DNA of 64,000 nt from Cyanobacteriota bacterium (GCA_046052125.1 JBJOMY010000002.1:256001-320000); one strand, 5' to 3'. Positions 1 to 64,000 are shown, counted from the stretch's first letter. Notes: a model not told the origin generated them from the letters alone. Translations and numbers: made by a program.

Positions 1-1153
1 CGGGCTGGAGATCGCCCACCGCTCCGATGTGCTCGCCGCCCTGATCGCATGCCAGAACTCCGTAGCCGTGGCCGGCAGCCATGGCAAAACCACCACCAGC
101 ACCCTGGTGGCCAGCCTTCTTCACGCCACCAACCACGACCCCACTGCCGTGATCGGCGGCGTGGTGCCCGCCTTCGGCAGCAATGGCCGCAACGGCAAGG
201 GCGCGCTGCTGGTGGCGGAAGCCGATGAATCCGACGGCACCCTGGTGAAGTTCCAGGCCTGGCTGGGGGTGATCACCAACCTGGAGCTGGATCACACCGA
301 CCACTACGCCGATCTGGCTGCCCTGATCGGCACGCTGCAGCGCTTCGGCCGCGGCTGTGAGCAGCTGCTGGCCAACCGCGACTGCCCCATCCTCCGGGAA
401 CACTTCAACGCCAGCCACTGGTGGTCGACCACCAACCCCGAGGGGGTGGATTTCGCGGCCATTCCGGTGGAGCTGAGCGGCGAGCGCACCGTGGCTGAGT
501 TCTACGAACAAGGCCAGCTGATCGGCACGTTCAACCTGCCGCTCCCTGGCCTTCACAATCTCAGCAATGCCACCGCAGCGATGGCCACCTGCCGGCTGCA
601 CGGGGTGTCGTTCGCTGAGCTGCGGCAGGCGGTGGAGGGGCTGCAGGCGCCCGGACGGCGCTTCGACTACCGCGGCACCTGGTGTGAGCGGCAAGTGGTG
701 GACGACTACGCCCACCACCCCAGCGAAGTGGGGGCCACCCTGGCCACGGCCCAGCTGATGGTGAGCAGCGGCCGCAGCCCGCTGCCAGAGGCGCCCCAGC
801 GCCTGCTGGCGGTGTTCCAACCCCACCGCTACAGCCGCACCGCCGAATTCCTCGAACCCTTCGCCGAGGCCCTCTGCCAGGCCGATGAAGTGGTGCTAGC
901 GCCGCTCTACGCCGCCGGTGAAGCGCCGATCGTGGGAATCTCCAGCCATGCCCTGGCCGAGGCCATCCGCCGGACGCGGCCCAACCTCAGCGTGACGGTG
1001 ACCGACAGCATTGAGGAGCTCGCCGATGCAGTGGCTGAGCGCAGCCTGCCGGGCGATCTGGTGCTGGCCATGGGGGCCGGCGATGTGAATGGCCTTTGGG
1101 GGCGCCTGCAGAACCGAGAAGACCCCCTCGCCATGTTTCCCTTAGCCGCTTGA
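1..1153 (+). CDS. murC: UDP-N-acetylmuramate--L-alanine ligase (5' truncated by window)
   Basis: [12 protein letters not shown]-loop, [36 protein letters not shown] motifs. Confidence 0.96.
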
Positions 1154-2067
1154 GCCCCGCAACACCGCTCGCTCTGCGCCGCGCCGTCGCCCTGGCGGAC
1201 TACACCACCTGGCGGGTGGGCGGCCCGGCCCAGTGGTTTGCCGAGCCCGACAGCAGCGGCCAGTTGCAAGCCCTGCTGCAGTGGGCCCAGGCCGAGGGGC
1301 TCGAGGCACGGGTGATCGGCGCCGGCTCCAACCTGCTAGTGAGCGATGCGGGCCTCGACGGCCTCACCCTCTGCAACAGGCGTCTGCAAGGGGCCGAGCT
1401 GGACGCCAGCGCCGGGCTAATCGAAGCCCAGGCCGGTGAACCGATTCCGAGCCTGGCGCGCCGGGCCGCAAGGGCGGGGCTCTCCGGCCTGGAATGGTCG
1501 GTGGGGATTCCAGGCACCGTTGGCGGCGCCGCCGTGATGAATGCCGGAGCCCAGGGGGGCTGCACCGCCGATGTGCTCGAAAGCGTCACGGTGATCGAAC
1601 CGCACCGGCCCGATCACCCCTTCGAGCTCAGCAACCGCGAGCTCAACTTCGCCTACCGCCACAGCCGCCTACAAGACGAGCCCCTGGTGGTGCTCTCGGC
1701 TCGCTTCCGGTTGCAGGCCGGCCAGGATCCCGCCGAGCTGAGCCGCCGCACCAGCGCCAACCTGCACAGCCGCACCAGCACCCAGCCCTATCAGCAGCCC
1801 AGCTGCGGCAGCGTGTTCCGGAACCCTGAGCCCCAGAAAGCCGGGCAGCTGATCGAGGGCATGGGCCTCAAGGGCCTGAGCATCGGCGGCGCCCAGGTGT
1901 CGCCGATTCACGCCAACTTCATCGTGAACACCGGTGGCGCCACCGCCAGCGAGATCGATCAGCTGATTGCCCGGGTGCAGCAACAGGTGCAGGCCAGCCA
2001 TGGCATCACCCTCCACACCGAAGTGAAGCGGCTGGGGCCCTTTGAGGGCATCGCCCTGGCGGCCTGA
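1150..2067 (+). CDS. murB: UDP-N-acetylmuramate dehydrogenase
   Basis: [47 protein letters not shown]; probable TTG start overlapping murC stop. Confidence 0.95.
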
Positions 2068-2108
2068 GCAGCACCACGTAGCCTGCCGCCAGCACAGATC
2101 TCGCCCCC

Positions 2109-2447
2109 ATGGCCGGCTTCGGACTCCCCAACTTCGGCCAGCTCACCGAGGCCTTCAAAAAGGCCCAACAGATCCAGCAAGACGCCGCCAAGCTCCAGGA
2201 GGAGCTCGACGCCATGGAGCTGGAAGGCACCAGCAGCTGCGGCCGCGCCAGCGTGTGGCTCTCAGGTAACCAGCAACCCTTGAAGGTGCGCCTCGACCCC
2301 GCCCTGCTGGCCGAGGGGGCTCCCGCCGCAGAAGCAGCCACCCTCGATGCCCTCAAAGCCGCCTACGAGCTCTCCACCGGCACGATGAAGCAGCGCATGG
2401 AAGAGCTCACCGGTGGGCTCAATCTCAATCTGCCCGGCCTGGGCTGA
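2109..2447 (+). CDS. ybaB: YbaB/EbfC family nucleoid-associated protein
   Basis: 112 aa, KKAQQIQQ...LQEEL...EG pattern; usual neighbour of murB in cyanobacteria. Confidence 0.9.
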
Positions 2448-2456
2448 GCCCGAGGC

Positions 2457-3470
2457 TCACTCCGCCTCGTCAGGCTCGTTCTGGCGCTGGCGCCGGCGCG
2501 ACACCTGCCGCAAGCGTTGATCCAGCAGCGGCTCGCGGCGGCTACCGCGCTGCTTGATGCCAGCGGTGTCGGCAGGGCGGGATCGCTCGCGGGCCACTTG
2601 GGCCTGCACCGCCTCCAAGCAGCTCCCATAAAGGGGGAAACGATCCCAGTCGCTGCCCACGGCGCAGCCGGGATCGTCCTGGTGCAGGCAATTCTTGAAA
2701 CGGCAAACGCCCGTTGCCAGCCGCTGCCGAATCTCCGGAAACAGCGGACCCAACGCCACGGGATCGGCCGGTAGATCGGGGCGGTTGAACCCTGGCGTGT
2801 CGGCCAACAGGGCTCCCGGGGCCAGAGGGAACAGCTCCACGTGGCGCGTAGTGTGTCGACCGCGCTGCAGCCGGCCCGACACGGCACTCACCCGCAGGGC
2901 CAGCTCTGGCACCAGGGCATTGATCAGGCTGCTCTTGCCCACGCCAGAGGGGCCGCAGAGCACGGCGATCCCGGGCTGGGTGAGGCGCTCCCGCAAAGCA
3001 GCGATGCCCTCCCCTTGCTGCGACGACACCAGCAGCGGCTCGTAGCCCCAGCCCCGCAACCGTTCGCGCCAGGTCTCCTGATCAGCCGCACTGAGCAGAT
3101 CGGCCTTGGTGAGCACCAGCTCCACGGCCACACCGGTGCGCTCGGCAGTGAGCAGAAAGCGGGTGAGCTGCAGTGGATCGAGCTGGGGTTGCTCCAGCGC
3201 CACCGCCACCACCACCCGGCTGCAGTTGGCCACCGCCGGACGCTCCAACAGGCTGCTGCGCGGTTCGAGAGCAGCCACGGCACCGCGGGCCTCAGGCCAG
3301 TCGATCCCATCGATCTGCACCCGATCACCCACACAGATCTGCTGGCCGGTTTTGCCCAAACGGGTGCGGCGCACGCACAGCAGATGCTCGATCCCGCCGG
3401 GACCGGGTTGATCGAGCTGCACGCGGCAGAAGTTGGCCTCCAGGGCCATCACCCGGGCCGCTTCAGCCAA
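2457..3470 (-). CDS. rsgA: ribosome small subunit-dependent GTPase A
   Basis: TKADL, GPSGVGKSS, RGRHTTR, DTPG, CRFKNCLHQDDPGCAV zinc motif. Confidence 0.95.
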   Translation of the reverse strand: MAEAARVMALEANFCRVQLDQPGPGGIEHLLCVRRTRLGKTGQQICVGDRVQIDGIDWPEARGAVAALEPRSSLLERPAVANCSRVVVAVALEQPQLDPLQLTRFLLTAERTGVAVELVLTKADLLSAADQETWRERLRGWGYEPLLVSSQQGEGIAALRERLTQPGIAVLCGPSGVGKSSLINALVPELALRVSAVSGRLQRGRHTTRHVELFPLAPGALLADTPGFNRPDLPADPVALGPLFPEIRQRLATGVCRFKNCLHQDDPGCAVGSDWDRFPLYGSCLEAVQAQVARERSRPADTAGIKQRGSRREPLLDQRLRQVSRRRQRQNEPDEAE

Positions 3471-3726
3471 GGCGTTGAATCAGCAAGCGCACGGCACCGG
3501 AGTCCAGCGGTTCGAGCTCCACCCGGTGGCCGGCCTCCCGCAGGCCCGAGGCCACCAGCTGCTCAGGCTCTCCGGGATCGAGATCCACCTGCAACCAGGC
3601 GCCGGGATCGACCTTCTCGAGCGCCAGCTTGCTGCGGATGAAGTTGAGCGGGCAGGGGGTGCCGCGCAGGTCGAGCTGAGCGGTGGGGAGTTGGCCAGAC
3701 CCAGGGGTAGTGGAGTCGGAGCTCAC
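3463..3726 (-). CDS. TusA/SirA family sulfurtransferase
   Basis: LDLRGTPCPLNF motif; GTG start inferred just downstream of dnaJ. Confidence 0.85.
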   Translation of the reverse strand: MSSDSTTPGSGQLPTAQLDLRGTPCPLNFIRSKLALEKVDPGAWLQVDLDPGEPEQLVASGLREAGHRVELEPLDSGAVRLLIQRLG

Positions 3727-3733
3727 GGGCTGA

Positions 3734-4861
3734 TCACCCGAACAAGCCGCCGAACAGGCCGCTCTTGTGGGGATGTTTCTGCCCCTTGGCGGTGTGATGG
3801 CCGGCCAACTGCTCGAGCAGCTCCTTCTCATCGCGGCTCACCTTGGTGGGCAGCTGCACCTTGATCGCGATCAGGTGGTTGCCACGTGCCACAGGGTTGC
3901 CCAGCTTGGGCACACCCTTGCCCGTGAGGGTGAGCACGGCCCCAGGCTGGGTGCCGGCCGGAATCTCCAGCTGCTCGGGGCCATCCACGGTTTCCACCTC
4001 GATCGTGTCGCCGAGGATCGCCTGGAGGTAGTTCACCACCACCTCGGAATGGATGTTGATGCCGTCGCGGCGCAGCTGCGGATGCGACTGCACGGTGAGG
4101 AACACATACAGATCTCCGGCAGGACCGCCCCGCTGGCCGGCGTTGCCCTCATTGGCCACCCGCAGACGGGTGCCGGTGTCGACCCCGGCGGGGATGTTGA
4201 TCCGCAGCTTCTTGCGCACCTGCTGCAGTCCTTGGCCACCGCAGGCATTGCAGGGATCGGCGATCACCTGACCGGTGCCTTCGCAGGTGGGGCAGGGGGC
4301 CACCTGGGTGAAGCTGCCGAAGGGGGTGCGGGTGGCACGGCGCACCTGACCGGCCCCACCGCAGGTGCCGCAGCTGGTGGGGCCGCTGCCGCTCTTGGCA
4401 CCGGAGCCGTTGCAGGTGTTGCAGGTTTCCAGGTGGCGGATCTGGATCTCCTTCTCCTGCCCGAACACCGCTTCGCTGAAGCTCACGGTGAGGTCGAAGC
4501 GCAGGTCGTCGCCCTGGCGGGGCCCGCGGCGACGGGCCCCGCCACCACCGGGGCCGCCCATGCCACCGCCGAAGCCGCTGAAGAAGGTTTCGAACAGATC
4601 GGCGAAGCCGCCCATATCGCCCATATCGGGCATGCCGGCAGCACCACCAAGACCCGCCTCGCCGAACTGGTCGTAGCGAGAGCGGGTCTGGGGATCGCTC
4701 AGCACCTCATAGGCGCGGCCGATCTCCTTGAACTTGTCTTCGGCGCCGGGTTCCTTGTTGATATCCGGGTGGTACTGGCGTGCCAGACGCCGGTAGGCCC
4801 GCTTGAGGGTGTCGGCGTCGGCGTCGCGGGCAACCCCCAGCAGGTCGTAGTAGTCGGCCAT
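3734..4861 (-). CDS. dnaJ: chaperone DnaJ
   Basis: J-domain with HPD, G/F region, four CxxCxGxG repeats. Confidence 0.97.
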
Positions 4862-4864
4862 CGA

Positions 4865-5557
4865 TCAGGCCTCATGCTCGGCGGGCTGCGCTTCGGCAGG
4901 GGGTTCGCAGGCAGGAGCGGCCTCGGCACCGCTGGGGCCGGGGCCCATCGACACCTTCACCAGCGCGTGCCGCAGCACGCGGCCATTGAGGTGGTAGCCG
5001 CGCTGCAGCTCAGCGATCACCACGTCCTCGTGATGTTCATCGCTGGGCTCGCGCAGCACCGCTTCATGCAGGCTGGGGTCGAAGGGTTCGCCCTCCACCC
5101 GCATCGGCGAAACGCCCAGCTGCTTGAACACATCAACCAGCTGCTTGTAGAGGCCCTGGTAGCTGCGGTGGATGGTCTGGGCTTCTTCTGCCTGGGGCTC
5201 GAGCTGCTGGCGGGCCCGCTCGAAGTTGTCCACCACCGGCAGGATCTCGCTGAGGGTGCTGCAGGCGATCTGCACGCGCAGGTCGTCCTGATCGCGGCTC
5301 TGACGCTTGCGGAAGTTATCGAAGTCGGCGGCGATGCGCATGTATTGGCTGCGCACCGTTTCGTGCTCGGCCTTCAGGGCGTCGAGCTCGGCCTCCAGCT
5401 CCCGCACCCGCTGCTCGGGATCGGCGCTGGGGGCAGAGGATTCAGGGGCTGCCTCAGCCGCCGGAGCCTGATCGGCCACCACCTCAGCGGGGGCATCACC
5501 AGGAGTCTTGAGGGTGTCGGCGGATTCCTGGGGGAAAGGGGTCGCTTCGCCGCTCAT
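4865..5557 (-). CDS. grpE: nucleotide exchange factor GrpE
   Basis: [33 protein letters not shown]...[11 protein letters not shown]. Confidence 0.96.
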
Positions 5558-5652
5558 GCTGACCGAACCGGAGATCTGATCTAGACATGTTGGTGTGAAG
5601 GGGCTCCCCCCCACAAGCGGCGGAAGCCCGCACCTCCTGTGCCCGCCCGCCG

Positions 5653-7521
5653 ATGACCCTCACCCCCACGAGGCCCGTACCGGCCGCGGCCACGGCCGAT
5701 CAACAGCGGCTGGAGGTGGAGCTGCTCCTTGGGGAGGCGGTGCTGACCCGCCAGGAGCGGCAGTTCGCCGGCGAGGAGCGCTGGCAGTGGGCCCAGGCGT
5801 TTTCGCGTGAACGCTGCCGCGAACTGAGCTGTTTGCCGGTGGCCCACAGCAATGGGCAGCTCACTGTGGCCATCCCGAGCCACTGGGGAGCGCAGCAACG
5901 CCACAACCTGGAACAGATCGCCGCCGCTGCCGCGATCCCGATCCAGCTGCGCCTGGCCCTGCCCGATGAGCTGGAGGCCGCGCTGCAGAGCGCAGGACCC
6001 ACCTCCAGCACCACTGCAACCGCCACCAGCTCTCCAACCCCTCCGCCCGCGCCGCAACCTGCGCCCAGCGCACCGCCGGCCCGCGCCGTGGCGACAGCCA
6101 CAGCGACTCCCTCGCTGGTGGACGACCTGCAACTAGAGGGGAGCGTGGAAGAGGTCCCCGCCGACACCCTCAGCGACCTCGACCTGGAGGCCACCCTCTC
6201 CGCCTCCAACGCCTCGCCGGTGGTGAGCCTGGTGGACCGGATTCTGGTGCAGGCCCTGGAGCGCAGCGCCAGCGACATCCACCTGGAACCCCAGGACGAT
6301 GGCTTAGTGATCCGTCTGCGGCAGGACGGCGTGCTCGAGCAGCTCGACAAGCTGCCGAAGAACCTCACCCCTGCGGTGACCTCCCGCCTCAAGATCATGG
6401 CGGACCTGGACATCGCCGAACGTCGCCTGCCCCAGGACGGGCGCATCCGGCGCCGCTACCAGGGCAAGCTCTTCGACCTGCGGGTCAGCACCCTGCCCAC
6501 CCGCTACGGCGAGAAGGTGTGCATGCGCCTGCTCGACAGTGGCACCACCCACCTGGGGCTCGATCGGCTGATCACCGACCCAGCGGCCCTGGCCAGCGTG
6601 CGCGAGATGGGCGGCAAACCCTTCGGGATGCTGCTGGTCACGGGCCCCACCGGCTCTGGCAAGAGCACCACGCTCTATTCCCTGCTGGCGGAGCGGAACG
6701 ACCCGGGCGTGAACATCTCCACGGTGGAGGACCCGATCGAATACACGCTCAAGGGCATCTCCCAGACCCAGGTGAACCGGGAGAAGGGCTACGACTTCGC
6801 CCTGGCCCTGCGGGCCTTCATGCGTCAGGACCCGGACGTGCTGCTGGTGGGGGAGACCCGCGACCAGGAAACCGCCAAAACCGCCATTGAGGCGGCCCTC
6901 ACCGGTCACCTGGTGCTCACAACCCTGCACTGCAACGACGCCCCCAGCGCCATCGCCCGCCTGTCAGAGATGGGGGTGGAGCCGTTCATGGTGAGCGCCT
7001 CGCTGATGGGGATCGTGTCGCAACGGCTGGTGCGGCGGGTGTGCCCCGATTGCCGCCAGCCGTATCACCCGAGCGAGCAGGAGCTAGGGCGCTTCGGCCT
7101 GTTCGCCAGCAACGAGCAATCGATCACCTTCTTCAAGGCTCGCCGCCAGCGCGACGAGGGCGAAGCGGTGTGCCCCAGCTGCCAGGGCCTGGGTTACCGC
7201 GGCCGGGTGGGGGTCTACGAGGTGCTGCGCATCAACGAAACCCTGGCCACCGCCATCGCCCAGCAGGCAAGCACCGATCGGATCCGCAAGCTAGCGATCG
7301 AATCGGGCATGAAGACCCTGCTCGGCTACGGCCTCGATCTGGTGCGCCAGGGCCACACCACCCTCGAGGAGATCGAGCGCATGATCCTCACGGATTCCAG
7401 CCTGGAATCAGAGCGGCGAGCCAAGGCGCTACACACCATCACCTGCGGCGGCTGTGGTGCCGGCATGCGCGATGAATGGCTGGAATGCCCCTACTGCCTC
7501 ACGCCACGGGGGCTGAGCTGA
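5653..7521 (+). CDS. pilB: type IV pilus assembly ATPase PilB (GspE/PulE family)
   Basis: [37 protein letters not shown], tetracysteine motif, C-terminal CGGC...CPYC. Confidence 0.93.
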
Positions 7522-7604
7522 AACAGGGGTCCATGCCGCAGCGGCGCCATTGCCGCCACGATCCGCCGCACCCACACTGACGGCAGGCAGGGCACAGCAG
7601 CGGC

Positions 7605-8687
7605 ATGGAGCTCCAGATCGAGCAGCTGATGGAGGAGCTGGTGCAGCAGGGCGGCAGTGATCTGCACCTGGCCGCGGGCCAGCCCCCCTACGGCCGCTTC
7701 AGCGGGGTGCTGCGCTCGATGCGCGAAGAGAAGCTCAGCGAAGACCAGTGCAACCGCCTGATCTTCTCGATGATCAACAACGCCCAGCGCAAGCAGCTGG
7801 AGCAAACCTGGGAGCTCGACTGCGCCTACGGCCTGCGGGGTGTGTCGCGCTTCCGGGTGAACGTGTACCGCCAGCGCGGCAGCTACGCCGCCTGCCTGCG
7901 GGCTCTGGGCAGCACGATTCCCAGCCTGGAGAGCCTTGAGCTGCCGCCGGTGGTGGAGGAAACCAGCCGCCGGCCTCGGGGCCTGATCCTGGTGACCGGG
8001 CCCACGGGATCAGGCAAGACCACCACCCTGGCGGCGCTGCTGGATCACATCAACCGCAGCCGCGCCGAGCACATCCTCACGATCGAAGACCCGATCGAAT
8101 TCACCTACCGCAATGAGCAGAGCGTGATCCACCAGCGCCAGCTGGGGGAAGACACCCGCAGCTTCGCCGCCGCCCTGCGCGCTGCCCTGCGCGAAGACCC
8201 CGACGTGATCCTGGTGGGGGAGATGCGCGATCTGGAAACGATCCAGCTGGCGATCACGGCCGCGGAAACGGGGCACCTGGTGTTCGGCACCCTGCACACC
8301 AGCTCCGCCGCACAGACGGTGGATCGCATGGTGGACGTGTTCCCCGCCGAGCAACAGACCCAGATCCGCGTTCAGCTGAGCGGCTCGCTGGTGGGCGTGT
8401 TCTCCCAGACCCTCTGCAAACGGCTCAACCCCAGACCGGGCCAGTTCGGGCGGGTGATGGCCCAGGAGATCCTGATCAACACCCCCGCCATCGCCAACCT
8501 GATCCGCGAGGGCAAAACAGCGCAGCTCTATTCGCAGATCCAGACCGGCGGCCAGCAGGGCATGCAGACCCTGGAGCGGGCCCTGGCCAATCTCGTGGTG
8601 CAGGGATCGGTGAGCCGCGAGGAGGCGATGGCCAAAGCGAGCAAACCGGAGGAGCTGGGCCGCCTGCTCGACGGCCAGAGCGGCTGA
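7605..8687 (+). CDS. pilT: type IV pilus retraction ATPase PilT
   Basis: GSDLHL, GPTGSGKTTT, ALREDPDVILVGEMRD, AIANLIRE motif. Confidence 0.95.
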   Translation: MELQIEQLMEELVQQGGSDLHLAAGQPPYGRFSGVLRSMREEKLSEDQCNRLIFSMINNAQRKQLEQTWELDCAYGLRGVSRFRVNVYRQRGSYAACLRALGSTIPSLESLELPPVVEETSRRPRGLILVTGPTGSGKTTTLAALLDHINRSRAEHILTIEDPIEFTYRNEQSVIHQRQLGEDTRSFAAALRAALREDPDVILVGEMRDLETIQLAITAAETGHLVFGTLHTSSAAQTVDRMVDVFPAEQQTQIRVQLSGSLVGVFSQTLCKRLNPRPGQFGRVMAQEILINTPAIANLIREGKTAQLYSQIQTGGQQGMQTLERALANLVVQGSVSREEAMAKASKPEELGRLLDGQSG

Positions 8688-8701
8688 GCTGAGCCAACCC
8701 C

Positions 8702-10015
8702 ATGCCCAGCTTCAGCGCCACGTACACCACCCGCGCCGGTCAGACCCGCCAGCTGCGCCTCACGGCCGCCGATGCCGCCAGCGCCCGCCGTGATCTGCGC
8801 CGGCGCGGGATCGTGCCCAGCGCCCTTGAGTTGGTGGACAGCGCAAGCGGGCGAGGCCGCGGCGGGCCAGCCACAGCCGCGGCCCCTCGGAGCACCGCAG
8901 GGCCAGGAACCCCCACAGGCTCCAGCACCCCAGCCACCACAGTGTTCGGCCTGGATCTCTCGGGCGTCCTGGAGGCCCGGCCTGGGATCCGCGAAAAGGC
9001 CCTGTTCGCCAACAAGCTGGCGGCCCTGGTGGATGCGGGGGTGCCGATCGTGCGCAGCCTCGATCTGATGGCGCGGCAGCAGAGGATGCCGCTGTTCAAG
9101 CGGGCGCTCACGGCGGTGAGCACCGATGTGAATCAGGGCGGCAGCCTGGGGGCGGCCCTGCGGCGTTGGCCGAAGGTGTTCGACAAGCTCACCATCGCCA
9201 TGGTGGAAGCCGGCGAGGCGGGCGGGGTGCTCGATGAGAGCCTGCGGCGGCTGGCGAAGCTACTGGAGGGCAACGCCAAGCTCCAGAACCAGATCAAGGG
9301 GGCGATGGGCTACCCGGTGGCGGTGCTGGTGATCGCCGTGCTCGTGTTCCTGGGGATGACGATCTTCCTGATTCCCACCTTCGCCGGCATCTTCGAAGAC
9401 CTGGGGGCCGAGCTGCCGCTGTTCACCCAGCTGATGGTGGACCTGAGCAAGCTGCTGCGCTCCTCCTTTTCGCTGTTGCTGGCCTTGGTGCTGCTGGTGG
9501 GGGCCTGGCTATTCAGCCGGTATTACGCCACCAGCGAAGGCCGCCGCCGCGTGGATGGGTTGCTGCTGCAGTTGCCGCTGTTCGGCGATCTGATTCAGAA
9601 AACCGCCACCGCCAAGTTCTGCCGCACCTTCAGCTCCCTCACCCGGGCGGGGGTGCCGATCATGCTCTCACTGGAGATCGTGCAAGAGACAGCGGGCAAC
9701 GCTGTGATCGCCGACGCAATCGTGGCCTCCCGCCAGGACGTGCAGGAGGGCATCCCCCTGAGCGTCGCCCTGGGGCGCAAACAGGTGTTCCCCGACCTGG
9801 CCCTGAGCATGCTCGCTATCGGCGAGGAAACAGGCCAGATGGACACGATGCTCTCCAAGGTGGCCGACTTCTACGAAGACGAAGTCGAGGCAGCTGTGAA
9901 AGCGCTCACCTCCATGCTGGAGCCGGCGATGATCGTGATCGTGGGCGGAATCGTGGGCTCGATCCTGCTGGCGATGTACCTGCCGATGTTCTCGATCTTC
10001 GATCAGATCAAGTAG
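8702..10015 (+). CDS. pilC: type IV pilus platform protein PilC (GspF family)
   Basis: AGEAGGVLD and GEETGQMD T2SSF repeats, TM helices; follows pilB-pilT. Confidence 0.93.
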   Translation: MPSFSATYTTRAGQTRQLRLTAADAASARRDLRRRGIVPSALELVDSASGRGRGGPATAAAPRSTAGPGTPTGSSTPATTVFGLDLSGVLEARPGIREKALFANKLAALVDAGVPIVRSLDLMARQQRMPLFKRALTAVSTDVNQGGSLGAALRRWPKVFDKLTIAMVEAGEAGGVLDESLRRLAKLLEGNAKLQNQIKGAMGYPVAVLVIAVLVFLGMTIFLIPTFAGIFEDLGAELPLFTQLMVDLSKLLRSSFSLLLALVLLVGAWLFSRYYATSEGRRRVDGLLLQLPLFGDLIQKTATAKFCRTFSSLTRAGVPIMLSLEIVQETAGNAVIADAIVASRQDVQEGIPLSVALGRKQVFPDLALSMLAIGEETGQMDTMLSKVADFYEDEVEAAVKALTSMLEPAMIVIVGGIVGSILLAMYLPMFSIFDQIK

Positions 10016-10021
10016 GGCGGA

Positions 10022-11332
10022 TCAAGCGGTCGCCGCCGCGATCGCCTGCCCGGCCAGCCAACCGGAGCTCCAGCAGTGCTGGAAGTTGAAGCCCCCGGTG
10101 ATGCCATCCACATCCAGAAGCTCGCCGGCCAGGTAAAGCCCGGGGGTGCAGCGGCTCTCCATGGTCGCCAGATTCACCTCCCCCAGAGGCACGCCGCCCG
10201 CAGTCACGAACTCTTCGCCAAAGGGGCCGCGGCCCGCCACGGCGTAGGTGCTGCGCCGCAAGCTCTCGATCAGGCCCTGCTGCTGACGCTTGCCCAGATC
10301 CGCCCAGCGGCGATCGGGCTCCACCCCCTGTTGATCGAGCAGGTGCTGCCAGAGGCGGCGGCTCAGGGCCGGCCAGGGCCGGGCGTTGCTGAGCTGGCGA
10401 CGGGCCTGATCGCGGCGGCAGTCGGCGAAAAGGTCCTCCAGCTGGGGCTGGGTGCGGCCACCACTCCAATCCACCCGCACGGTGCCCCGATAGCCGCAGT
10501 GGTGCAGCGCCCGGGCAGCAAACGCGGTGAGTTTGAGCGTGGCTGGCCCGCTCAAGCCCCAATGGGTGATCAACAGCGGCCCCTGCTGGCGGAAGCGATG
10601 GGCCATGCCCGGCAGCGGCGGGCCCGCGCCCTGATCGAGATCCAGCTCGAGCTCCAGATCCACCGGATCCATCACCACCCCCGCCAGGGCCACGAGCGGA
10701 TTGGGCTTGAAGGCCAGGGTGAACAGCGACGGCACCGGCGCCACCAGGCCATGGCCAAGACCCTGCGCCAGGCGACGACCGCTGGGATGGCTACCCGTAG
10801 CCAGGAGCAGGCGATCGGTTGTGAGCGCCGCTGGTTGGTCACGCCCGCCCTGGGAAGCAACGCGAACCGTGAGCGCAAAACCCCCTTCAGGCAGCACGTC
10901 TGCCCCCTGCAGAGCGCAGTGGGTGCGCAGCTCCACACCAGCGGCTGACGCCGCCCGGCGCAGGCATTGGATCACCGCCATGGAGCGATTGGCCCGGGGA
11001 AACATGCGGCCATCGGGCTCCTCCACCAGCTCCAGGCCGTGATCGTCGAACCAACCCACCGCATCACCGGCGGCGAAGCGACTGAAAGGACCCCGCAGCG
11101 CTTTGCCGCCGCGGGGGTAAGAGCCCACCAGCTCGCGCGGATCCCAACAGGCGTGGGTCACGTTGCAGCGTCCGCCGCCACTGATCAGCACCTTGCCCAG
11201 GGGCTCGGGCGTGCTCTCCAGCACCAGAACCCGCTGGAGCCCTGCCTCCGCCGCGGCGATGGCCGCCATGAAACCGGCTGGCCCACCCCCCGCCACCACC
11301 AGCGACCAGTGCTCGGGGGAGGGGGGCATCAC
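10022..11332 (-). CDS. HI0933/BaiN family flavoprotein
   Basis: GGGPAG, KVLISGGGRCNVT, VTAGGV, GELLDVDGITGGFNFQ. Confidence 0.9.
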   Translation of the reverse strand: MMPPSPEHWSLVVAGGGPAGFMAAIAAAEAGLQRVLVLESTPEPLGKVLISGGGRCNVTHACWDPRELVGSYPRGGKALRGPFSRFAAGDAVGWFDDHGLELVEEPDGRMFPRANRSMAVIQCLRRAASAAGVELRTHCALQGADVLPEGGFALTVRVASQGGRDQPAALTTDRLLLATGSHPSGRRLAQGLGHGLVAPVPSLFTLAFKPNPLVALAGVVMDPVDLELELDLDQGAGPPLPGMAHRFRQQGPLLITHWGLSGPATLKLTAFAARALHHCGYRGTVRVDWSGGRTQPQLEDLFADCRRDQARRQLSNARPWPALSRRLWQHLLDQQGVEPDRRWADLGKRQQQGLIESLRRSTYAVAGRGPFGEEFVTAGGVPLGEVNLATMESRCTPGLYLAGELLDVDGITGGFNFQHCWSSGWLAGQAIAAATA

Positions 11333-11382
11333 GCAAAGACGGGCAGAGATCAGCGTGCCTGGGCACCGGGCAGCATGAGGGC

Positions 11383-12393
11383 ATGCCCAATTCGATGCCC
11401 GATTCGCTGTTGGACGGGGCCTACCGCTTCAGTGTGGCCCCGATGATGGACTACACCGATCGGCACTTCCGGGTGCTGATGCGGCAGATCACCCGGCGCA
11501 GCCTGCTCTACACCGAGATGGTGGTGGCCCAGGCGCTGCACTACAGCGAGCGGCGGGAGCGGCTGATCGACTTCGATCCCTGCGAACACCCGATCGCCCT
11601 GCAGGTGGGCGGCGACGATCCGCAGCTGCTGGCCGAGGCGGCGCGCATCGCATCCGATCGCGGCTACGACGAGATCAACCTCAACGTGGGCTGCCCCAGC
11701 GAGAAGGTGCAGAAGGGGCGTTTCGGGGCCTGCCTCATGGCCGAACCCGAGCAGGTGGCCCGCTGCATCAGCGCCATGGCCGCGGCCTCACCGCTGCCCG
11801 TCACGGTGAAACACCGCATCGGGATCGATGAGCGCGATTCCTACGAGGAGCTGCTGGCCTTCGTGGACACGGTGGCAGCAGCCGGCGCCCAGCGCTTCAG
11901 CGTGCATGCCCGCAAGGCCTGGCTGGAGGGCCTCGACCCCAAGCAAAACCGCACCATCCCGCCGCTGCGCTACGAGCTGGTGCATCAGCTCAAGCGCGAA
12001 CGACCTCAGCTCACCATCGAACTGAATGGCGGTCTGCTGGATCTGAGCAGCTGCGAGGAACAGCTGCAGCAGGTGGATGGCGTGATGGTGGGCCGCGCCG
12101 CCTACGACCACCCGCTGCGCTGGGCCACGGTGGATCGCGACCTGTTCCACGACAACAGCCAAACCATCGCCAGCGCCTCCAGGGTGGTGCGCGGCCTGAT
12201 CCCCTACGCCGAGCGCTGGTGCAGCAGTGGTGGCAGGCTCTGGGCCATCGCCCGCCACCTGGTGCAAGTGGTGGAGGGGGTGAGCGGTGCCCGGCACTGG
12301 CGCCGAGACCTCGGCTTGGCCGCTGGCGCCCGCAATGCCGGGCCGGACGTGTTCGAACGGGCCGCAGCGCAACTGGAAGAGCGCGGGCTTTAA
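11383..12393 (+). CDS. dusA: tRNA dihydrouridine(20/20a) synthase
   Basis: FSVAPMMDYTDRH, INLNVGCPS, VTVKHRIG, HARKAWL. Confidence 0.93.
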   Translation: MPNSMPDSLLDGAYRFSVAPMMDYTDRHFRVLMRQITRRSLLYTEMVVAQALHYSERRERLIDFDPCEHPIALQVGGDDPQLLAEAARIASDRGYDEINLNVGCPSEKVQKGRFGACLMAEPEQVARCISAMAAASPLPVTVKHRIGIDERDSYEELLAFVDTVAAAGAQRFSVHARKAWLEGLDPKQNRTIPPLRYELVHQLKRERPQLTIELNGGLLDLSSCEEQLQQVDGVMVGRAAYDHPLRWATVDRDLFHDNSQTIASASRVVRGLIPYAERWCSSGGRLWAIARHLVQVVEGVSGARHWRRDLGLAAGARNAGPDVFERAAAQLEERGL

Positions 12394-12440
12394 GGCCTCG
12401 CCGCTAGCAAGGCCCTCAATCAGCTGAACCTCTGGAACGT

Positions 12441-12986
12441 TCAGTTGTCGCCGCCAGAGCTGCGGCGACGCCGCGTGCGGCCAGCGCCGAAGGAATCACC
12501 GCCGCGATCGCCGCCGCCATAGCTGCGGTCTTCCCAGCCGCGGGCGCCGGAACCACGCTCACCGCCCCCACCGGAACGATCAGCGCCTCCGTAGCCGCCA
12601 CCGCCGCCATAACCACCGCGGTCACCACCACCTCCGTAACCGCCGCCACCGCCATAGCCGCCGCGTTCTCCACCGCCGCCGTAGCCACCGCGCCGGGGGC
12701 CACGATCACCACCGCCATAGCCACCACCACCGCCGCCACCGGGGCTGCGGGGTTCGGCTTTGTTGATACGCAGCGGGCGGCCCATCAGCTCGGCGCCCTG
12801 GAGGGCGTCGATGGCGCGGGACTCGCTGTCTTCATCAACCAGCTCCACGAAGGCGAAGCCGCGCTTGCGGCCGGTGTCGCGCTCGAGGGGCAGGAAGCAG
12901 TTGGTCACCTCGCCGAAGGGTGCGAACAACTCGGCCACGTCCTCCTGTTCCGCGCGGAAGGGGAGGTTTCCTACAAAAATGCTCAC
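12441..12986 (-). CDS. rbp: RRM RNA-binding protein with Gly-rich tail
   Basis: RNP2 IFVGNL, RNP1 RGFAFVEL, GGYGGGG repeats. Confidence 0.93.
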   Translation of the reverse strand: MSIFVGNLPFRAEQEDVAELFAPFGEVTNCFLPLERDTGRKRGFAFVELVDEDSESRAIDALQGAELMGRPLRINKAEPRSPGGGGGGGYGGGDRGPRRGGYGGGGERGGYGGGGGYGGGGDRGGYGGGGGYGGADRSGGGGERGSGARGWEDRSYGGGDRGGDSFGAGRTRRRRSSGGDN

Positions 12987-13057
12987 AGGCCGAGGGGGCC
13001 GATCAGGCAGAACTTCAGCCCACGAAGACTAAGCCGGCTCCGGCAGTTCGGAGGCCT

Positions 13058-14458
13058 TCACGCAGCAGCTGACAACCGCAGCCGCGCCCGCTCCAGCTGC
13101 AACCGCACCTGATCAAAGGCCGTGCCGCCCTCACTGCGGCGAGCCGCCACCACCTGGCGGGGATGAATCGCCTCGTAGATATCCGCCTCGAAGGCCGGAT
13201 GCAGCTGCTGCCAACGTTCGAGCGGCAGATCCCGCAGCAAGATTCCTTCCTGCAGGCAGCCTTTCACCAAGCCGCCCACCAGCTGATAGGCCTCGCGGAA
13301 TGGCACCCCCTTGGCCACCAGGTAATCAGCCACATCGGTGGCGTTGGAGAAATCAGAGGCCACGGCCGCCTCAAGACGCTCAGGCCGGAACTGGAGCCCC
13401 TCCTCAAACAGGATCGCCATCGCCTCCAAGCAAGCCAGGGTGGTCGCCACGGCGTCGAACAGGGCTTCTTTGTCCTCCTGGAAGTCTTTGTTGTAAGCAA
13501 GGGGCAACCCCTTGATCATCACCAGCAGCCCCTGCAGGTGGCCAAACACCCGGCCACACTTGCCGCGAACCAGTTCGGGCACATCGGGGTTCTTTTTCTG
13601 CGGCATCAGGCTGCTGCCGGTGGCGCAGCGGTCGGTAAGTTTCACGAAGCCGAACTCCTCGCTGGCCCAGAGGATCACCTCCTCACTCAGGCGGCTGAGG
13701 TGCACCATCACCAAGCTGGCGGCCGCACTGAACTCCACCGCGAAATCCCGATCGCTCACCGCATCGAGGCTGTTGGCGTACACGTCGTCAAAGCCGAGAG
13801 CCGCGGCGGTGTGGCGGCGATCGATCGGCACGGGCGTGCCCGCCAGGGCTGCGGCCCCGAGTGGACAAATGTTGACGCGTTTGCGTAGATCCCACAGCCG
13901 GGCCCGGTCGCGCTCGGCCATCTCCACGTAGGCCAGCAAATGGTGGGCCAGGCAGATGGGCTGAGCCCGCTGCAGGTGCGTGTAGCCCGGGATCATCACC
14001 TCGGCGTGGGCTTCGGCCTGATCCAACAGCGCCCGCTCGAAGCGCACCAAGGCGCCATCAATGGCATCAATCTGGCCCCGTAGCCACAGGCGCAGGTCGG
14101 TGCCCACCTGGTCGTTGCGGGAGCGGCCGGTGTGCAGCTTTTTGCCCAAGGGACCGAGAATCGCGATCAGGCGGCGCTCCACCGCGAAGTGCACGTCTTC
14201 GTCTTCAAGGCTGGGGTTGAACTGGCCGGCAGACGCTTCGCTGCGCACCTGCTCCAGACCCACCACCAGCTGCTCGGCTTCCTCAGCCGTGATCACGCCG
14301 GTGCTGGCGAGCATGCGGGCGTGGGCGATCGAGCCGTCGAGGTCCTGCTGCAGCAGGGTGATGTCGAACCCGATCGAGGCGTTGAAGCGCTCGATTGCCG
14401 GATGCAGGCCCTCCTCAAAACGCTGGCTCCAGGTGGAGGAAGACGACTCAACGGCCAT
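13058..14458 (-). CDS. argH: argininosuccinate lyase
   Basis: [43 protein letters not shown]. Confidence 0.97.
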
Positions 14459-14484
14459 CGGGGCCCGGCTCGATCAGTTGAGGC

Positions 14485-15900
14485 TCAGCTTGGCAGGCGA
14501 CTCAGTGAGGGGAGCATCACCTCCTCACGCACCTTGAGCACCACCATTGAGGCGTCGTCATCAAGCTGGCGATCGGGCCCCACAAAGCGATCGAGGCGGG
14601 CGAACAGCTGATCGAGGATGCCCTGGGCACCCACCCCGGAGCGGCAGGCCGCCTGCAGGGCCGTGATCAAGCGCTCTTCATCAAAGCGCTCACCGTTAAG
14701 GCCGCTCGCTTCGGTGACGCCGTCGGTGTAGCAGAGGAGCACGTCTCCCGGATCGAGCACGATCTGTTCGCAGCCGTAACTGGCCTCTGGCTGTAAACCG
14801 ATCAGCAAACCCGGCGCATCGAGCCGATCCACGGCATTGCGCAGGCGCCGCCAGATCAGGGGCGGGTTGTGGGCTGCATTGGCGTAACGCAGCAGCCGGG
14901 TGCGGGGGTCGTAATCGGAATAAAAGAGCGTCACGAAGCGGTGCGACTGGGCCAGGTCTTCCTGGGCCAGCTGGTTGAGGTCGTGCAGGATCCGATCGGG
15001 CGGCAAGCCGCTAAGCACCTCAGCCCGCAACATGCCGCGCAGGAGCGTCATCAACAGGCCAGCGGGCACCCCTTTGCCCATCACATCGCCCACCACCAGG
15101 GCCCAGCGCCCCTGCTCGCGGCGCCGGCCCAGGAGTTGGGGGCGGGTGGGGATGAAGTCGTAGTAATCGCCGCCCACTTGGAAAGCGGGCCGGCAGCGGG
15201 CCGCCAGCTCCACCCCCTCGATCACGGGGCAGTGATCAGGCAACAGCTGGGCCTGGATTTCCGCACCGGTGGAGAGCTGTCGATCCACGCGTTCGTGGCG
15301 GCGCGCTTCTTGCAGCAGCTGTTCGCTCTCGATCGCCACGCCAGTGAGATCGGCCACCAGCTGCACATGGCGGCGGTGGCTATCGCTCCAGTTGAGGCCG
15401 CTGCGCGCACCCACCACGTAGAGCCGCCCGCGGCAGCGACCACGGGCCACCACCGAGGTGGCGAATAAGGGGCGATCAGCCAGCTGCCGGCGCACCAGCC
15501 GATCGAGCAGGGCCGCCACCGCCTCATCGCCGGAGGCCTGGAGCAGCTCATCGTCGGAGAGGCTGGCCAGCTGCCGAATCAGCTCCGGCGCCGTGCCATG
15601 CAGCTGCTCGCGCCAGAGGCGGCCATCGGCGTGAAACACCACCAACAACGCCCCTTCCGCCTCCACCAGGCGCGTCGCCACAAGCGGCACGAGCTCGAGA
15701 AAACGACCGAGGTTGGTGAAGCTGCGCAGGGCAAACCCCAGCGAAGCCAGCAGTTCCTGGTTGCGGCGCTGCTCGCGGCTGAGGCTGTCGAGCAGCTGCC
15801 GCACAGAGGCCAATGCCGATGGTGGCCGCGGTGTTGTGGCGCGGTCGGCGTGGCTCTGAAGCGGTGTGTCAGACCGCCATGGGGGCGGCTTGCTGCTCAC
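14485..15900 (-). CDS. PP2C/SpoIIE-family protein phosphatase (RsbU-like) with GAF-like N-terminus
   Basis: VGGDYYDF, GDVMGKG, NAAHNPP, YTDGVTE, DDDAS; GTG start inferred. Confidence 0.9.
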   Translation of the reverse strand: MSSKPPPWRSDTPLQSHADRATTPRPPSALASVRQLLDSLSREQRRNQELLASLGFALRSFTNLGRFLELVPLVATRLVEAEGALLVVFHADGRLWREQLHGTAPELIRQLASLSDDELLQASGDEAVAALLDRLVRRQLADRPLFATSVVARGRCRGRLYVVGARSGLNWSDSHRRHVQLVADLTGVAIESEQLLQEARRHERVDRQLSTGAEIQAQLLPDHCPVIEGVELAARCRPAFQVGGDYYDFIPTRPQLLGRRREQGRWALVVGDVMGKGVPAGLLMTLLRGMLRAEVLSGLPPDRILHDLNQLAQEDLAQSHRFVTLFYSDYDPRTRLLRYANAAHNPPLIWRRLRNAVDRLDAPGLLIGLQPEASYGCEQIVLDPGDVLLCYTDGVTEASGLNGERFDEERLITALQAACRSGVGAQGILDQLFARLDRFVGPDRQLDDDASMVVLKVREEVMLPSLSRLPS

Positions 15901-15935
15901 CGAGCGGCCGCGAAGTGCCCGCAAGATAGCCGCGT

Positions 15936-17756
15936 TTATTTGGCCAGCAGCGCTTCCACGAACTCAAAGCTATTGAAGGGGCGCAGATCACGGATTCCTT
16001 CGCCAGCGCCGATGAAACGAATCGGCAGGCCCGCCTCCGACGACACCGCCAGGGCCACGCCGCCACGGGAGCTGCCATCAAGCTTGGTGACCACCACACC
16101 GGTGAGTCCAGCCGCCTGGGCAAAGGCCATGGCCTGCTTGAGGCCGTTCTGCCCCTGGCTGGCATCGAGCACCAACAGCGACTCCACCTGAGCGTCTGGA
16201 GCCAGCTTGTCGACGATGCGACGCACCTTGCTGAGCTCCTCCATCAGGTTGTGCTTGGTCTGCAGGCGACCGGCAGTGTCAACGAGAACGAGATCGGTGC
16301 CCTTGGCCTGGGCAGCACCGATGGCGTCAAACACCACCGCCGCCGGATCGGCATTAGCCGAGGGATTGGACACCACAGTCACGCCACTGCGCTCACCCCA
16401 AACCGCCACCTGCTGCACGGCCGCGGCGCGGAAGGTGTCGGCGGCGGCGATCAGACAGCTGTAGCCGCTGCGCACGGCGAGGTTGGCCAACTTGCCGAGG
16501 GTGGTGGTTTTGCCGACCCCGTTCACACCCACCATCAGCCACACATTGAGGCGACCCCGCTCCGGCGCCAGCAACTGAGCGCCGCTGGCCTGAATCGGGG
16601 CATCCAGCAAAGCCTTGAGCTGCTCCTTGAGGAAGCGAATGCCCTCGGCCGGCTCCACCACTTCTTCGTTGAGGCGCTTGCGCAGGGCATCGAGCACCTG
16701 ATCGGTGGCCTGCACACCCACATCGGCCCTCAGCAGGAGGCTCTCAAGGTCATCGAGCACCTCGGGGGTGAGGGGATCGTCACCGAGGTTGTCGAGCAGC
16801 TGAGTGACAAACCCGCGGCGGGTCTTCTCCATGCCGCGCCGCAGCCGGCCCAGCCAATCGATCTCCTCGAGGGAGATGTCGTCGAGCTTGCGGCCCTGAG
16901 CGGCAAGCACCTCAGCCGACCAAGTGAAGTCGTCGTCGAAGGCACCGAGCTGGGGCGCGGCCTCATCGGAGGCTGGCGCTCCAGGCGGAGCGGAGGACGC
17001 GGCGGATGACGGCGCCGCAACGGAACGCGCCGGCTCGGGCGTCTCGATGGCGCGCTCAAGCAACTCCTGCTGCCGTTGAGCGCGTTGGGCGGCGGCTTGT
17101 TCGAGCAGGGAGAGTCCCTGGGACGGAGCGGCGGGGAGATCGGCAGGGCCTCCACCCGGCTCGGGATCCGTTGATTGAGGCGCCGACGGGGGCGAGAGGT
17201 CCTCAACGGGAGCGGGGGCAGGAGCCGTGGTGAACGCGGGGAGGACCCCCGACAACACTTCTGGCGACTCTCCAGAGTGCTGCTCGGTCTGTACAGAACT
17301 CTGGACAGGAGCTGGCTGAGTAGGAGCTAGTTGGCCGGAGGCTCCTTGGGCCGGGGCTATCTGTGCCGGGGGTGTGGAGGTTTCGGCTGAAAGCGCAGTG
17401 GCTTCGGCGGAAGGCGCAATCGTTTCGGTTGAGGCCGGAACAGCTGAAGCCGAAGGGGTGACCGCCGGCGCGGCGGCCTGCTTTTCCGCTTCCTGTTGGG
17501 CTTTCAGGCGGGCATAGGCCTGGCGGGCCCAGTCGAGGGCGTCCTGATCGACGGCACCGACGGCTGGTGGCGTGGCCGGGGCAGCAGCGGGAGCGGACGC
17601 GGCCAGCTCAGGCTCAGGGCTTGGTTCGGGCGGGGCAGCTTCAGGAGCAGCGGCTGCAGGGGCTTCGCCGGCGGCAGGCGACTGCGGGGGTTGTTCCGGC
17701 TGGGACTCCTCAGGGTTCTGAGGGGCCGCGCTGCGATTGAACCAGTCGAAAACCAT
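15936..17756 (-). CDS. ftsY: SRP receptor FtsY with long Ala/Pro-rich N-terminal region
   Basis: GVNGVGKTTT, DTFRAAA, DTAGR, TKLDG, GEGIRDL. Confidence 0.96.
   Translation of the reverse strand: MVFDWFNRSAAPQNPEESQPEQPPQSPAAGEAPAAAAPEAAPPEPSPEPELAASAPAAAPATPPAVGAVDQDALDWARQAYARLKAQQEAEKQAAAPAVTPSASAVPASTETIAPSAEATALSAETSTPPAQIAPAQGASGQLAPTQPAPVQSSVQTEQHSGESPEVLSGVLPAFTTAPAPAPVEDLSPPSAPQSTDPEPGGGPADLPAAPSQGLSLLEQAAAQRAQRQQELLERAIETPEPARSVAAPSSAASSAPPGAPASDEAAPQLGAFDDDFTWSAEVLAAQGRKLDDISLEEIDWLGRLRRGMEKTRRGFVTQLLDNLGDDPLTPEVLDDLESLLLRADVGVQATDQVLDALRKRLNEEVVEPAEGIRFLKEQLKALLDAPIQASGAQLLAPERGRLNVWLMVGVNGVGKTTTLGKLANLAVRSGYSCLIAAADTFRAAAVQQVAVWGERSGVTVVSNPSANADPAAVVFDAIGAAQAKGTDLVLVDTAGRLQTKHNLMEELSKVRRIVDKLAPDAQVESLLVLDASQGQNGLKQAMAFAQAAGLTGVVVTKLDGSSRGGVALAVSSEAGLPIRFIGAGEGIRDLRPFNSFEFVEALLAK
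17271..17305. repeat. spaced palindrome copy 1 (inside ftsY linker)
   Basis: TCC agag TGCTGCTCG GTC TGTACAGAA ctct GGA. Confidence 0.7.
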
Positions 17757-17769
17757 GGGCGCCTCCTGT

Positions 17770-18396
17770 TCAGCCCTTGGCGGGGGCGCTGGTGAAGCGG
17801 CGGAGCACGCCGTTGATCATGCGGCGGCCCTGTTCGTCGCTGTAGCGGTTGGCGAGTTCCACCGCCTCATTGCAGGCCACGGCTGGGGGGGTGTTGAACT
17901 GCTCGATATCGACGGCGGCCAGGCGCAGGATGTCGCGGTCGATGCGGGGCAGGCGGGTGAGGCGCCAGCCCTCCATCACGGCATCGAGGCGCTGGTCGAG
18001 ATCTTCGCGGTCACGGAGCACCGCCCGGGCACGGTCCACGGCGCCGCGGCGAATCTCATCCTGGTCGGAGAGCATCAGCAGCCGCGGCAGCTCGAGGCTG
18101 GCGGACAAGCGATTCAGGCCCTGCTCGGCGTGAGCCAGGCCGTCTTGAAGGTGCTGACGCACGCGAGGGAGCTGCTCAGCGGCGCCTTGATCCTGCAGTT
18201 CGCTATCGAGCAGCTGCTGTTGGGCGGCCTGGAGATCGGTCGCGGCCTGATCCAGAGCTTCGCGCACGTGCTGGCTGAGCGATGCCTGGGCCTGCTGCAA
18301 CAGGGTGTCGAGCGGGGTGTCGGCAGCGGGCTGGCGATCGCTGATCTGGCCGAGCATCAGCAGGGCCAGTTCACGGGCAACGGTGCGGCTCTGCAT
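17770..18396 (-). CDS. nusB: transcription antitermination factor NusB
   Basis: RTVARELAL, WRLTRLPRIDRDILRLA, NEAVELANRY, INGVLRR. Confidence 0.94.
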   Translation of the reverse strand: MQSRTVARELALLMLGQISDRQPAADTPLDTLLQQAQASLSQHVREALDQAATDLQAAQQQLLDSELQDQGAAEQLPRVRQHLQDGLAHAEQGLNRLSASLELPRLLMLSDQDEIRRGAVDRARAVLRDREDLDQRLDAVMEGWRLTRLPRIDRDILRLAAVDIEQFNTPPAVACNEAVELANRYSDEQGRRMINGVLRRFTSAPAKG

Positions 18397-19145
18397 CAGG
18401 CCTTGTTGGAGGAGATGGGGGAGTAGGCCGGAGCGCGGAGCTGGGCGAGCAGGCTCGAGAAGCTGCGGCTGGCGGGGGTTTCGCGTTCGTCGGGGTTCAC
18501 GATGCCGGCCGAGATGATCGTGCGGAAGGCATCCTCCACCGAGAGGTTCAGATCCTTCACCGAACCCTCGGGCACCACGGCGTACCAGCCAGTGGTGGGG
18601 TTGGGGGCGGTGGGAATGAACACGCTCAGCATCGGCTGATCGAAACCAGCCGAGAGGGTGGCGCCCAGCACACCAGTCACGAATCCCAGGGCATACAGGC
18701 CCTCGCGGGGATACTCAACCAGCACCACGCGCCGGAAGCGCGTGGAGTTATCGCGCAGGAACGTTTCCAGCAGCTGCTTGAGGGTCTTGTAAACCGAGCC
18801 CGCCACGGGGATCCGCTGCAGAGTGCCCTCGCCGAACTCGAGCAACCAACGGCCCACGATGTTGCGGGCCATCAGGCCGATCAACAGGATCCCGAGCAGG
18901 GGCACCAACAGGCCCAAACCCAGGTTGATCAGCTCCTGAAGGATCGGATCAAGCGTGTTGAACGGATTGAGCTGCTTGGGGATCGAGGTGAGGAACGCCA
19001 GGACAAAGCGCGTCACCGTGGTGGCCAGCCAGATGGTGGTGGCCAAGGGGATCACCACCAGTAGGCCGGCGATCAGATCGTTCTTGAGGTCCTGCTGGAG
19101 GCGATCGCCCAGGGGCTGCTCAGGTCTGGGACTGGATTGCACCAA
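18396..19145 (-). CDS. DUF502 membrane protein
   Basis: LIAGLLVVIPL, VYKTLKQL, VLVEYPR, VFIPTAPNPTTG. Confidence 0.88.
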   Translation of the reverse strand: MVQSSPRPEQPLGDRLQQDLKNDLIAGLLVVIPLATTIWLATTVTRFVLAFLTSIPKQLNPFNTLDPILQELINLGLGLLVPLLGILLIGLMARNIVGRWLLEFGEGTLQRIPVAGSVYKTLKQLLETFLRDNSTRFRRVVLVEYPREGLYALGFVTGVLGATLSAGFDQPMLSVFIPTAPNPTTGWYAVVPEGSVKDLNLSVEDAFRTIISAGIVNPDERETPASRSFSSLLAQLRAPAYSPISSNKA

Positions 19146-19201
19146 TGACAGGCCGGGGCGTCCGGTGAAAAAAGTCCAAACTGCAACTTAGCCAGCCGCC
19201 T

Positions 19202-19852
19202 TCACAGAACGGCTACGCAGGCCAACAGCACAAACGCCACGAGCAACACCACAGCCGTGCCCGTTCCACCGATGCGGCGCTGGTTGGCGGCCAGATCGCG
19301 GCGGTTTTCAGCCTGCTTCAGCTGCGACTCAGCCTGACCGAGCTGACGGTTCATAAAGGCCTGGGCGGCCTGTTTCTTCTGGGCCTCCGTGGCTGTGGCA
19401 GGAATCTGACCAGCCTGTTCGCCCTGGGCGATCACCTGCTCGATCACCTGAGGGTTTTCGAGCTGAGCCTTGGCCATCTCCAGCTGGCCGCGCTGAGCCA
19501 GCAGCGCCTGGTTGGCCTGATCGCTCACGGCGCGATCGCCGCTGATGGTGACGGGGATCGTGATCAGCAGAGCCAAGGCCAACAGGCCACTCAGCACACA
19601 CACAAACCAGCGCAGCGGGGTGCGACCGGGCACTGGTTCATCAAGGCGCTGACCGATCAGCATCAGCAACATGCCCACGAAGGCCATGGGCGACTGGGTG
19701 ATCAGCGTGGTGGAGAGCAGCTGGCGGAAGCTCTCCTCGCCCCAGCCGTTCACCGCCAACACCGCCAGGAGCTGGAGTCCCAGCAACACCACCAGGGTGA
19801 TGCCCAGCCAACGGAACAGGGTGCCGAAACGGCCGGTCGCTGCTGAACTCAC
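19202..19852 (-). CDS. HpsJ-like cyanobacterial membrane protein
   Basis: three N-terminal TM helices, Gln-rich coiled coil, C-terminal TM; conserved position between queG and DUF502; start uncertain. Confidence 0.65.
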   Translation of the reverse strand: MSSAATGRFGTLFRWLGITLVVLLGLQLLAVLAVNGWGEESFRQLLSTTLITQSPMAFVGMLLMLIGQRLDEPVPGRTPLRWFVCVLSGLLALALLITIPVTISGDRAVSDQANQALLAQRGQLEMAKAQLENPQVIEQVIAQGEQAGQIPATATEAQKKQAAQAFMNRQLGQAESQLKQAENRRDLAANQRRIGGTGTAVVLLVAFVLLACVAVL

Positions 19853-19884
19853 AGTGGTGCTGACGCAATCGCGCAATCGTAGGG

Positions 19885-20835
19885 GTGGTGGATCTAGCTG
19901 ACACCCTTAAGCAACAGGCCAGGCAACTGGGCTTTGCGGCGGTGGGTATCGCCTCCGCTGCGGGCAGTGAGCGGCTGCGGCTGCGCACAGCGGCTCTGGA
20001 GCGCTGGCTGAAAGCAGGCCATCAAGCCGACATGGCCTGGATGGCCGATCCCCGCCGGCGGGCGGTGGAAGCGCTACTGCCGGGGGTGCGCAGTGTGGTG
20101 GCGGTGGGACTGCCCTATTGGGTGGGAGCCCAGCGGGCACCTGGCAGCTTGAAAGTGGCCCGCTACGGCTGGGGCCGCGATTACCACCGGGTGATCGATG
20201 GGCGGTTGCGGGCGCTCGGCCGCTGGCTGGAGAGCCAAATACCAGGTGTGGGCTGGCGCGCCTGCGTGGACAGCGCCCCACTGCTTGATAAGGCCTGGGC
20301 GGAGGAAGCGGGCCTGGGCTGGATCGGCAAACACAGCAACCTGATCAGCCGCGAGCACGGCTCTTGGCTGCTGATTGGCCACCTGCTCACCACCGCCGAC
20401 CTCCCGGCCGACCAGCCCGCTTTACCGGCCTGCGGGGCCTGCAGTGCCTGCATCGAGACCTGCCCCACGGGCGCCATCAGCGAGCCCTTCGTGGTGGATG
20501 CGCGCCGCTGCATCGCCTTTCACACCATCGAAAACCGCGACGAGCAACTGCCTCCGCCCATCGCCGAGGGCCTGGAGGGTTGGGTGGCCGGCTGCGACAT
20601 CTGTCAGGACGTGTGTCCGTGGAATCACCGGCGCTTCGAGGGCAGTGGGGACCCCGATCTGCAGCCCCGGCCCTGGTGGCTGGATCTGCGGGCCGACGAG
20701 GCCCTGGCCTGGAGCGATGCGGACTGGGACGAGAAGCTGCGGGCCTCCGCCCTGCGCCGCATCAAACCGGCGATGTGGCGGCGGAACATTCGAGCGGCAC
20801 TGCAATCGGATGGGGCGAAACACCACGCGCCCTAG
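19885..20835 (+). CDS. queG: tRNA epoxyqueuosine reductase
   Basis: ARYGWGRDYH, GLGWIGKH, CGACSACIETCP and GCDICQDVCPWN Fe-S motifs. Confidence 0.95.
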   Translation: MVDLADTLKQQARQLGFAAVGIASAAGSERLRLRTAALERWLKAGHQADMAWMADPRRRAVEALLPGVRSVVAVGLPYWVGAQRAPGSLKVARYGWGRDYHRVIDGRLRALGRWLESQIPGVGWRACVDSAPLLDKAWAEEAGLGWIGKHSNLISREHGSWLLIGHLLTTADLPADQPALPACGACSACIETCPTGAISEPFVVDARRCIAFHTIENRDEQLPPPIAEGLEGWVAGCDICQDVCPWNHRRFEGSGDPDLQPRPWWLDLRADEALAWSDADWDEKLRASALRRIKPAMWRRNIRAALQSDGAKHHAP

Positions 20836-20894
20836 CCCAAGCCGGAAGCCAATGGCCCTCCAGAGCAGGGCCGGCAAACTCGGCGAGAAGACTG

Positions 20895-20929
20895 TCCAAG
20901 GTTCCGTGCGGTGTGTACGGAAAGGGGGA
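20895..20929. repeat. spaced palindrome copy 2 (queG-TPR intergenic)
   Basis: TCC aagg TTCCGTGCG GTG TGTACGGAA aggg GGA. Confidence 0.8.
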
Positions 20930-21019
20930 TGCAACGTTCAGGGCTGAGAGCAAAGCGGTCCGAGGCGCAGCCAGCCCCAGCGCCCCTGCCTAACCTGCGG
21001 CTGTGATCGCCCTGCATCG

Positions 21020-21907
21020 ATGGCTGCGCGCTGGTGGAAGGTTCTGGCGGCGGCACCCCTGATGCTCTCGGCCCTGAGCGCAGCGCAACCGGCTCGGGCC
21101 CTGGTGCCTTACGTGGCCGTTCCAGAGGCGCGCAACCTTGAAGGGGCCGGCCTGGGCATCGCTCAGGCGGCGGCGCGCTTGCTGCGGATCGGCCAGGCCG
21201 ACGACGCCGCGCGGCTGGCGGCCCTCACCGTGCAGCTGATTCCCAACGATCCCCGCGGTTGGGTGCTGCTGGCCGAGGCGCAGCTGCGCAGCAATCAAGA
21301 CAAAGCCGCTGGCGTGTCGCTGGCCAAGGCCCGGGAACTCGACCCGCGCAATGCCGGGATCATTTTTGCCCAGGGTTCGCTGGCTCTGAAAGACAGCCGA
21401 CCGTCCGAGGCTGCCGAGCTAATCAACCAAGGCCTGAAGCTCGACGGCAAGAACGCGGGCGCCTATTTCGACCTCGGCAACGCCTATCTGCTGATGGGAA
21501 AACCGGGCGATGCACTGGGGGCCTTCGAGCGGGCTTCGGGGCTGCGCCGCGAGTTCTGGGAGGCGATCAACAACCAGGCCCTGGTGCTCTACGAGCAAAA
21601 CAAAGACGGCGAGGCGATCAAGCGCTGGCGCCGGGTGCTGGCCATCAAGGCCGCCGCGGAGCCTTCCCTGGCCCTGGCGGCGGCAATGAATGTGAAGCAG
21701 CCCGGGAATCTGGAGAGCCTGGAGCTGGCGGCCAAGGCCCTGGCCGAGGAACCCAACTACGTGCTCGAGAGCTGGCAGAAGGAGCAGCTCTGGGGTCCGC
21801 GGCTGCGTAGCGATGCAGCAAAGCTGCTGAAAGAACCCTCCCTGAAGGCCGATGTGGATCGGGCCCAGGCGAACGCCGGTGGCCACGACGACCTGGGCGA
21901 CGAATAA
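21020..21907 (+). CDS. tetratricopeptide repeat protein with signal peptide
   Basis: N-terminal signal (…AQPARA), repeated TPR helices (AYFDLGNAY, AINNQALVLY). Confidence 0.88.
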   Translation: MAARWWKVLAAAPLMLSALSAAQPARALVPYVAVPEARNLEGAGLGIAQAAARLLRIGQADDAARLAALTVQLIPNDPRGWVLLAEAQLRSNQDKAAGVSLAKARELDPRNAGIIFAQGSLALKDSRPSEAAELINQGLKLDGKNAGAYFDLGNAYLLMGKPGDALGAFERASGLRREFWEAINNQALVLYEQNKDGEAIKRWRRVLAIKAAAEPSLALAAAMNVKQPGNLESLELAAKALAEEPNYVLESWQKEQLWGPRLRSDAAKLLKEPSLKADVDRAQANAGGHDDLGDE

Positions 21908-21960
21908 GCCCGTGATCTGTAGGCTGAGCGCCACTTTCCGCCCCCCGGCCTGAGCCACGG

Positions 21961-24465
<2,505 letters not shown>

Positions 24466-24473
24466 GGGCCCGG

Positions 24474-27440
<2,967 letters not shown>

Positions 27441-27505
27441 CCGGGCGGCTCGGGAATAGGGGACTCTACGGGGATCCGCTGGGGGGCGATGGCACAGCCA
27501 ACCAA

Positions 27506-29182
27506 CTACCCAGCCCGCTTGAGCAGGCTGGCGGCATAGCTGCGGGTTTCACCGGAATCGCCGCCGGCCAGTTCCGCAAGTTCGGCTTGGCGGGCCTGAG
27601 TGTCCCGCAGTTGGGACACCTGCGTGTGGGTAGCGCCTGCGCGCACTTCCTTCGACACGCGGAAGTGATGGTCGGCCGCCGCGGCCACGAGGGGCTGGTG
27701 GGTGACGCAGAACACCTGGCGTTGCTGCGCCAAGCGCTGCAGCAACTCCGCCATGGCGCCACTGACGCGGCCGCTCACGCCGGTGTCGATTTCATCGAAC
27801 AGCAGGGTCACATGGGGATCCGCCGCGGCCAGGCAGGTTTTCAGCGCCAGCAGGAAGCGCGACATCTCACCGCCTGAGGCAACCTCCGCCAGGGGTGCCA
27901 GGGGCTGGCCGGGGTTGGCGGAGAACAGAAACTGCACTGCATCTGCACCCTCTTCCCCGGGGGTGGCCGGCTCGATCGCCACGCTGAAGCGCACGTTGGC
28001 CAACCCCATCGGGCGCAGTGCCTGCATCAGCTGCTGCTCGAGCTGCTCAGCGGCGGCGCGGCGGGCAGCGCTGAGCTGGGTATTGCAGCGGTCGCGTTGC
28101 TGCCGGGCCGCCAACTCGTCGGCTTCGAGTGCTTCGAGGCTGGCCTCCGCACCGCCAGGCGCCAACTGCTCTCGGAGCTCATCACGCCAGGCAATCAGCT
28201 CGGCAACGCTTTTGCCATGGCGGCGTTCCAGAGCTTTGAGCTGAGCGATGCGCTGCTGCAGTTGATCCAGGCTGTCGGGATCGCTCTCCAAGCCAGCGCC
28301 GTAGCGATCCAGATCGCGGGCCAGATCCTGAAGCTGGGCGAGGCCATCGCTGCAGCGGCTGGCGAGCGCCGCCACCTCAGGGTCGAGCTGCTGCATCGCC
28401 GCTAGTTCGCCCTCGCAGGCCGCCAGGTGATCCAGCACCGAAGGAGCCTCCTCGGCCCCATCCACCAGCCGGCCGATCAGAGTCATCACGCCCTCCTGAA
28501 GCCGCACACCGTGGGCCAGGCGGTTCTCCTCGCCCTCCAGCCGCTCCCGTTCAGCCGGATCCTCGAGCTGGGCTGCCTCCAGATCCGAGAGCAACTGCTC
28601 CTGGCGTTCGCGCTCCTGCTGCAGTTGCTCCCAGTTGCTCCGGGCCAGCTCAAGGGCTTGGGAAGCGGCCCGCCAATCGCGAAAGGCTTCCGCCACCACC
28701 GGCAGCTGGGCCTGCAGCAGCTCGCCAGCGAAACGGTCCAACCAACGCCGCTGTTGACCAGGGCGCGCCAGTTGCTGTGTCTGCCCCTGCACGGTGAGAT
28801 CGAGCAGCAGGGGGCGCAGTTCCTGAATCTGGCTGCGATTCACCGCCACGCCATTGAGCCGGTGCCGACTGCTGAGACGGTCCTCGCTGAGGCGCCACTC
28901 GCGGCTGAGCAGGATTTCGTCGTCGTCGGCCTCGAGCTCCTGATCCGCCAGCCAGCTCTGCAGTGGCGGCGTGAGGCTGAAGCTGGCCTCGATCACGCCA
29001 CGCTCGCTCCCCTGGCGCAGCAGGCGTGGGCCACCAGAGCCGCCCAACAGCGCATCGAGCGCATCCAACAGGATCGATTTACCGGCGCCGGTTTCACCGG
29101 TGAGAACCGTGAACCCACCGCTGAAATCAAGCTGCAGCTGCTCGATCAGGGCGATGTTCTGCAGGCGCAGTCCGGTGAGCAC
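27506..29182 (-). CDS. recN: DNA repair protein RecN
   Basis: LTGETGAGKS, FSANPG, ASGGEMSR, FDEIDTGVSG, CVTHQP. Confidence 0.96.
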   Translation of the reverse strand: MLTGLRLQNIALIEQLQLDFSGGFTVLTGETGAGKSILLDALDALLGGSGGPRLLRQGSERGVIEASFSLTPPLQSWLADQELEADDDEILLSREWRLSEDRLSSRHRLNGVAVNRSQIQELRPLLLDLTVQGQTQQLARPGQQRRWLDRFAGELLQAQLPVVAEAFRDWRAASQALELARSNWEQLQQERERQEQLLSDLEAAQLEDPAERERLEGEENRLAHGVRLQEGVMTLIGRLVDGAEEAPSVLDHLAACEGELAAMQQLDPEVAALASRCSDGLAQLQDLARDLDRYGAGLESDPDSLDQLQQRIAQLKALERRHGKSVAELIAWRDELREQLAPGGAEASLEALEADELAARQQRDRCNTQLSAARRAAAEQLEQQLMQALRPMGLANVRFSVAIEPATPGEEGADAVQFLFSANPGQPLAPLAEVASGGEMSRFLLALKTCLAAADPHVTLLFDEIDTGVSGRVSGAMAELLQRLAQQRQVFCVTHQPLVAAAADHHFRVSKEVRAGATHTQVSQLRDTQARQAELAELAGGDSGETRSYAASLLKRAG

Positions 29183-29278
29183 AGCTGGCAGCCGGTGTTG
29201 AGCCCGACCGTAGCGGCTGCGTCTTTCGTTTAGAAGAGGGACAACACTGAAAGGGCACCCGGGGCCCGAACCCGCGGT

Positions 29279-31459
29279 ATGCCAAGCACCAACAGCCCGC
29301 TGACCCCTCTGGAAGCCGCCAGCGCCGCCATGCGCCGCAACGTGATGGGCGAGATCGCTGTAGGCGAGGAGGCTGTCAAGTCCAACGCCGATCAGTCGGC
29401 CACGGCAGCAACCACAACTCGCTCAAACGAACATCCCGACTTCTGTACAGACAGCCCAGAAGTCCGAACGTGCGTCGACACACATCCCGAAAGCCAACCG
29501 ATCACGCAATCCCAGCGAGCGACTGCGCCATCCCCGCAGCCAAGGAACGCCACCACACCCCCGAACGCCGACCTCAGGGATTTCATTGAGGTCTCCGGCC
29601 TCCTGGAATACGACCCAGCCGCCATCAGCCGCATCTATGCCGGCGCCCCCCAACGCCTGATCCGGCGCATCTGGCAGACGCTGGTGCCCATCGGCCTCTA
29701 TCTACTGAGCGTGGGGATCGACTGGCTCACTCGCCGGCTCGCCAACCACGACCACGCCAGAGCCCGCGCCAAGGAAGCAGCGGATCTGGTGGCCTCCCTC
29801 GGCCCCGCCTTCATCAAGGCCGGTCAGGCCCTCTCCACCCGGCCCGACATCGTGCCCCCCCTGCTGCTGGAAGAGCTGGCGGGCCTGCAAGACCAACTGC
29901 CGGGCTTCGATTCAGCTCTGGCGATGGCCTGCATCGAGGAAGACCTCGGCGCGCCGATCGCTTCGATTTACGCCGAGCTGGAGCGCGAACCGATCTCCGC
30001 CGCCTCCCTAGGCCAGGTGCACCGCGGCGTGTTGCTCAACGGCGAGAAGGTGGCCGTGAAGGTGCAGCGGCCCGGCCTGCGCGAGCAGATCACGCTCGAT
30101 CTCTACATCGTGCGCAACATCGCCGCCTGGCTCAACCGCAACATCGGCCTAATCCGCTCCGATCTGGTGGCCCTGATCGATGAGCTGGGCAAGCGGGTGT
30201 TCGAGGAGATGGACTACTGCAACGAGGCCTCCAACGCAGAGCGTTTCGCCGAGCTGCACGCCCACAACCCCCGCATCGCCGTTCCCCGGATCCACCGGCA
30301 TGCCACCGCACGGCGGGTGCTCACGATGGAGTGGATCGATGGGGTGAAGCTCACCAACCTCGAGGCGGTGCGCCAGCTGGGCATCGACCCCGACGACATG
30401 GTGACCGTGGGGGTGAACTGCTCGCTCCAGCAGCTACTCGAGCACGGCTTTTTCCACGCTGATCCCCACCCCGGCAACCTGCTGGCCCTGGCGGATGGCC
30501 GGCTGGCCTATCTCGATTTCGGAATGATGAGCACCGTGAGCCGCGAGAGCCGCACGGGGCTGATCCAGGCGGTGGTGCACCTGGTGAACCGCAACTTCGG
30601 CAAGCTCTCCAAAGACTTCGTGAGCCTGGGCTTCCTCGCCCAGGACGTTGACCTCTCACCGATCGTGCCGGCCTTCGAGCAGGTGTTCGGCCAGGCCCTG
30701 GAGATGGGGGTGAGCCGCATGGATTTCAAGGCCGTCACCGACGACCTCAGCGGCGTGATGTATCGCTTCCCCTTCCAGGTGCCGCCCTACTACGCCCTGA
30801 TCATCCGCTCACTGGTGACCCTCGAAGGCATCGCCCTGAGCGTGGATCCCGAGTTCAAAATCCTCGGCGCTGCCTATCCCTATTTCGCCCGCCGGTTGAT
30901 GGAAGACCCCGATCCCCAGTTGCGCAACAGCCTCAAGGAGATGTTGTTCGACGGCGAGATCTTCCGCTGGCAGCGGCTCGACAACCTAATCAGCAGTGCC
31001 GCCAGCGGCAGCCAGCTGGATCTCGATGGCCTGCTGGATCAGGTGCTCGATTTCCTGTTCTCCCCCAACGCCGGCCTCCTGCGCGGGCAGCTGGTGGAAG
31101 CGGCGGTGAATCAGATGGATGCCCTGGGCTGGCAAACCACCCTGCGCATCACGCAGCGGCTGCCACGGCTGCTGCGCCCCCCCGGCCTGCGCGATGCCCA
31201 GCCGCTGAGCGCCAACGACGCCGAGCTGCTCTCGCTCGAGCCGATCCAACGGCTCGTGGCGATCCTGGGCCAGCTGCCTGGTTTCGATCCCCAACTCCTG
31301 CTGAAGCGGGTGCCGCGGCTGCTGCGGGAAACGGAGCTGCGCCGCATGGGGACGGAACTGGCCCGCGGACTGGCAGAGCGGGGTGTGGTGCACCTGGTGC
31401 GGGATGTGTTGGTGGGGGCTGATCGCAGCCGCCGGACTGCGTTGCAACAACCCGCCTAA
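29279..31459 (+). CDS. AarF/ABC1/UbiB atypical kinase
   Basis: LGPAFIKAGQALSTRPD, AASLGQVH, VAVKVQRP, FFHADPHPGN, DFG; start uncertain, low-complexity N-terminal extension. Confidence 0.92.
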   Translation: MPSTNSPLTPLEAASAAMRRNVMGEIAVGEEAVKSNADQSATAATTTRSNEHPDFCTDSPEVRTCVDTHPESQPITQSQRATAPSPQPRNATTPPNADLRDFIEVSGLLEYDPAAISRIYAGAPQRLIRRIWQTLVPIGLYLLSVGIDWLTRRLANHDHARARAKEAADLVASLGPAFIKAGQALSTRPDIVPPLLLEELAGLQDQLPGFDSALAMACIEEDLGAPIASIYAELEREPISAASLGQVHRGVLLNGEKVAVKVQRPGLREQITLDLYIVRNIAAWLNRNIGLIRSDLVALIDELGKRVFEEMDYCNEASNAERFAELHAHNPRIAVPRIHRHATARRVLTMEWIDGVKLTNLEAVRQLGIDPDDMVTVGVNCSLQQLLEHGFFHADPHPGNLLALADGRLAYLDFGMMSTVSRESRTGLIQAVVHLVNRNFGKLSKDFVSLGFLAQDVDLSPIVPAFEQVFGQALEMGVSRMDFKAVTDDLSGVMYRFPFQVPPYYALIIRSLVTLEGIALSVDPEFKILGAAYPYFARRLMEDPDPQLRNSLKEMLFDGEIFRWQRLDNLISSAASGSQLDLDGLLDQVLDFLFSPNAGLLRGQLVEAAVNQMDALGWQTTLRITQRLPRLLRPPGLRDAQPLSANDAELLSLEPIQRLVAILGQLPGFDPQLLLKRVPRLLRETELRRMGTELARGLAERGVVHLVRDVLVGADRSRRTALQQPA
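29434..29468. repeat. spaced palindrome copy 3 (in ABC1 kinase N-terminal extension)
   Basis: TCC cgac TTCTGTACA GAC AGCCCAGAA gtcc GAA. Confidence 0.7.
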
Positions 31460-31490
31460 GGTCGGGCTCAGCTTGATCCTCGGCACCCCC

Positions 31491-32099
31491 ATGGCTACAC
31501 GCAAGCGTCAGCGTTTGGTTGCCGCACTGCTGGGCCTGGGCCTGATCGGCGGCTCGCCAGCCACATGGGCCGCCGAAAACGTGGTGTTCGTGACCGGTGC
31601 GTTCCGGCGATCGATCGCCGTGTCCGATCTCACCTACCTCGCTGAGTCCGGCAAGGCTCGAGGGCTGATCTCGGATGTGCTTGCCATCGCCAAGCAGAAG
31701 CCTGAAGAGGTGAGCAAGCTGCTGAAGGCTGAGCTCTCTCTACCGCTGCTGCTCACCAGCCGTTTGCTGAGCACCCGCCTGGGTGAAGCCGTCCTGGCCC
31801 GGGTGGCGCAGATCATCTACCCACTGAATGCCAAAAAGGTGGGCATCCCAGCCCTGCGGGCCGGCGTGATCAATGCCCTGGCGGCCACCGACGGCAAGCT
31901 CAGCGCCATCAGCTTCCTCAAGGCCTATCCGGTGGATGAGATGGAAGTGAGCATTCCGGCCCTGCTGGCGGTGCTGCAGAAGGCCAAATCCGTGAGTGAG
32001 CTTGTGCAGTTCTTCATGGAGTCTCCCCTCGACGGCCTGCGGGGCAACGGCGGCAACAGCGCGAGCAGCGGCGAGCGTCCAGCGAAACCCGCCCCGTAG
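31491..32099 (+). CDS. DUF1400 (alpha/beta hydrolase-associated) exported protein
   Basis: signal peptide, AAENVVF...FRRSI...L, GEAVL, ALRAG, FLKAYP. Confidence 0.8.
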   Translation: MATRKRQRLVAALLGLGLIGGSPATWAAENVVFVTGAFRRSIAVSDLTYLAESGKARGLISDVLAIAKQKPEEVSKLLKAELSLPLLLTSRLLSTRLGEAVLARVAQIIYPLNAKKVGIPALRAGVINALAATDGKLSAISFLKAYPVDEMEVSIPALLAVLQKAKSVSELVQFFMESPLDGLRGNGGNSASSGERPAKPAP

Positions 32100-32178
32100 A
32101 TTCGCCAGTAGACCGTCCCTGCTGCCCGTGGCCCTGTTGTCCTCCCTTCGCCGGCGCCTGGGACACAACCGCCCGGCC

Positions 32179-33237
32179 ATGCAGGACTGGCCGGGCCTGA
32201 TCGAGGGCTACCGCAAGTGGTTACCGGTGAGCGACAAAACGCCGGTGATCACGCTGCGTGAAGGTGCCACCCCGCTGATCCCGGCGCCGGTGATCGCCGA
32301 GCGGATCGGCAAGGGCGTGAAGGTATTCCTCAAATACGACGGCCTCAACCCCACCGGCTCCTTCAAGGACCGGGGCATGACCATGGCCATCTCCAAGGCC
32401 AAGGAGGCCGGCTCGGAAGCGGTGATCTGCGCCAGCACCGGCAACACCTCGGCCGCCGCTGCCGCCTACGCACGCCGGGGTGGCATGAGGGCTTTTGTGC
32501 TGATCCCCGATGGCTACGTGGCCCAGGGCAAGCTCGCCCAGGCGCTGCTCTACGGCGCTGAGGTGCTGGCGGTGAAGGGCAACTTCGACCGCGCCCTGGC
32601 GATCGTGCAGGAGGTGGCGAACCAATACCCGATCACCCTGGTGAACTCGGTGAACCCCTACCGCCTGCAGGGCCAAAAAACAGCGGCCTTCGAGGTGGTG
32701 GATGCCCTGGGCGAAGCCCCCGACTGGCTGTGCATCCCCGTGGGCAACGCCGGCAACATCAGTGCCTACTGGATGGGCTTCAACGAATACAAGGCCGCCG
32801 GCCATAGCCGCCGCCTGCCGCGAATGATGGGCTTCCAGGCGGCCGGCTCGGCGCCCCTGGTGCTCGGCCACACCGTGGAGCAACCCGACACGATCGCCAC
32901 CGCCATCCGCATCGGCAATCCGGTGAACAAGGAGCGGGCCCTCAAGGCCCGCGCGGAGAGCAACGGCGATTTCATGGCGGTGACCGACGCCGAGATCATC
33001 GAGGCGTACAAGCTGCTCGGCGCCGGAGAAGGCGTGTTCTGCGAGCCCGCCAGTGCAGCATCCGTGGCCGGCCTACTCAAGCGCCGCGAAGAGGTGCCTG
33101 CCGGCGCCATCGTGGTGTGCGTGCTCACCGGCAACGGCCTCAAAGACCCCACCACCGCGATCGAGCACAACGATTCCAAGTTCCACACGGGCCTGGAGCC
33201 GGACACGAGCATCGTTGCGAAGGTGATGGGGTTCTGA
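32179..33237 (+). CDS. thrC: threonine synthase
   Basis: NPTGSFKDRGM PLP lysine, CASTGNTS, PVGNAGN, EPASAAS, TGNGLKD. Confidence 0.96.
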   Translation: MQDWPGLIEGYRKWLPVSDKTPVITLREGATPLIPAPVIAERIGKGVKVFLKYDGLNPTGSFKDRGMTMAISKAKEAGSEAVICASTGNTSAAAAAYARRGGMRAFVLIPDGYVAQGKLAQALLYGAEVLAVKGNFDRALAIVQEVANQYPITLVNSVNPYRLQGQKTAAFEVVDALGEAPDWLCIPVGNAGNISAYWMGFNEYKAAGHSRRLPRMMGFQAAGSAPLVLGHTVEQPDTIATAIRIGNPVNKERALKARAESNGDFMAVTDAEIIEAYKLLGAGEGVFCEPASAASVAGLLKRREEVPAGAIVVCVLTGNGLKDPTTAIEHNDSKFHTGLEPDTSIVAKVMGF

Positions 33238-33271
33238 ACCCACCGACCTGAACGAACGAGGGTTTGCGCCC

Positions 33272-33311
33272 GCAAAAAGCCCCGCCGAGGAAACCCGGCG
33301 GGGCTTTTTGC
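33272..33311. terminator. bidirectional intrinsic terminator after thrC
   Basis: perfect 16-bp inverted repeat GCAAAAAGCCCCGCCG ... CGGCGGGGCTTTTTGC with A/T tracts at both ends. Confidence 0.9.
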
Positions 33312-33329
33312 TGCCAGACAACCACCAAA

Positions 33330-33686
33330 GCGTCTGTTCACAGGCTGAGGAAAACCTGCCAGGCCACCCAGGTAAAACTCAGGGTGCCCGACACAGCCTA
33401 AACCCGTGACTTTTCCGCAATCCCGGGAATCAGCGGAAAAGCTCATTTTCCGGATGCGCTCGCTAGGAAATTCACCAGGGTTGTGGAAATGAGATCAATT
33501 GCACTGCAGTGCTTAAGAGGGGTTTTGATCCGTTTCCCCATCCTCTACGGCTACGGATCTGGATTTTGATTTTTAAATCTTTTGATCCAATAGACGTGGT
33601 GTTGGGGAGAAGCGTGGAAACCGCTCGCTCAGCCCGTTGCGCTTCCGGCCCCGTTGTGGAAGCGTGGGGGCCGCTTTGCCGACACC
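33330..33686. other. probable chromosomal replication origin (oriC)
   Basis: non-coding region upstream of dnaN; near-matches to cyanobacterial DnaA box TTTTCCACA (33346-54 rc TTTTCCTCA, 33411-19 TTTTCCGCA, 33482-90 rc ATTTCCACA, 33532-40 GTTTCCCCA, 33613-21 rc GTTTCCACG, 33655-63 rc GCTTCCACA); AT-rich tract 33562-33590. Confidence 0.8.
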
Positions 33687-34817
33687 ATGAAGCTGGTCTG
33701 CTCCCAGGCCGAACTCAATGCCAGCCTTCAGCTGGTGAGCCGGGCCGTGGCAGGCAGACCAACCCATCCGGTGCTGGCCAACGTGCTGCTCACCGCCGAT
33801 GCCGGCACCGGTCGCCTCAGCCTCACGGGATTCGACCTGAGCCTCGGCATCCAAACCAGCCTCAGCGCCTCGGTGCACACCAGTGGCGCGATCACCCTGC
33901 CGGCCCGTCTGTTTGGCGAGATTGTCTCCCGCATGCCGGCCGACAGCCCGATCAGCCTCAGCTGTGAGGAGGGCGGCGAGCAGGTGGAGCTCACCAGCGC
34001 CTCAGGCAGCTATCAGATGCGGGGCATGCCCGCTGAAGACTTCCCGGAGCTCCCCCTCGCCCAGGCCGCCACGCCGATCAAGCTTGACCCTGAGGTGTTG
34101 GTGAAAGGCCTGCGGGCCACCCTGTTCGCCAGCAGCAGCGATGAAGCCAAACAGCTGCTCACCGGGGTGCACCTCGGCCTGGATGCCGAAGGGCTCGAGT
34201 GCGCCGCCACCGATGGTCACCGTTTAGCGGTGTTGCGCCTGCAGAACAGCGCCGAGGCGGAGGCCCAGCTCGACGTGACGGTTCCGGCCCGCTCCCTGCG
34301 GGAGTTGGAGCGGTTGCTCTCCAGCCGGGGCGGCGGTGATCCCGTGAGCCTGTTCTGTGATCGCGGCCAGGTGGTGTTCCAGTGGGCCGATCAGGTGCTC
34401 ACCAGCCGCAGCCTGGATGGCACCTATCCCAACTACCGCCAGTTGATCCCGGAAAGCTTCGGCCGCAGCCTCAGGCTGGATCGCAAGGGGTTGCTCAGCG
34501 CCCTGGAACGGGTGGCGGTGCTGGCCGATCAGCACAACAACGTGGTGAAGATCAGCAGCGATCCCGCCGCCGGTCAGCTGGCCATCAGTGCCGACGCCCA
34601 GGACGTGGGCAGCGGTTCCGAATCAATCGCCGCCGACGTAAGCGGTGAGGCGATTCAAATCGCCTTCAACGTGCGCTACGTGCTCGAGGGCTTGAAGGCG
34701 ATGAGCGCCGAGCGGGTGGAGGTGCGCTGCAACGCCCCCACCACGCCGGTGGTGCTGGCGCCGGAGGATGAATCAGCCTTCACCTATCTGGTGATGCCGG
34801 TGCAGATCCGCCAGTGA
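33687..34817 (+). CDS. dnaN: DNA polymerase III beta clamp
   Basis: MKLVCSQ, HPVLANV, ATDGHRLA, GTYPNYRQLIP, IAFNVRY, LVMPVQIR. Confidence 0.97.
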   Translation: MKLVCSQAELNASLQLVSRAVAGRPTHPVLANVLLTADAGTGRLSLTGFDLSLGIQTSLSASVHTSGAITLPARLFGEIVSRMPADSPISLSCEEGGEQVELTSASGSYQMRGMPAEDFPELPLAQAATPIKLDPEVLVKGLRATLFASSSDEAKQLLTGVHLGLDAEGLECAATDGHRLAVLRLQNSAEAEAQLDVTVPARSLRELERLLSSRGGGDPVSLFCDRGQVVFQWADQVLTSRSLDGTYPNYRQLIPESFGRSLRLDRKGLLSALERVAVLADQHNNVVKISSDPAAGQLAISADAQDVGSGSESIAADVSGEAIQIAFNVRYVLEGLKAMSAERVEVRCNAPTTPVVLAPEDESAFTYLVMPVQIRQ

Positions 34818-35605
34818 GCCTGCCGGAGCAACTGCTGCTCAGCGACCTGCTGCGCCGCCGCGTGCGCTGCGATCAGGGCATCGACCATGGCCCGGGAGCC
34901 GTTGCCTGGATGCATCCGCCGGTGCATCGGCTGCTGGGCTGGATCAGCAAACCGTCAACCTTTGGCGATCGTCGCCAGGCCTGGCGGCTCGATCAGTTGC
35001 GCGGGCTGGGTGAGTTGGAGGCCCTGGTGCAGGGCGATCCCGCCGACACCGACCTCCCCACCGTCGACCGCCTGCCCACTCTGATCGAGGCAGCGGTGCT
35101 CGATCGCCGCGGTGAACCGATCGGCACCGTGGCCGATGCCGCCGTGGAGCTCGGCACCGGCCAGATCCTCCACTACCTGGTGTCCCGCAGCGACCCGCGT
35201 CTGCCCGGCAGCAGCCGCTGGCGCCTCAGCCCTGAGCGCATCAGCGATCAGCAGCCCGGCCAGGTGTTCACAGGCCTGAGCGGGCTCGATGATCTGCCGT
35301 TGGCCCGCGCCAGCGTGCGCCAGGAGTTTCTGCGCCGTGGCCGCCGCTGGCGCGATCAGCTGCAGGAGGAAACCGAGCGATTGCGCGACCAGTTCCAACA
35401 GGCCGGCGATCGCTTCGAGGAGCGCTTGGAGGGCTGGATCGAGGAGGAACCGGTCTGGGAGCGGCAGCCCGACCAGCCTCAGCGCCCTCGACGGCCAGTT
35501 GAAGCTTGGGATGATTGGGATGACGACCGGGATTCCTACGACGCACCGCCCGCCCGGTCACGCCCCCAGCGGCCGGGCGGGCAAGACGATGATCCCTGGC
35601 TCTGA
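34814..35605 (+). CDS. conserved PRC-barrel-like protein downstream of dnaN
   Basis: VLDRRGEPIGTVAD...TGQILHYLVS PRC-like segment; acidic C-terminus ending DDPWL. Confidence 0.75.
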   Translation: MSLPEQLLLSDLLRRRVRCDQGIDHGPGAVAWMHPPVHRLLGWISKPSTFGDRRQAWRLDQLRGLGELEALVQGDPADTDLPTVDRLPTLIEAAVLDRRGEPIGTVADAAVELGTGQILHYLVSRSDPRLPGSSRWRLSPERISDQQPGQVFTGLSGLDDLPLARASVRQEFLRRGRRWRDQLQEETERLRDQFQQAGDRFEERLEGWIEEEPVWERQPDQPQRPRRPVEAWDDWDDDRDSYDAPPARSRPQRPGGQDDDPWL

Positions 35606-35615
35606 GGGCTGAACC

Positions 35616-36818
35616 ATGTGTTACGGCTGCTTCCAGCGATCCGGTGATGCGGCTCAGGTGGGTTTGTCCCACGGGCTGGGTTCGGCCACCGAGTTGCGCA
35701 GCATCCATCCTGAGCTGCTGATCGCGCCCGACTTCCGCGACTTCACCACCCAGCTGGTGGTTCCCCCCGATGGAGTGCTGGATCTCTACCTGCATCGCCC
35801 CGCCGGAGCGGCCTGGGTGCAGGGCGGAGATTTTGGGGCCCAGTGGATCAACACCATGGCCATGGACGATGGCCTGCATGGATTTCTGCAGACTGCCCTC
35901 GGCCAGCTCGACGATCTGATCCAGCTCGACTTTCGCTTCACCGATCAGGTGGATCAAGCCGATCTGCGGCTGTATCTCGACACGGAGATCAATCTGGGTG
36001 ACGACGGCGTCGCCCTCGGGATCGCCCTCTCCAACAGCGTGGCGGATCGCCACTTCTGGGAGCTGTTCATCAACACCCCCGCCTTTGCGGATCAGGAGCT
36101 CTATCTGCGTTACGCGCTCCTGCACGAGATCGGCCACGCCCTCGGCCTCGAACACCCCTTTGATCGTTCCGATGGCGATGTGTTCGTGAGTGGGGTGCCG
36201 GCCTGGAGCGCTTTCCCCGAGGAAACGCTGATGGCCTACCGCGATCCTCTACTGGGGGAGTGGCCCACCTGGTTTTCCAGCAACGACATTCGGGCGCTGC
36301 AGCGCATCTGGGGGATGGAGACGGATGTGGATCCCTTGGCGCAGCGCTGGCCGCAACGCCTGATCGGCAGCAACGAGCCCGATCGCCTCACCGGCGGTCT
36401 GGCCGGCGATCTGCTCCTCGGCCATGGCGGCCACGACATCCTGATCGGCGGCGCTGGCGCCGATGAACTGTGGGGTGGGCGCGGCAGCAATCGCTTCAGC
36501 AGTGCGCCCGATGGGGCCGTGGATTGGCTGTTGATCACGCCTGATGGCTCCGCCAAACGCCGGGTGGCCGGTCGCAGCATTGACGTGATTGAGGTGCTCG
36601 GCAGCGAAGATCGTGTGGCGGTGCTGGGGGCCAGCACCCAGGAGCTGCGGGTGCGGCGGATCAAGCTCAACAGCACAGAACACGGCAGCCTGAGCGGCCT
36701 CGGAATCAGCATCGGCAAGCAGCTCGAGGCCATCTACACCGGCGATCTGTTGCAACGCCGGCAGCTGCAGGCCTGTCTGCTGGGGGTGCCGGAAGGCTTC
36801 GCGGGCAGCTGGGGATGA
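35616..36818 (+). CDS. M10/serralysin-like zinc metalloprotease with RTX Ca-binding repeats
   Basis: [11 protein letters not shown] zinc motif, Met-turn TLMAY, GGxGxD nonapeptide repeats. Confidence 0.8.
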
Positions 36819-36855
36819 CGCTCGGCGACACTGGAACGATCTGCATGCACGTGTT

Positions 36856-39234
36856 GTGGTGGCCGCTGCTGAGTCGAACTACTCCGTGCCCGAGGCGCTG
36901 AAGAAGGAGAACCTCAGCCAGGCGGATTACGACGAGATCTGTCGCCGCCTCGGCCGCGCCCCCAACCGCGCTGAGCTGGGCATGTTCGGGGTGATGTGGT
37001 CGGAGCACTGCTGCTATCGCAACTCGCGGCCGCTGCTCCAGGGCTTCCCCACCACCGGCCCCCGCATCCTGGTGGGCCCCGGCGAGAACGCCGGCGTTGT
37101 GGATCTGGGTGAAGGCCAGCGCCTGGCGTTCAAGATCGAGAGCCACAACCACCCCTCGGCGGTGGAGCCGTTCCAGGGCGCCGCCACCGGCGTGGGCGGC
37201 ATCCTGCGCGACATTTTCACCATGGGCGCCCGGCCGATCGCCCTGCTCAATGCCCTGCGCTTCGGGCCCCTGGAGGATGAGCGCAATGTGGGCCTGATGG
37301 AGGGCGTGGTGGCCGGCATCGCCCACTACGGCAACTGCGTGGGCGTGCCCACCGTGGGCGGTGAGGTGGCCTTCGACCCCAGCTATTCCGGCAACCCGCT
37401 GGTGAATGCCATGGCCCTCGGGCTCATGGAAACCGACGACATCGTCTGCTCCGGCGCCGAGGGCGTGGGCTATCCGGTGGTTTACGTGGGCAGCACCACC
37501 GGCCGCGATGGCATGGGCGGCGCCAGCTTCGCCTCGGCCGAACTCACCGAGGCCTCCCTCGACGATCGCCCGGCCGTGCAGGTGGGTGACCCCTTCCTGG
37601 AGAAGGGTCTGATCGAGGCCTGCCTTGAGGCCTTCCAGACCGGTGATGTGGTGGCGGCGCAGGACATGGGCGCCGCCGGCCTCACCTGCAGCTGCTCGGA
37701 GATGGCCGCCAAGGGGGGCCTGGGCATCGAGCTGGATCTCGATCGGGTGCCCGCCCGTGAGGCCGGCATGACCCCCTACGAGTTTCTGCTCAGTGAATCC
37801 CAGGAGCGGATGTTGTTTGTGGTGAAGCCCGGGCGCGAGCAGGCCCTGATGCAGAGCTTCACCCGCTGGGGCTTGCAGGCTGCGGTGGTGGGCCGCGTGC
37901 TCGAAGACAACATCGTGCGCGTGCTCCAGAACGGTGAGGTGGCCGCTGAAGTGCCCGCCAGCGCCCTGGCCGACGACACCCCGATCAACCGCCACGCGCT
38001 GATCAGCGAACCCCCGGCGGAGATCCAGGCCCACTGGCGCTGGAGCGAAGCCCAGCTGCCCGCCGCCAGCGTGAACGGCATCACCCCCGCCGGCGCCACG
38101 GCGCTCAGCTGGAACGACGCCCTGCTGCAGCTGCTCGACGACCCCACCATCGCCTCCAAGCGCTGGGTGTATCGCCAATACGACCACCAGGTGCAGGCCA
38201 ACACCGTGATCCCCCCCGGTGGTGCCGATGCCGCGGTGGTGCGGCTGCGTCCCCAGGCCAGCAGCGCTGCGGCCAACCGCGGTGTGGCCGCCGTGGTGGA
38301 TTGCCCCAACCGCTGGGTGGCCCTCGATCCCGAGCGCGGCGGCATGGCCGCGGTGGCCGAGGCGGCCCGCAACCTCAGCTGCGTGGGCGCCGAGCCCCTG
38401 GCTGTCACGGACAACCTCAACTTCCCCTCACCGGAAACGCCCACCGGCTACTGGCAGCTGGCCCTGGCCTGCCGCGGCCTCTCGGCCGCCTGCTCGGCCC
38501 TCGATACCCCCGTCACCGGTGGCAACGTCTCCCTCTACAACGAAACGCGCCTGCCGGATGGGCGCATGCAGCCGATCCACCCCACGCCAGTGGTGGGCAT
38601 GGTGGGTCTGGTGCACGACCTCGCTCAGGTGCGCGGCCAGGCCTGGCGCGAAGTGGGCGATGCGATCTGGTTGCTCGGCGTGCCGTTGGAAGCGGGGGAG
38701 ACTCCCGCCGACCCCCGCTTGAGCCTGGCCGGCAGCAGCTATCTGGAGCGGGTGCATGGAGCCGTCACGGGGCGCCCGCCCGAAATTGATCTGGATCTGG
38801 AGCGCTCGGTGCAGGGTTTCCTGCGCCAGGCGATCGCCGCCGGCCTGGTGCGCTCCGCCCACGACCTCAGCGATGGCGGCCTCGCTGTGGCTGCCGCGGA
38901 AGCCTCGATCGCCAGCGGTCTCGGCGCCCATCTGGAGATCCCTGCCAGCGTTACCCGTGTGGATCGCCTGCTCTTCGCGGAAGGCGGCGCCCGCATCCTG
39001 GTGAGCGTGGCTCCGGCGCAGACCGTCGCTTGGCAGGAGGCATTGGATGCTGCGAACGCCACCAACGCCGGCTCCGTTCCCGCCCAGTGCATTGGCGTGG
39101 TGGCAGCCGAAACGGAGCTGCAGATCCAACAGGCCGGCCAGGCGCTGCTGCGTTTGCCGGTGGCCCAGATGGCGTCTCAGTTCGAGCAGGCCATCCCCCG
39201 CCGCATGGGCGTTGATCTGCCTCCCACAGCGTGA
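36856..39234 (+). CDS. purL: phosphoribosylformylglycinamidine synthase subunit PurL
   Basis: [46 protein letters not shown]. Confidence 0.97.
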
Positions 39235-40871
39235 GCCTGGGTCCCGGCACGAGCACACCCCTGATGCACAATGCTGAAACAAACCCGATGGTGGGAACTG
39301 CGGTGACCGACGTGCACTCCGGCTCACTCCCCACCACCGAGTTCGGCACTCACGCGGCTCCCCAAGAGCAAGCCTGCGAACGACCCGACAAGCCGGAAGA
39401 GGCCTGCGGCGTGTTTGCGGTGCTCGCCGCCGATCAGCCGGTGGCCAACCTCACCTATTTCGGCCTCTACGCCCTGCAGCACCGCGGTCAGGAGTCGGCT
39501 GGCATTGCGGTGTTTGACGCTGCATCAGCCGGGGATCAGGCGGCTTCCGGTGCGACCTCCGGCCCCAAGGTGCGCATGCACAAGGACATGGGCCTGGTGA
39601 GCCAGGTGTTCGATCAAGGCGTGCTTGAGCGCCTGCCTGGTCAGCTGGCGATCGGCCACAACCGCTATTCCACCACCGGCAGCAGCAAGGCCTGCAATGC
39701 CCAGCCGGTGTTGCTCAACACCCGTCTCGGCCCGCTCGCCTTCGCCCACAACGGCAACCTGGTGAATGCCGGCGAACTGCGCGAAGCGATCTCCGCCGAC
39801 ATCCCGGAAGTGGAGTTCACCTCCACCACCGATTCCGAGCTGATTGCCTTCGCGATTCAGCATGCGGTGAATCAGGGCCTGGGCTGGGATGCGGCGATCC
39901 GCGAGGCCGCCGGTCGCTGCCGCGGCGCCTTCAGCTTGGTGATTGGCACCCCTGAGGGTTTGTATGCCCTGCGCGATGGCCACGGCATCCGGCCGCTGGT
40001 GTTCGGCCACATGGGCGAGCTCAGCGAGGCCCAGTGGGTGGTGAGCAGCGAAACCTGCGGGCTCGACATCATCGGCGCAAGCTTCGATGGCGATGTGGAG
40101 CCTGGTGAGATCATGCATTTCCGCTTGGGTGATCCCGAACCCACGCGCAGCCGCTGGACCACGGAGCCCGCCAAGCTCTGTGTGTTCGAGATGATCTATT
40201 TCGCCCGGCCCGACAGCCGCTTCTTTGGCGAATCGCTCTACAGCTACCGGGTGCGCATCGGCGAAGTCCTGGCCCGTGAAACCCCCGTGGCGGCCGACAT
40301 CGTGATCGGCGTGCCCGACTCGGGGATCCCGGCAGCGATCGGCTATTCGCAGTTCAGCGGCATCCCCTTCGGCGACGGCCTGATCAAGAACCGCTACGTG
40401 GGCCGCACCTTCATCCAACCCACCCAGGCGATGCGCGAAGCCGGTATCCGCGTGAAGCTCAACCCCTTGCCTGATGTGCTTGCTGGCAAGCGCGTGGTGG
40501 TGATCGACGACTCGATCGTGCGCGGCACCACCAGCCGCAAGCTCGTGGCTGCCATTCGGGATGCCGGTGCCACCGAGGTGCACATGCGCATCAGCTCACC
40601 TCCAGTGACGCACCCCTGCTTCTACGGGATCGACACCGACACCCAGGACCAGCTGATCGCCGCCCGCCTCACCCTTGAGGAGATTGCCGCTCATCTGGGC
40701 GTGGATTCGCTGGCTTACCTCACCAAGGAAGGCATGGTGGAAGCGGCCCAGGCCAATGCCTCACACTTCTGCACCGCCTGCTTCGACGGCGCCTACCCGA
40801 TCGAGATGGATGAAAGCGTGAGCGGTAGCAAGCTGATGCTGGAGCCGAAGGGGATTGCGGCAACGCTGTAA
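39231..40871 (+). CDS. purF: amidophosphoribosyltransferase
   Basis: EEACGVF (propeptide and Cys1), [32 protein letters not shown]; start uncertain. Confidence 0.96.
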
Positions 40872-40901
40872 TCAACACCCTTCTGAATCAACGGTGCGTC
40901 T

Positions 40902-42230
40902 CTAGCGACCAGCCGCCTTGAGCACGATTTTGATCGTTTTGAGCAGGATTAGAAGATCGAGCCAAATCGATGCATTGCGTAGGTAGAAGAGGTCGTAGCT
41001 GAGTTTGATCTCAGAATCGTCAATGCTTGAGGCGTAGGACATATTCACTTGGGCCCAACCGCTTAATCCAGGACGCATCCAGTGGCGCAGCTTGTAGTTG
41101 GGGATCTGTTGCTCGAGGATGTGCTCCAGTTCTGGACGCTCCGGCCGAGGACCGATCAAGCTCATTTCGCCGCGCAACACATTGATCAGCTGAGGTAGTT
41201 CATCGAGGCGCGTACGCCGTAACCAGTAACCAATAGGTGTTATTCGTTGATCACTTTTTGTTGCCCACTGGGCGCCATTGGATTCTGAATCAACGCTCAT
41301 CGTGCGGATCTTGAGCACGTTGAATGGCTGACCCAGTAGGCCTGAGCGTTGCTGGCGGTAGATCACGGGACCCCCGTCCTGTAATTTCACCAGCGTCAGT
41401 GCCAATAGCGCCAGTGGTGCGCTCAGTAGGAGCAGCATCACGCTCACCACAACATCGGCATAGCGCTTGAGCTGTTTTTGCAAACTCGTGCGTTGCCCAT
41501 CAATGCTGGCTGAGAACAGCAGCCATTGGCTCTCAATCCACCGGGTCGGAATGCGCTGTAGTTCTTGTTCAGCGAGTTCAACCAGTGAAAAGACGGGCTG
41601 TCCGCGGTTGACGGCTTCCTGGCAGAACCCCTGAAGCGAAGGATCGTTGATTACGCCAGCGCTGAGAGCTAATGCTTCTCCATCCAGAAGATTGGCCTTG
41701 GTTGTTCCTGGGATGAGCTCTGTGATGTCTGGTATCAAGCCAGCGGATCCCATGTTTTGACGCCATTCTCGAACCAGGGTGGGAATTTCTTGTGGCAAGG
41801 CCAAGATGTGCCAGCGACCTTGATGTGCGTCCGGCCGGCTCAGCCGTCGGAGTAACACACGGACCAATGCGCTCCACAGGCTCAACAGCACAAACAATGG
41901 GATCAGGCTGCTGCGGAAGAACAGATCGCTAGTGATCTGAAGCCTGAAGAGGTAGCTGAATACGGCGGCTGTGGCGATGCTGGCTAAGGCCGTGATTCCC
42001 AACCTGGCCAAGATCTGTGTCCAGGTGAACCTCCTAAGTTTTAAGAGTGTGTACGAGCCGAACAGCCAGCCGAGGCTGCAGTAGATCAGCGCTAGTGCTA
42101 ATAGCGGCGCACTTTGTGTGAAGACCGTCCGTACGTTGACGGTCCCGATCACAATCGCCATGACCCAAAGCCCCACCCCATCCAGGAGAGCGGCCGCCAG
42201 GAGCGGAATTCGGTGTCTGGCCCAGGGCAT
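40902..42230 (-). CDS. priming polyprenyl-phosphate sugar transferase (WcaJ/WbaP family)
   Basis: N-terminal TMs, KRYADV, KIRTM, RLDELPQLINVLRGEMSLIGPRPERP, PGLSGWAQV; visibly more AT-rich than flanks. Confidence 0.9.
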   Translation of the reverse strand: MPWARHRIPLLAAALLDGVGLWVMAIVIGTVNVRTVFTQSAPLLALALIYCSLGWLFGSYTLLKLRRFTWTQILARLGITALASIATAAVFSYLFRLQITSDLFFRSSLIPLFVLLSLWSALVRVLLRRLSRPDAHQGRWHILALPQEIPTLVREWRQNMGSAGLIPDITELIPGTTKANLLDGEALALSAGVINDPSLQGFCQEAVNRGQPVFSLVELAEQELQRIPTRWIESQWLLFSASIDGQRTSLQKQLKRYADVVVSVMLLLLSAPLALLALTLVKLQDGGPVIYRQQRSGLLGQPFNVLKIRTMSVDSESNGAQWATKSDQRITPIGYWLRRTRLDELPQLINVLRGEMSLIGPRPERPELEHILEQQIPNYKLRHWMRPGLSGWAQVNMSYASSIDDSEIKLSYDLFYLRNASIWLDLLILLKTIKIVLKAAGR

Positions 42231-42237
42231 TGCTATT

Positions 42238-44094
42238 TCATGACACAGGTGCCTCGGTGCCCTGGGCCTGATGTTGCACCGCACCGCCCAGCCCGAAGGC
42301 CGCATGCACCACCTGCAGCGCATTCACGCCCTCGGCTTCCGGCACCACGCAGCTGGTGCGGATCTCGCTGGTGGCGATCATTTCGATGTTCACTCCCGCA
42401 TCCGCCAGAGAGCGGAACATGCGTGCTGCTGTGCCTGTGGTGCAGGGCATGCCGGCACCCACGGCGCTGATGCGGGCGATGGCCATGCCTTCTTCGAAGC
42501 TGGCGCCGGGCCACTGGTTGAGCAGTGGCTGCAGGGTGGTGCGAGCCCGCTCCAGGTCGTCGCGCTTCAGGCAGAAACCCATGTCGCGGCTCTGGTGATC
42601 GCCGTTGCCGTGGCTGCGTTCCGATTGCACGATGGCGTCGAGGCTGATGCCCGCATCGGCGAGCACACGGCAGACGGCCGCGGCTGTGCCGGGTTTGTCG
42701 GGAATGCGGCGTACGGCCACCTGGGCCTGGTCGCGATCGAGGGCCACGCCGCGCACTTCCGGTTCGCCGGCGCCGGAGGGAGGCGGGTTCAGATGCAGCT
42801 GGCGCTCGTTGAGCTCAAAGCACTGGGCCGCGGCCTGCAGCGCCTTGCTGCCCTGGTGGCCGGCCACCAGGCAACTCACTTTCACTTCGCTGGTGGCGAT
42901 CAGGCGCAGGTTGATGCCGCCCTTGGCGAGGGTGTCGAACAGGCGGGCGGCCACGCCAGGGCGGCCCATGATTCCTGCGCCGGCGATGCTCAGCTTGGCC
43001 ATGCCCCCCTCGGCGCTGATCGTTGCGCTCTCGGCGCCCGGGCCCATGGCTGCCAACACTTCACGGCACACAAGCTGGGCCCGATCCAGCTGCGACTCGG
43101 CCACGGTGAAGGCGATGTCGTTGGTGAAGCCACAGTGGTCACCGCTGCAGTGCGTGTCGGCCTCGTGGGTGGACTGCACGATCAGATCCACGTTCAGTCC
43201 TGCGGCTGAGAGCGCTTCAAACAGCTGAGCCGCCACGCCGGGGCGATCGGGCACATGGGCCAGGGCCAGGACGGCCTGGTCGGTGTCGAGCTCGGCGCCA
43301 TCCACCGGCTTGCCCAGCTCCAGGCCTTCACCGTTGCCGCGGCGGCTGGTGGCATCGCTGGTGAGCAGGGTGCCGGGCTGATCGCTCCAGCTGGAGCGCA
43401 CCACCAGCGGCACGCCGTAGTTGCGGGCGATCTCCACGGCCCGGGGATGCAGTACGGCGGCGCCGAGACTCGCCAGCTCGAGCATCTCGTTGCAGGTGAT
43501 CGTGTCCATTAGCTGGGCATCGGGCACCTTGCGGGGGTCGGTGGTGAGCACCCCCGGCACATCGGTGTAGATCTCGCAGGCATCGGCGCCAAGGGCCGCC
43601 GCTAGGGCCACAGCCGAGGTGTCGGAGCCGCCGCGGCCGAGGGTGGTGATCTCGGGCAGGCCGCTCAGGCCGCTGCTGGTGCCCTGGAAGCCCGCCACCA
43701 CCACCACATTGCCGTCGCCGAGAAGGCGCTGCAGCCGGTCGGTGCGCACTTCGAGGATGCGGGCGCGGCCGTGGGCGGATTCGGTGAGGATGCCCACCTG
43801 GGGGCCGGTCATCGACACGGCCGGCACGCCCAGGGCGTTCAGCGCCATTGCCAGCAGCGCGATCGACACCTGCTCGCCGGTGGCCAGCAGCATGTCCATC
43901 TCCCGCTGGGGCGGGTTGCTGCTGATGGCGCGGGCCAGTCCTGTGAGCTCGTCGGTGGTGTGGCCCATGGCCGACACCACGATCACCAGATCGTTCCCCG
44001 CTTGACGGCTGGCCGCGATCCGCTGAGCCACGGCCTGGATCCGCTCCACATCGGCCACGGAGGTGCCGCCGAACTTCTGGACCAGCAGGGCCAT
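42238..44094 (-). CDS. lysC: aspartate kinase (cyanobacterial, multiple ACT domains)
   Basis: VQKFGGTSV, VVSAMG, TTLGRGGSD, repeated ACT domains ending ATSEV/ATSEI. Confidence 0.96.
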   Translation of the reverse strand: MALLVQKFGGTSVADVERIQAVAQRIAASRQAGNDLVIVVSAMGHTTDELTGLARAISSNPPQREMDMLLATGEQVSIALLAMALNALGVPAVSMTGPQVGILTESAHGRARILEVRTDRLQRLLGDGNVVVVAGFQGTSSGLSGLPEITTLGRGGSDTSAVALAAALGADACEIYTDVPGVLTTDPRKVPDAQLMDTITCNEMLELASLGAAVLHPRAVEIARNYGVPLVVRSSWSDQPGTLLTSDATSRRGNGEGLELGKPVDGAELDTDQAVLALAHVPDRPGVAAQLFEALSAAGLNVDLIVQSTHEADTHCSGDHCGFTNDIAFTVAESQLDRAQLVCREVLAAMGPGAESATISAEGGMAKLSIAGAGIMGRPGVAARLFDTLAKGGINLRLIATSEVKVSCLVAGHQGSKALQAAAQCFELNERQLHLNPPPSGAGEPEVRGVALDRDQAQVAVRRIPDKPGTAAAVCRVLADAGISLDAIVQSERSHGNGDHQSRDMGFCLKRDDLERARTTLQPLLNQWPGASFEEGMAIARISAVGAGMPCTTGTAARMFRSLADAGVNIEMIATSEIRTSCVVPEAEGVNALQVVHAAFGLGGAVQHQAQGTEAPVS

Positions 44095-44139
44095 GGCGAG
44101 GGCGCGTGCAGCGTTAACCCGTGATTGTCCTACGTGGCC

Positions 44140-45156
44140 TTAAGGCGCCAACAGGAAGCCGTCGCGGAAGGCATCCCCCGGATCGCTGCCGCGTTTGAGC
44201 GCCGCTTCCACCTCCAGCAGCTGACGCAACAGAGCCAGGAAGCGGGCTGGTTTGCGGCCACGGATCTGCTTGCGCATCACGTAGACGCGTTTGGGGTTGC
44301 CGATGCCGGCGGCCTTGGCGATCGCATTCACATCGTTCTCGCCCTGTTGATCGAGCAGGCTCACCCACAACCAGCCGCGGATCTGCCCGCAGAGGGTGGC
44401 CACGATCCGCAGGGCTGGCTCGTTGGCCACCAGCAGTGCATCCACCAGCGCCACCGCTTCAGCGGGCTTTCCGGCCAGCAGTGCGTCGCCCACCTGCAGT
44501 GCATTGGTGGCCTGGCTGCCCACCAGGGCCTCCACGGCGGCGGCAGTGATGGGGGGTTGCTTGCTTGTTCCGAGCTGTTGCAAAGCGCCCGGCTGGGCCC
44601 CCACATAGAGCGCCAGCTTCTCCAGCTCGCTCGCCAAGCGGGCACTGTCGCTGCCAATGGCTTCGCTCAGGGCCTCTGCGGCGGCGTGTTCGAGCGTGAG
44701 TCCCAGCTCCCGGGCCGTGCGCTGCACTAGCTCGATTTGGCCGGCTCCGTCCCAGATCGCCGGCAGCTGGAAGCTCTGCTCCCGCGCCTCACCGGCCTTC
44801 ACCAGCTTCTGCAGGGCCTTGGTGGTTCGCAGGCGTGCATCAGGTTTGCCGGCGTTCACCAGCAGCAGATGGCAGTTGCTGGGGATCAGGGGGAGGGTGG
44901 CCTCCAGTTGCTCCGCCAGTTCCGCCGGGCATTGGTTGCAGAACGGACTGCGCTGCAGCACCACCACCCGATCACCGTCACCGAAGGGCGGCGTCCGCGC
45001 TTCCTCCAGAGCTTGGGCCGCCTGGCTGGTGTCGCTGCCATCGAGGCGGGACAGGTTGATGCTCTGCCAAGCCGGATCGGTGAGCTGGCTGATCAGGGTG
45101 TCCACCGCCCGGCTGCGGGCAGCTTCGTCGTCGCCCCAGAGCAGGTGGATCGGCAT
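44140..45156 (-). CDS. holA: DNA polymerase III subunit delta
   Basis: MPIHLLWGDD, TPPFG, KPDARL, ELEKLALY, GIGNPKR. Confidence 0.92.
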   Translation of the reverse strand: MPIHLLWGDDEAARSRAVDTLISQLTDPAWQSINLSRLDGSDTSQAAQALEEARTPPFGDGDRVVVLQRSPFCNQCPAELAEQLEATLPLIPSNCHLLLVNAGKPDARLRTTKALQKLVKAGEAREQSFQLPAIWDGAGQIELVQRTARELGLTLEHAAAEALSEAIGSDSARLASELEKLALYVGAQPGALQQLGTSKQPPITAAAVEALVGSQATNALQVGDALLAGKPAEAVALVDALLVANEPALRIVATLCGQIRGWLWVSLLDQQGENDVNAIAKAAGIGNPKRVYVMRKQIRGRKPARFLALLRQLLEVEAALKRGSDPGDAFRDGFLLAP

Positions 45157-45887
45157 CAGATCCTCAGGGCGCTGAGCACCGGGTGTTGGCCAGTCTGGGC
45201 GAGGGCGGGGTGATCGGTTACTAGCACGGTTGCCTCGGTGGCAATCGCCGTGGCTAGCTCGATCGCTCGGGTGTCGTCGAGTTGGGGTTCCTGCCGCTGC
45301 AGCCGCGTGGCCGCGAGCACCAGGGCGCCATCGGCAGGCACCTGCAACCAATGCTCCGGATTGGCGAAGGCATTGGCGTAGCGGTGGGCCAGCACTTCGT
45401 CTCCCCGGGCCAGGGGCCCTTCCAGAACCCGCGCCAAGCTCACACTGCTGATCACCCCCTGCCAGGTGCCCTGGGCAATGCCCTGCATCAGCGGTGTGAG
45501 GTACTTGCCAGTGCCTTTGGCATCAGCCAGGAAGGCCACCAGGGCGGAGCCATCCAGCGCAATGCGGCTGCCGTGCTTCAGATGACTGGGACTAAACGGT
45601 TCCGTTCCGATCGGCTGCACCAACGCCGGAGTGGCTGGTGCTGGGCGGGCGGGATGGCGCTGGTTGGGATCCCAGCAATTGCGGCCACTGCCCTGCAGGG
45701 TCATCAGGCTTTGAATCTGCCGCTGGCGTTTGTGCGGATCGCTGGAAGGCTGGCCCCCAATGGGCACCAGAGCCGCCATGGGCTTTTTGTGCCGTTGAAT
45801 CACGAACGCTTCACCAGCTGCGGCCCGCTCCATTAGTTCCGGGAGCCTGCGACGCGCTTCCTCAACGCCGAGAGGTGGTGTCGACAT
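45156..45887 (-). CDS. Phd/YefM antitoxin domain fused to a degenerate PIN (VapC-like) domain
   Basis: N-terminal EARRRLPELMERAAAGEAFVIQRHKKPMAALVP; C-terminal IALDGSALV...ISSVSL...AIELATA...LVTD. Confidence 0.75.
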   Translation of the reverse strand: MSTPPLGVEEARRRLPELMERAAAGEAFVIQRHKKPMAALVPIGGQPSSDPHKRQRQIQSLMTLQGSGRNCWDPNQRHPARPAPATPALVQPIGTEPFSPSHLKHGSRIALDGSALVAFLADAKGTGKYLTPLMQGIAQGTWQGVISSVSLARVLEGPLARGDEVLAHRYANAFANPEHWLQVPADGALVLAATRLQRQEPQLDDTRAIELATAIATEATVLVTDHPALAQTGQHPVLSALRI

Positions 45888-45902
45888 GGTGCGCGAGCGG
45901 TG

Positions 45903-45937
45903 TCCGCTTTTCTGTACGGAGTGTACGGAAGTTTGGA
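45903..45937. repeat. spaced palindrome copy 4 (16 bp upstream of the Phd-PIN start)
   Basis: TCC gctt TTCTGTACG GAG TGTACGGAA gttt GGA (symmetry extends to GTGTCC/GGACAC). Confidence 0.8.
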
Positions 45938-46125
45938 CACTCCGAAAAACGAGTCGATGAGGCCGCTTGAGGGGCTTCTGGTGAGACTGCTCCGCAGCGC
46001 ATTCGCAACAGCTGAACGCACAACAGCCACCGCTGTGAACGCACCACAACCAATGACCTGTCACCCCTTCCGCCTGGATGACGCCCTGGGCTTCAAGCTG
46101 CTGATGTGTCCTCTGAGTGCCCGGC

Positions 46126-46821
46126 GTGGCTGATGCCCCTCCCGGTTTCGATCACCCGATCTTCAGCGAGAGCATTCGCCTGATTCGCGCTGCGCTGGCA
46201 GAGCAGCCACCACAACTGGGGTTTGATCTCTTCAGCCTCGCGCCCCCCGAGCAGGACGTGTTGCTGCGTTTGATCCACAGCAGCGGCGATCTCAGCGTGG
46301 CGGCCGATCTGCGCTTCTCGCCGGATGCCTGCAGTGTTGGCCTCGAGGCTCTGGCGCACGGTGCTCCGATCCTCACCGACACCGCTATGGCCGCGGCTGC
46401 CGTAGCACCGATGGCGCGCCGCACCTTCGGCAACAGCGTGCACAGCGTGTTGAGCTGGGCGCCCGCTCAGGCCCCGGCCGGAAGCACACGAGCGGCGGCG
46501 GGGACGGAGCGAGCCCTGCAGGAGCATCCCGGTGCGGTGGTGTTGATCGGAAGTGCGCCGACCGCTCTTGAGTTGCTTCTCGAGCAGGTGGCCGTCGGCC
46601 AAGCCGCGGCGCCGGCCCTGGTGATCGGGATGCCGGTGGGGTTTGTGGGGGTGGCGGAGAGCAAGCGCCACCTGGCCGAGAGCGGGCTAGCGCAGATCCG
46701 CCTGGAGGGCAGTCGAGGTGGCGCCGGCTTAGTGGGAGCGGCGGCCAACGCCCTGCTGCGTCGGGCTTGGCTGGATCAGGCCGCGGCTCGGGTTTCTGCC
46801 GCCGGGCCCACCGCCACGTGA
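46126..46821 (+). CDS. cobH: precorrin-8X methylmutase
   Basis: [46 protein letters not shown]. Confidence 0.92.
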
Positions 46822-49577
46822 CTGTTGGCCTCGATCCGGCCCAATACCTGGCGCGCCCGAACCACCACCGCTGCTGGAACGCCGGCGAGGCGGGCAGCCT
46901 CGATGCCGTAGCTGCGGTTGGCGCCGCCGCTTACCACCCGGTGCAGGAAGCGCAACTCGCTGCCCGTGTCTTCCACCAGCACCTGGGCGTTGGTCACGTT
47001 GGGCAGCTGATCGGCGAGTTCGTTGAGCTCGTGGTAGTGGGTGGCGAACACGCTGCGGGATCCAATCGTGTCGGCCAGGTATTCGGCTACAGCCCAGGCG
47101 ATGGAGAGGCCATCAAAGGTGGCGGTGCCGCGGCCGATCTCATCGAGCAGCACCAGGGAGCGATCGGTGGCGTGGTGAAGGATGTTGGCCGTTTCGGCCA
47201 TCTCCACCATGAAGGTGGATTGGCCAGCCGCCAGGTCGTCGCCGGCACCCACCCGCGTGAAGATCCGATCCGTGATGCCCATCCTGGCGCTCTTCGCTGG
47301 AATCCAGCTACCGATCTGGGCCATCAGCTGCAGCAGTCCCGTTTGGCGCAAATAGCAGCTCTTGCCGCTGGCATTGGGACCGGTGAGCACCACTAAGTCG
47401 GGCTTGTTGTTTTCCTCGTTCGGCACCTCAGAGCCCCAAAAGCCCAGCGTGATGTCGTTCGGCGTGAAGGGCTCGTCCACCAGCAGTTGTTCCACCACCG
47501 GGTGGCGGCCGGCCTCGATCTGCAGCAGGCGGGCTTCGGGCCCTTCGGGATCGGTGAGTTCTGGTTTGCAGTAGCCGCTGGTGGCGGCTACCTCAGCCAG
47601 GGAGGCGATGGCATCCAGCTCGGCCACCAGGCGGGCGGCGGCGCGGATTGGGGCGGCCTGCTCCCCTACTCGGCTGCGGAGCTGGCAGAACAACTCATAT
47701 TCCCGCTGGGCGGCCCGGGCCTTGAGTTGGAGGATGCGCCCCTCACGAGCCTTGAGCTCGGGGGTGATGAACCGCTCTTCGTTGGCCAGGGTTTGCCGGC
47801 GGATCCAGTGCTCCGGCACTGACGCTGCCTTGGCCTTGCTCACCGCCAGGAAGTAGCCAAAGGTGCGGTGATATTGCAGTTTGAGCGTGTTGATGCCGCT
47901 GGCGGCGCGTTCGGCTGTCTCCTGTTGGGTCAGCCAGGCCTCCTGGTCATCGAGCTGGTTGCGCAGTCCATCCAGCTCGGCATCCACGCCGTCGTGAATC
48001 AGGCCGCCTTCGCTCAGGCTCAGGGGCGGTGTGTCGAGCAGGGTGTGGCGCAGGTCCGCGGCCAGTGCCTCCAGCTCTGGCCAGGGGCGCGCCAGGGCCA
48101 GCAGTGGAGGGCTACTTGCACCCGTAAGCAGCGCCGCGAGTTGCGGGAGCCGCTCCAGCCCATCGGCCAGGGCCACCAGGTCGCGGGCTGAGGCCGTGCC
48201 GGCACCGGCGCGGCCCGCCAGCCGCTCGAGATCCCCCATCGGACGCAGCAGTTTGCGCAGGTTGATCCGTAGCCGTCGGCCGCTCACCAGCTCGCTCACT
48301 CCATCCTGACGGGCCTGAATCGCCGCCCGCTCCACCAACGGCGCCTCGATCCAGCGGCGAAGGCAGCGGCCGCCCATGGCCGTGTGGGTGCGGTCGAGGG
48401 CCCAGAGCAGCGAGCCGTGCAATCCGCCGCCCATCTGGGTGCGGGTGAGCTCCAGGTTGCGGCGGGTGGCGGCATCGAGCACCAGCTGATCGCCGGCCTG
48501 CCAGGTGGTGGGCAGCTCCAGCGGTACGCGGGTGCCGGGCTGGGTGTCGTCGAGGTAGCGCAACAGTCCGCCGGCGGCCCGCAGGCCCAGGGGCATCTCG
48601 CCCAGGCCGAGGCCATCCAGGCTGGCCAACTGGAAGCGTTGCAGCAGAAGGGCCCGCGCTTCAGGGGCGCTGAAGGGCGTGCGCGGCAGAGCTGTGAGCC
48701 GCAGGGCGTCTGGGCACCAGGCGGGCTCGCTGTCGTCCCCGGGCCAGAGCACCTCTGCGGCTTCCACCTGCAGCAGCTCCTGGTGCAGCAGATCACTGCC
48801 CTCGCGCTCGGTCACGCGGAACTCGCCGGTGCTCACATCAGCCACCGCCAGGCCCCAACGGGATTGCTCGCACACCACTGCACAGAGCCAGTTGTTGCGG
48901 CGGGCGCTCAGCAGCCCATCCTCGAGCACGGTGCCCGGGGTGAGCACGCGGGTGATCTCGCGTTTGAGCAGGGCCCCTTTGGCGGGATTGCGCGCTGAGG
49001 CCTCCTCCACTTGGTCGCACAGGGCCACGCTCAGGCCGCGGCCCACCAGCTCGGCGCAGTAGCGCTCGGCGGCGTGATGGGGAATGCCCGCCATGGGCAC
49101 CCGGCCGATCGCTTTGCCCCCCTCCTTGCCGGTGAGTGTGAGCTCCAGCAGGCGTGAGAGCTGGATCGCGTCTTCAAAAAAGCACTCGAAGAAGTCGCCC
49201 AGGCGGTAAAGCAGCACCCGCTCCGGGTGGGCGGCCTTGAGTTCCACGTAGTGGCGCAGCATCGGCGTGAGCTGCTCCGCGTCCACCAGGCTGTGGTGGT
49301 GCCAGGGGGGGAGGTCGCTGTCGCTGTGCTCGGCAGTGGCGTCAACGTCGCTTGCCTCGTCCGCCGGCGTGGGGGTCAGGTTTGACTTCTGTTTCCGCTT
49401 GCGGGGACGACGATTCGCATCGTCTGCAAGGGCCTCCTCGTTGAGCATCCCGCCGTTGAGCGACTCGCCAGCGGATGGCAGGGAGCGCTCTGCCTCAGCA
49501 GCTTCCACCGCTGGCTCCAGGCCAAACAGCGATCCCTGCAGGGCCAGCTCCGGCTGCTGCGGGGATGACGCGGTCAA
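46776..49577 (-). CDS. mutS: DNA mismatch repair protein MutS
   Basis: [57 protein letters not shown]; start uncertain. Confidence 0.96.
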
Positions 49578-49651
49578 GGCCTGGGTGCGGGTGCTCGATC
49601 GTAGGTCGATCGCCAAGACAGCCTTCTGGAGAGCAACGCTGCTGCGAGCCC

Positions 49652-49686
49652 TCCCTAATTCCGTGCAGACTGTACAAAAAAGAGGA
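49652..49686. repeat. spaced palindrome copy 5 (mutS/psbZ divergent region)
   Basis: TCC ctaa TTCCGTGCA GAC TGTACAAAA aaga GGA. Confidence 0.75.
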
Positions 49687-49840
49687 CGGTCCTGAGTGCT
49701 TGCTTTCAGCCCCCGTCCCGCCTCGAGTCCCGCCCCGCCTTGCCGCCACAACTTGTGAAGGAACCCGCCAGCACTCACCAGGCCCGTGGAACCTGCGTGG
49801 GAGAATCCATCAACTGCTCGGCCGGCGCCGCCGCTGTTCC

Positions 49841-50029
49841 ATGACGATCCTCAACACCCTCACCGTTCTGGCTCTGGTGGTGATGTCGTTCGCCCTGATC
49901 GTCGCTGTGCCAGTGCTTTATGCCAGCGACGACACCAGCGGTCGTTCCAACCGCCTGATCCTCTTGGGTGGCCTGGCTTGGGTGGCTCTGGTGCTGGTGA
50001 ACTGGGGCATGAGCTACTTCGTAGCCTGA
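49841..50029 (+). CDS. psbZ: photosystem II protein Z
   Basis: 62 aa, two TM helices, [14 protein letters not shown]; upstream of ribH. Confidence 0.92.
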
Positions 50030-50050
50030 GCGCACTGAAGCGCAGCCAGC

Positions 50051-50530
50051 GTGACCGTTTTTGAAGGCCAGTTCGTCGGAGCGCAGTCGCTGCGCGTTGC
50101 CATCGTGGTGGCCCGCTTCAACGACCTGGTTACGTCCAAATTGCTGAGCGGCTGTCTCGACTGCCTATCGCGCCACGGCATCGACACCTCGTCCACCAGC
50201 ACACAGCTCGATACCGCCTGGGTGCCCGGCAGCTTTGAGATTCCTCTGGTGGCTCAGCGCCTCGCTGCCAGTGGTCGCTACCAAGTGGTGATCACCCTCG
50301 GCGCCGTCATCCGCGGCGATACCCCGCACTTCGATGTGGTGGTGGCCGAAGTGAGCAAGGGTGTGGCTGCCGTGAGCCGCGACACCGGCGTGCCCGTGAT
50401 CTTCGGGGTGCTCACCACCGACACGATGCAGCAAGCCCTGGAGCGCGCTGGCATCAAGAGCAACCTGGGCTGGAGCTATGGCCTTCAGGCTCTCGAGATG
50501 GGCAGCCTGATGGAGGCACTGCCTAGCTGA
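50051..50530 (+). CDS. ribH: 6,7-dimethyl-8-ribityllumazine synthase
   Basis: [39 protein letters not shown]. Confidence 0.96.
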
Positions 50531-50912
50531 GCTGCTTCGCCACGCTCAGCGGCAGATTCGGATTCTCGGGATTCACACTGAGGCGCTGCAGCTGAGGTTG
50601 CAGCACCAAATCCATGTCTTCCATCGGGATCGCTCCCAGCAGCACCTCATCGCCGAGCACCATGGCGCCGGTGAAGCAACGGCGGTTGGCGAAGCGCACC
50701 TCCACCGGTCCCATGTAGGGAACGCTTTGCCTGCGTCCATCGGCCAATACCACTTCGCGCCGCTCTAGTTCCCGGAGCTGCAGCTGCAGGGCCACATGCT
50801 CGGGGATGCAGAGGTGAACAGCGCCCGAATCGGCCAAGGCCTTCACCTCAAGGCCTTGCACCTCGGGATTGCTGGGGTTCAGCAGCTGCAGGCTGGCGTG
50901 AATCAATCCCAT
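50523..50912 (-). CDS. clan AA (retropepsin-like) aspartic protease
   Basis: ALADSGA catalytic motif, [17 protein letters not shown]. Confidence 0.8.
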
Positions 50913-50984
50913 GGGGTGCTGGTGCTGGAAAAGTAGGTGGTCTTGGCGCGGTTGAAGCCGCAACCTTTGAATGCCACCGCTGTT

Positions 50985-51449
50985 TCAGTTGTTGCTCTGA
51001 TCGCGCCGCAACAGCTGCTGGCCGTTGACGCGGGCAAAGCCCAGCTGTTCATAGAAGCCGGCGCTGTTGGTGGTCATCAGATACACACGCTCCACCCCTG
51101 CCAACGCTGGTGAGGCCAGCAGCGCCTCCACCAGTTGGCGGCCCAGGCCTTGGCCCTGGAGATCTTCCGGGATCACCACATCCCAGAGCACGGCGCGGAA
51201 GACCCCATCGCTGCTGGCCCGGGCGAAGCCCACGAGGCGTTTGCCGCGCCATAGGCTCGCCACGGCGGCACTGCCCGCCAGCATGCGGCGCAGCTGCCCG
51301 AGCGATCGACCCTGGGCCCAGAAGGTGTGTTGATCCAGCAGCCGTTGCAGCTTCCAGAGGCCGCGGCTGGGACGCAGCCCCGGACCCAGCCCCAGCCAAC
51401 GCAGGCCTGGTGCACCCGGGGCGTGGATCAGCAGGCGAACGGCGTCCAT
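50985..51449 (-). CDS. GNAT N-acetyltransferase (Ycf52-like)
   Basis: LVGFARA, LWDVVI...QGQGLG, FYEQLGF. Confidence 0.85.
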   Translation of the reverse strand: MDAVRLLIHAPGAPGLRWLGLGPGLRPSRGLWKLQRLLDQHTFWAQGRSLGQLRRMLAGSAAVASLWRGKRLVGFARASSDGVFRAVLWDVVIPEDLQGQGLGRQLVEALLASPALAGVERVYLMTTNSAGFYEQLGFARVNGQQLLRRDQSNN

Positions 51450-51505
51450 GGGCTGATTGTCGTGCAGCAGCTGAACAAGGCCTGGTTGTGATCTGCGGGG
51501 GATTG

Positions 51506-51540
51506 TCGGGACTTCTGTGCAGTCTGTACAGAACTCTGAA
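51506..51540. repeat. spaced palindrome copy 6 (GNAT/rmlA divergent region)
   Basis: TCG ggac TTCTGTGCA GTC TGTACAGAA ctct GAA; extra half-site TTTGTACAG at 51551-51559. Confidence 0.8.
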
Positions 51541-51625
51541 TGATCACCGATTTGTACAGCAGTGATATGAGCTCCCAGGAGTTCACCATTCACCCCAAGA
51601 CCACGGGTCATAACCTGGCGGCGCG

Positions 51626-52519
51626 ATGAATCAGCCGATGCGCAAGGGAATCATCCTGGCGGGGGGCAGTGGCACCAGGCTGCATCCGATCACCCAGGCG
51701 GTGAGCAAGCAGCTGCTGCCGGTGTACGACAAGCCGATGATCTATTACCCGCTCAGCACGCTGATGCTGGCGGGGATCCGTGAGGTGTTGATCATCAGCA
51801 CGCCCCACGATCAGCCGGCTTTCCAGCGGCTCCTGGGGGATGGTTCCGCCTGGGGAATGAGCATTCGCTACGCGATTCAGCCCAGCCCGGATGGCCTCGC
51901 TCAGGCCTTTCTGATCGGCGCCGATTTTCTGGCGGGCTCACCGGCGGCGCTGGTGCTGGGCGACAACCTCTTCCACGGTCACGACCTGGCGCCACAGCTG
52001 TTGAGCAGCAACGGCAGCCAGGCCGGCGCCACGGTGTTTGCCTATCAGGTGCGTGATCCTGAGCGCTACGGCGTGGTGGAGTTTGCGGCCGACGGCCGCG
52101 TGCTCAGCCTGGAGGAGAAGCCGGTCAAACCCAAGAGCCGCTATGCCGTGACCGGCCTCTACTTCTACGACCACACGGTGGTGGAGCGGGCCCGTCGGGT
52201 GGTGCCCTCGCAGCGGGGAGAACTCGAGATCACCGATCTCAACCGTCAATACCTGGAGGAAGGTTTGCTGCGGGTGGAACTGATGGGCCGGGGCATGGCC
52301 TGGCTGGATACGGGCACCTGCGATTCGCTTCATCAGGCCGCCAGCTTCATTCGCACCCTGGAGCACCGTCAGGGTCTGAAGGTGGGCTGCCCCGAGGAGG
52401 TGGCCTGGCGCCTGGGCTGGATCAGCACCGAGCAGCTCGAGGCCCTGGCGGCTCCGCTGCGCAAGAGTGGCTACGGCGACTATCTGCTCCAGGTTTTGGA
52501 GGAATCCCATGCAGGCTGA
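51626..52519 (+). CDS. rfbA: glucose-1-phosphate thymidylyltransferase
   Basis: [47 protein letters not shown]. Confidence 0.96.
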
Positions 52520-53108
52520 ACGGCTGATCAGCCCCAAGGGCAGCCAGCTGGAGGGGCCGTTGTTGATCACCCCCCGGGTGTTCGGTGATGCCCGCGGGTT
52601 CTTCTTCGAGAGCTGGAACGCCGGCGCCTTTGCCCAGGCGCTGGAGGCCGACGGCCAGCCGGTGCCTGGCTTTGTGCAAGACAACCACTCCTGCTCGAGC
52701 CGCGGGGTGTTGCGGGGTTTGCACTATCAGCTGCCGCCCCATCCCCAGGGGAAGCTGGTGCGCTGTGTGGTGGGTGAGATCTTTGATGTGGCGGTGGATC
52801 TCCGCCGGGGTTCCCCCAGTTTTGGGCAATGGGTGGGGGCGGTGCTCAGTGCTGCGAACCATCAGCAGCTGTGGGTGCCGGCTGGTTTCGCCCACGGCTT
52901 CCTCACGCTGAGTGAGCAGGCCGAGGTGCTCTACAAAACCACCGACGTGTGGAGCCGCGAATGCGAGCGCGCCATCCGCTGGGACGACCCGCAGCTGGCG
53001 ATCCAGTGGCCGCTGGATCGCTTGGTCGGGGTTCAGCCGCTGCTGTCGGAGAAGGATGCCGCTGCGCCACTGCTCGCTGAGGTCAACGATCTCGACCTGT
53101 TCAGCTAG
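52509..53108 (+). CDS. rfbC: dTDP-4-dehydrorhamnose 3,5-epimerase
   Basis: [33 protein letters not shown]. Confidence 0.96.
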
Positions 53109-53529
53109 AGCAGCAGATCGCACCAGCCCAGCCGGCCTTTGCTTGTCACCGTGAGACTGGTTGTGGTCAACACGGTTCACCCTCAGTCCCGTAGAGAATG
53201 TAAGGCTTTTCTGCCTCACTCGCCCGGTCGGGCGGCGCCGGCACTAGCTCACCGCGTTGCCAGCATGAGCGCAACAAGCTGGGCCTCCCCTCAGCACACA
53301 ACAGGGCTCAACCCCAATTCACGGCATCGGCTACATCTGCTTCGCTCATCCCGAGTTCGAATAAGTTGGCTCGCACGGCTGATGCATCGCCGGCCTGCCC
53401 CGTCATTCCACCCCGGCCTTGGGAGGGGTCAGCTGGTTTTTGGTGGTGCGCTTGTCAATCACCATGCTTCCTTGCTGCGATCTGCATCCACTCACCATCC
53501 CTAGCCTGGGCTAAGCGCTGTCTTTCACC

Positions 53530-53955
53530 ATGGCTGCCTCGGATGTGCGCTGGCTGCAGCGGCTGGAGAATTACGGGCGGGCGCTGGCCACGTTGCAACG
53601 GGCACTCCAGACGGCACGGGAACGAGCGCTCAGCGAGCTGGAGGAGCAGGGCCTGATTCAGGCCTTTGAGTTCACCCATGAACTGAGTTGGCTCCTTCTC
53701 AAAGACTTCCTGGTGGATCAGGGGGTGAGCGGCATCAGTGGTTCCCGCGATGCCGTGCGTGAGGCGGTGGTGCGGGAGTTGTTGCCCGCTGGCCGTGAGG
53801 ACACCTGGATGGCGATGATCCGCAGTCGCAATCTCACCAGCCACACCTACAACCCTGAATTGGCCCATGAGATCGCAGCGTTGATCGTGCAGCGCTATGC
53901 GCCTGCCTTGGTTGAGCTCCAGGGGGTGTTGCTCGAGCGAGCTCAGGGGCGATGA
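53530..53955 (+). CDS. HEPN-domain toxin (HI0074-like nucleotidyltransferase substrate-binding family)
   Basis: GLIQAFEFTHELSW, RNLTSHTY (RX4HXY). Confidence 0.88.
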   Translation: MAASDVRWLQRLENYGRALATLQRALQTARERALSELEEQGLIQAFEFTHELSWLLLKDFLVDQGVSGISGSRDAVREAVVRELLPAGREDTWMAMIRSRNLTSHTYNPELAHEIAALIVQRYAPALVELQGVLLERAQGR

Positions 53956-54311
53956 CCGGGATCGAACCCAAGGCCCCACCTACTCCCACCATTGCAGGGC
54001 TGCCTCAGGACGCTACGGCGAGGATCATGGAACGTGTCACGGAGCGGCCCGCCATCCAACGGGTTGTGTTGTATGGCTCCAGGGCCCTGGGGCGGCAGCG
54101 CTCCGGCTCCGACATTGACCTCTGCCTCGATGCGCCGGACATGGATCTGGCGGAGCTGATGGTGCTGGGCGCCCAGCTTGACGACCTGCTGCTGCCTTGG
54201 CGGATTGATGTGCAGCTGCGTCACCTGATTCGCCACCCTGGCTTGTTGGAGCACATCGACCGGGTGGGGATCACACTGCATCCTTTGCAGTCTTTCGATG
54301 GTGCTGAGTGA
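53952..54311 (+). CDS. minimal nucleotidyltransferase (MNT) antitoxin
   Basis: YGSRALGRQRSGSDIDL = GSX10DXD; ATGA overlap with the HEPN gene. Confidence 0.88.
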   Translation: MTGIEPKAPPTPTIAGLPQDATARIMERVTERPAIQRVVLYGSRALGRQRSGSDIDLCLDAPDMDLAELMVLGAQLDDLLLPWRIDVQLRHLIRHPGLLEHIDRVGITLHPLQSFDGAE

Positions 54312-54329
54312 TTCAGCCCCTGCTGATCG

Positions 54330-54788
54330 TCAGGCCTCCAGGATCAACGTGAGGGCCGACTCACCCTCAACCACTGATGTTGTTTGCAGCCGCCTGTCCA
54401 GGGTGACCAGATGCCCCTTGTGATGGATGGCCAGTGCCAGCAGGTAGGTGTCGGTGATCTGGCTGTGGTTGAGCAGTTGAGCGGCATTCAAGTGGTTGCT
54501 GCCGATCAGGCTGATCGCATCGGGCCAGAAGCAGTGATCGCGATGGCCCAGCCAAGGACCCAGTAATTCAGCCACTACTCGGGGATCGCCGGGGCTGTTG
54601 GGGTAACGGGGATGGCCAAGAATTCTCAGAACGGCGTTCTGAGTTAGAGGGCAACTGGCCCAGCCGTTGTGCAGGTTCTGGTTGAACCACTGGTGCGCGA
54701 TCGCGTGGTGAACGTGCCAAGGATCCAAAAGCGCAATCCACACATTCACGTCGAGCAGTGCTCGGCGGCTTTGGCGTTGCTCAGTCAT
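54330..54788 (-). CDS. vapC: VapC/PIN ribonuclease toxin
   Basis: ALLDVNVWIAL, ITDTYLLALA, LVTLDRR. Confidence 0.88.
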   Translation of the reverse strand: MTEQRQSRRALLDVNVWIALLDPWHVHHAIAHQWFNQNLHNGWASCPLTQNAVLRILGHPRYPNSPGDPRVVAELLGPWLGHRDHCFWPDAISLIGSNHLNAAQLLNHSQITDTYLLALAIHHKGHLVTLDRRLQTTSVVEGESALTLILEA

Positions 54789-55014
54789 CACGGAGTTGGT
54801 TCACGAGCTCGAGATCCACGGGCCCGCCCTGGGCATGGCGTGGGAGAACGGGCAACCCGCCGTCCACCGGAATCGAAGCAGCGGCTGGCCGACGCTCAGC
54901 CAGGGCTTGTCTGGCCAGATCGCTGATCACGGCACCGATGCTGCTGTTGCGATGCCGTGCCAGCACCTTGGCGGCATCCAGCACATCGTTGTCGATCGAC
55001 AGAGTTGTGCGCAT
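54781..55014 (-). CDS. vapB: VapB-like ribbon-helix-helix antitoxin
   Basis: MRTTLSIDNDVL...SIGAVISDLARQAL; overlaps vapC start. Confidence 0.85.
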   Translation of the reverse strand: MRTTLSIDNDVLDAAKVLARHRNSSIGAVISDLARQALAERRPAAASIPVDGGLPVLPRHAQGGPVDLELVNQLRDD

Positions 55015-55037
55015 CTGATGAGGAACATCAAGCATCA
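55012..55037. promoter_or_regulatory. putative vapBC autoregulatory operator
   Basis: TGATG-aggaa-CATCA inverted repeat (55016-55030) plus extra CATC half-sites immediately upstream of vapB. Confidence 0.45.
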
Positions 55038-55085
55038 ATCTAGGTTGGACTCCACAATGGCGTAACGGTTTCTGCTCCCCCAGCC

Positions 55086-55952
55086 ATGAAGGTGCTGCTC
55101 ACCGGTGCTGCGGGCCAGCTGGGCCAGGCGCTGATCGCCTCAACGCCGCCTGGGGTGGAGCTCGTCGCCTGCAGTCGCGCTGAGCTCGATCTGGCCAACC
55201 CTGCTGCCTGTCGGGTTGCCGTGCAGGCGCAACGCCCGGATTGGGTGATCAACGCTGGCGCCTACACGGCGGTTGATCAGAGCGAAAGCGAGCCGGAGCT
55301 GGCGCAGGCCGTGAATGCGGGTGCCCCCGGCGCCTTCGCCGCAGCCCTGGCCGAAACCGGCGGCCGTCTGCTGCAGGTGAGCACCGATTTCGTGTTCAAC
55401 GGCGCCCAAGGTTCGCCCTATCGCCCTGATCAGCCGGTGCATCCGCTGGGGGTGTACGGCGCCAGTAAGGCAGCTGGCGAAGCGGCGGCGGCAGAGGTGC
55501 TGGAGGCCGGGCGTCTCTGCATCCTGCGCACCAGCTGGGTGTATGGACCGCTGGGCAAGAACTTTCTGCTCACCATGCTGCGGCTGATGAGGGAACGCGA
55601 GCAGCTGGGGGTGGTGGCCGATCAGGTGGGTTGCCCCACGGCCACGGCCGGCTTGGCGCAGGCCTGTTGGGCCGTACTGGAGCACGATGTGGCCGGGGTG
55701 CACCATTGGAGTGATGCCGGCGCCGCCAGTTGGTACGACTTCGCCGTGGCGATCTCGGAGCTGGGCCAGGCCACTGGCTTGTTGGAGAACCCAGTTCTGA
55801 TTAAGCCGATCACCACGGCTGATTACCCCACGCCGGCGCAGCGGCCCAGCTACTCGCTGCTGGATTGCACGGGTACCCGTCAGGCGTTGCAGCGTTCTCC
55901 CCTGCACTGGCGCGAGGCTCTGCGGCAGGTGATGGGCGATCTCGTGGCGTAA
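55086..55952 (+). CDS. rfbD: dTDP-4-dehydrorhamnose reductase
   Basis: LTGAAGQLG, NAGAYTAVD, STDFVF, YGASK, DQVGCPT, AQRPSYS. Confidence 0.95.
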   Translation: MKVLLTGAAGQLGQALIASTPPGVELVACSRAELDLANPAACRVAVQAQRPDWVINAGAYTAVDQSESEPELAQAVNAGAPGAFAAALAETGGRLLQVSTDFVFNGAQGSPYRPDQPVHPLGVYGASKAAGEAAAAEVLEAGRLCILRTSWVYGPLGKNFLLTMLRLMREREQLGVVADQVGCPTATAGLAQACWAVLEHDVAGVHHWSDAGAASWYDFAVAISELGQATGLLENPVLIKPITTADYPTPAQRPSYSLLDCTGTRQALQRSPLHWREALRQVMGDLVA

Positions 55953-56702
55953 CCCTCGCCGGATCCTGCTGGCGTGCGCTGGGCTCGACCTGGCGGGTTT
56001 TTGATCGGCCTGGCTGTGCTGATCTGCCTGTTCAAGCCTGTGCCGTCGTTCCCGCAGTTGGGATGGTTGCTCTTCACCGCACTGGCTTATCTGGGGCTGG
56101 GCTGGCTGTTTGGCAGCTACACGGTGCTGCGCTGGCGGCGCTTGCCGCTGGCCGCGGTGCTGCAGCGGGTGTTGATCACGGGGGTGGTCACCCTCGTGCT
56201 GGCGGCGCTGTTGATCTGGCTGGAAGATCGCGGACCTGTGTTCTATGTGCAGCAGCGAAGTGGTTGGTTGGGCCGAACGTTTCAGGTGTTCAACCTGCGC
56301 ACGATGCAGGTGGCGCCGCCCGATGCACCCGCCGTTTGGACGGTGCCCGGCGATCAACGCATCACCCGGGTGGGCCTCTGGCTGCGGCGCCTGCGCCTCG
56401 ATGAGCTGCCACAGCTGCTCAACGTGCTCAGCGGCGACATGAGCCTGATCGGTCGCCCCCCGGAGCGACCCGAATTCGAGCACGAGCTGGAGGCACGCAT
56501 CCCCCACTACCGCAAGCGCCACTGGATGCGGCCTGGGCTGAGCGGCTGGGCCCAGGTGTGTGCTCCCTACGCCGCCAGCGTGGAGGATTCAGAGTTGAAG
56601 CTCTCTTACGACCTCTACTACCTCAAACACTTCAGCACCTGGATGGATCTGATCATCTTGTTTCGCACGATCAAAACGGTGCTCAAGGCTGGGGGGCGTT
56701 GA
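55942..56702 (+). pseudogene. degraded priming sugar transferase (frameshifted 5' end, internal deletion)
   Basis: paralog of 40902-42230 (shared LGWLFGSY, HWMRPGLSGWAQV, K.GR end) but about 190 central residues missing; 5' homology lies in another frame before T5 run 55998-56002; KxRTM reads NLRTM and GPRP reads GRPP. Confidence 0.6.
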
Positions 56703-58230
56703 CTACATCGCAGAGGTAGACGTGCCAGCGCTTGATTACACGTTTGTCTTTGATCTTGCATCTTGCGCCTAAAACTGTTGGATCAAGAGCTGTTTTGCTC
56801 ACCACAGCACCCAGGGGAAGTCCTCCAAGCCGTTGATCAACATCCTGAATCACCCTTGTTTCGCTGCTGTCAAGGTTGGGCCAATCAGGCTTGGTGTAGG
56901 TGCGCCTTTGGCTGTGATAGGCGAAGGCTGAGCTCCAGTCGTCACCGAAGACAAGAATGCCTGAGTGGGTTGGGGTGTGGTTCTGAATCAGTTTGCCGAT
57001 GGCTATTTTGTCGCTGCTTTTGCGTTGAATGCGAGGCCAATCATTGCTGAAGAAGCTGTTCAGATTGGCGATGATCACAACGGTCAGCGCCATGATCACG
57101 ATGCCCTTCTGAACCCGTTGCTGCTGGGCTTGATCGAGGAGTGAGGCACCGGAGGCGGCCACGGCCATCAGGAGAAAGATCTGATTGCTGGCTTGGTAAT
57201 AGCTATGTACGATGTGCAGGTTGGTGAAGATCAACAGGGGTGCGACGCTCAGGAACAGGCAGGCCAGCAGGAAGGTTTTCACTGGTTTGCTGCTGATCCA
57301 AAGGCCACCGATCAGGAGTGCTGTGATAGGTAGGGCCGCCAGCGGTGTGAGCATCCGCTGTAGCACAACGTCGTGCCAGAGCTCAGGTTGCAGCCGCTGG
57401 CTCGCCTGGCCGAAGTTCCAGGCTCTCAGGGCTGTGGAGGTGAGCTGCGACCCGATCGGGTTGAGTTGTTTCAGGGCATCAGCGTGATGGGTCCAGCCAT
57501 AGAGCAGGGCAAAAGCCACGGCCATCGCGCTGCCCACAAGCAGCTGTTGGACTCTCCCCTGCCGGTTCGCGAGGACTGTTCTGCTCTGCCAGATCCAGTC
57601 GCCCCCCATTAGCATCAGTGCCGGGAGTGCGGTGGTGGCTTTCACCAGCAGCCCCAGGCTCAGGCTGATGCCCAAGGCGATGCTGAGCAGGCCGAATGGC
57701 TGTGCCGTATCAGCCTGTGTTGCAGTATCTGGCCGTAGTTGGCTGTACAGATCCAGGCTCACCAATGTGAAGAACAGCGCCGTGCTCTCCATCAGGAATG
57801 CCCGGTTCCAGAAGAGATAGATCGAGGAAGTGCAGTACAGCGCGATGAACAGGCCGATGGCTGTGAAGCTCAGTCCAAAACGCCGCATCAGGCGCGTCGC
57901 TGGCGAGAGGCAGCCCAGGCCGAATAGCACGCTGATCAGTCGGCCACTGCTGCTCAGGTTCAGGCCCGAGAGATGCGCTAGTTGATGGGTGATCCACTGA
58001 AACAGTGGGAATTCAAACGGAATGCTCCAGGGCGCACCAACCACGGGTGTTTGATAGTTCAACAGCCCTTCAAGGCCGGGCTGCATGAACAGGGCGCTCA
58101 GGGCCGTCTGGGTCTGACGGAATTCGTGGCGGTCGATCAATGGCTGATCCAGCCTGCCGAACCAGAACACCCCGGCGAACACAACGGCCGCTGTGATCAG
58201 CAGCCAGATCCAACGGGGCCTTGGGGGCAT
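56683..58230 (-). CDS. multi-TM GT-C fold glycosyltransferase (ArnT/PMT-like)
   Basis: many TM helices, first-loop DRHEFRQTQT and PFEFPLFQ, RAFLMES, LVKAT. Confidence 0.65.
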   Translation of the reverse strand: MPPRPRWIWLLITAAVVFAGVFWFGRLDQPLIDRHEFRQTQTALSALFMQPGLEGLLNYQTPVVGAPWSIPFEFPLFQWITHQLAHLSGLNLSSSGRLISVLFGLGCLSPATRLMRRFGLSFTAIGLFIALYCTSSIYLFWNRAFLMESTALFFTLVSLDLYSQLRPDTATQADTAQPFGLLSIALGISLSLGLLVKATTALPALMLMGGDWIWQSRTVLANRQGRVQQLLVGSAMAVAFALLYGWTHHADALKQLNPIGSQLTSTALRAWNFGQASQRLQPELWHDVVLQRMLTPLAALPITALLIGGLWISSKPVKTFLLACLFLSVAPLLIFTNLHIVHSYYQASNQIFLLMAVAASGASLLDQAQQQRVQKGIVIMALTVVIIANLNSFFSNDWPRIQRKSSDKIAIGKLIQNHTPTHSGILVFGDDWSSAFAYHSQRRTYTKPDWPNLDSSETRVIQDVDQRLGGLPLGAVVSKTALDPTVLGARCKIKDKRVIKRWHVYLCDVVNAPQP

Positions 58231-58235
58231 TCGCT

Positions 58236-59786
58236 TCAGGCGCGGCGGCGCACCAAGCTTGCAGCAGCCGCGAGAGCCGTGATCATCCACACGCTGCAGA
58301 GACGGCGCAGGATGGCGATGCTCAAGGCCAGGGAGCTGGGGATGCCGGCCTGGTGCAGCAGCAGCGTGGTGGCGGCTTCATTCACGCCGAGCCCGCCAGG
58401 CAGCAGCGATGCCATGCCGGCTGTGCCCGAGAGCAGGTAAACGCTGATGGCCTGGCCGGCGTTCACTGTGGCGGCCGGACTGATCGCCTGCACCAGCAGC
58501 CAGAGAATCATCGCTTCCAGGCCCCAGATCCCCAGGCTCACGCCGCTGGCGGGCAGGCAGGCGCAGGCGAGACGGCCGCTGGGCAGGTGTTGCCGCCAGT
58601 GGGAGCGACGACTCCAGAGCCAACGGCCAAGGGCCAGGGCCAGCAGGGCGGCGAGGCCAATTAAGGCCACGGCCGTGGAGGTCAGCGGCCCGAGCCGCTG
58701 TTGCAGTTGTCCGGGCACGAGTAGGGCCAACCAGATCACCACCGCGGCTGCATCGCAGAGGCGCTCCGCCAAGAAGGCATGCAATAGCGGTGAGCGGGGG
58801 TAGCCCAGCTGCTGATGCAGCTGCTGCACCCGTGAAAGTTCGCCCAGCTTGCCGGGGGTGGCGGTGAGCGCGAAGCCCTGGAACCACACCACGGCTTCGC
58901 GGCGGCTGCGGCGGCCGATGCCTTCGGCGTTCAGCAGCAACCTGAAGCGCCAGTAGCGGCCCGCGTAGCTCAGGGCCAGAACGGCAGCGATGGCGGGCAG
59001 CCAGCCCGGAAGCCGCATCACGCCACTGATCAGGTTGGTCTGGGCGGTGGGATCCAGCCGCAACAGGCCGGCCAGCGCTGAGAGCAGCAGCACCGCCGCG
59101 AGGGGCGTGAACCAACGCGTCAGCCCTGGCGCGGTCGGGTAAGGACGAGCTGCTGCCTGGAAACTGCGCCAGTGCGGCTCTGCAGCACGTTGCAGCAGTT
59201 CCCGATCGCCGCGGCTGTCGCCGTAGGCATGCAGCTCCACGCTGTGAAGCGGGCCTTGCAGCCACTGACTGAGCCGCTGGATCTTCTCCGGCCCTTTGCA
59301 GTTGGGTGAGCGCAGTTCGATCGGGGCGCCACTGCAGGGATCGCTGGTTTCCGTGGCGATCAGTTCCACCTCCAGCCGCTCGGCGATCGGCTGCAGCAAG
59401 CAGCGGGGCGAGGCCGACACGATTACCAGCCGGTGGCCCTGTTGGCGATGCCACTCCAGGCGGGCTAGAGCTTCCGGCCGCAGCCGCTGCCAGAGCGCAT
59501 CGGCGAGTCTGTGTTGCAACAGGCGTTGCCGCTGCGGCGCCGAGCGCGCTTGCATCGCCGGCGTGAGCAGCACCCGCAGGAACACCTGCTTGAACCAGGC
59601 GGTGCTGCGCAGCCTGCTCTTCCAGAGCAGCAGTGCTGGCAGGAGCAGCAGTCCATCCCGCAGCCGCCCCAGCGGTGAGCGCATCAAGCTGTGCAGGATC
59701 AGCAGGCAGTCGCCATCGAGCAGGGTGCCATCGAAATCGAAGGCGGCGACCGGGCGCGCCGCGGCTGCTGTGGGCGATCCGCTCAT
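58236..59786 (-). CDS. HAD-IB hydrolase fused to LPG-synthase/flippase-like TM domain
   Basis: FDFDGTL, IVSAS, NCKGPEK, AYGDSRGD; C-terminal TPGKLGE, ERLCD, LPGGLGVNEA. Confidence 0.8.
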   Translation of the reverse strand: MSGSPTAAAARPVAAFDFDGTLLDGDCLLILHSLMRSPLGRLRDGLLLLPALLLWKSRLRSTAWFKQVFLRVLLTPAMQARSAPQRQRLLQHRLADALWQRLRPEALARLEWHRQQGHRLVIVSASPRCLLQPIAERLEVELIATETSDPCSGAPIELRSPNCKGPEKIQRLSQWLQGPLHSVELHAYGDSRGDRELLQRAAEPHWRSFQAAARPYPTAPGLTRWFTPLAAVLLLSALAGLLRLDPTAQTNLISGVMRLPGWLPAIAAVLALSYAGRYWRFRLLLNAEGIGRRSRREAVVWFQGFALTATPGKLGELSRVQQLHQQLGYPRSPLLHAFLAERLCDAAAVVIWLALLVPGQLQQRLGPLTSTAVALIGLAALLALALGRWLWSRRSHWRQHLPSGRLACACLPASGVSLGIWGLEAMILWLLVQAISPAATVNAGQAISVYLLSGTAGMASLLPGGLGVNEAATTLLLHQAGIPSSLALSIAILRRLCSVWMITALAAAASLVRRRA

Positions 59787-60226
59787 GGGCGTTGGCGGAA
59801 CGAAATGTGTTTGTGGCCGAAGTAGCTGCTCAGCACCGGCACTGCCACGCCGATGCCGTGGGCGATCAGATCGCGCAGCACCACGATGCCGAGTAGGGGC
59901 AGGAGCCAGTTGCGCAGGCCCACGCTCACCAGCCACGTTTGCAACACGGCAAACAGGTTCACCAGAGCGAAGGCAGCGAAGGAGCGACGCACGCTGGTGC
60001 GGCTCTGTAGAAACACGAATTTCCGTGCCAGCACATAGGCGGTGAGCATGCCCACGCCGTAGGCCAGCAACACCGCCAGCTCAAAGCGCAGCAGCTGTGA
60101 AAACCCCACCCGGCTCAGCACGTTCACCAGGGCGGCTACCCCTCCGGTGATCAGAAACAGCAGAAATTCACGCCGGGGGGAAAGGGGTGGTGGCGTCTCT
60201 GGCTTGGGCCCTGTTGTAGCCGTCAT
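59783..60226 (-). CDS. GtrA family polyprenyl-phospho-sugar translocase
   Basis: FLLFLITGGVAALVN, AYVLARKFVF, SYFGHKHISFR; four TM helices. Confidence 0.88.
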   Translation of the reverse strand: MTATTGPKPETPPPLSPRREFLLFLITGGVAALVNVLSRVGFSQLLRFELAVLLAYGVGMLTAYVLARKFVFLQSRTSVRRSFAAFALVNLFAVLQTWLVSVGLRNWLLPLLGIVVLRDLIAHGIGVAVPVLSSYFGHKHISFRQRP

Positions 60227-61533
60227 CGCCGGGCGGCCTGCAGCTCCCGGCACACCTTCCGCGCCAGCTCGCGCCCATAGCCCACGCTTTCAGCGATGCC
60301 GCGATCTTCCGGGTAGTACACGGTGGTGTCCACCGTGGTGATGCCGGGCAGGGGGTTCAGCGGCGGCAGGCTCTGCTGGAAGTGGGTGCCGCACACCGGT
60401 TGGGCATAGCGGTAGCGGCTGCAGTGGGCGGCCAGCACATCGCCATCAGCCAGATCGGGGTTGATCGCTTTCAGGCAGGCGATCGAATCGGCGATGAAGG
60501 CCTGATCGGGGCGCTGATAGTCCGGATGGCTGGCGGGCATGTAATAGGGCACATAGGTGATGTGCCCCTGCACCGGCCTCAGATTCGAAAATTCGATGAT
60601 GCCGGGGATGCCGAAGCGCGCGTCGTTGATGTTGGTCCAGAAGTTGCCTGTGATCGGCTGGCGGGTTTGGAGCACCACGCAGGCGCAGGCCACTGAGATC
60701 TGGTTGGCGTAGCGCTCTACCAGGGGGGCATCGGCTCCCCCGGCTTCCAGCATCGGCGCTACCAGGGGCAGTGGCACCGTGGAGATCACGGCATCGAAGT
60801 GGCGCTCGCCGGCGGGAGTGCGCACCACCGCACCCTGCCCAGGGCCGTTGGAGCGGATTGCCTGCACCGGGCTGGAGAGCTGGATCTCGCAGCCCAGCTC
60901 CCGCAGCCGTTGCTCGAGCGCATCGATCCAGCGTTGCGAGCCGCCCTCCAGATAGCCGAGGGTTTCCTTCAGCCAGCGGCGCGATTGCCCGAGGCGGCGG
61001 ATGCGGCTCCAGATCCAGGCGGCTGAAAGGCTGTCGCTGTGCTCGTAGAACTTGTAGGCAAACAGCTTCTGCCAGAGCAGGGCATAGCCCTTCTCGCCCA
61101 GCCAGGTTTTGAGCCAGTCGGTGGCGCGGAGGCCATCGAGGTGCTGCCAGCGGTGCAGGCTGAGGCAGCGGGCGGCATGGAGCAGATAGCGCAGGCGCGT
61201 GAGCAGGGGCAGGCGGCGGAAGCTGAGCACCGAACCAGCGCTGCCCCAGGGGTAGAGGCGTCCATCCACGAAGAAGCCCATGGAGGTTTGCTTCCAGCGC
61301 AGCTGATCTGCCAGGCCGAGTTCGTCAAGTAGCTGGAAGAACGCCCCATCGCTGAGGCAATGGAAGTGGTAGTAGCGCTCGAGGGTTTGTCCGGCGAAGG
61401 CGAAGCTCGCCGCCATGCCGCCGAGGCGATCATCCGCTTCCAGTAGCACCGGTTTGGCGCCCTCAAGCGCCAACTGATAGGCCACCGCCAGGCCCATGGG
61501 GCCGCCGCCCACCACCGCAATCATTGGCGCCAT
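60223..61533 (-). CDS. FAD-dependent oxidoreductase (amine oxidase/PPO-like)
   Basis: VVGGGPMGL, LGGMA, ERYYH, YPEDRG. Confidence 0.85.
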   Translation of the reverse strand: MAPMIAVVGGGPMGLAVAYQLALEGAKPVLLEADDRLGGMAASFAFAGQTLERYYHFHCLSDGAFFQLLDELGLADQLRWKQTSMGFFVDGRLYPWGSAGSVLSFRRLPLLTRLRYLLHAARCLSLHRWQHLDGLRATDWLKTWLGEKGYALLWQKLFAYKFYEHSDSLSAAWIWSRIRRLGQSRRWLKETLGYLEGGSQRWIDALEQRLRELGCEIQLSSPVQAIRSNGPGQGAVVRTPAGERHFDAVISTVPLPLVAPMLEAGGADAPLVERYANQISVACACVVLQTRQPITGNFWTNINDARFGIPGIIEFSNLRPVQGHITYVPYYMPASHPDYQRPDQAFIADSIACLKAINPDLADGDVLAAHCSRYRYAQPVCGTHFQQSLPPLNPLPGITTVDTTVYYPEDRGIAESVGYGRELARKVCRELQAARR

Positions 61534-62471
61534 CAGAAGGGAAGGACCACCTGGGAATAGCGGGGATCCTGGTAGGTGATCCGCAGTGCATCGGCCAGAG
61601 AGGTGGGCTGCACCGAGAAGATGCCGGGCCAATCGATCACTTCGAATTCATCGCCGGCGGTGAGGGCGGTGAGTTGGGAGCGGGTGAAGGCGGGCTGGCG
61701 GCTGATCAGAGCCCAGAGCTGCAGCAACCAGCCGAACAGCGGAATCGGCAGGTGGATGATCCAGGGGCGAGCGTTCACGGCCTGGCGCAATTGGCGCATC
61801 AGGCTGATGTAGCTCACCTGTTCGAGCCCAGTGATGTCGTAGGTGCCGCTCAGGCCCGGCTGCTCGAGGCAGCTCTGGATCACCTGGCAGAAATCGCCCA
61901 CGTAGAGCGGCTGGCGGATGAAGCGGCCGCTGCCGGGGATTGGGAACACGGGCAGCTTCTGCATGAGGCGGGCCAGCCAGCCCAGGTGTTTGCGATCAAA
62001 CCAGCCGAACATCAAGGTGGGCCGCAGGATCACCACCCCAGGCCAGCTGCGCTGCACCAGCTCTTCTTGGGCGCGCTTTGTGGTGGTGTAGAGGTCTGTG
62101 GCCACAGAGTTCACCACCGAGCTGCTGATGTGCACCAGCCGGGGGATGGCCTGACGCTTGAGCTGCTCGAGCACCACTTCAGTGGTGCGGATGTTGTTGC
62201 GCTCGAATTGCGTGGGATCGGTGTTGCCGATCTCGGCTTGGAGCATCACGCAGGCGTTGGAGCCTGCCAGGCGCTCGGGCCACTGCACGCCTTCTGTGCT
62301 GGTGAGGTCTTCGCAGAGGAACTCCACGGCGGGGAAGAGCTTCCGGCCGGCTTCCACCGCCTCGCGCTTTTTGTCCACGACCAGCAGCTGCCACTCGGGA
62401 TGGTGCTGCTGAAGCAGGGCAATCAGGTTGAGCCCCACCAGGCCGGCACCGCCGGGAAGAAACACCTTCAT
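61533..62471 (-). CDS. NAD-dependent epimerase/dehydratase (extended SDR)
   Basis: PGGAGLVG, HISSS, YTTTK, LRPTLMFG, QPLYVGD. Confidence 0.85.
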   Translation of the reverse strand: MKVFLPGGAGLVGLNLIALLQQHHPEWQLLVVDKKREAVEAGRKLFPAVEFLCEDLTSTEGVQWPERLAGSNACVMLQAEIGNTDPTQFERNNIRTTEVVLEQLKRQAIPRLVHISSSVVNSVATDLYTTTKRAQEELVQRSWPGVVILRPTLMFGWFDRKHLGWLARLMQKLPVFPIPGSGRFIRQPLYVGDFCQVIQSCLEQPGLSGTYDITGLEQVSYISLMRQLRQAVNARPWIIHLPIPLFGWLLQLWALISRQPAFTRSQLTALTAGDEFEVIDWPGIFSVQPTSLADALRITYQDPRYSQVVLPF

Positions 62472-63823
62472 CAGAGCTTCACGCGACGGGCCAGATCAGA
62501 GCTGAACACACCCCGTGGATCGAGCAGAGCCCGCTGCTGGCGCCAGGCATCGAGGCGTGGATAGCTGCGCTCGAGCATGGTTGCAGATTGGCGCGAGTCC
62601 TTCGCCAGGTAGAGCCGCCCGCCGGCTCCCGCCACCTGCTCATCCAGCTGATCGAGCAGCTCGAACAGGCCGGGCACGGCGGCAGACACATCGGCCGCCA
62701 GTGTCCAGCCCGGCATAGGGAAGGAGAGGGGGCCCGGGTTGCCCGGCCCGAAGCGTTTGAGCACCGTGAGGAAGCTGGGGGCGCCGATGCGGCGCAGGGC
62801 CTCCAGGGTGGTGCGCACCAGATGGGCCGCGGCGTCGGGCACGGCGAACTGGTATTGCAGGAAGCCGGCCGGACCGTAGATGCGGTTCCAGTTGCTCACC
62901 CCATCGAGGGGGTGGAAATAGGGGCTAATGGCTTGCAGTTCGCCCTCGCGCTGCTTGGGCGCCTTGCGATACCAGGCTTCGTTGAAGGCCCGCACCGTCC
63001 AGGTGTTGAGCAGGCCTCCGGGCAGCAAGGAGGGCGCACCGGCCAGGGCTTTGGGGTCGTAGTGGAGGGGGTCGGCCTCGCTGACCTGCTCGCGGCTGGC
63101 GTGATCGCCGCAGGTGAGCACACCGCGGCCGGCCGGGTTGAGACTGTCCACCCAGGCCACGCTGTAGCGGTAGCGGGCATCGGCCTCCACCATCGCCGCC
63201 ATCAGGGCATCGAGCTCGCGGAAGCGGGTGGTGTCCACGCTGATCAGCGAGCTGCTGATCGGGATCAGGCGGAAGCAGGCCTCCACGATCACGCCGGTGA
63301 GGCCCATGCCGCCGGCGGTGGCCCAGAAGGCTTCCGCAGTGGCCGGGTCGCTGGGGCTGAGCTGGCGCAGCTGGCCGCTGCCATCCACCAGCTTGAGCCA
63401 ATGCACGTGGTTGGCAAAGCTGCCTTCACCGTGGTGGTTCTTGCCGTGCACATCGGCGGCGATCGCCCCGCCGATTGTCACATTGCGGGTGCCGGGGGTG
63501 ACGGGCAGAAAGAAGCCCGCCGGCACGATCACCCGCAGCACGGCATCGAGGCTGGCGCCGGCACCGCAGGTGGCGTAGCCGCTGGCGGCATCGAGCTGGA
63601 TGTGATCGAGCCCGGTGAGCTCCAGCACCGTGCCACCGGCGCACTGGGCCGGGTTGCCATAGGCGCGGCCGAGGCCGCGGGCGATCAGGCTGGCGGGGCT
63701 GGCGGCCGCCACAACGGTCTGAATCTGCTCAACGGCCGTGGGCTGGCAGAGCTCGGCGGTGCTGGGATCGGTACGGCCCCAGCCGGTGAGAGTGGTGCTG
63801 TTGCCGCTGAGGGTCGTCGTCAT
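62471..63823 (-). CDS. DprE1-like polyprenylphosphoryl-ribose 2'-oxidase
   Basis: GWGR, ARGLGRAYG, VTPGT, ADVHGKNHH, YSVAWVD, FHPLD, YGPAGFLQYQF, RLYLAKDSR, DPRGVFSSDLARR. Confidence 0.85.
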   Translation of the reverse strand: MTTTLSGNSTTLTGWGRTDPSTAELCQPTAVEQIQTVVAAASPASLIARGLGRAYGNPAQCAGGTVLELTGLDHIQLDAASGYATCGAGASLDAVLRVIVPAGFFLPVTPGTRNVTIGGAIAADVHGKNHHGEGSFANHVHWLKLVDGSGQLRQLSPSDPATAEAFWATAGGMGLTGVIVEACFRLIPISSSLISVDTTRFRELDALMAAMVEADARYRYSVAWVDSLNPAGRGVLTCGDHASREQVSEADPLHYDPKALAGAPSLLPGGLLNTWTVRAFNEAWYRKAPKQREGELQAISPYFHPLDGVSNWNRIYGPAGFLQYQFAVPDAAAHLVRTTLEALRRIGAPSFLTVLKRFGPGNPGPLSFPMPGWTLAADVSAAVPGLFELLDQLDEQVAGAGGRLYLAKDSRQSATMLERSYPRLDAWRQQRALLDPRGVFSSDLARRVKL

Positions 63824-63827
63824 GGCG

Positions 63828-64000
63828 TCAGAGCTTGGCGGCAAGACGGGCCGGCAGGCGTCGCACCACCGCCATCAGCGGCCGCCACCACCAGGGGATC
63901 GTTTCGATGCCGCGGCGGAAGGGTTTGCGCAGGAGATCGCGGGCGATCTGTTCGGGTTGGGCACAGAGCAGGGGCGGCGCCTTGCCATCGGTCATCGGGC
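63828..64000 (-). CDS. C-terminus of a DprE2-like SDR (5' part outside window)
   Basis: own translation of minus strand: PMTDGKAPPLLCAQPEQIARDLL...PWWWRPLMAVVRRLPARLAAKL*; directly upstream of the DprE1-like gene. Confidence 0.65.
   Translation of the reverse strand, partial: PMTDGKAPPLLCAQPEQIARDLLRKPFRRGIETIPWWWRPLMAVVRRLPARLAAKL

Follow-up and report, generated by a model that had tools for sequence, protein, structure and literature searches.

A dispersed 35-bp palindrome near the replication origin of a freshwater picocyanobacterium as the predicted binding site of a Phd/YefM-PIN fusion protein

A 35-bp palindrome that occurs six times in a 64,000-nucleotide stretch of a Cyanobacteriota chromosome (hereafter the window) belongs to a motif family that we predict, with more confidence than doubt, to be the binding sites of a Phd/YefM-PIN fusion protein encoded in the same stretch (45156-45887, minus strand). 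The copy lying directly upstream of the fusion gene is, by its position, likely to be the autoregulatory operator of that gene. The motif, its distribution and conservation, its linkage to the fusion gene and the domain folds of the protein were all computed directly.

The six copies begin at 17271, 20895, 29434, 45903, 49652 and 51506, each is 35 bp long, and the internal spacing is the same in all of them, just as a preliminary description of this DNA had reported. That description saw no copy in the first 17.2 kb or between 51.6 and 64 kb, and a symmetrised 35-bp weight matrix indeed detected none beyond the six in the 64-kb window. The conserved portion of the motif is a 21-bp core, TTCYGTACRG-N-CYGTACRGAA, which was seen in 105 distinct copies from 17 genomes; the outer arms are kept only loosely. 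In every copy the two palindromes lie 9 bp apart centre to centre (GTAC-N5-GTAC). When up to two mismatches were allowed, the core matched the window nine times, corresponding to five sites read on both strands, against 0.02 matches expected by chance (100 shuffles). Copy 1 was missed by this search because its left half is degenerate.

Copy 1 (17271-17305) lies within the open ftsY frame (15936-17756), in a variable linker, and a conserved coding block precedes it in the direction of the gene. Copy 2 (20895-20929) is situated between queG (stop codon at 20835) and a TPR gene (ATG at 21020), both on the plus strand. Divergent genes flank copy 3 (29434-29468; recN on the minus and an ABC1/UbiB kinase gene on the plus strand) and copy 5 (49652-49686; mutS on the minus and psbZ on the plus strand), and copy 6 (51506-51540) has a GNAT acetyltransferase gene (minus) and rmlA (plus) as its neighbors. 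Copy 4 (45903-45937), the putative autoregulatory operator, lies 15 bp 5' of the ATG of the fusion gene. By eye, the orientation of the better-kept half showed no pattern with respect to replication side or gene direction.

The motif is distinct from parS, NtcA and LexA boxes, as had been proposed. The cyanobacterial LexA consensus is RGTAC-N4-GTWC, with a spacer one nucleotide shorter than that of the motif; the region upstream of lexA has GGTACAAATGTATT, the genome carries separate AGTAC-N4-GTACT boxes, and LexA is present in 22 of 22 genomes of the genus regardless of whether they have the motif. A literature search for CTGTACAG with cyanobacteria returned nothing on cyanobacterial DNA motifs by title or abstract, and the literature searches turned up no paper on the motif or on a Phd-PIN fusion beside holA.

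Variation among copies points to recognition by a protein. The base at a Y/R position of the core does not predict the one at its mirror position (for instance, the pair 4/18 is Watson-Crick in 47% of copies vs 53% in shuffles), which fits protein readout and not base pairing. Among 98 copies from 10 genomes, the N4 spacers and outer arms were complementary at 3.13 of 7 positions, compared with 2.96 in within-genome shuffles. The spacers are thus mostly non-complementary, and this lack of an overall excess of pairing supports the earlier preference for a protein-binding site over an RNA hairpin.

Some features might nevertheless suggest an element that acts as a single strand, that is, an RNA hairpin or DNA cruciform that signals processing or termination or is targeted by the PIN nuclease. 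The palindrome is long, transition-type mismatches within copies are biased toward G-T on one strand (p about 0.001), three of the ten copies in genome G164 have outer arms that are perfectly complementary yet differ in sequence (permutation p 0.006), and the same core forms the basis of two terminator-like hairpins (C1:108810 in the window's own genome, G000, and 2303218 in G032). The G-T concordance, however, could be explained by strand-biased C-to-T mutation, and in the three G000 copies for which the transcribed strand is known, that strand has G-U in one case and C-A in two. When genomes were considered singly, five of eight gave p values above 0.1, G000 gave 0.07, and G164 and G153 fell below 0.05. 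Most copies also lack a T-run, and the 64-kb window has no Rfam 15 match at gathering score, so a known RNA family was rejected as well. On balance we find a single-strand element very improbable.

The fusion gene encodes a 243-aa protein, and its stop codon overlaps the ATG of holA (DNA polymerase III delta; 44140-45156, minus strand) in the sequence TGATG. In all 10 genomes aligned, a Phd/YefM-type antitoxin domain and a PIN/VapC domain are encoded together in a single unbroken ORF of 242-250 aa. Against Pfam PF02604 the window protein just missed the gathering cut-off (28.4 bits, E 1.4e-6; cut-off 29.8); most of its homologues have a precomputed PF02604 assignment and the NCBI name Phd/YefM family antitoxin. 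VapB46 was matched in a profile search (E 2.7e-4) and was the sole match of the N-terminal 68 residues in a PDB sequence search (E 0.043). The N-terminal domain has the order beta-alpha-alpha-beta-beta and the C-terminal part a PIN/VapC fold; the AF2 model of the protein is of moderate quality (mean pLDDT 63). Foldseek returned 13 PDB matches at E <= 1e-3 (target TM 0.55-0.67), mostly named VapC or PIN-domain proteins, and the fold matches include DNA-bound VapBC2 (3zvk) and FitAB (2bsq). Near the N-terminus, an E-A-R-R-R stretch is invariant across the 10 aligned genomes, and its alignment by eye suggests that it matches the position of the DNA-reading residues of YefM. A consensus promoter and terminator scan of the surroundings of copy 4 gave no match.

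Motif and gene are closely linked. The motif lies 5' of the fusion gene at 12 of 12 loci in the genus, at distances of 6-34 bp from the start at eight loci and of 49-197 bp at four loci with uncertain start codons. In 10 of the 12 it falls within 80 bp of the start, and in the other two at 90 and 197 bp. By coordinates it is also 5' of the gene in G041, G035, G043, G164, G066 and G186. None of the remaining 12 strong copies in G000 lies within 80 bp 5' of a Phd/YefM antitoxin start. Among 201 genomes of the family, 40 have at least two two-strand sites, and 36 of these carry the fusion gene; it was also found in 3 of the 9 single-site genomes and in 6 of the 152 that lack sites. This co-occurrence is partly phylogenetic, with both traits marking one clade. 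Four of the six gene-bearing genomes without sites have a 3-mismatch variant directly 5' of the gene. G010, G016 and G006, which belong to the same genus, have zero motif copies; searches for the fusion gene found nothing in G016 or G006 and only a remnant in G010. Exceptions occur in both directions. At least two sites are present with no fusion gene at E <= 1e-10 in G014, G114, G119 and G204 (in G204, holA and cobH are directly adjacent with no fusion gene between them, and 17 sites persist), and five sites with no fusion gene found in G007, whose assembly is 94% complete; conversely, G079 and G134 carry all or part of the gene, and at the threshold applied neither has a site. The preliminary description had left the binder without a candidate and had suggested a search for a co-occurring ParB or HTH protein. 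ParB was not found, but the co-occurring fusion gene, with one copy as its likely operator, probably fills that place.

Alternatively, the sites might be bound by another DNA-binding protein, such as a different Phd-type antitoxin or a regulator, for which the fusion gene-holA operon is one target among others. The retention of sites in G204 and G014 without an intact fusion gene is consistent with this reading, as is the presence in the same genomes of several free-standing Phd/YefM antitoxin genes near motif copies. The free-standing Phd genes that were inspected, however, have no motif directly 5' (at locus L041 the nearest copy is 370 bp off), and the fusion gene is the sole gene with the motif immediately 5' in every genome checked. 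We consider a different binder unlikely.

The DNA recognition predicted for the preferred binder, the fusion protein, has precedents. In two reports (PMC1802561, PMC7544224), YefM antitoxins bind paired 5'-TGTACA-3' palindromes 5' of their own genes, the centres of which are 12 bp apart (GTAC-N8-GTAC); the S. aureus YoeB-YefM-DNA structure shows the YefM residues Arg10-Gln11 reading the GTAC core, and adjacent grooves hold two antitoxin dimers. Like the yefM-yoeB and axe-txe operators in these reports, with their L and S palindromes and TGTACA core, the motif consists of adjacent GTAC-centred palindromes, copy 4 lies directly 5' of a Phd/YefM-family gene, and palindromy exceeds the hexamer. 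It differs from them in its spacing (9 rather than 12 bp), in that the partner domain is PIN instead of YoeB and is fused in one chain, and in having 5-18 copies per genome, most of which are far from antitoxin genes. Judged from sequence and fold, the fusion protein resembles VapBC and FitAB in combining a PIN-domain toxin part with an antitoxin-type DNA-binding part, but these are two-gene systems, whereas here there is one polypeptide, syntenic with holA across several genera, and a site family dispersed over the chromosome. The FitAB octamer covers about 36 bp of inverted repeat.

We infer binding, its stoichiometry and the role of the dispersed copies as follows. Each dimer of N-terminal domains would read one CYGTACRG palindrome, as YefM does TGTACA, and two dimers might be held by PIN-PIN contacts in a tetramer that spans both palindromes and their flanks. 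A tetramer on two palindromes 9 bp apart, plus flanks, would give a 35-bp footprint. Copy 4 would then be the autoregulatory operator of a fusion gene-holA operon, and around a dozen further copies at fixed places round the origin would be bound for a reason beyond classical promoter control, as several of them lie inside genes or between convergent genes. Our preferred guess is that the dispersed copies are titration or architectural sites in the origin-proximal domain. In this way they might link the amount of free repressor, and through it the expression of holA, to how many copies of the origin region are present.

Conservation of the sites in relatives, a check that the preliminary description had proposed, extends across genera, although some genomes of the same genus lack them. 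At orthologous loci in two genera the core forms a conserved island amid otherwise unalignable DNA. Copy 1 has a counterpart in G032 and G204, and the position of copy 3 is also occupied in G032. Some of the sites kept at orthologous places across genera fall within a gene or in the gap between two convergent ones, so the dispersed copies are something other than ordinary promoter operators.

Such stability, together with the low copy number, does not favor a mobile or recombination repeat, whether a REP/MITE-like element or the cassette boundary of an integron-like array. Mini-clusters of three to four copies per 2-6 kb do occur in low-GC islands rich in toxin-antitoxin cassettes, IS elements and group II intron reverse transcriptase, the mutS-psbZ locus has the motif in just 8 of 23 genomes of the genus, and G065 has an integron integrase pseudogene. 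However, G000 has no solo half-site (up to one mismatch) outside full sites and no full-length element bearing such ends, so an IS with these ends was rejected. An attC identity was rejected too, as GTAC-N5-GTAC is absent out to 19 kb from the intI pseudogene of G065 and from the fragments in G113 and G000. Sites of the attC type are 57-141 bp long and carry R'/R'' boxes; the motif is shorter, and such boxes were not seen. DUF2887/Rpn genes, moreover, were not found in G000. A mobile origin is, in our judgment, the least probable of the readings considered here.

In the 2.64-Mb G000 genome, the symmetrised matrix found 13 strong copies (score above 33) and three weaker ones (scores 16-21); the reversed genome gave a single match above 12, scoring 14.7. 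Twelve of the strong copies fall between 41.5 and 365 kb on contig C2, which is 541 kb long and bears dnaN as well as the GC-skew minimum; the thirteenth is on C1. The copies are not spread evenly over the chromosome. The origin assigned in the preliminary description is plausible, with dnaN at 33654-34817 of the window and the cumulative GC skew of C2 lowest at 260-300 kb, equivalent to 4-44 kb in the window. The thrC-dnaN intergenic region (33238-33653) is a putative oriC by these two features and by DnaA-box-like sequences, picked by eye as near-matches to the DnaA-box consensus. The proposed mirroring of site pairs about oriC is not supported: neither the wider set of C2 nor those of G032 and G204 show symmetry about dnaN. 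Proximity to the origin held in part: among five genomes where enrichment could be judged it was significant in three, namely G000, G032 (10 of 15 sites within 250 kb of dnaN, p 0.0007) and G204 (14 of 17, p < 0.0001), but not in G008 (2 of 9, p 0.45) or G186 (1-2 of 8 sites origin-proximal). The dnaN contig carries 8 of 14 sites in G113 and 7 of 12 in G065.

This distribution raises the possibility of centromere-like or origin-domain sites that serve segregation, SMC loading or anchoring in a lineage without ParB, a reading compatible with the fusion protein as binder. SMC is present, and the genome, which is 99.96% complete, gave no PF02195 (ParB_N) match (control: 10 of 14 named genomes matched). 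As with parS, the motif is a low-copy palindromic putative protein site, enriched in the origin-proximal fifth of the chromosome, with some copies inside genes; its conserved copies within genes and between convergent ones recall parS sites, which often lie in such places. The ram sites of RacA are likewise origin-proximal, low-copy, centromere-like palindromes. Against this reading, the motif differs from parS in sequence, the enrichment is not universal, sites are absent from G010, G016 and G006, there is no linked ParA-type partner, and one orthologous site lies 248 kb from dnaN in G000 vs 1169 kb in G032. In addition, the fusion gene sits 12 kb from dnaN, so that clustering about the gene and clustering about the origin are indistinguishable. 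We hold a centromere-like function to be unlikely.

It is likewise doubtful, though conceivable, that a domesticated single-chain Phd/YefM-PIN protein, its gene sharing an operon with the clamp-loader gene holA, occupies some 10-18 origin-concentrated sites in ParB-less freshwater picocyanobacteria and acts at the level of the chromosome. It might do so as an origin-domain organiser or centromere-like mark, as an origin-copy-number sensor in which newly replicated sites titrate the protein and thereby set holA expression, or as a DNA-tethered nuclease or roadblock. MqsA is an antitoxin reported to act on further promoters. The candidate repressor would resemble it in having genomic sites beyond its own operator, but here those sites are numerous and often outside promoters, and their conservation spans genera.

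If the protein does bind these sites, a toxin-antitoxin module fused in one chain would have turned into a DNA-binding system of the chromosome that is conserved and tied to an essential replication gene, with stable extra sites that ignore promoters and favor the origin region. This would be one more case bearing on the function of chromosomal toxin-antitoxin modules, and would provide a concrete protein and site list for asking how ParB-less picocyanobacteria mark or sense the origin region. If the extra sites are instead plain operators or relics, the outcome would be a tidy annotation in which the Phd/YefM family gains a new operator geometry.

Two further candidates were set aside. An SOS-like regulon, brought to mind by recN, mutS, holA and uvrA nearby, was rejected since sites are also found beside unrelated genes and within ftsY, a GTPase gene and a dehydrogenase-like gene. 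The DUF2887/Rpn nuclease as binder was rejected since it was found in 4 of 22 genomes of the genus and not in the site-rich G000, G008, G040 and G044. Copy 4 and the start of the fusion ORF occur together on one metatranscriptome contig (run X22, depth 2.1), which shows neither transcription nor strand or ends. Other Phd-type antitoxins are encoded in the same genomes and are possible alternative binders.

The six copies of the spaced palindrome named in the preliminary description lie at 17271, 20895, 29434, 45903, 49652 and 51506 of the window, each 35 bp long and with fixed internal spacing, the left half of the first being degenerate. With up to two mismatches allowed, the 21-bp core matches nine times in the window, which amounts to five sites read in both directions; shuffling predicts 0.02. 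We also ran the weight-matrix scan proposed there, with a symmetrised matrix built from the copies, on the source genome G000 (2.64 Mb in 10 contigs, 64-66% GC). It returned 13 strong and three weaker sites, and a control on the reversed genome gave one weak match only. Contig C2 carries twelve of the strong sites, in the interval 41.5-365 kb, and contig C1 the remaining one. C2, of which the window is positions 256001-320000, makes up 20.5% of the genome; it carries dnaN (window 33654-34817), the marker of the putative origin, and its cumulative GC skew is V-shaped and lowest at 260-300 kb. Because dnaN, the skew and nearly all strong sites share this contig, the sites are not evenly spread in G000 and the placing of the origin here is reasonable.

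Conservation in relatives was borne out as well: of 201 sufficiently complete genomes of the family, 61 carry the core; they belong to 13 of 36 genera and have 5-18 copies each, and the core pattern read backwards, used as a control, gave 0-2 matches per genome searched. The core was not found in several genera with 15-16 sampled genomes each, and three genomes of the source genus (G006, G010 and G016) have zero copies of the motif. As compiled from 105 distinct copies in 17 genomes, the conserved element is TTCYGTACRG-N-CYGTACRGAA, that is, two CYGTACRG palindromes 9 bp apart. The consensus of the outer 7-bp arms differs by genus (TCCAGRR/YYCTGGA in that of G000, TTTCGAG/CTCGAAA in another).

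A protein site had been favoured over an RNA hairpin, and the variation among copies agrees. Across 98 copies, complementarity of the outer arms was not significantly above that of arms swapped within the genome (3.13 vs 2.96 of 7 pairs), and variation at the Y and R positions of the core is independent of that at the mirror positions. Tested singly, two of eight genomes have an excess of arm complementarity (G164, p 0.006; G153, p 0.03). Transition-type mismatches inside a copy are biased to one strand (p about 0.001), which could be caused either by a single-strand hairpin or by strand-biased mutation; G-U pairs fall on the transcribed strand in one of the three G000 copies whose transcribed strand is known. 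A known RNA family was rejected as the identity of the motif, there being no match to Rfam families within the 64-kb window, which also holds no tRNA. We read the motif as a protein-binding site, with the product of the gene next to copy 4 as its fairly likely binder. At G000 C1:108803-108837, which is outside the window, the same CTGTACA...GTACAG core is the basis of a terminator-like, GC-rich perfect hairpin with a T-run after it, and a similar terminator-like hairpin lies 3' of pdxJ in the relative G032 (locus L055, about 1512).

Copy 4 (45903-45937) is located 15 bp upstream of the ATG (45887) of a minus-strand ORF of 243 aa that ends at 45156. The stop codon of this ORF overlaps the holA ATG as TGATG (45154-45158), an arrangement suggesting that a toxin-antitoxin-type gene and the essential replication gene holA are translationally coupled. 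The N-terminus of the protein matches Pfam PhdYeFM_antitox (E 1.4e-6) at 28.4 bits, slightly below the 29.8 cut-off, and a profile of 10 orthologues matches the Phd-type antitoxin VapB46 (E 2.7e-4). An AlphaFold model of moderate quality (mean pLDDT 63, and 75-85 for the greater part of the C-terminal domain) shows a disordered linker between an N-terminal domain of the form beta-alpha-alpha-beta-beta and a C-terminal domain with 13 matches to VapC/PIN structures at E <= 1e-3. The gene, hereafter the fusion gene, is a single uninterrupted ORF in all 10 aligned genomes; its homologues, whose sources include Synechococcus sp. HK05 and Cyanobium strains, are publicly named 'type II toxin-antitoxin system Phd/YefM family antitoxin', some with both Pfam domains.

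Of the 22 genomes of the genus, 15 have the fusion gene syntenic and full length; it is broken in two in G012 and G031, only a remnant of it is left in G010 and G014, and G016, G006 and G007 gave no match. The motif lies upstream of it in all 12 loci fetched, at 6-34 bp in eight and at 49-197 bp in the remaining four, whose start codons are uncertain, and by coordinates also in G041, G035, G043, G164, G066 and G186. For the divergent clade G033/G035/G041/G043 this upstream copy is almost the sole one, and in G066 a second copy (C1:2250860-2250880) lies about 250 bases into the ORF, with another 63 bp upstream. Scored for gene and motif in the same 201 family genomes, the gene is present in 36 of the 40 genomes with at least two two-strand sites, 3 of the 9 with exactly one and 6 of the 152 with none, a co-occurrence that kinship inflates; four of the last six have a 3-mismatch variant of the motif upstream of the gene. 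Nevertheless, G014, G114, G119 and G204 keep sites without the fusion gene, and in G204, where 17 sites lie elsewhere, holA abuts cobH and neither gene nor motif has left a trace at the junction; conversely, G079 and G134, which carry all or part of the gene, are without a site. Taking both sides, we consider it rather probable that the motif is the predicted binding site of the Phd/YefM-PIN fusion protein. Copy 4 would then be a putative autoregulatory operator of the fusion gene, and it probably also takes part in the control of holA.

Operators of this kind are known from yefM, whose palindromes overlap the promoter, and in many bacteria paired TGTACA boxes are described no more than 80 bp from the yefM start codon (Kedzierska et al., PMC1802561). 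In the S. aureus YoeB-YefM-DNA structure, two YefM dimers occupy adjacent major grooves and Arg10-Gln11 read the GTAC core (PMC7544224); the fusion protein has an invariant G-V-E-x-A-R-R-R-L stretch at a position that, by eye, matches these residues. The motif shares the core of YefM operators but differs in spacing (9 bp). The fold matches include VapBC2 and FitAB bound to DNA, a precedent for long inverted repeats occupied by antitoxin oligomers that PIN domains bridge. A literature search found no paper on the motif or on the fusion protein. The motif is a putative Phd/YefM-type operator of new spacing, at conserved, often non-promoter and mostly origin-proximal places, paired with a fused antitoxin-PIN protein encoded beside holA.

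Distances to dnaN were compared in three complete genomes by permutation of the mean distance. In G032, dnaN has 10 of 15 sites no farther away than 250 kb (expected fraction 0.18, p 0.0007), or 8 of 13 (p 0.007) when sites less than 10 kb apart are merged; in G204, of another genus, the figures are 14 of 17 (0.155, p < 0.0001) and 8 of 11 (p 0.0001); in G008 they are 2 of 9 (0.18, p 0.45) and 2 of 5 (p 0.09), with a third site 259 kb from dnaN and six in one island about 930 kb away. Two fragmented assemblies have 8 of 14 (G113) and 7 of 12 (G065) sites on the dnaN contig. Measured from the regulator gene (the fusion gene) rather than dnaN, 8 of 15 sites are within 171 kb in G066 and only 1-2 of 8 are within that distance in G186. 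The preliminary description had proposed a centromere-like or chromosome-organising site around oriC for a protein it left unnamed. This proposal is supported in part: origin-proximal enrichment holds in some genomes, and the binder now has a candidate. A centromere-like role is compatible with the fusion protein as binder, but it is weakened by G008, G186 and the site-less genomes and is inseparable from plain clustering around the regulator gene, 12 kb from dnaN, and we regard it as improbable.

The strong sites of G000 occupy diverse places. Five are in divergent intergenic regions (recN/ABC1 kinase, fusion gene/cobH, mutS/psbZ, GNAT/rmlA and GntR/unannotated ORF), two in tandem regions (queG-TPR and 3' of pdxJ), two in convergent regions (crcB/gpx and protein kinase gene/smpB), three within ORFs (in the ftsY variable linker, in the 3' part of a GTPase ORF whose overlap with the following gene is 4 bases, and in a 3-hydroxyisobutyrate-dehydrogenase-like ORF) and one (C2:359168) between ORFs without family match. 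Given the convergent and intra-ORF places, at least 5 of the 13 are off promoters. Many places are shared with relatives: the ftsY linker site with G032 and G204, the gpx and smpB sites with G164 (DnaN 78% identical), the rimM-manC site with G164 and G032, the recN, GntR, pdxJ, gcvH and GTPase sites with G032, and the dehydrogenase-like site with G008. When loci from different genera are aligned, the core stands out as identical sequence amid DNA that otherwise cannot be aligned. As judged from sequence comparison, the dispersed copies are under selection, several where no promoter can be, and they therefore form no classical regulon. Our preferred guess is that they serve titration or architectural binding in the origin-proximal domain; this would make free repressor, and the expression of holA, depend on the copy number of the origin.

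The mutS-psbZ locus has the motif in 8 of 23 genus genomes, within a variable insert flanked by two conserved promoter-like blocks; the whole insert is absent from 15 genomes. The alignment covered 20 of the 23 (G031, G035 and G043, motif-less there, were left out), and all 20 keep a psbZ upstream block, CCACAACTTGTGAAGGAACC ... GTGGGAGAATCC (window 49700-49860 and loci L008-L037), which is probably the promoter of psbZ and has GAGAAT as its -10 element. In other genomes, dense mini-clusters of the motif sit in low-GC islands crowded with IS elements, Fic, a group II intron reverse transcriptase and toxin-antitoxin cassettes, so that some copies may have a mobile or cassette-linked history.

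IS ends, the LexA box and the classical integron attC, the last despite an intI pseudogene in G065, were rejected as identities of the motif, and ParB (SMC is present) and DUF2887/Rpn nucleases as binders. The G065 integron-integrase gene (C2:24767-25693) is near-full with one stop codon, scores 440 bits (above cut-off) and lies beside a 45-47% GC island; fragments occur at G000 C3:23604-23798, outside the window, and G113 C13:9392-10052, and none of these remnants is associated with the motif. Also outside the window, a LexA-box-like palindrome, AGTACGG(A/G)CGTACT, occurs three times in G000 (C1:162228, C1:714394 and C3:29917), the copies standing in a repeated context with near-identical flanks (tgtatc...atgc). 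Replication and repair genes are concentrated at the origin: the minus-strand genes uvrA and recN follow each other head to tail (24474-29182) at 4-9 kb from dnaN, and mutS, holA and a gyrA-like gene are no more than 16 kb away from it. A 263-aa unannotated ORF (34814-35605) starts at the dnaN stop codon, a position that is conserved, and its sole family match is a weak PRC-barrel (E 0.0012, below cut-off).
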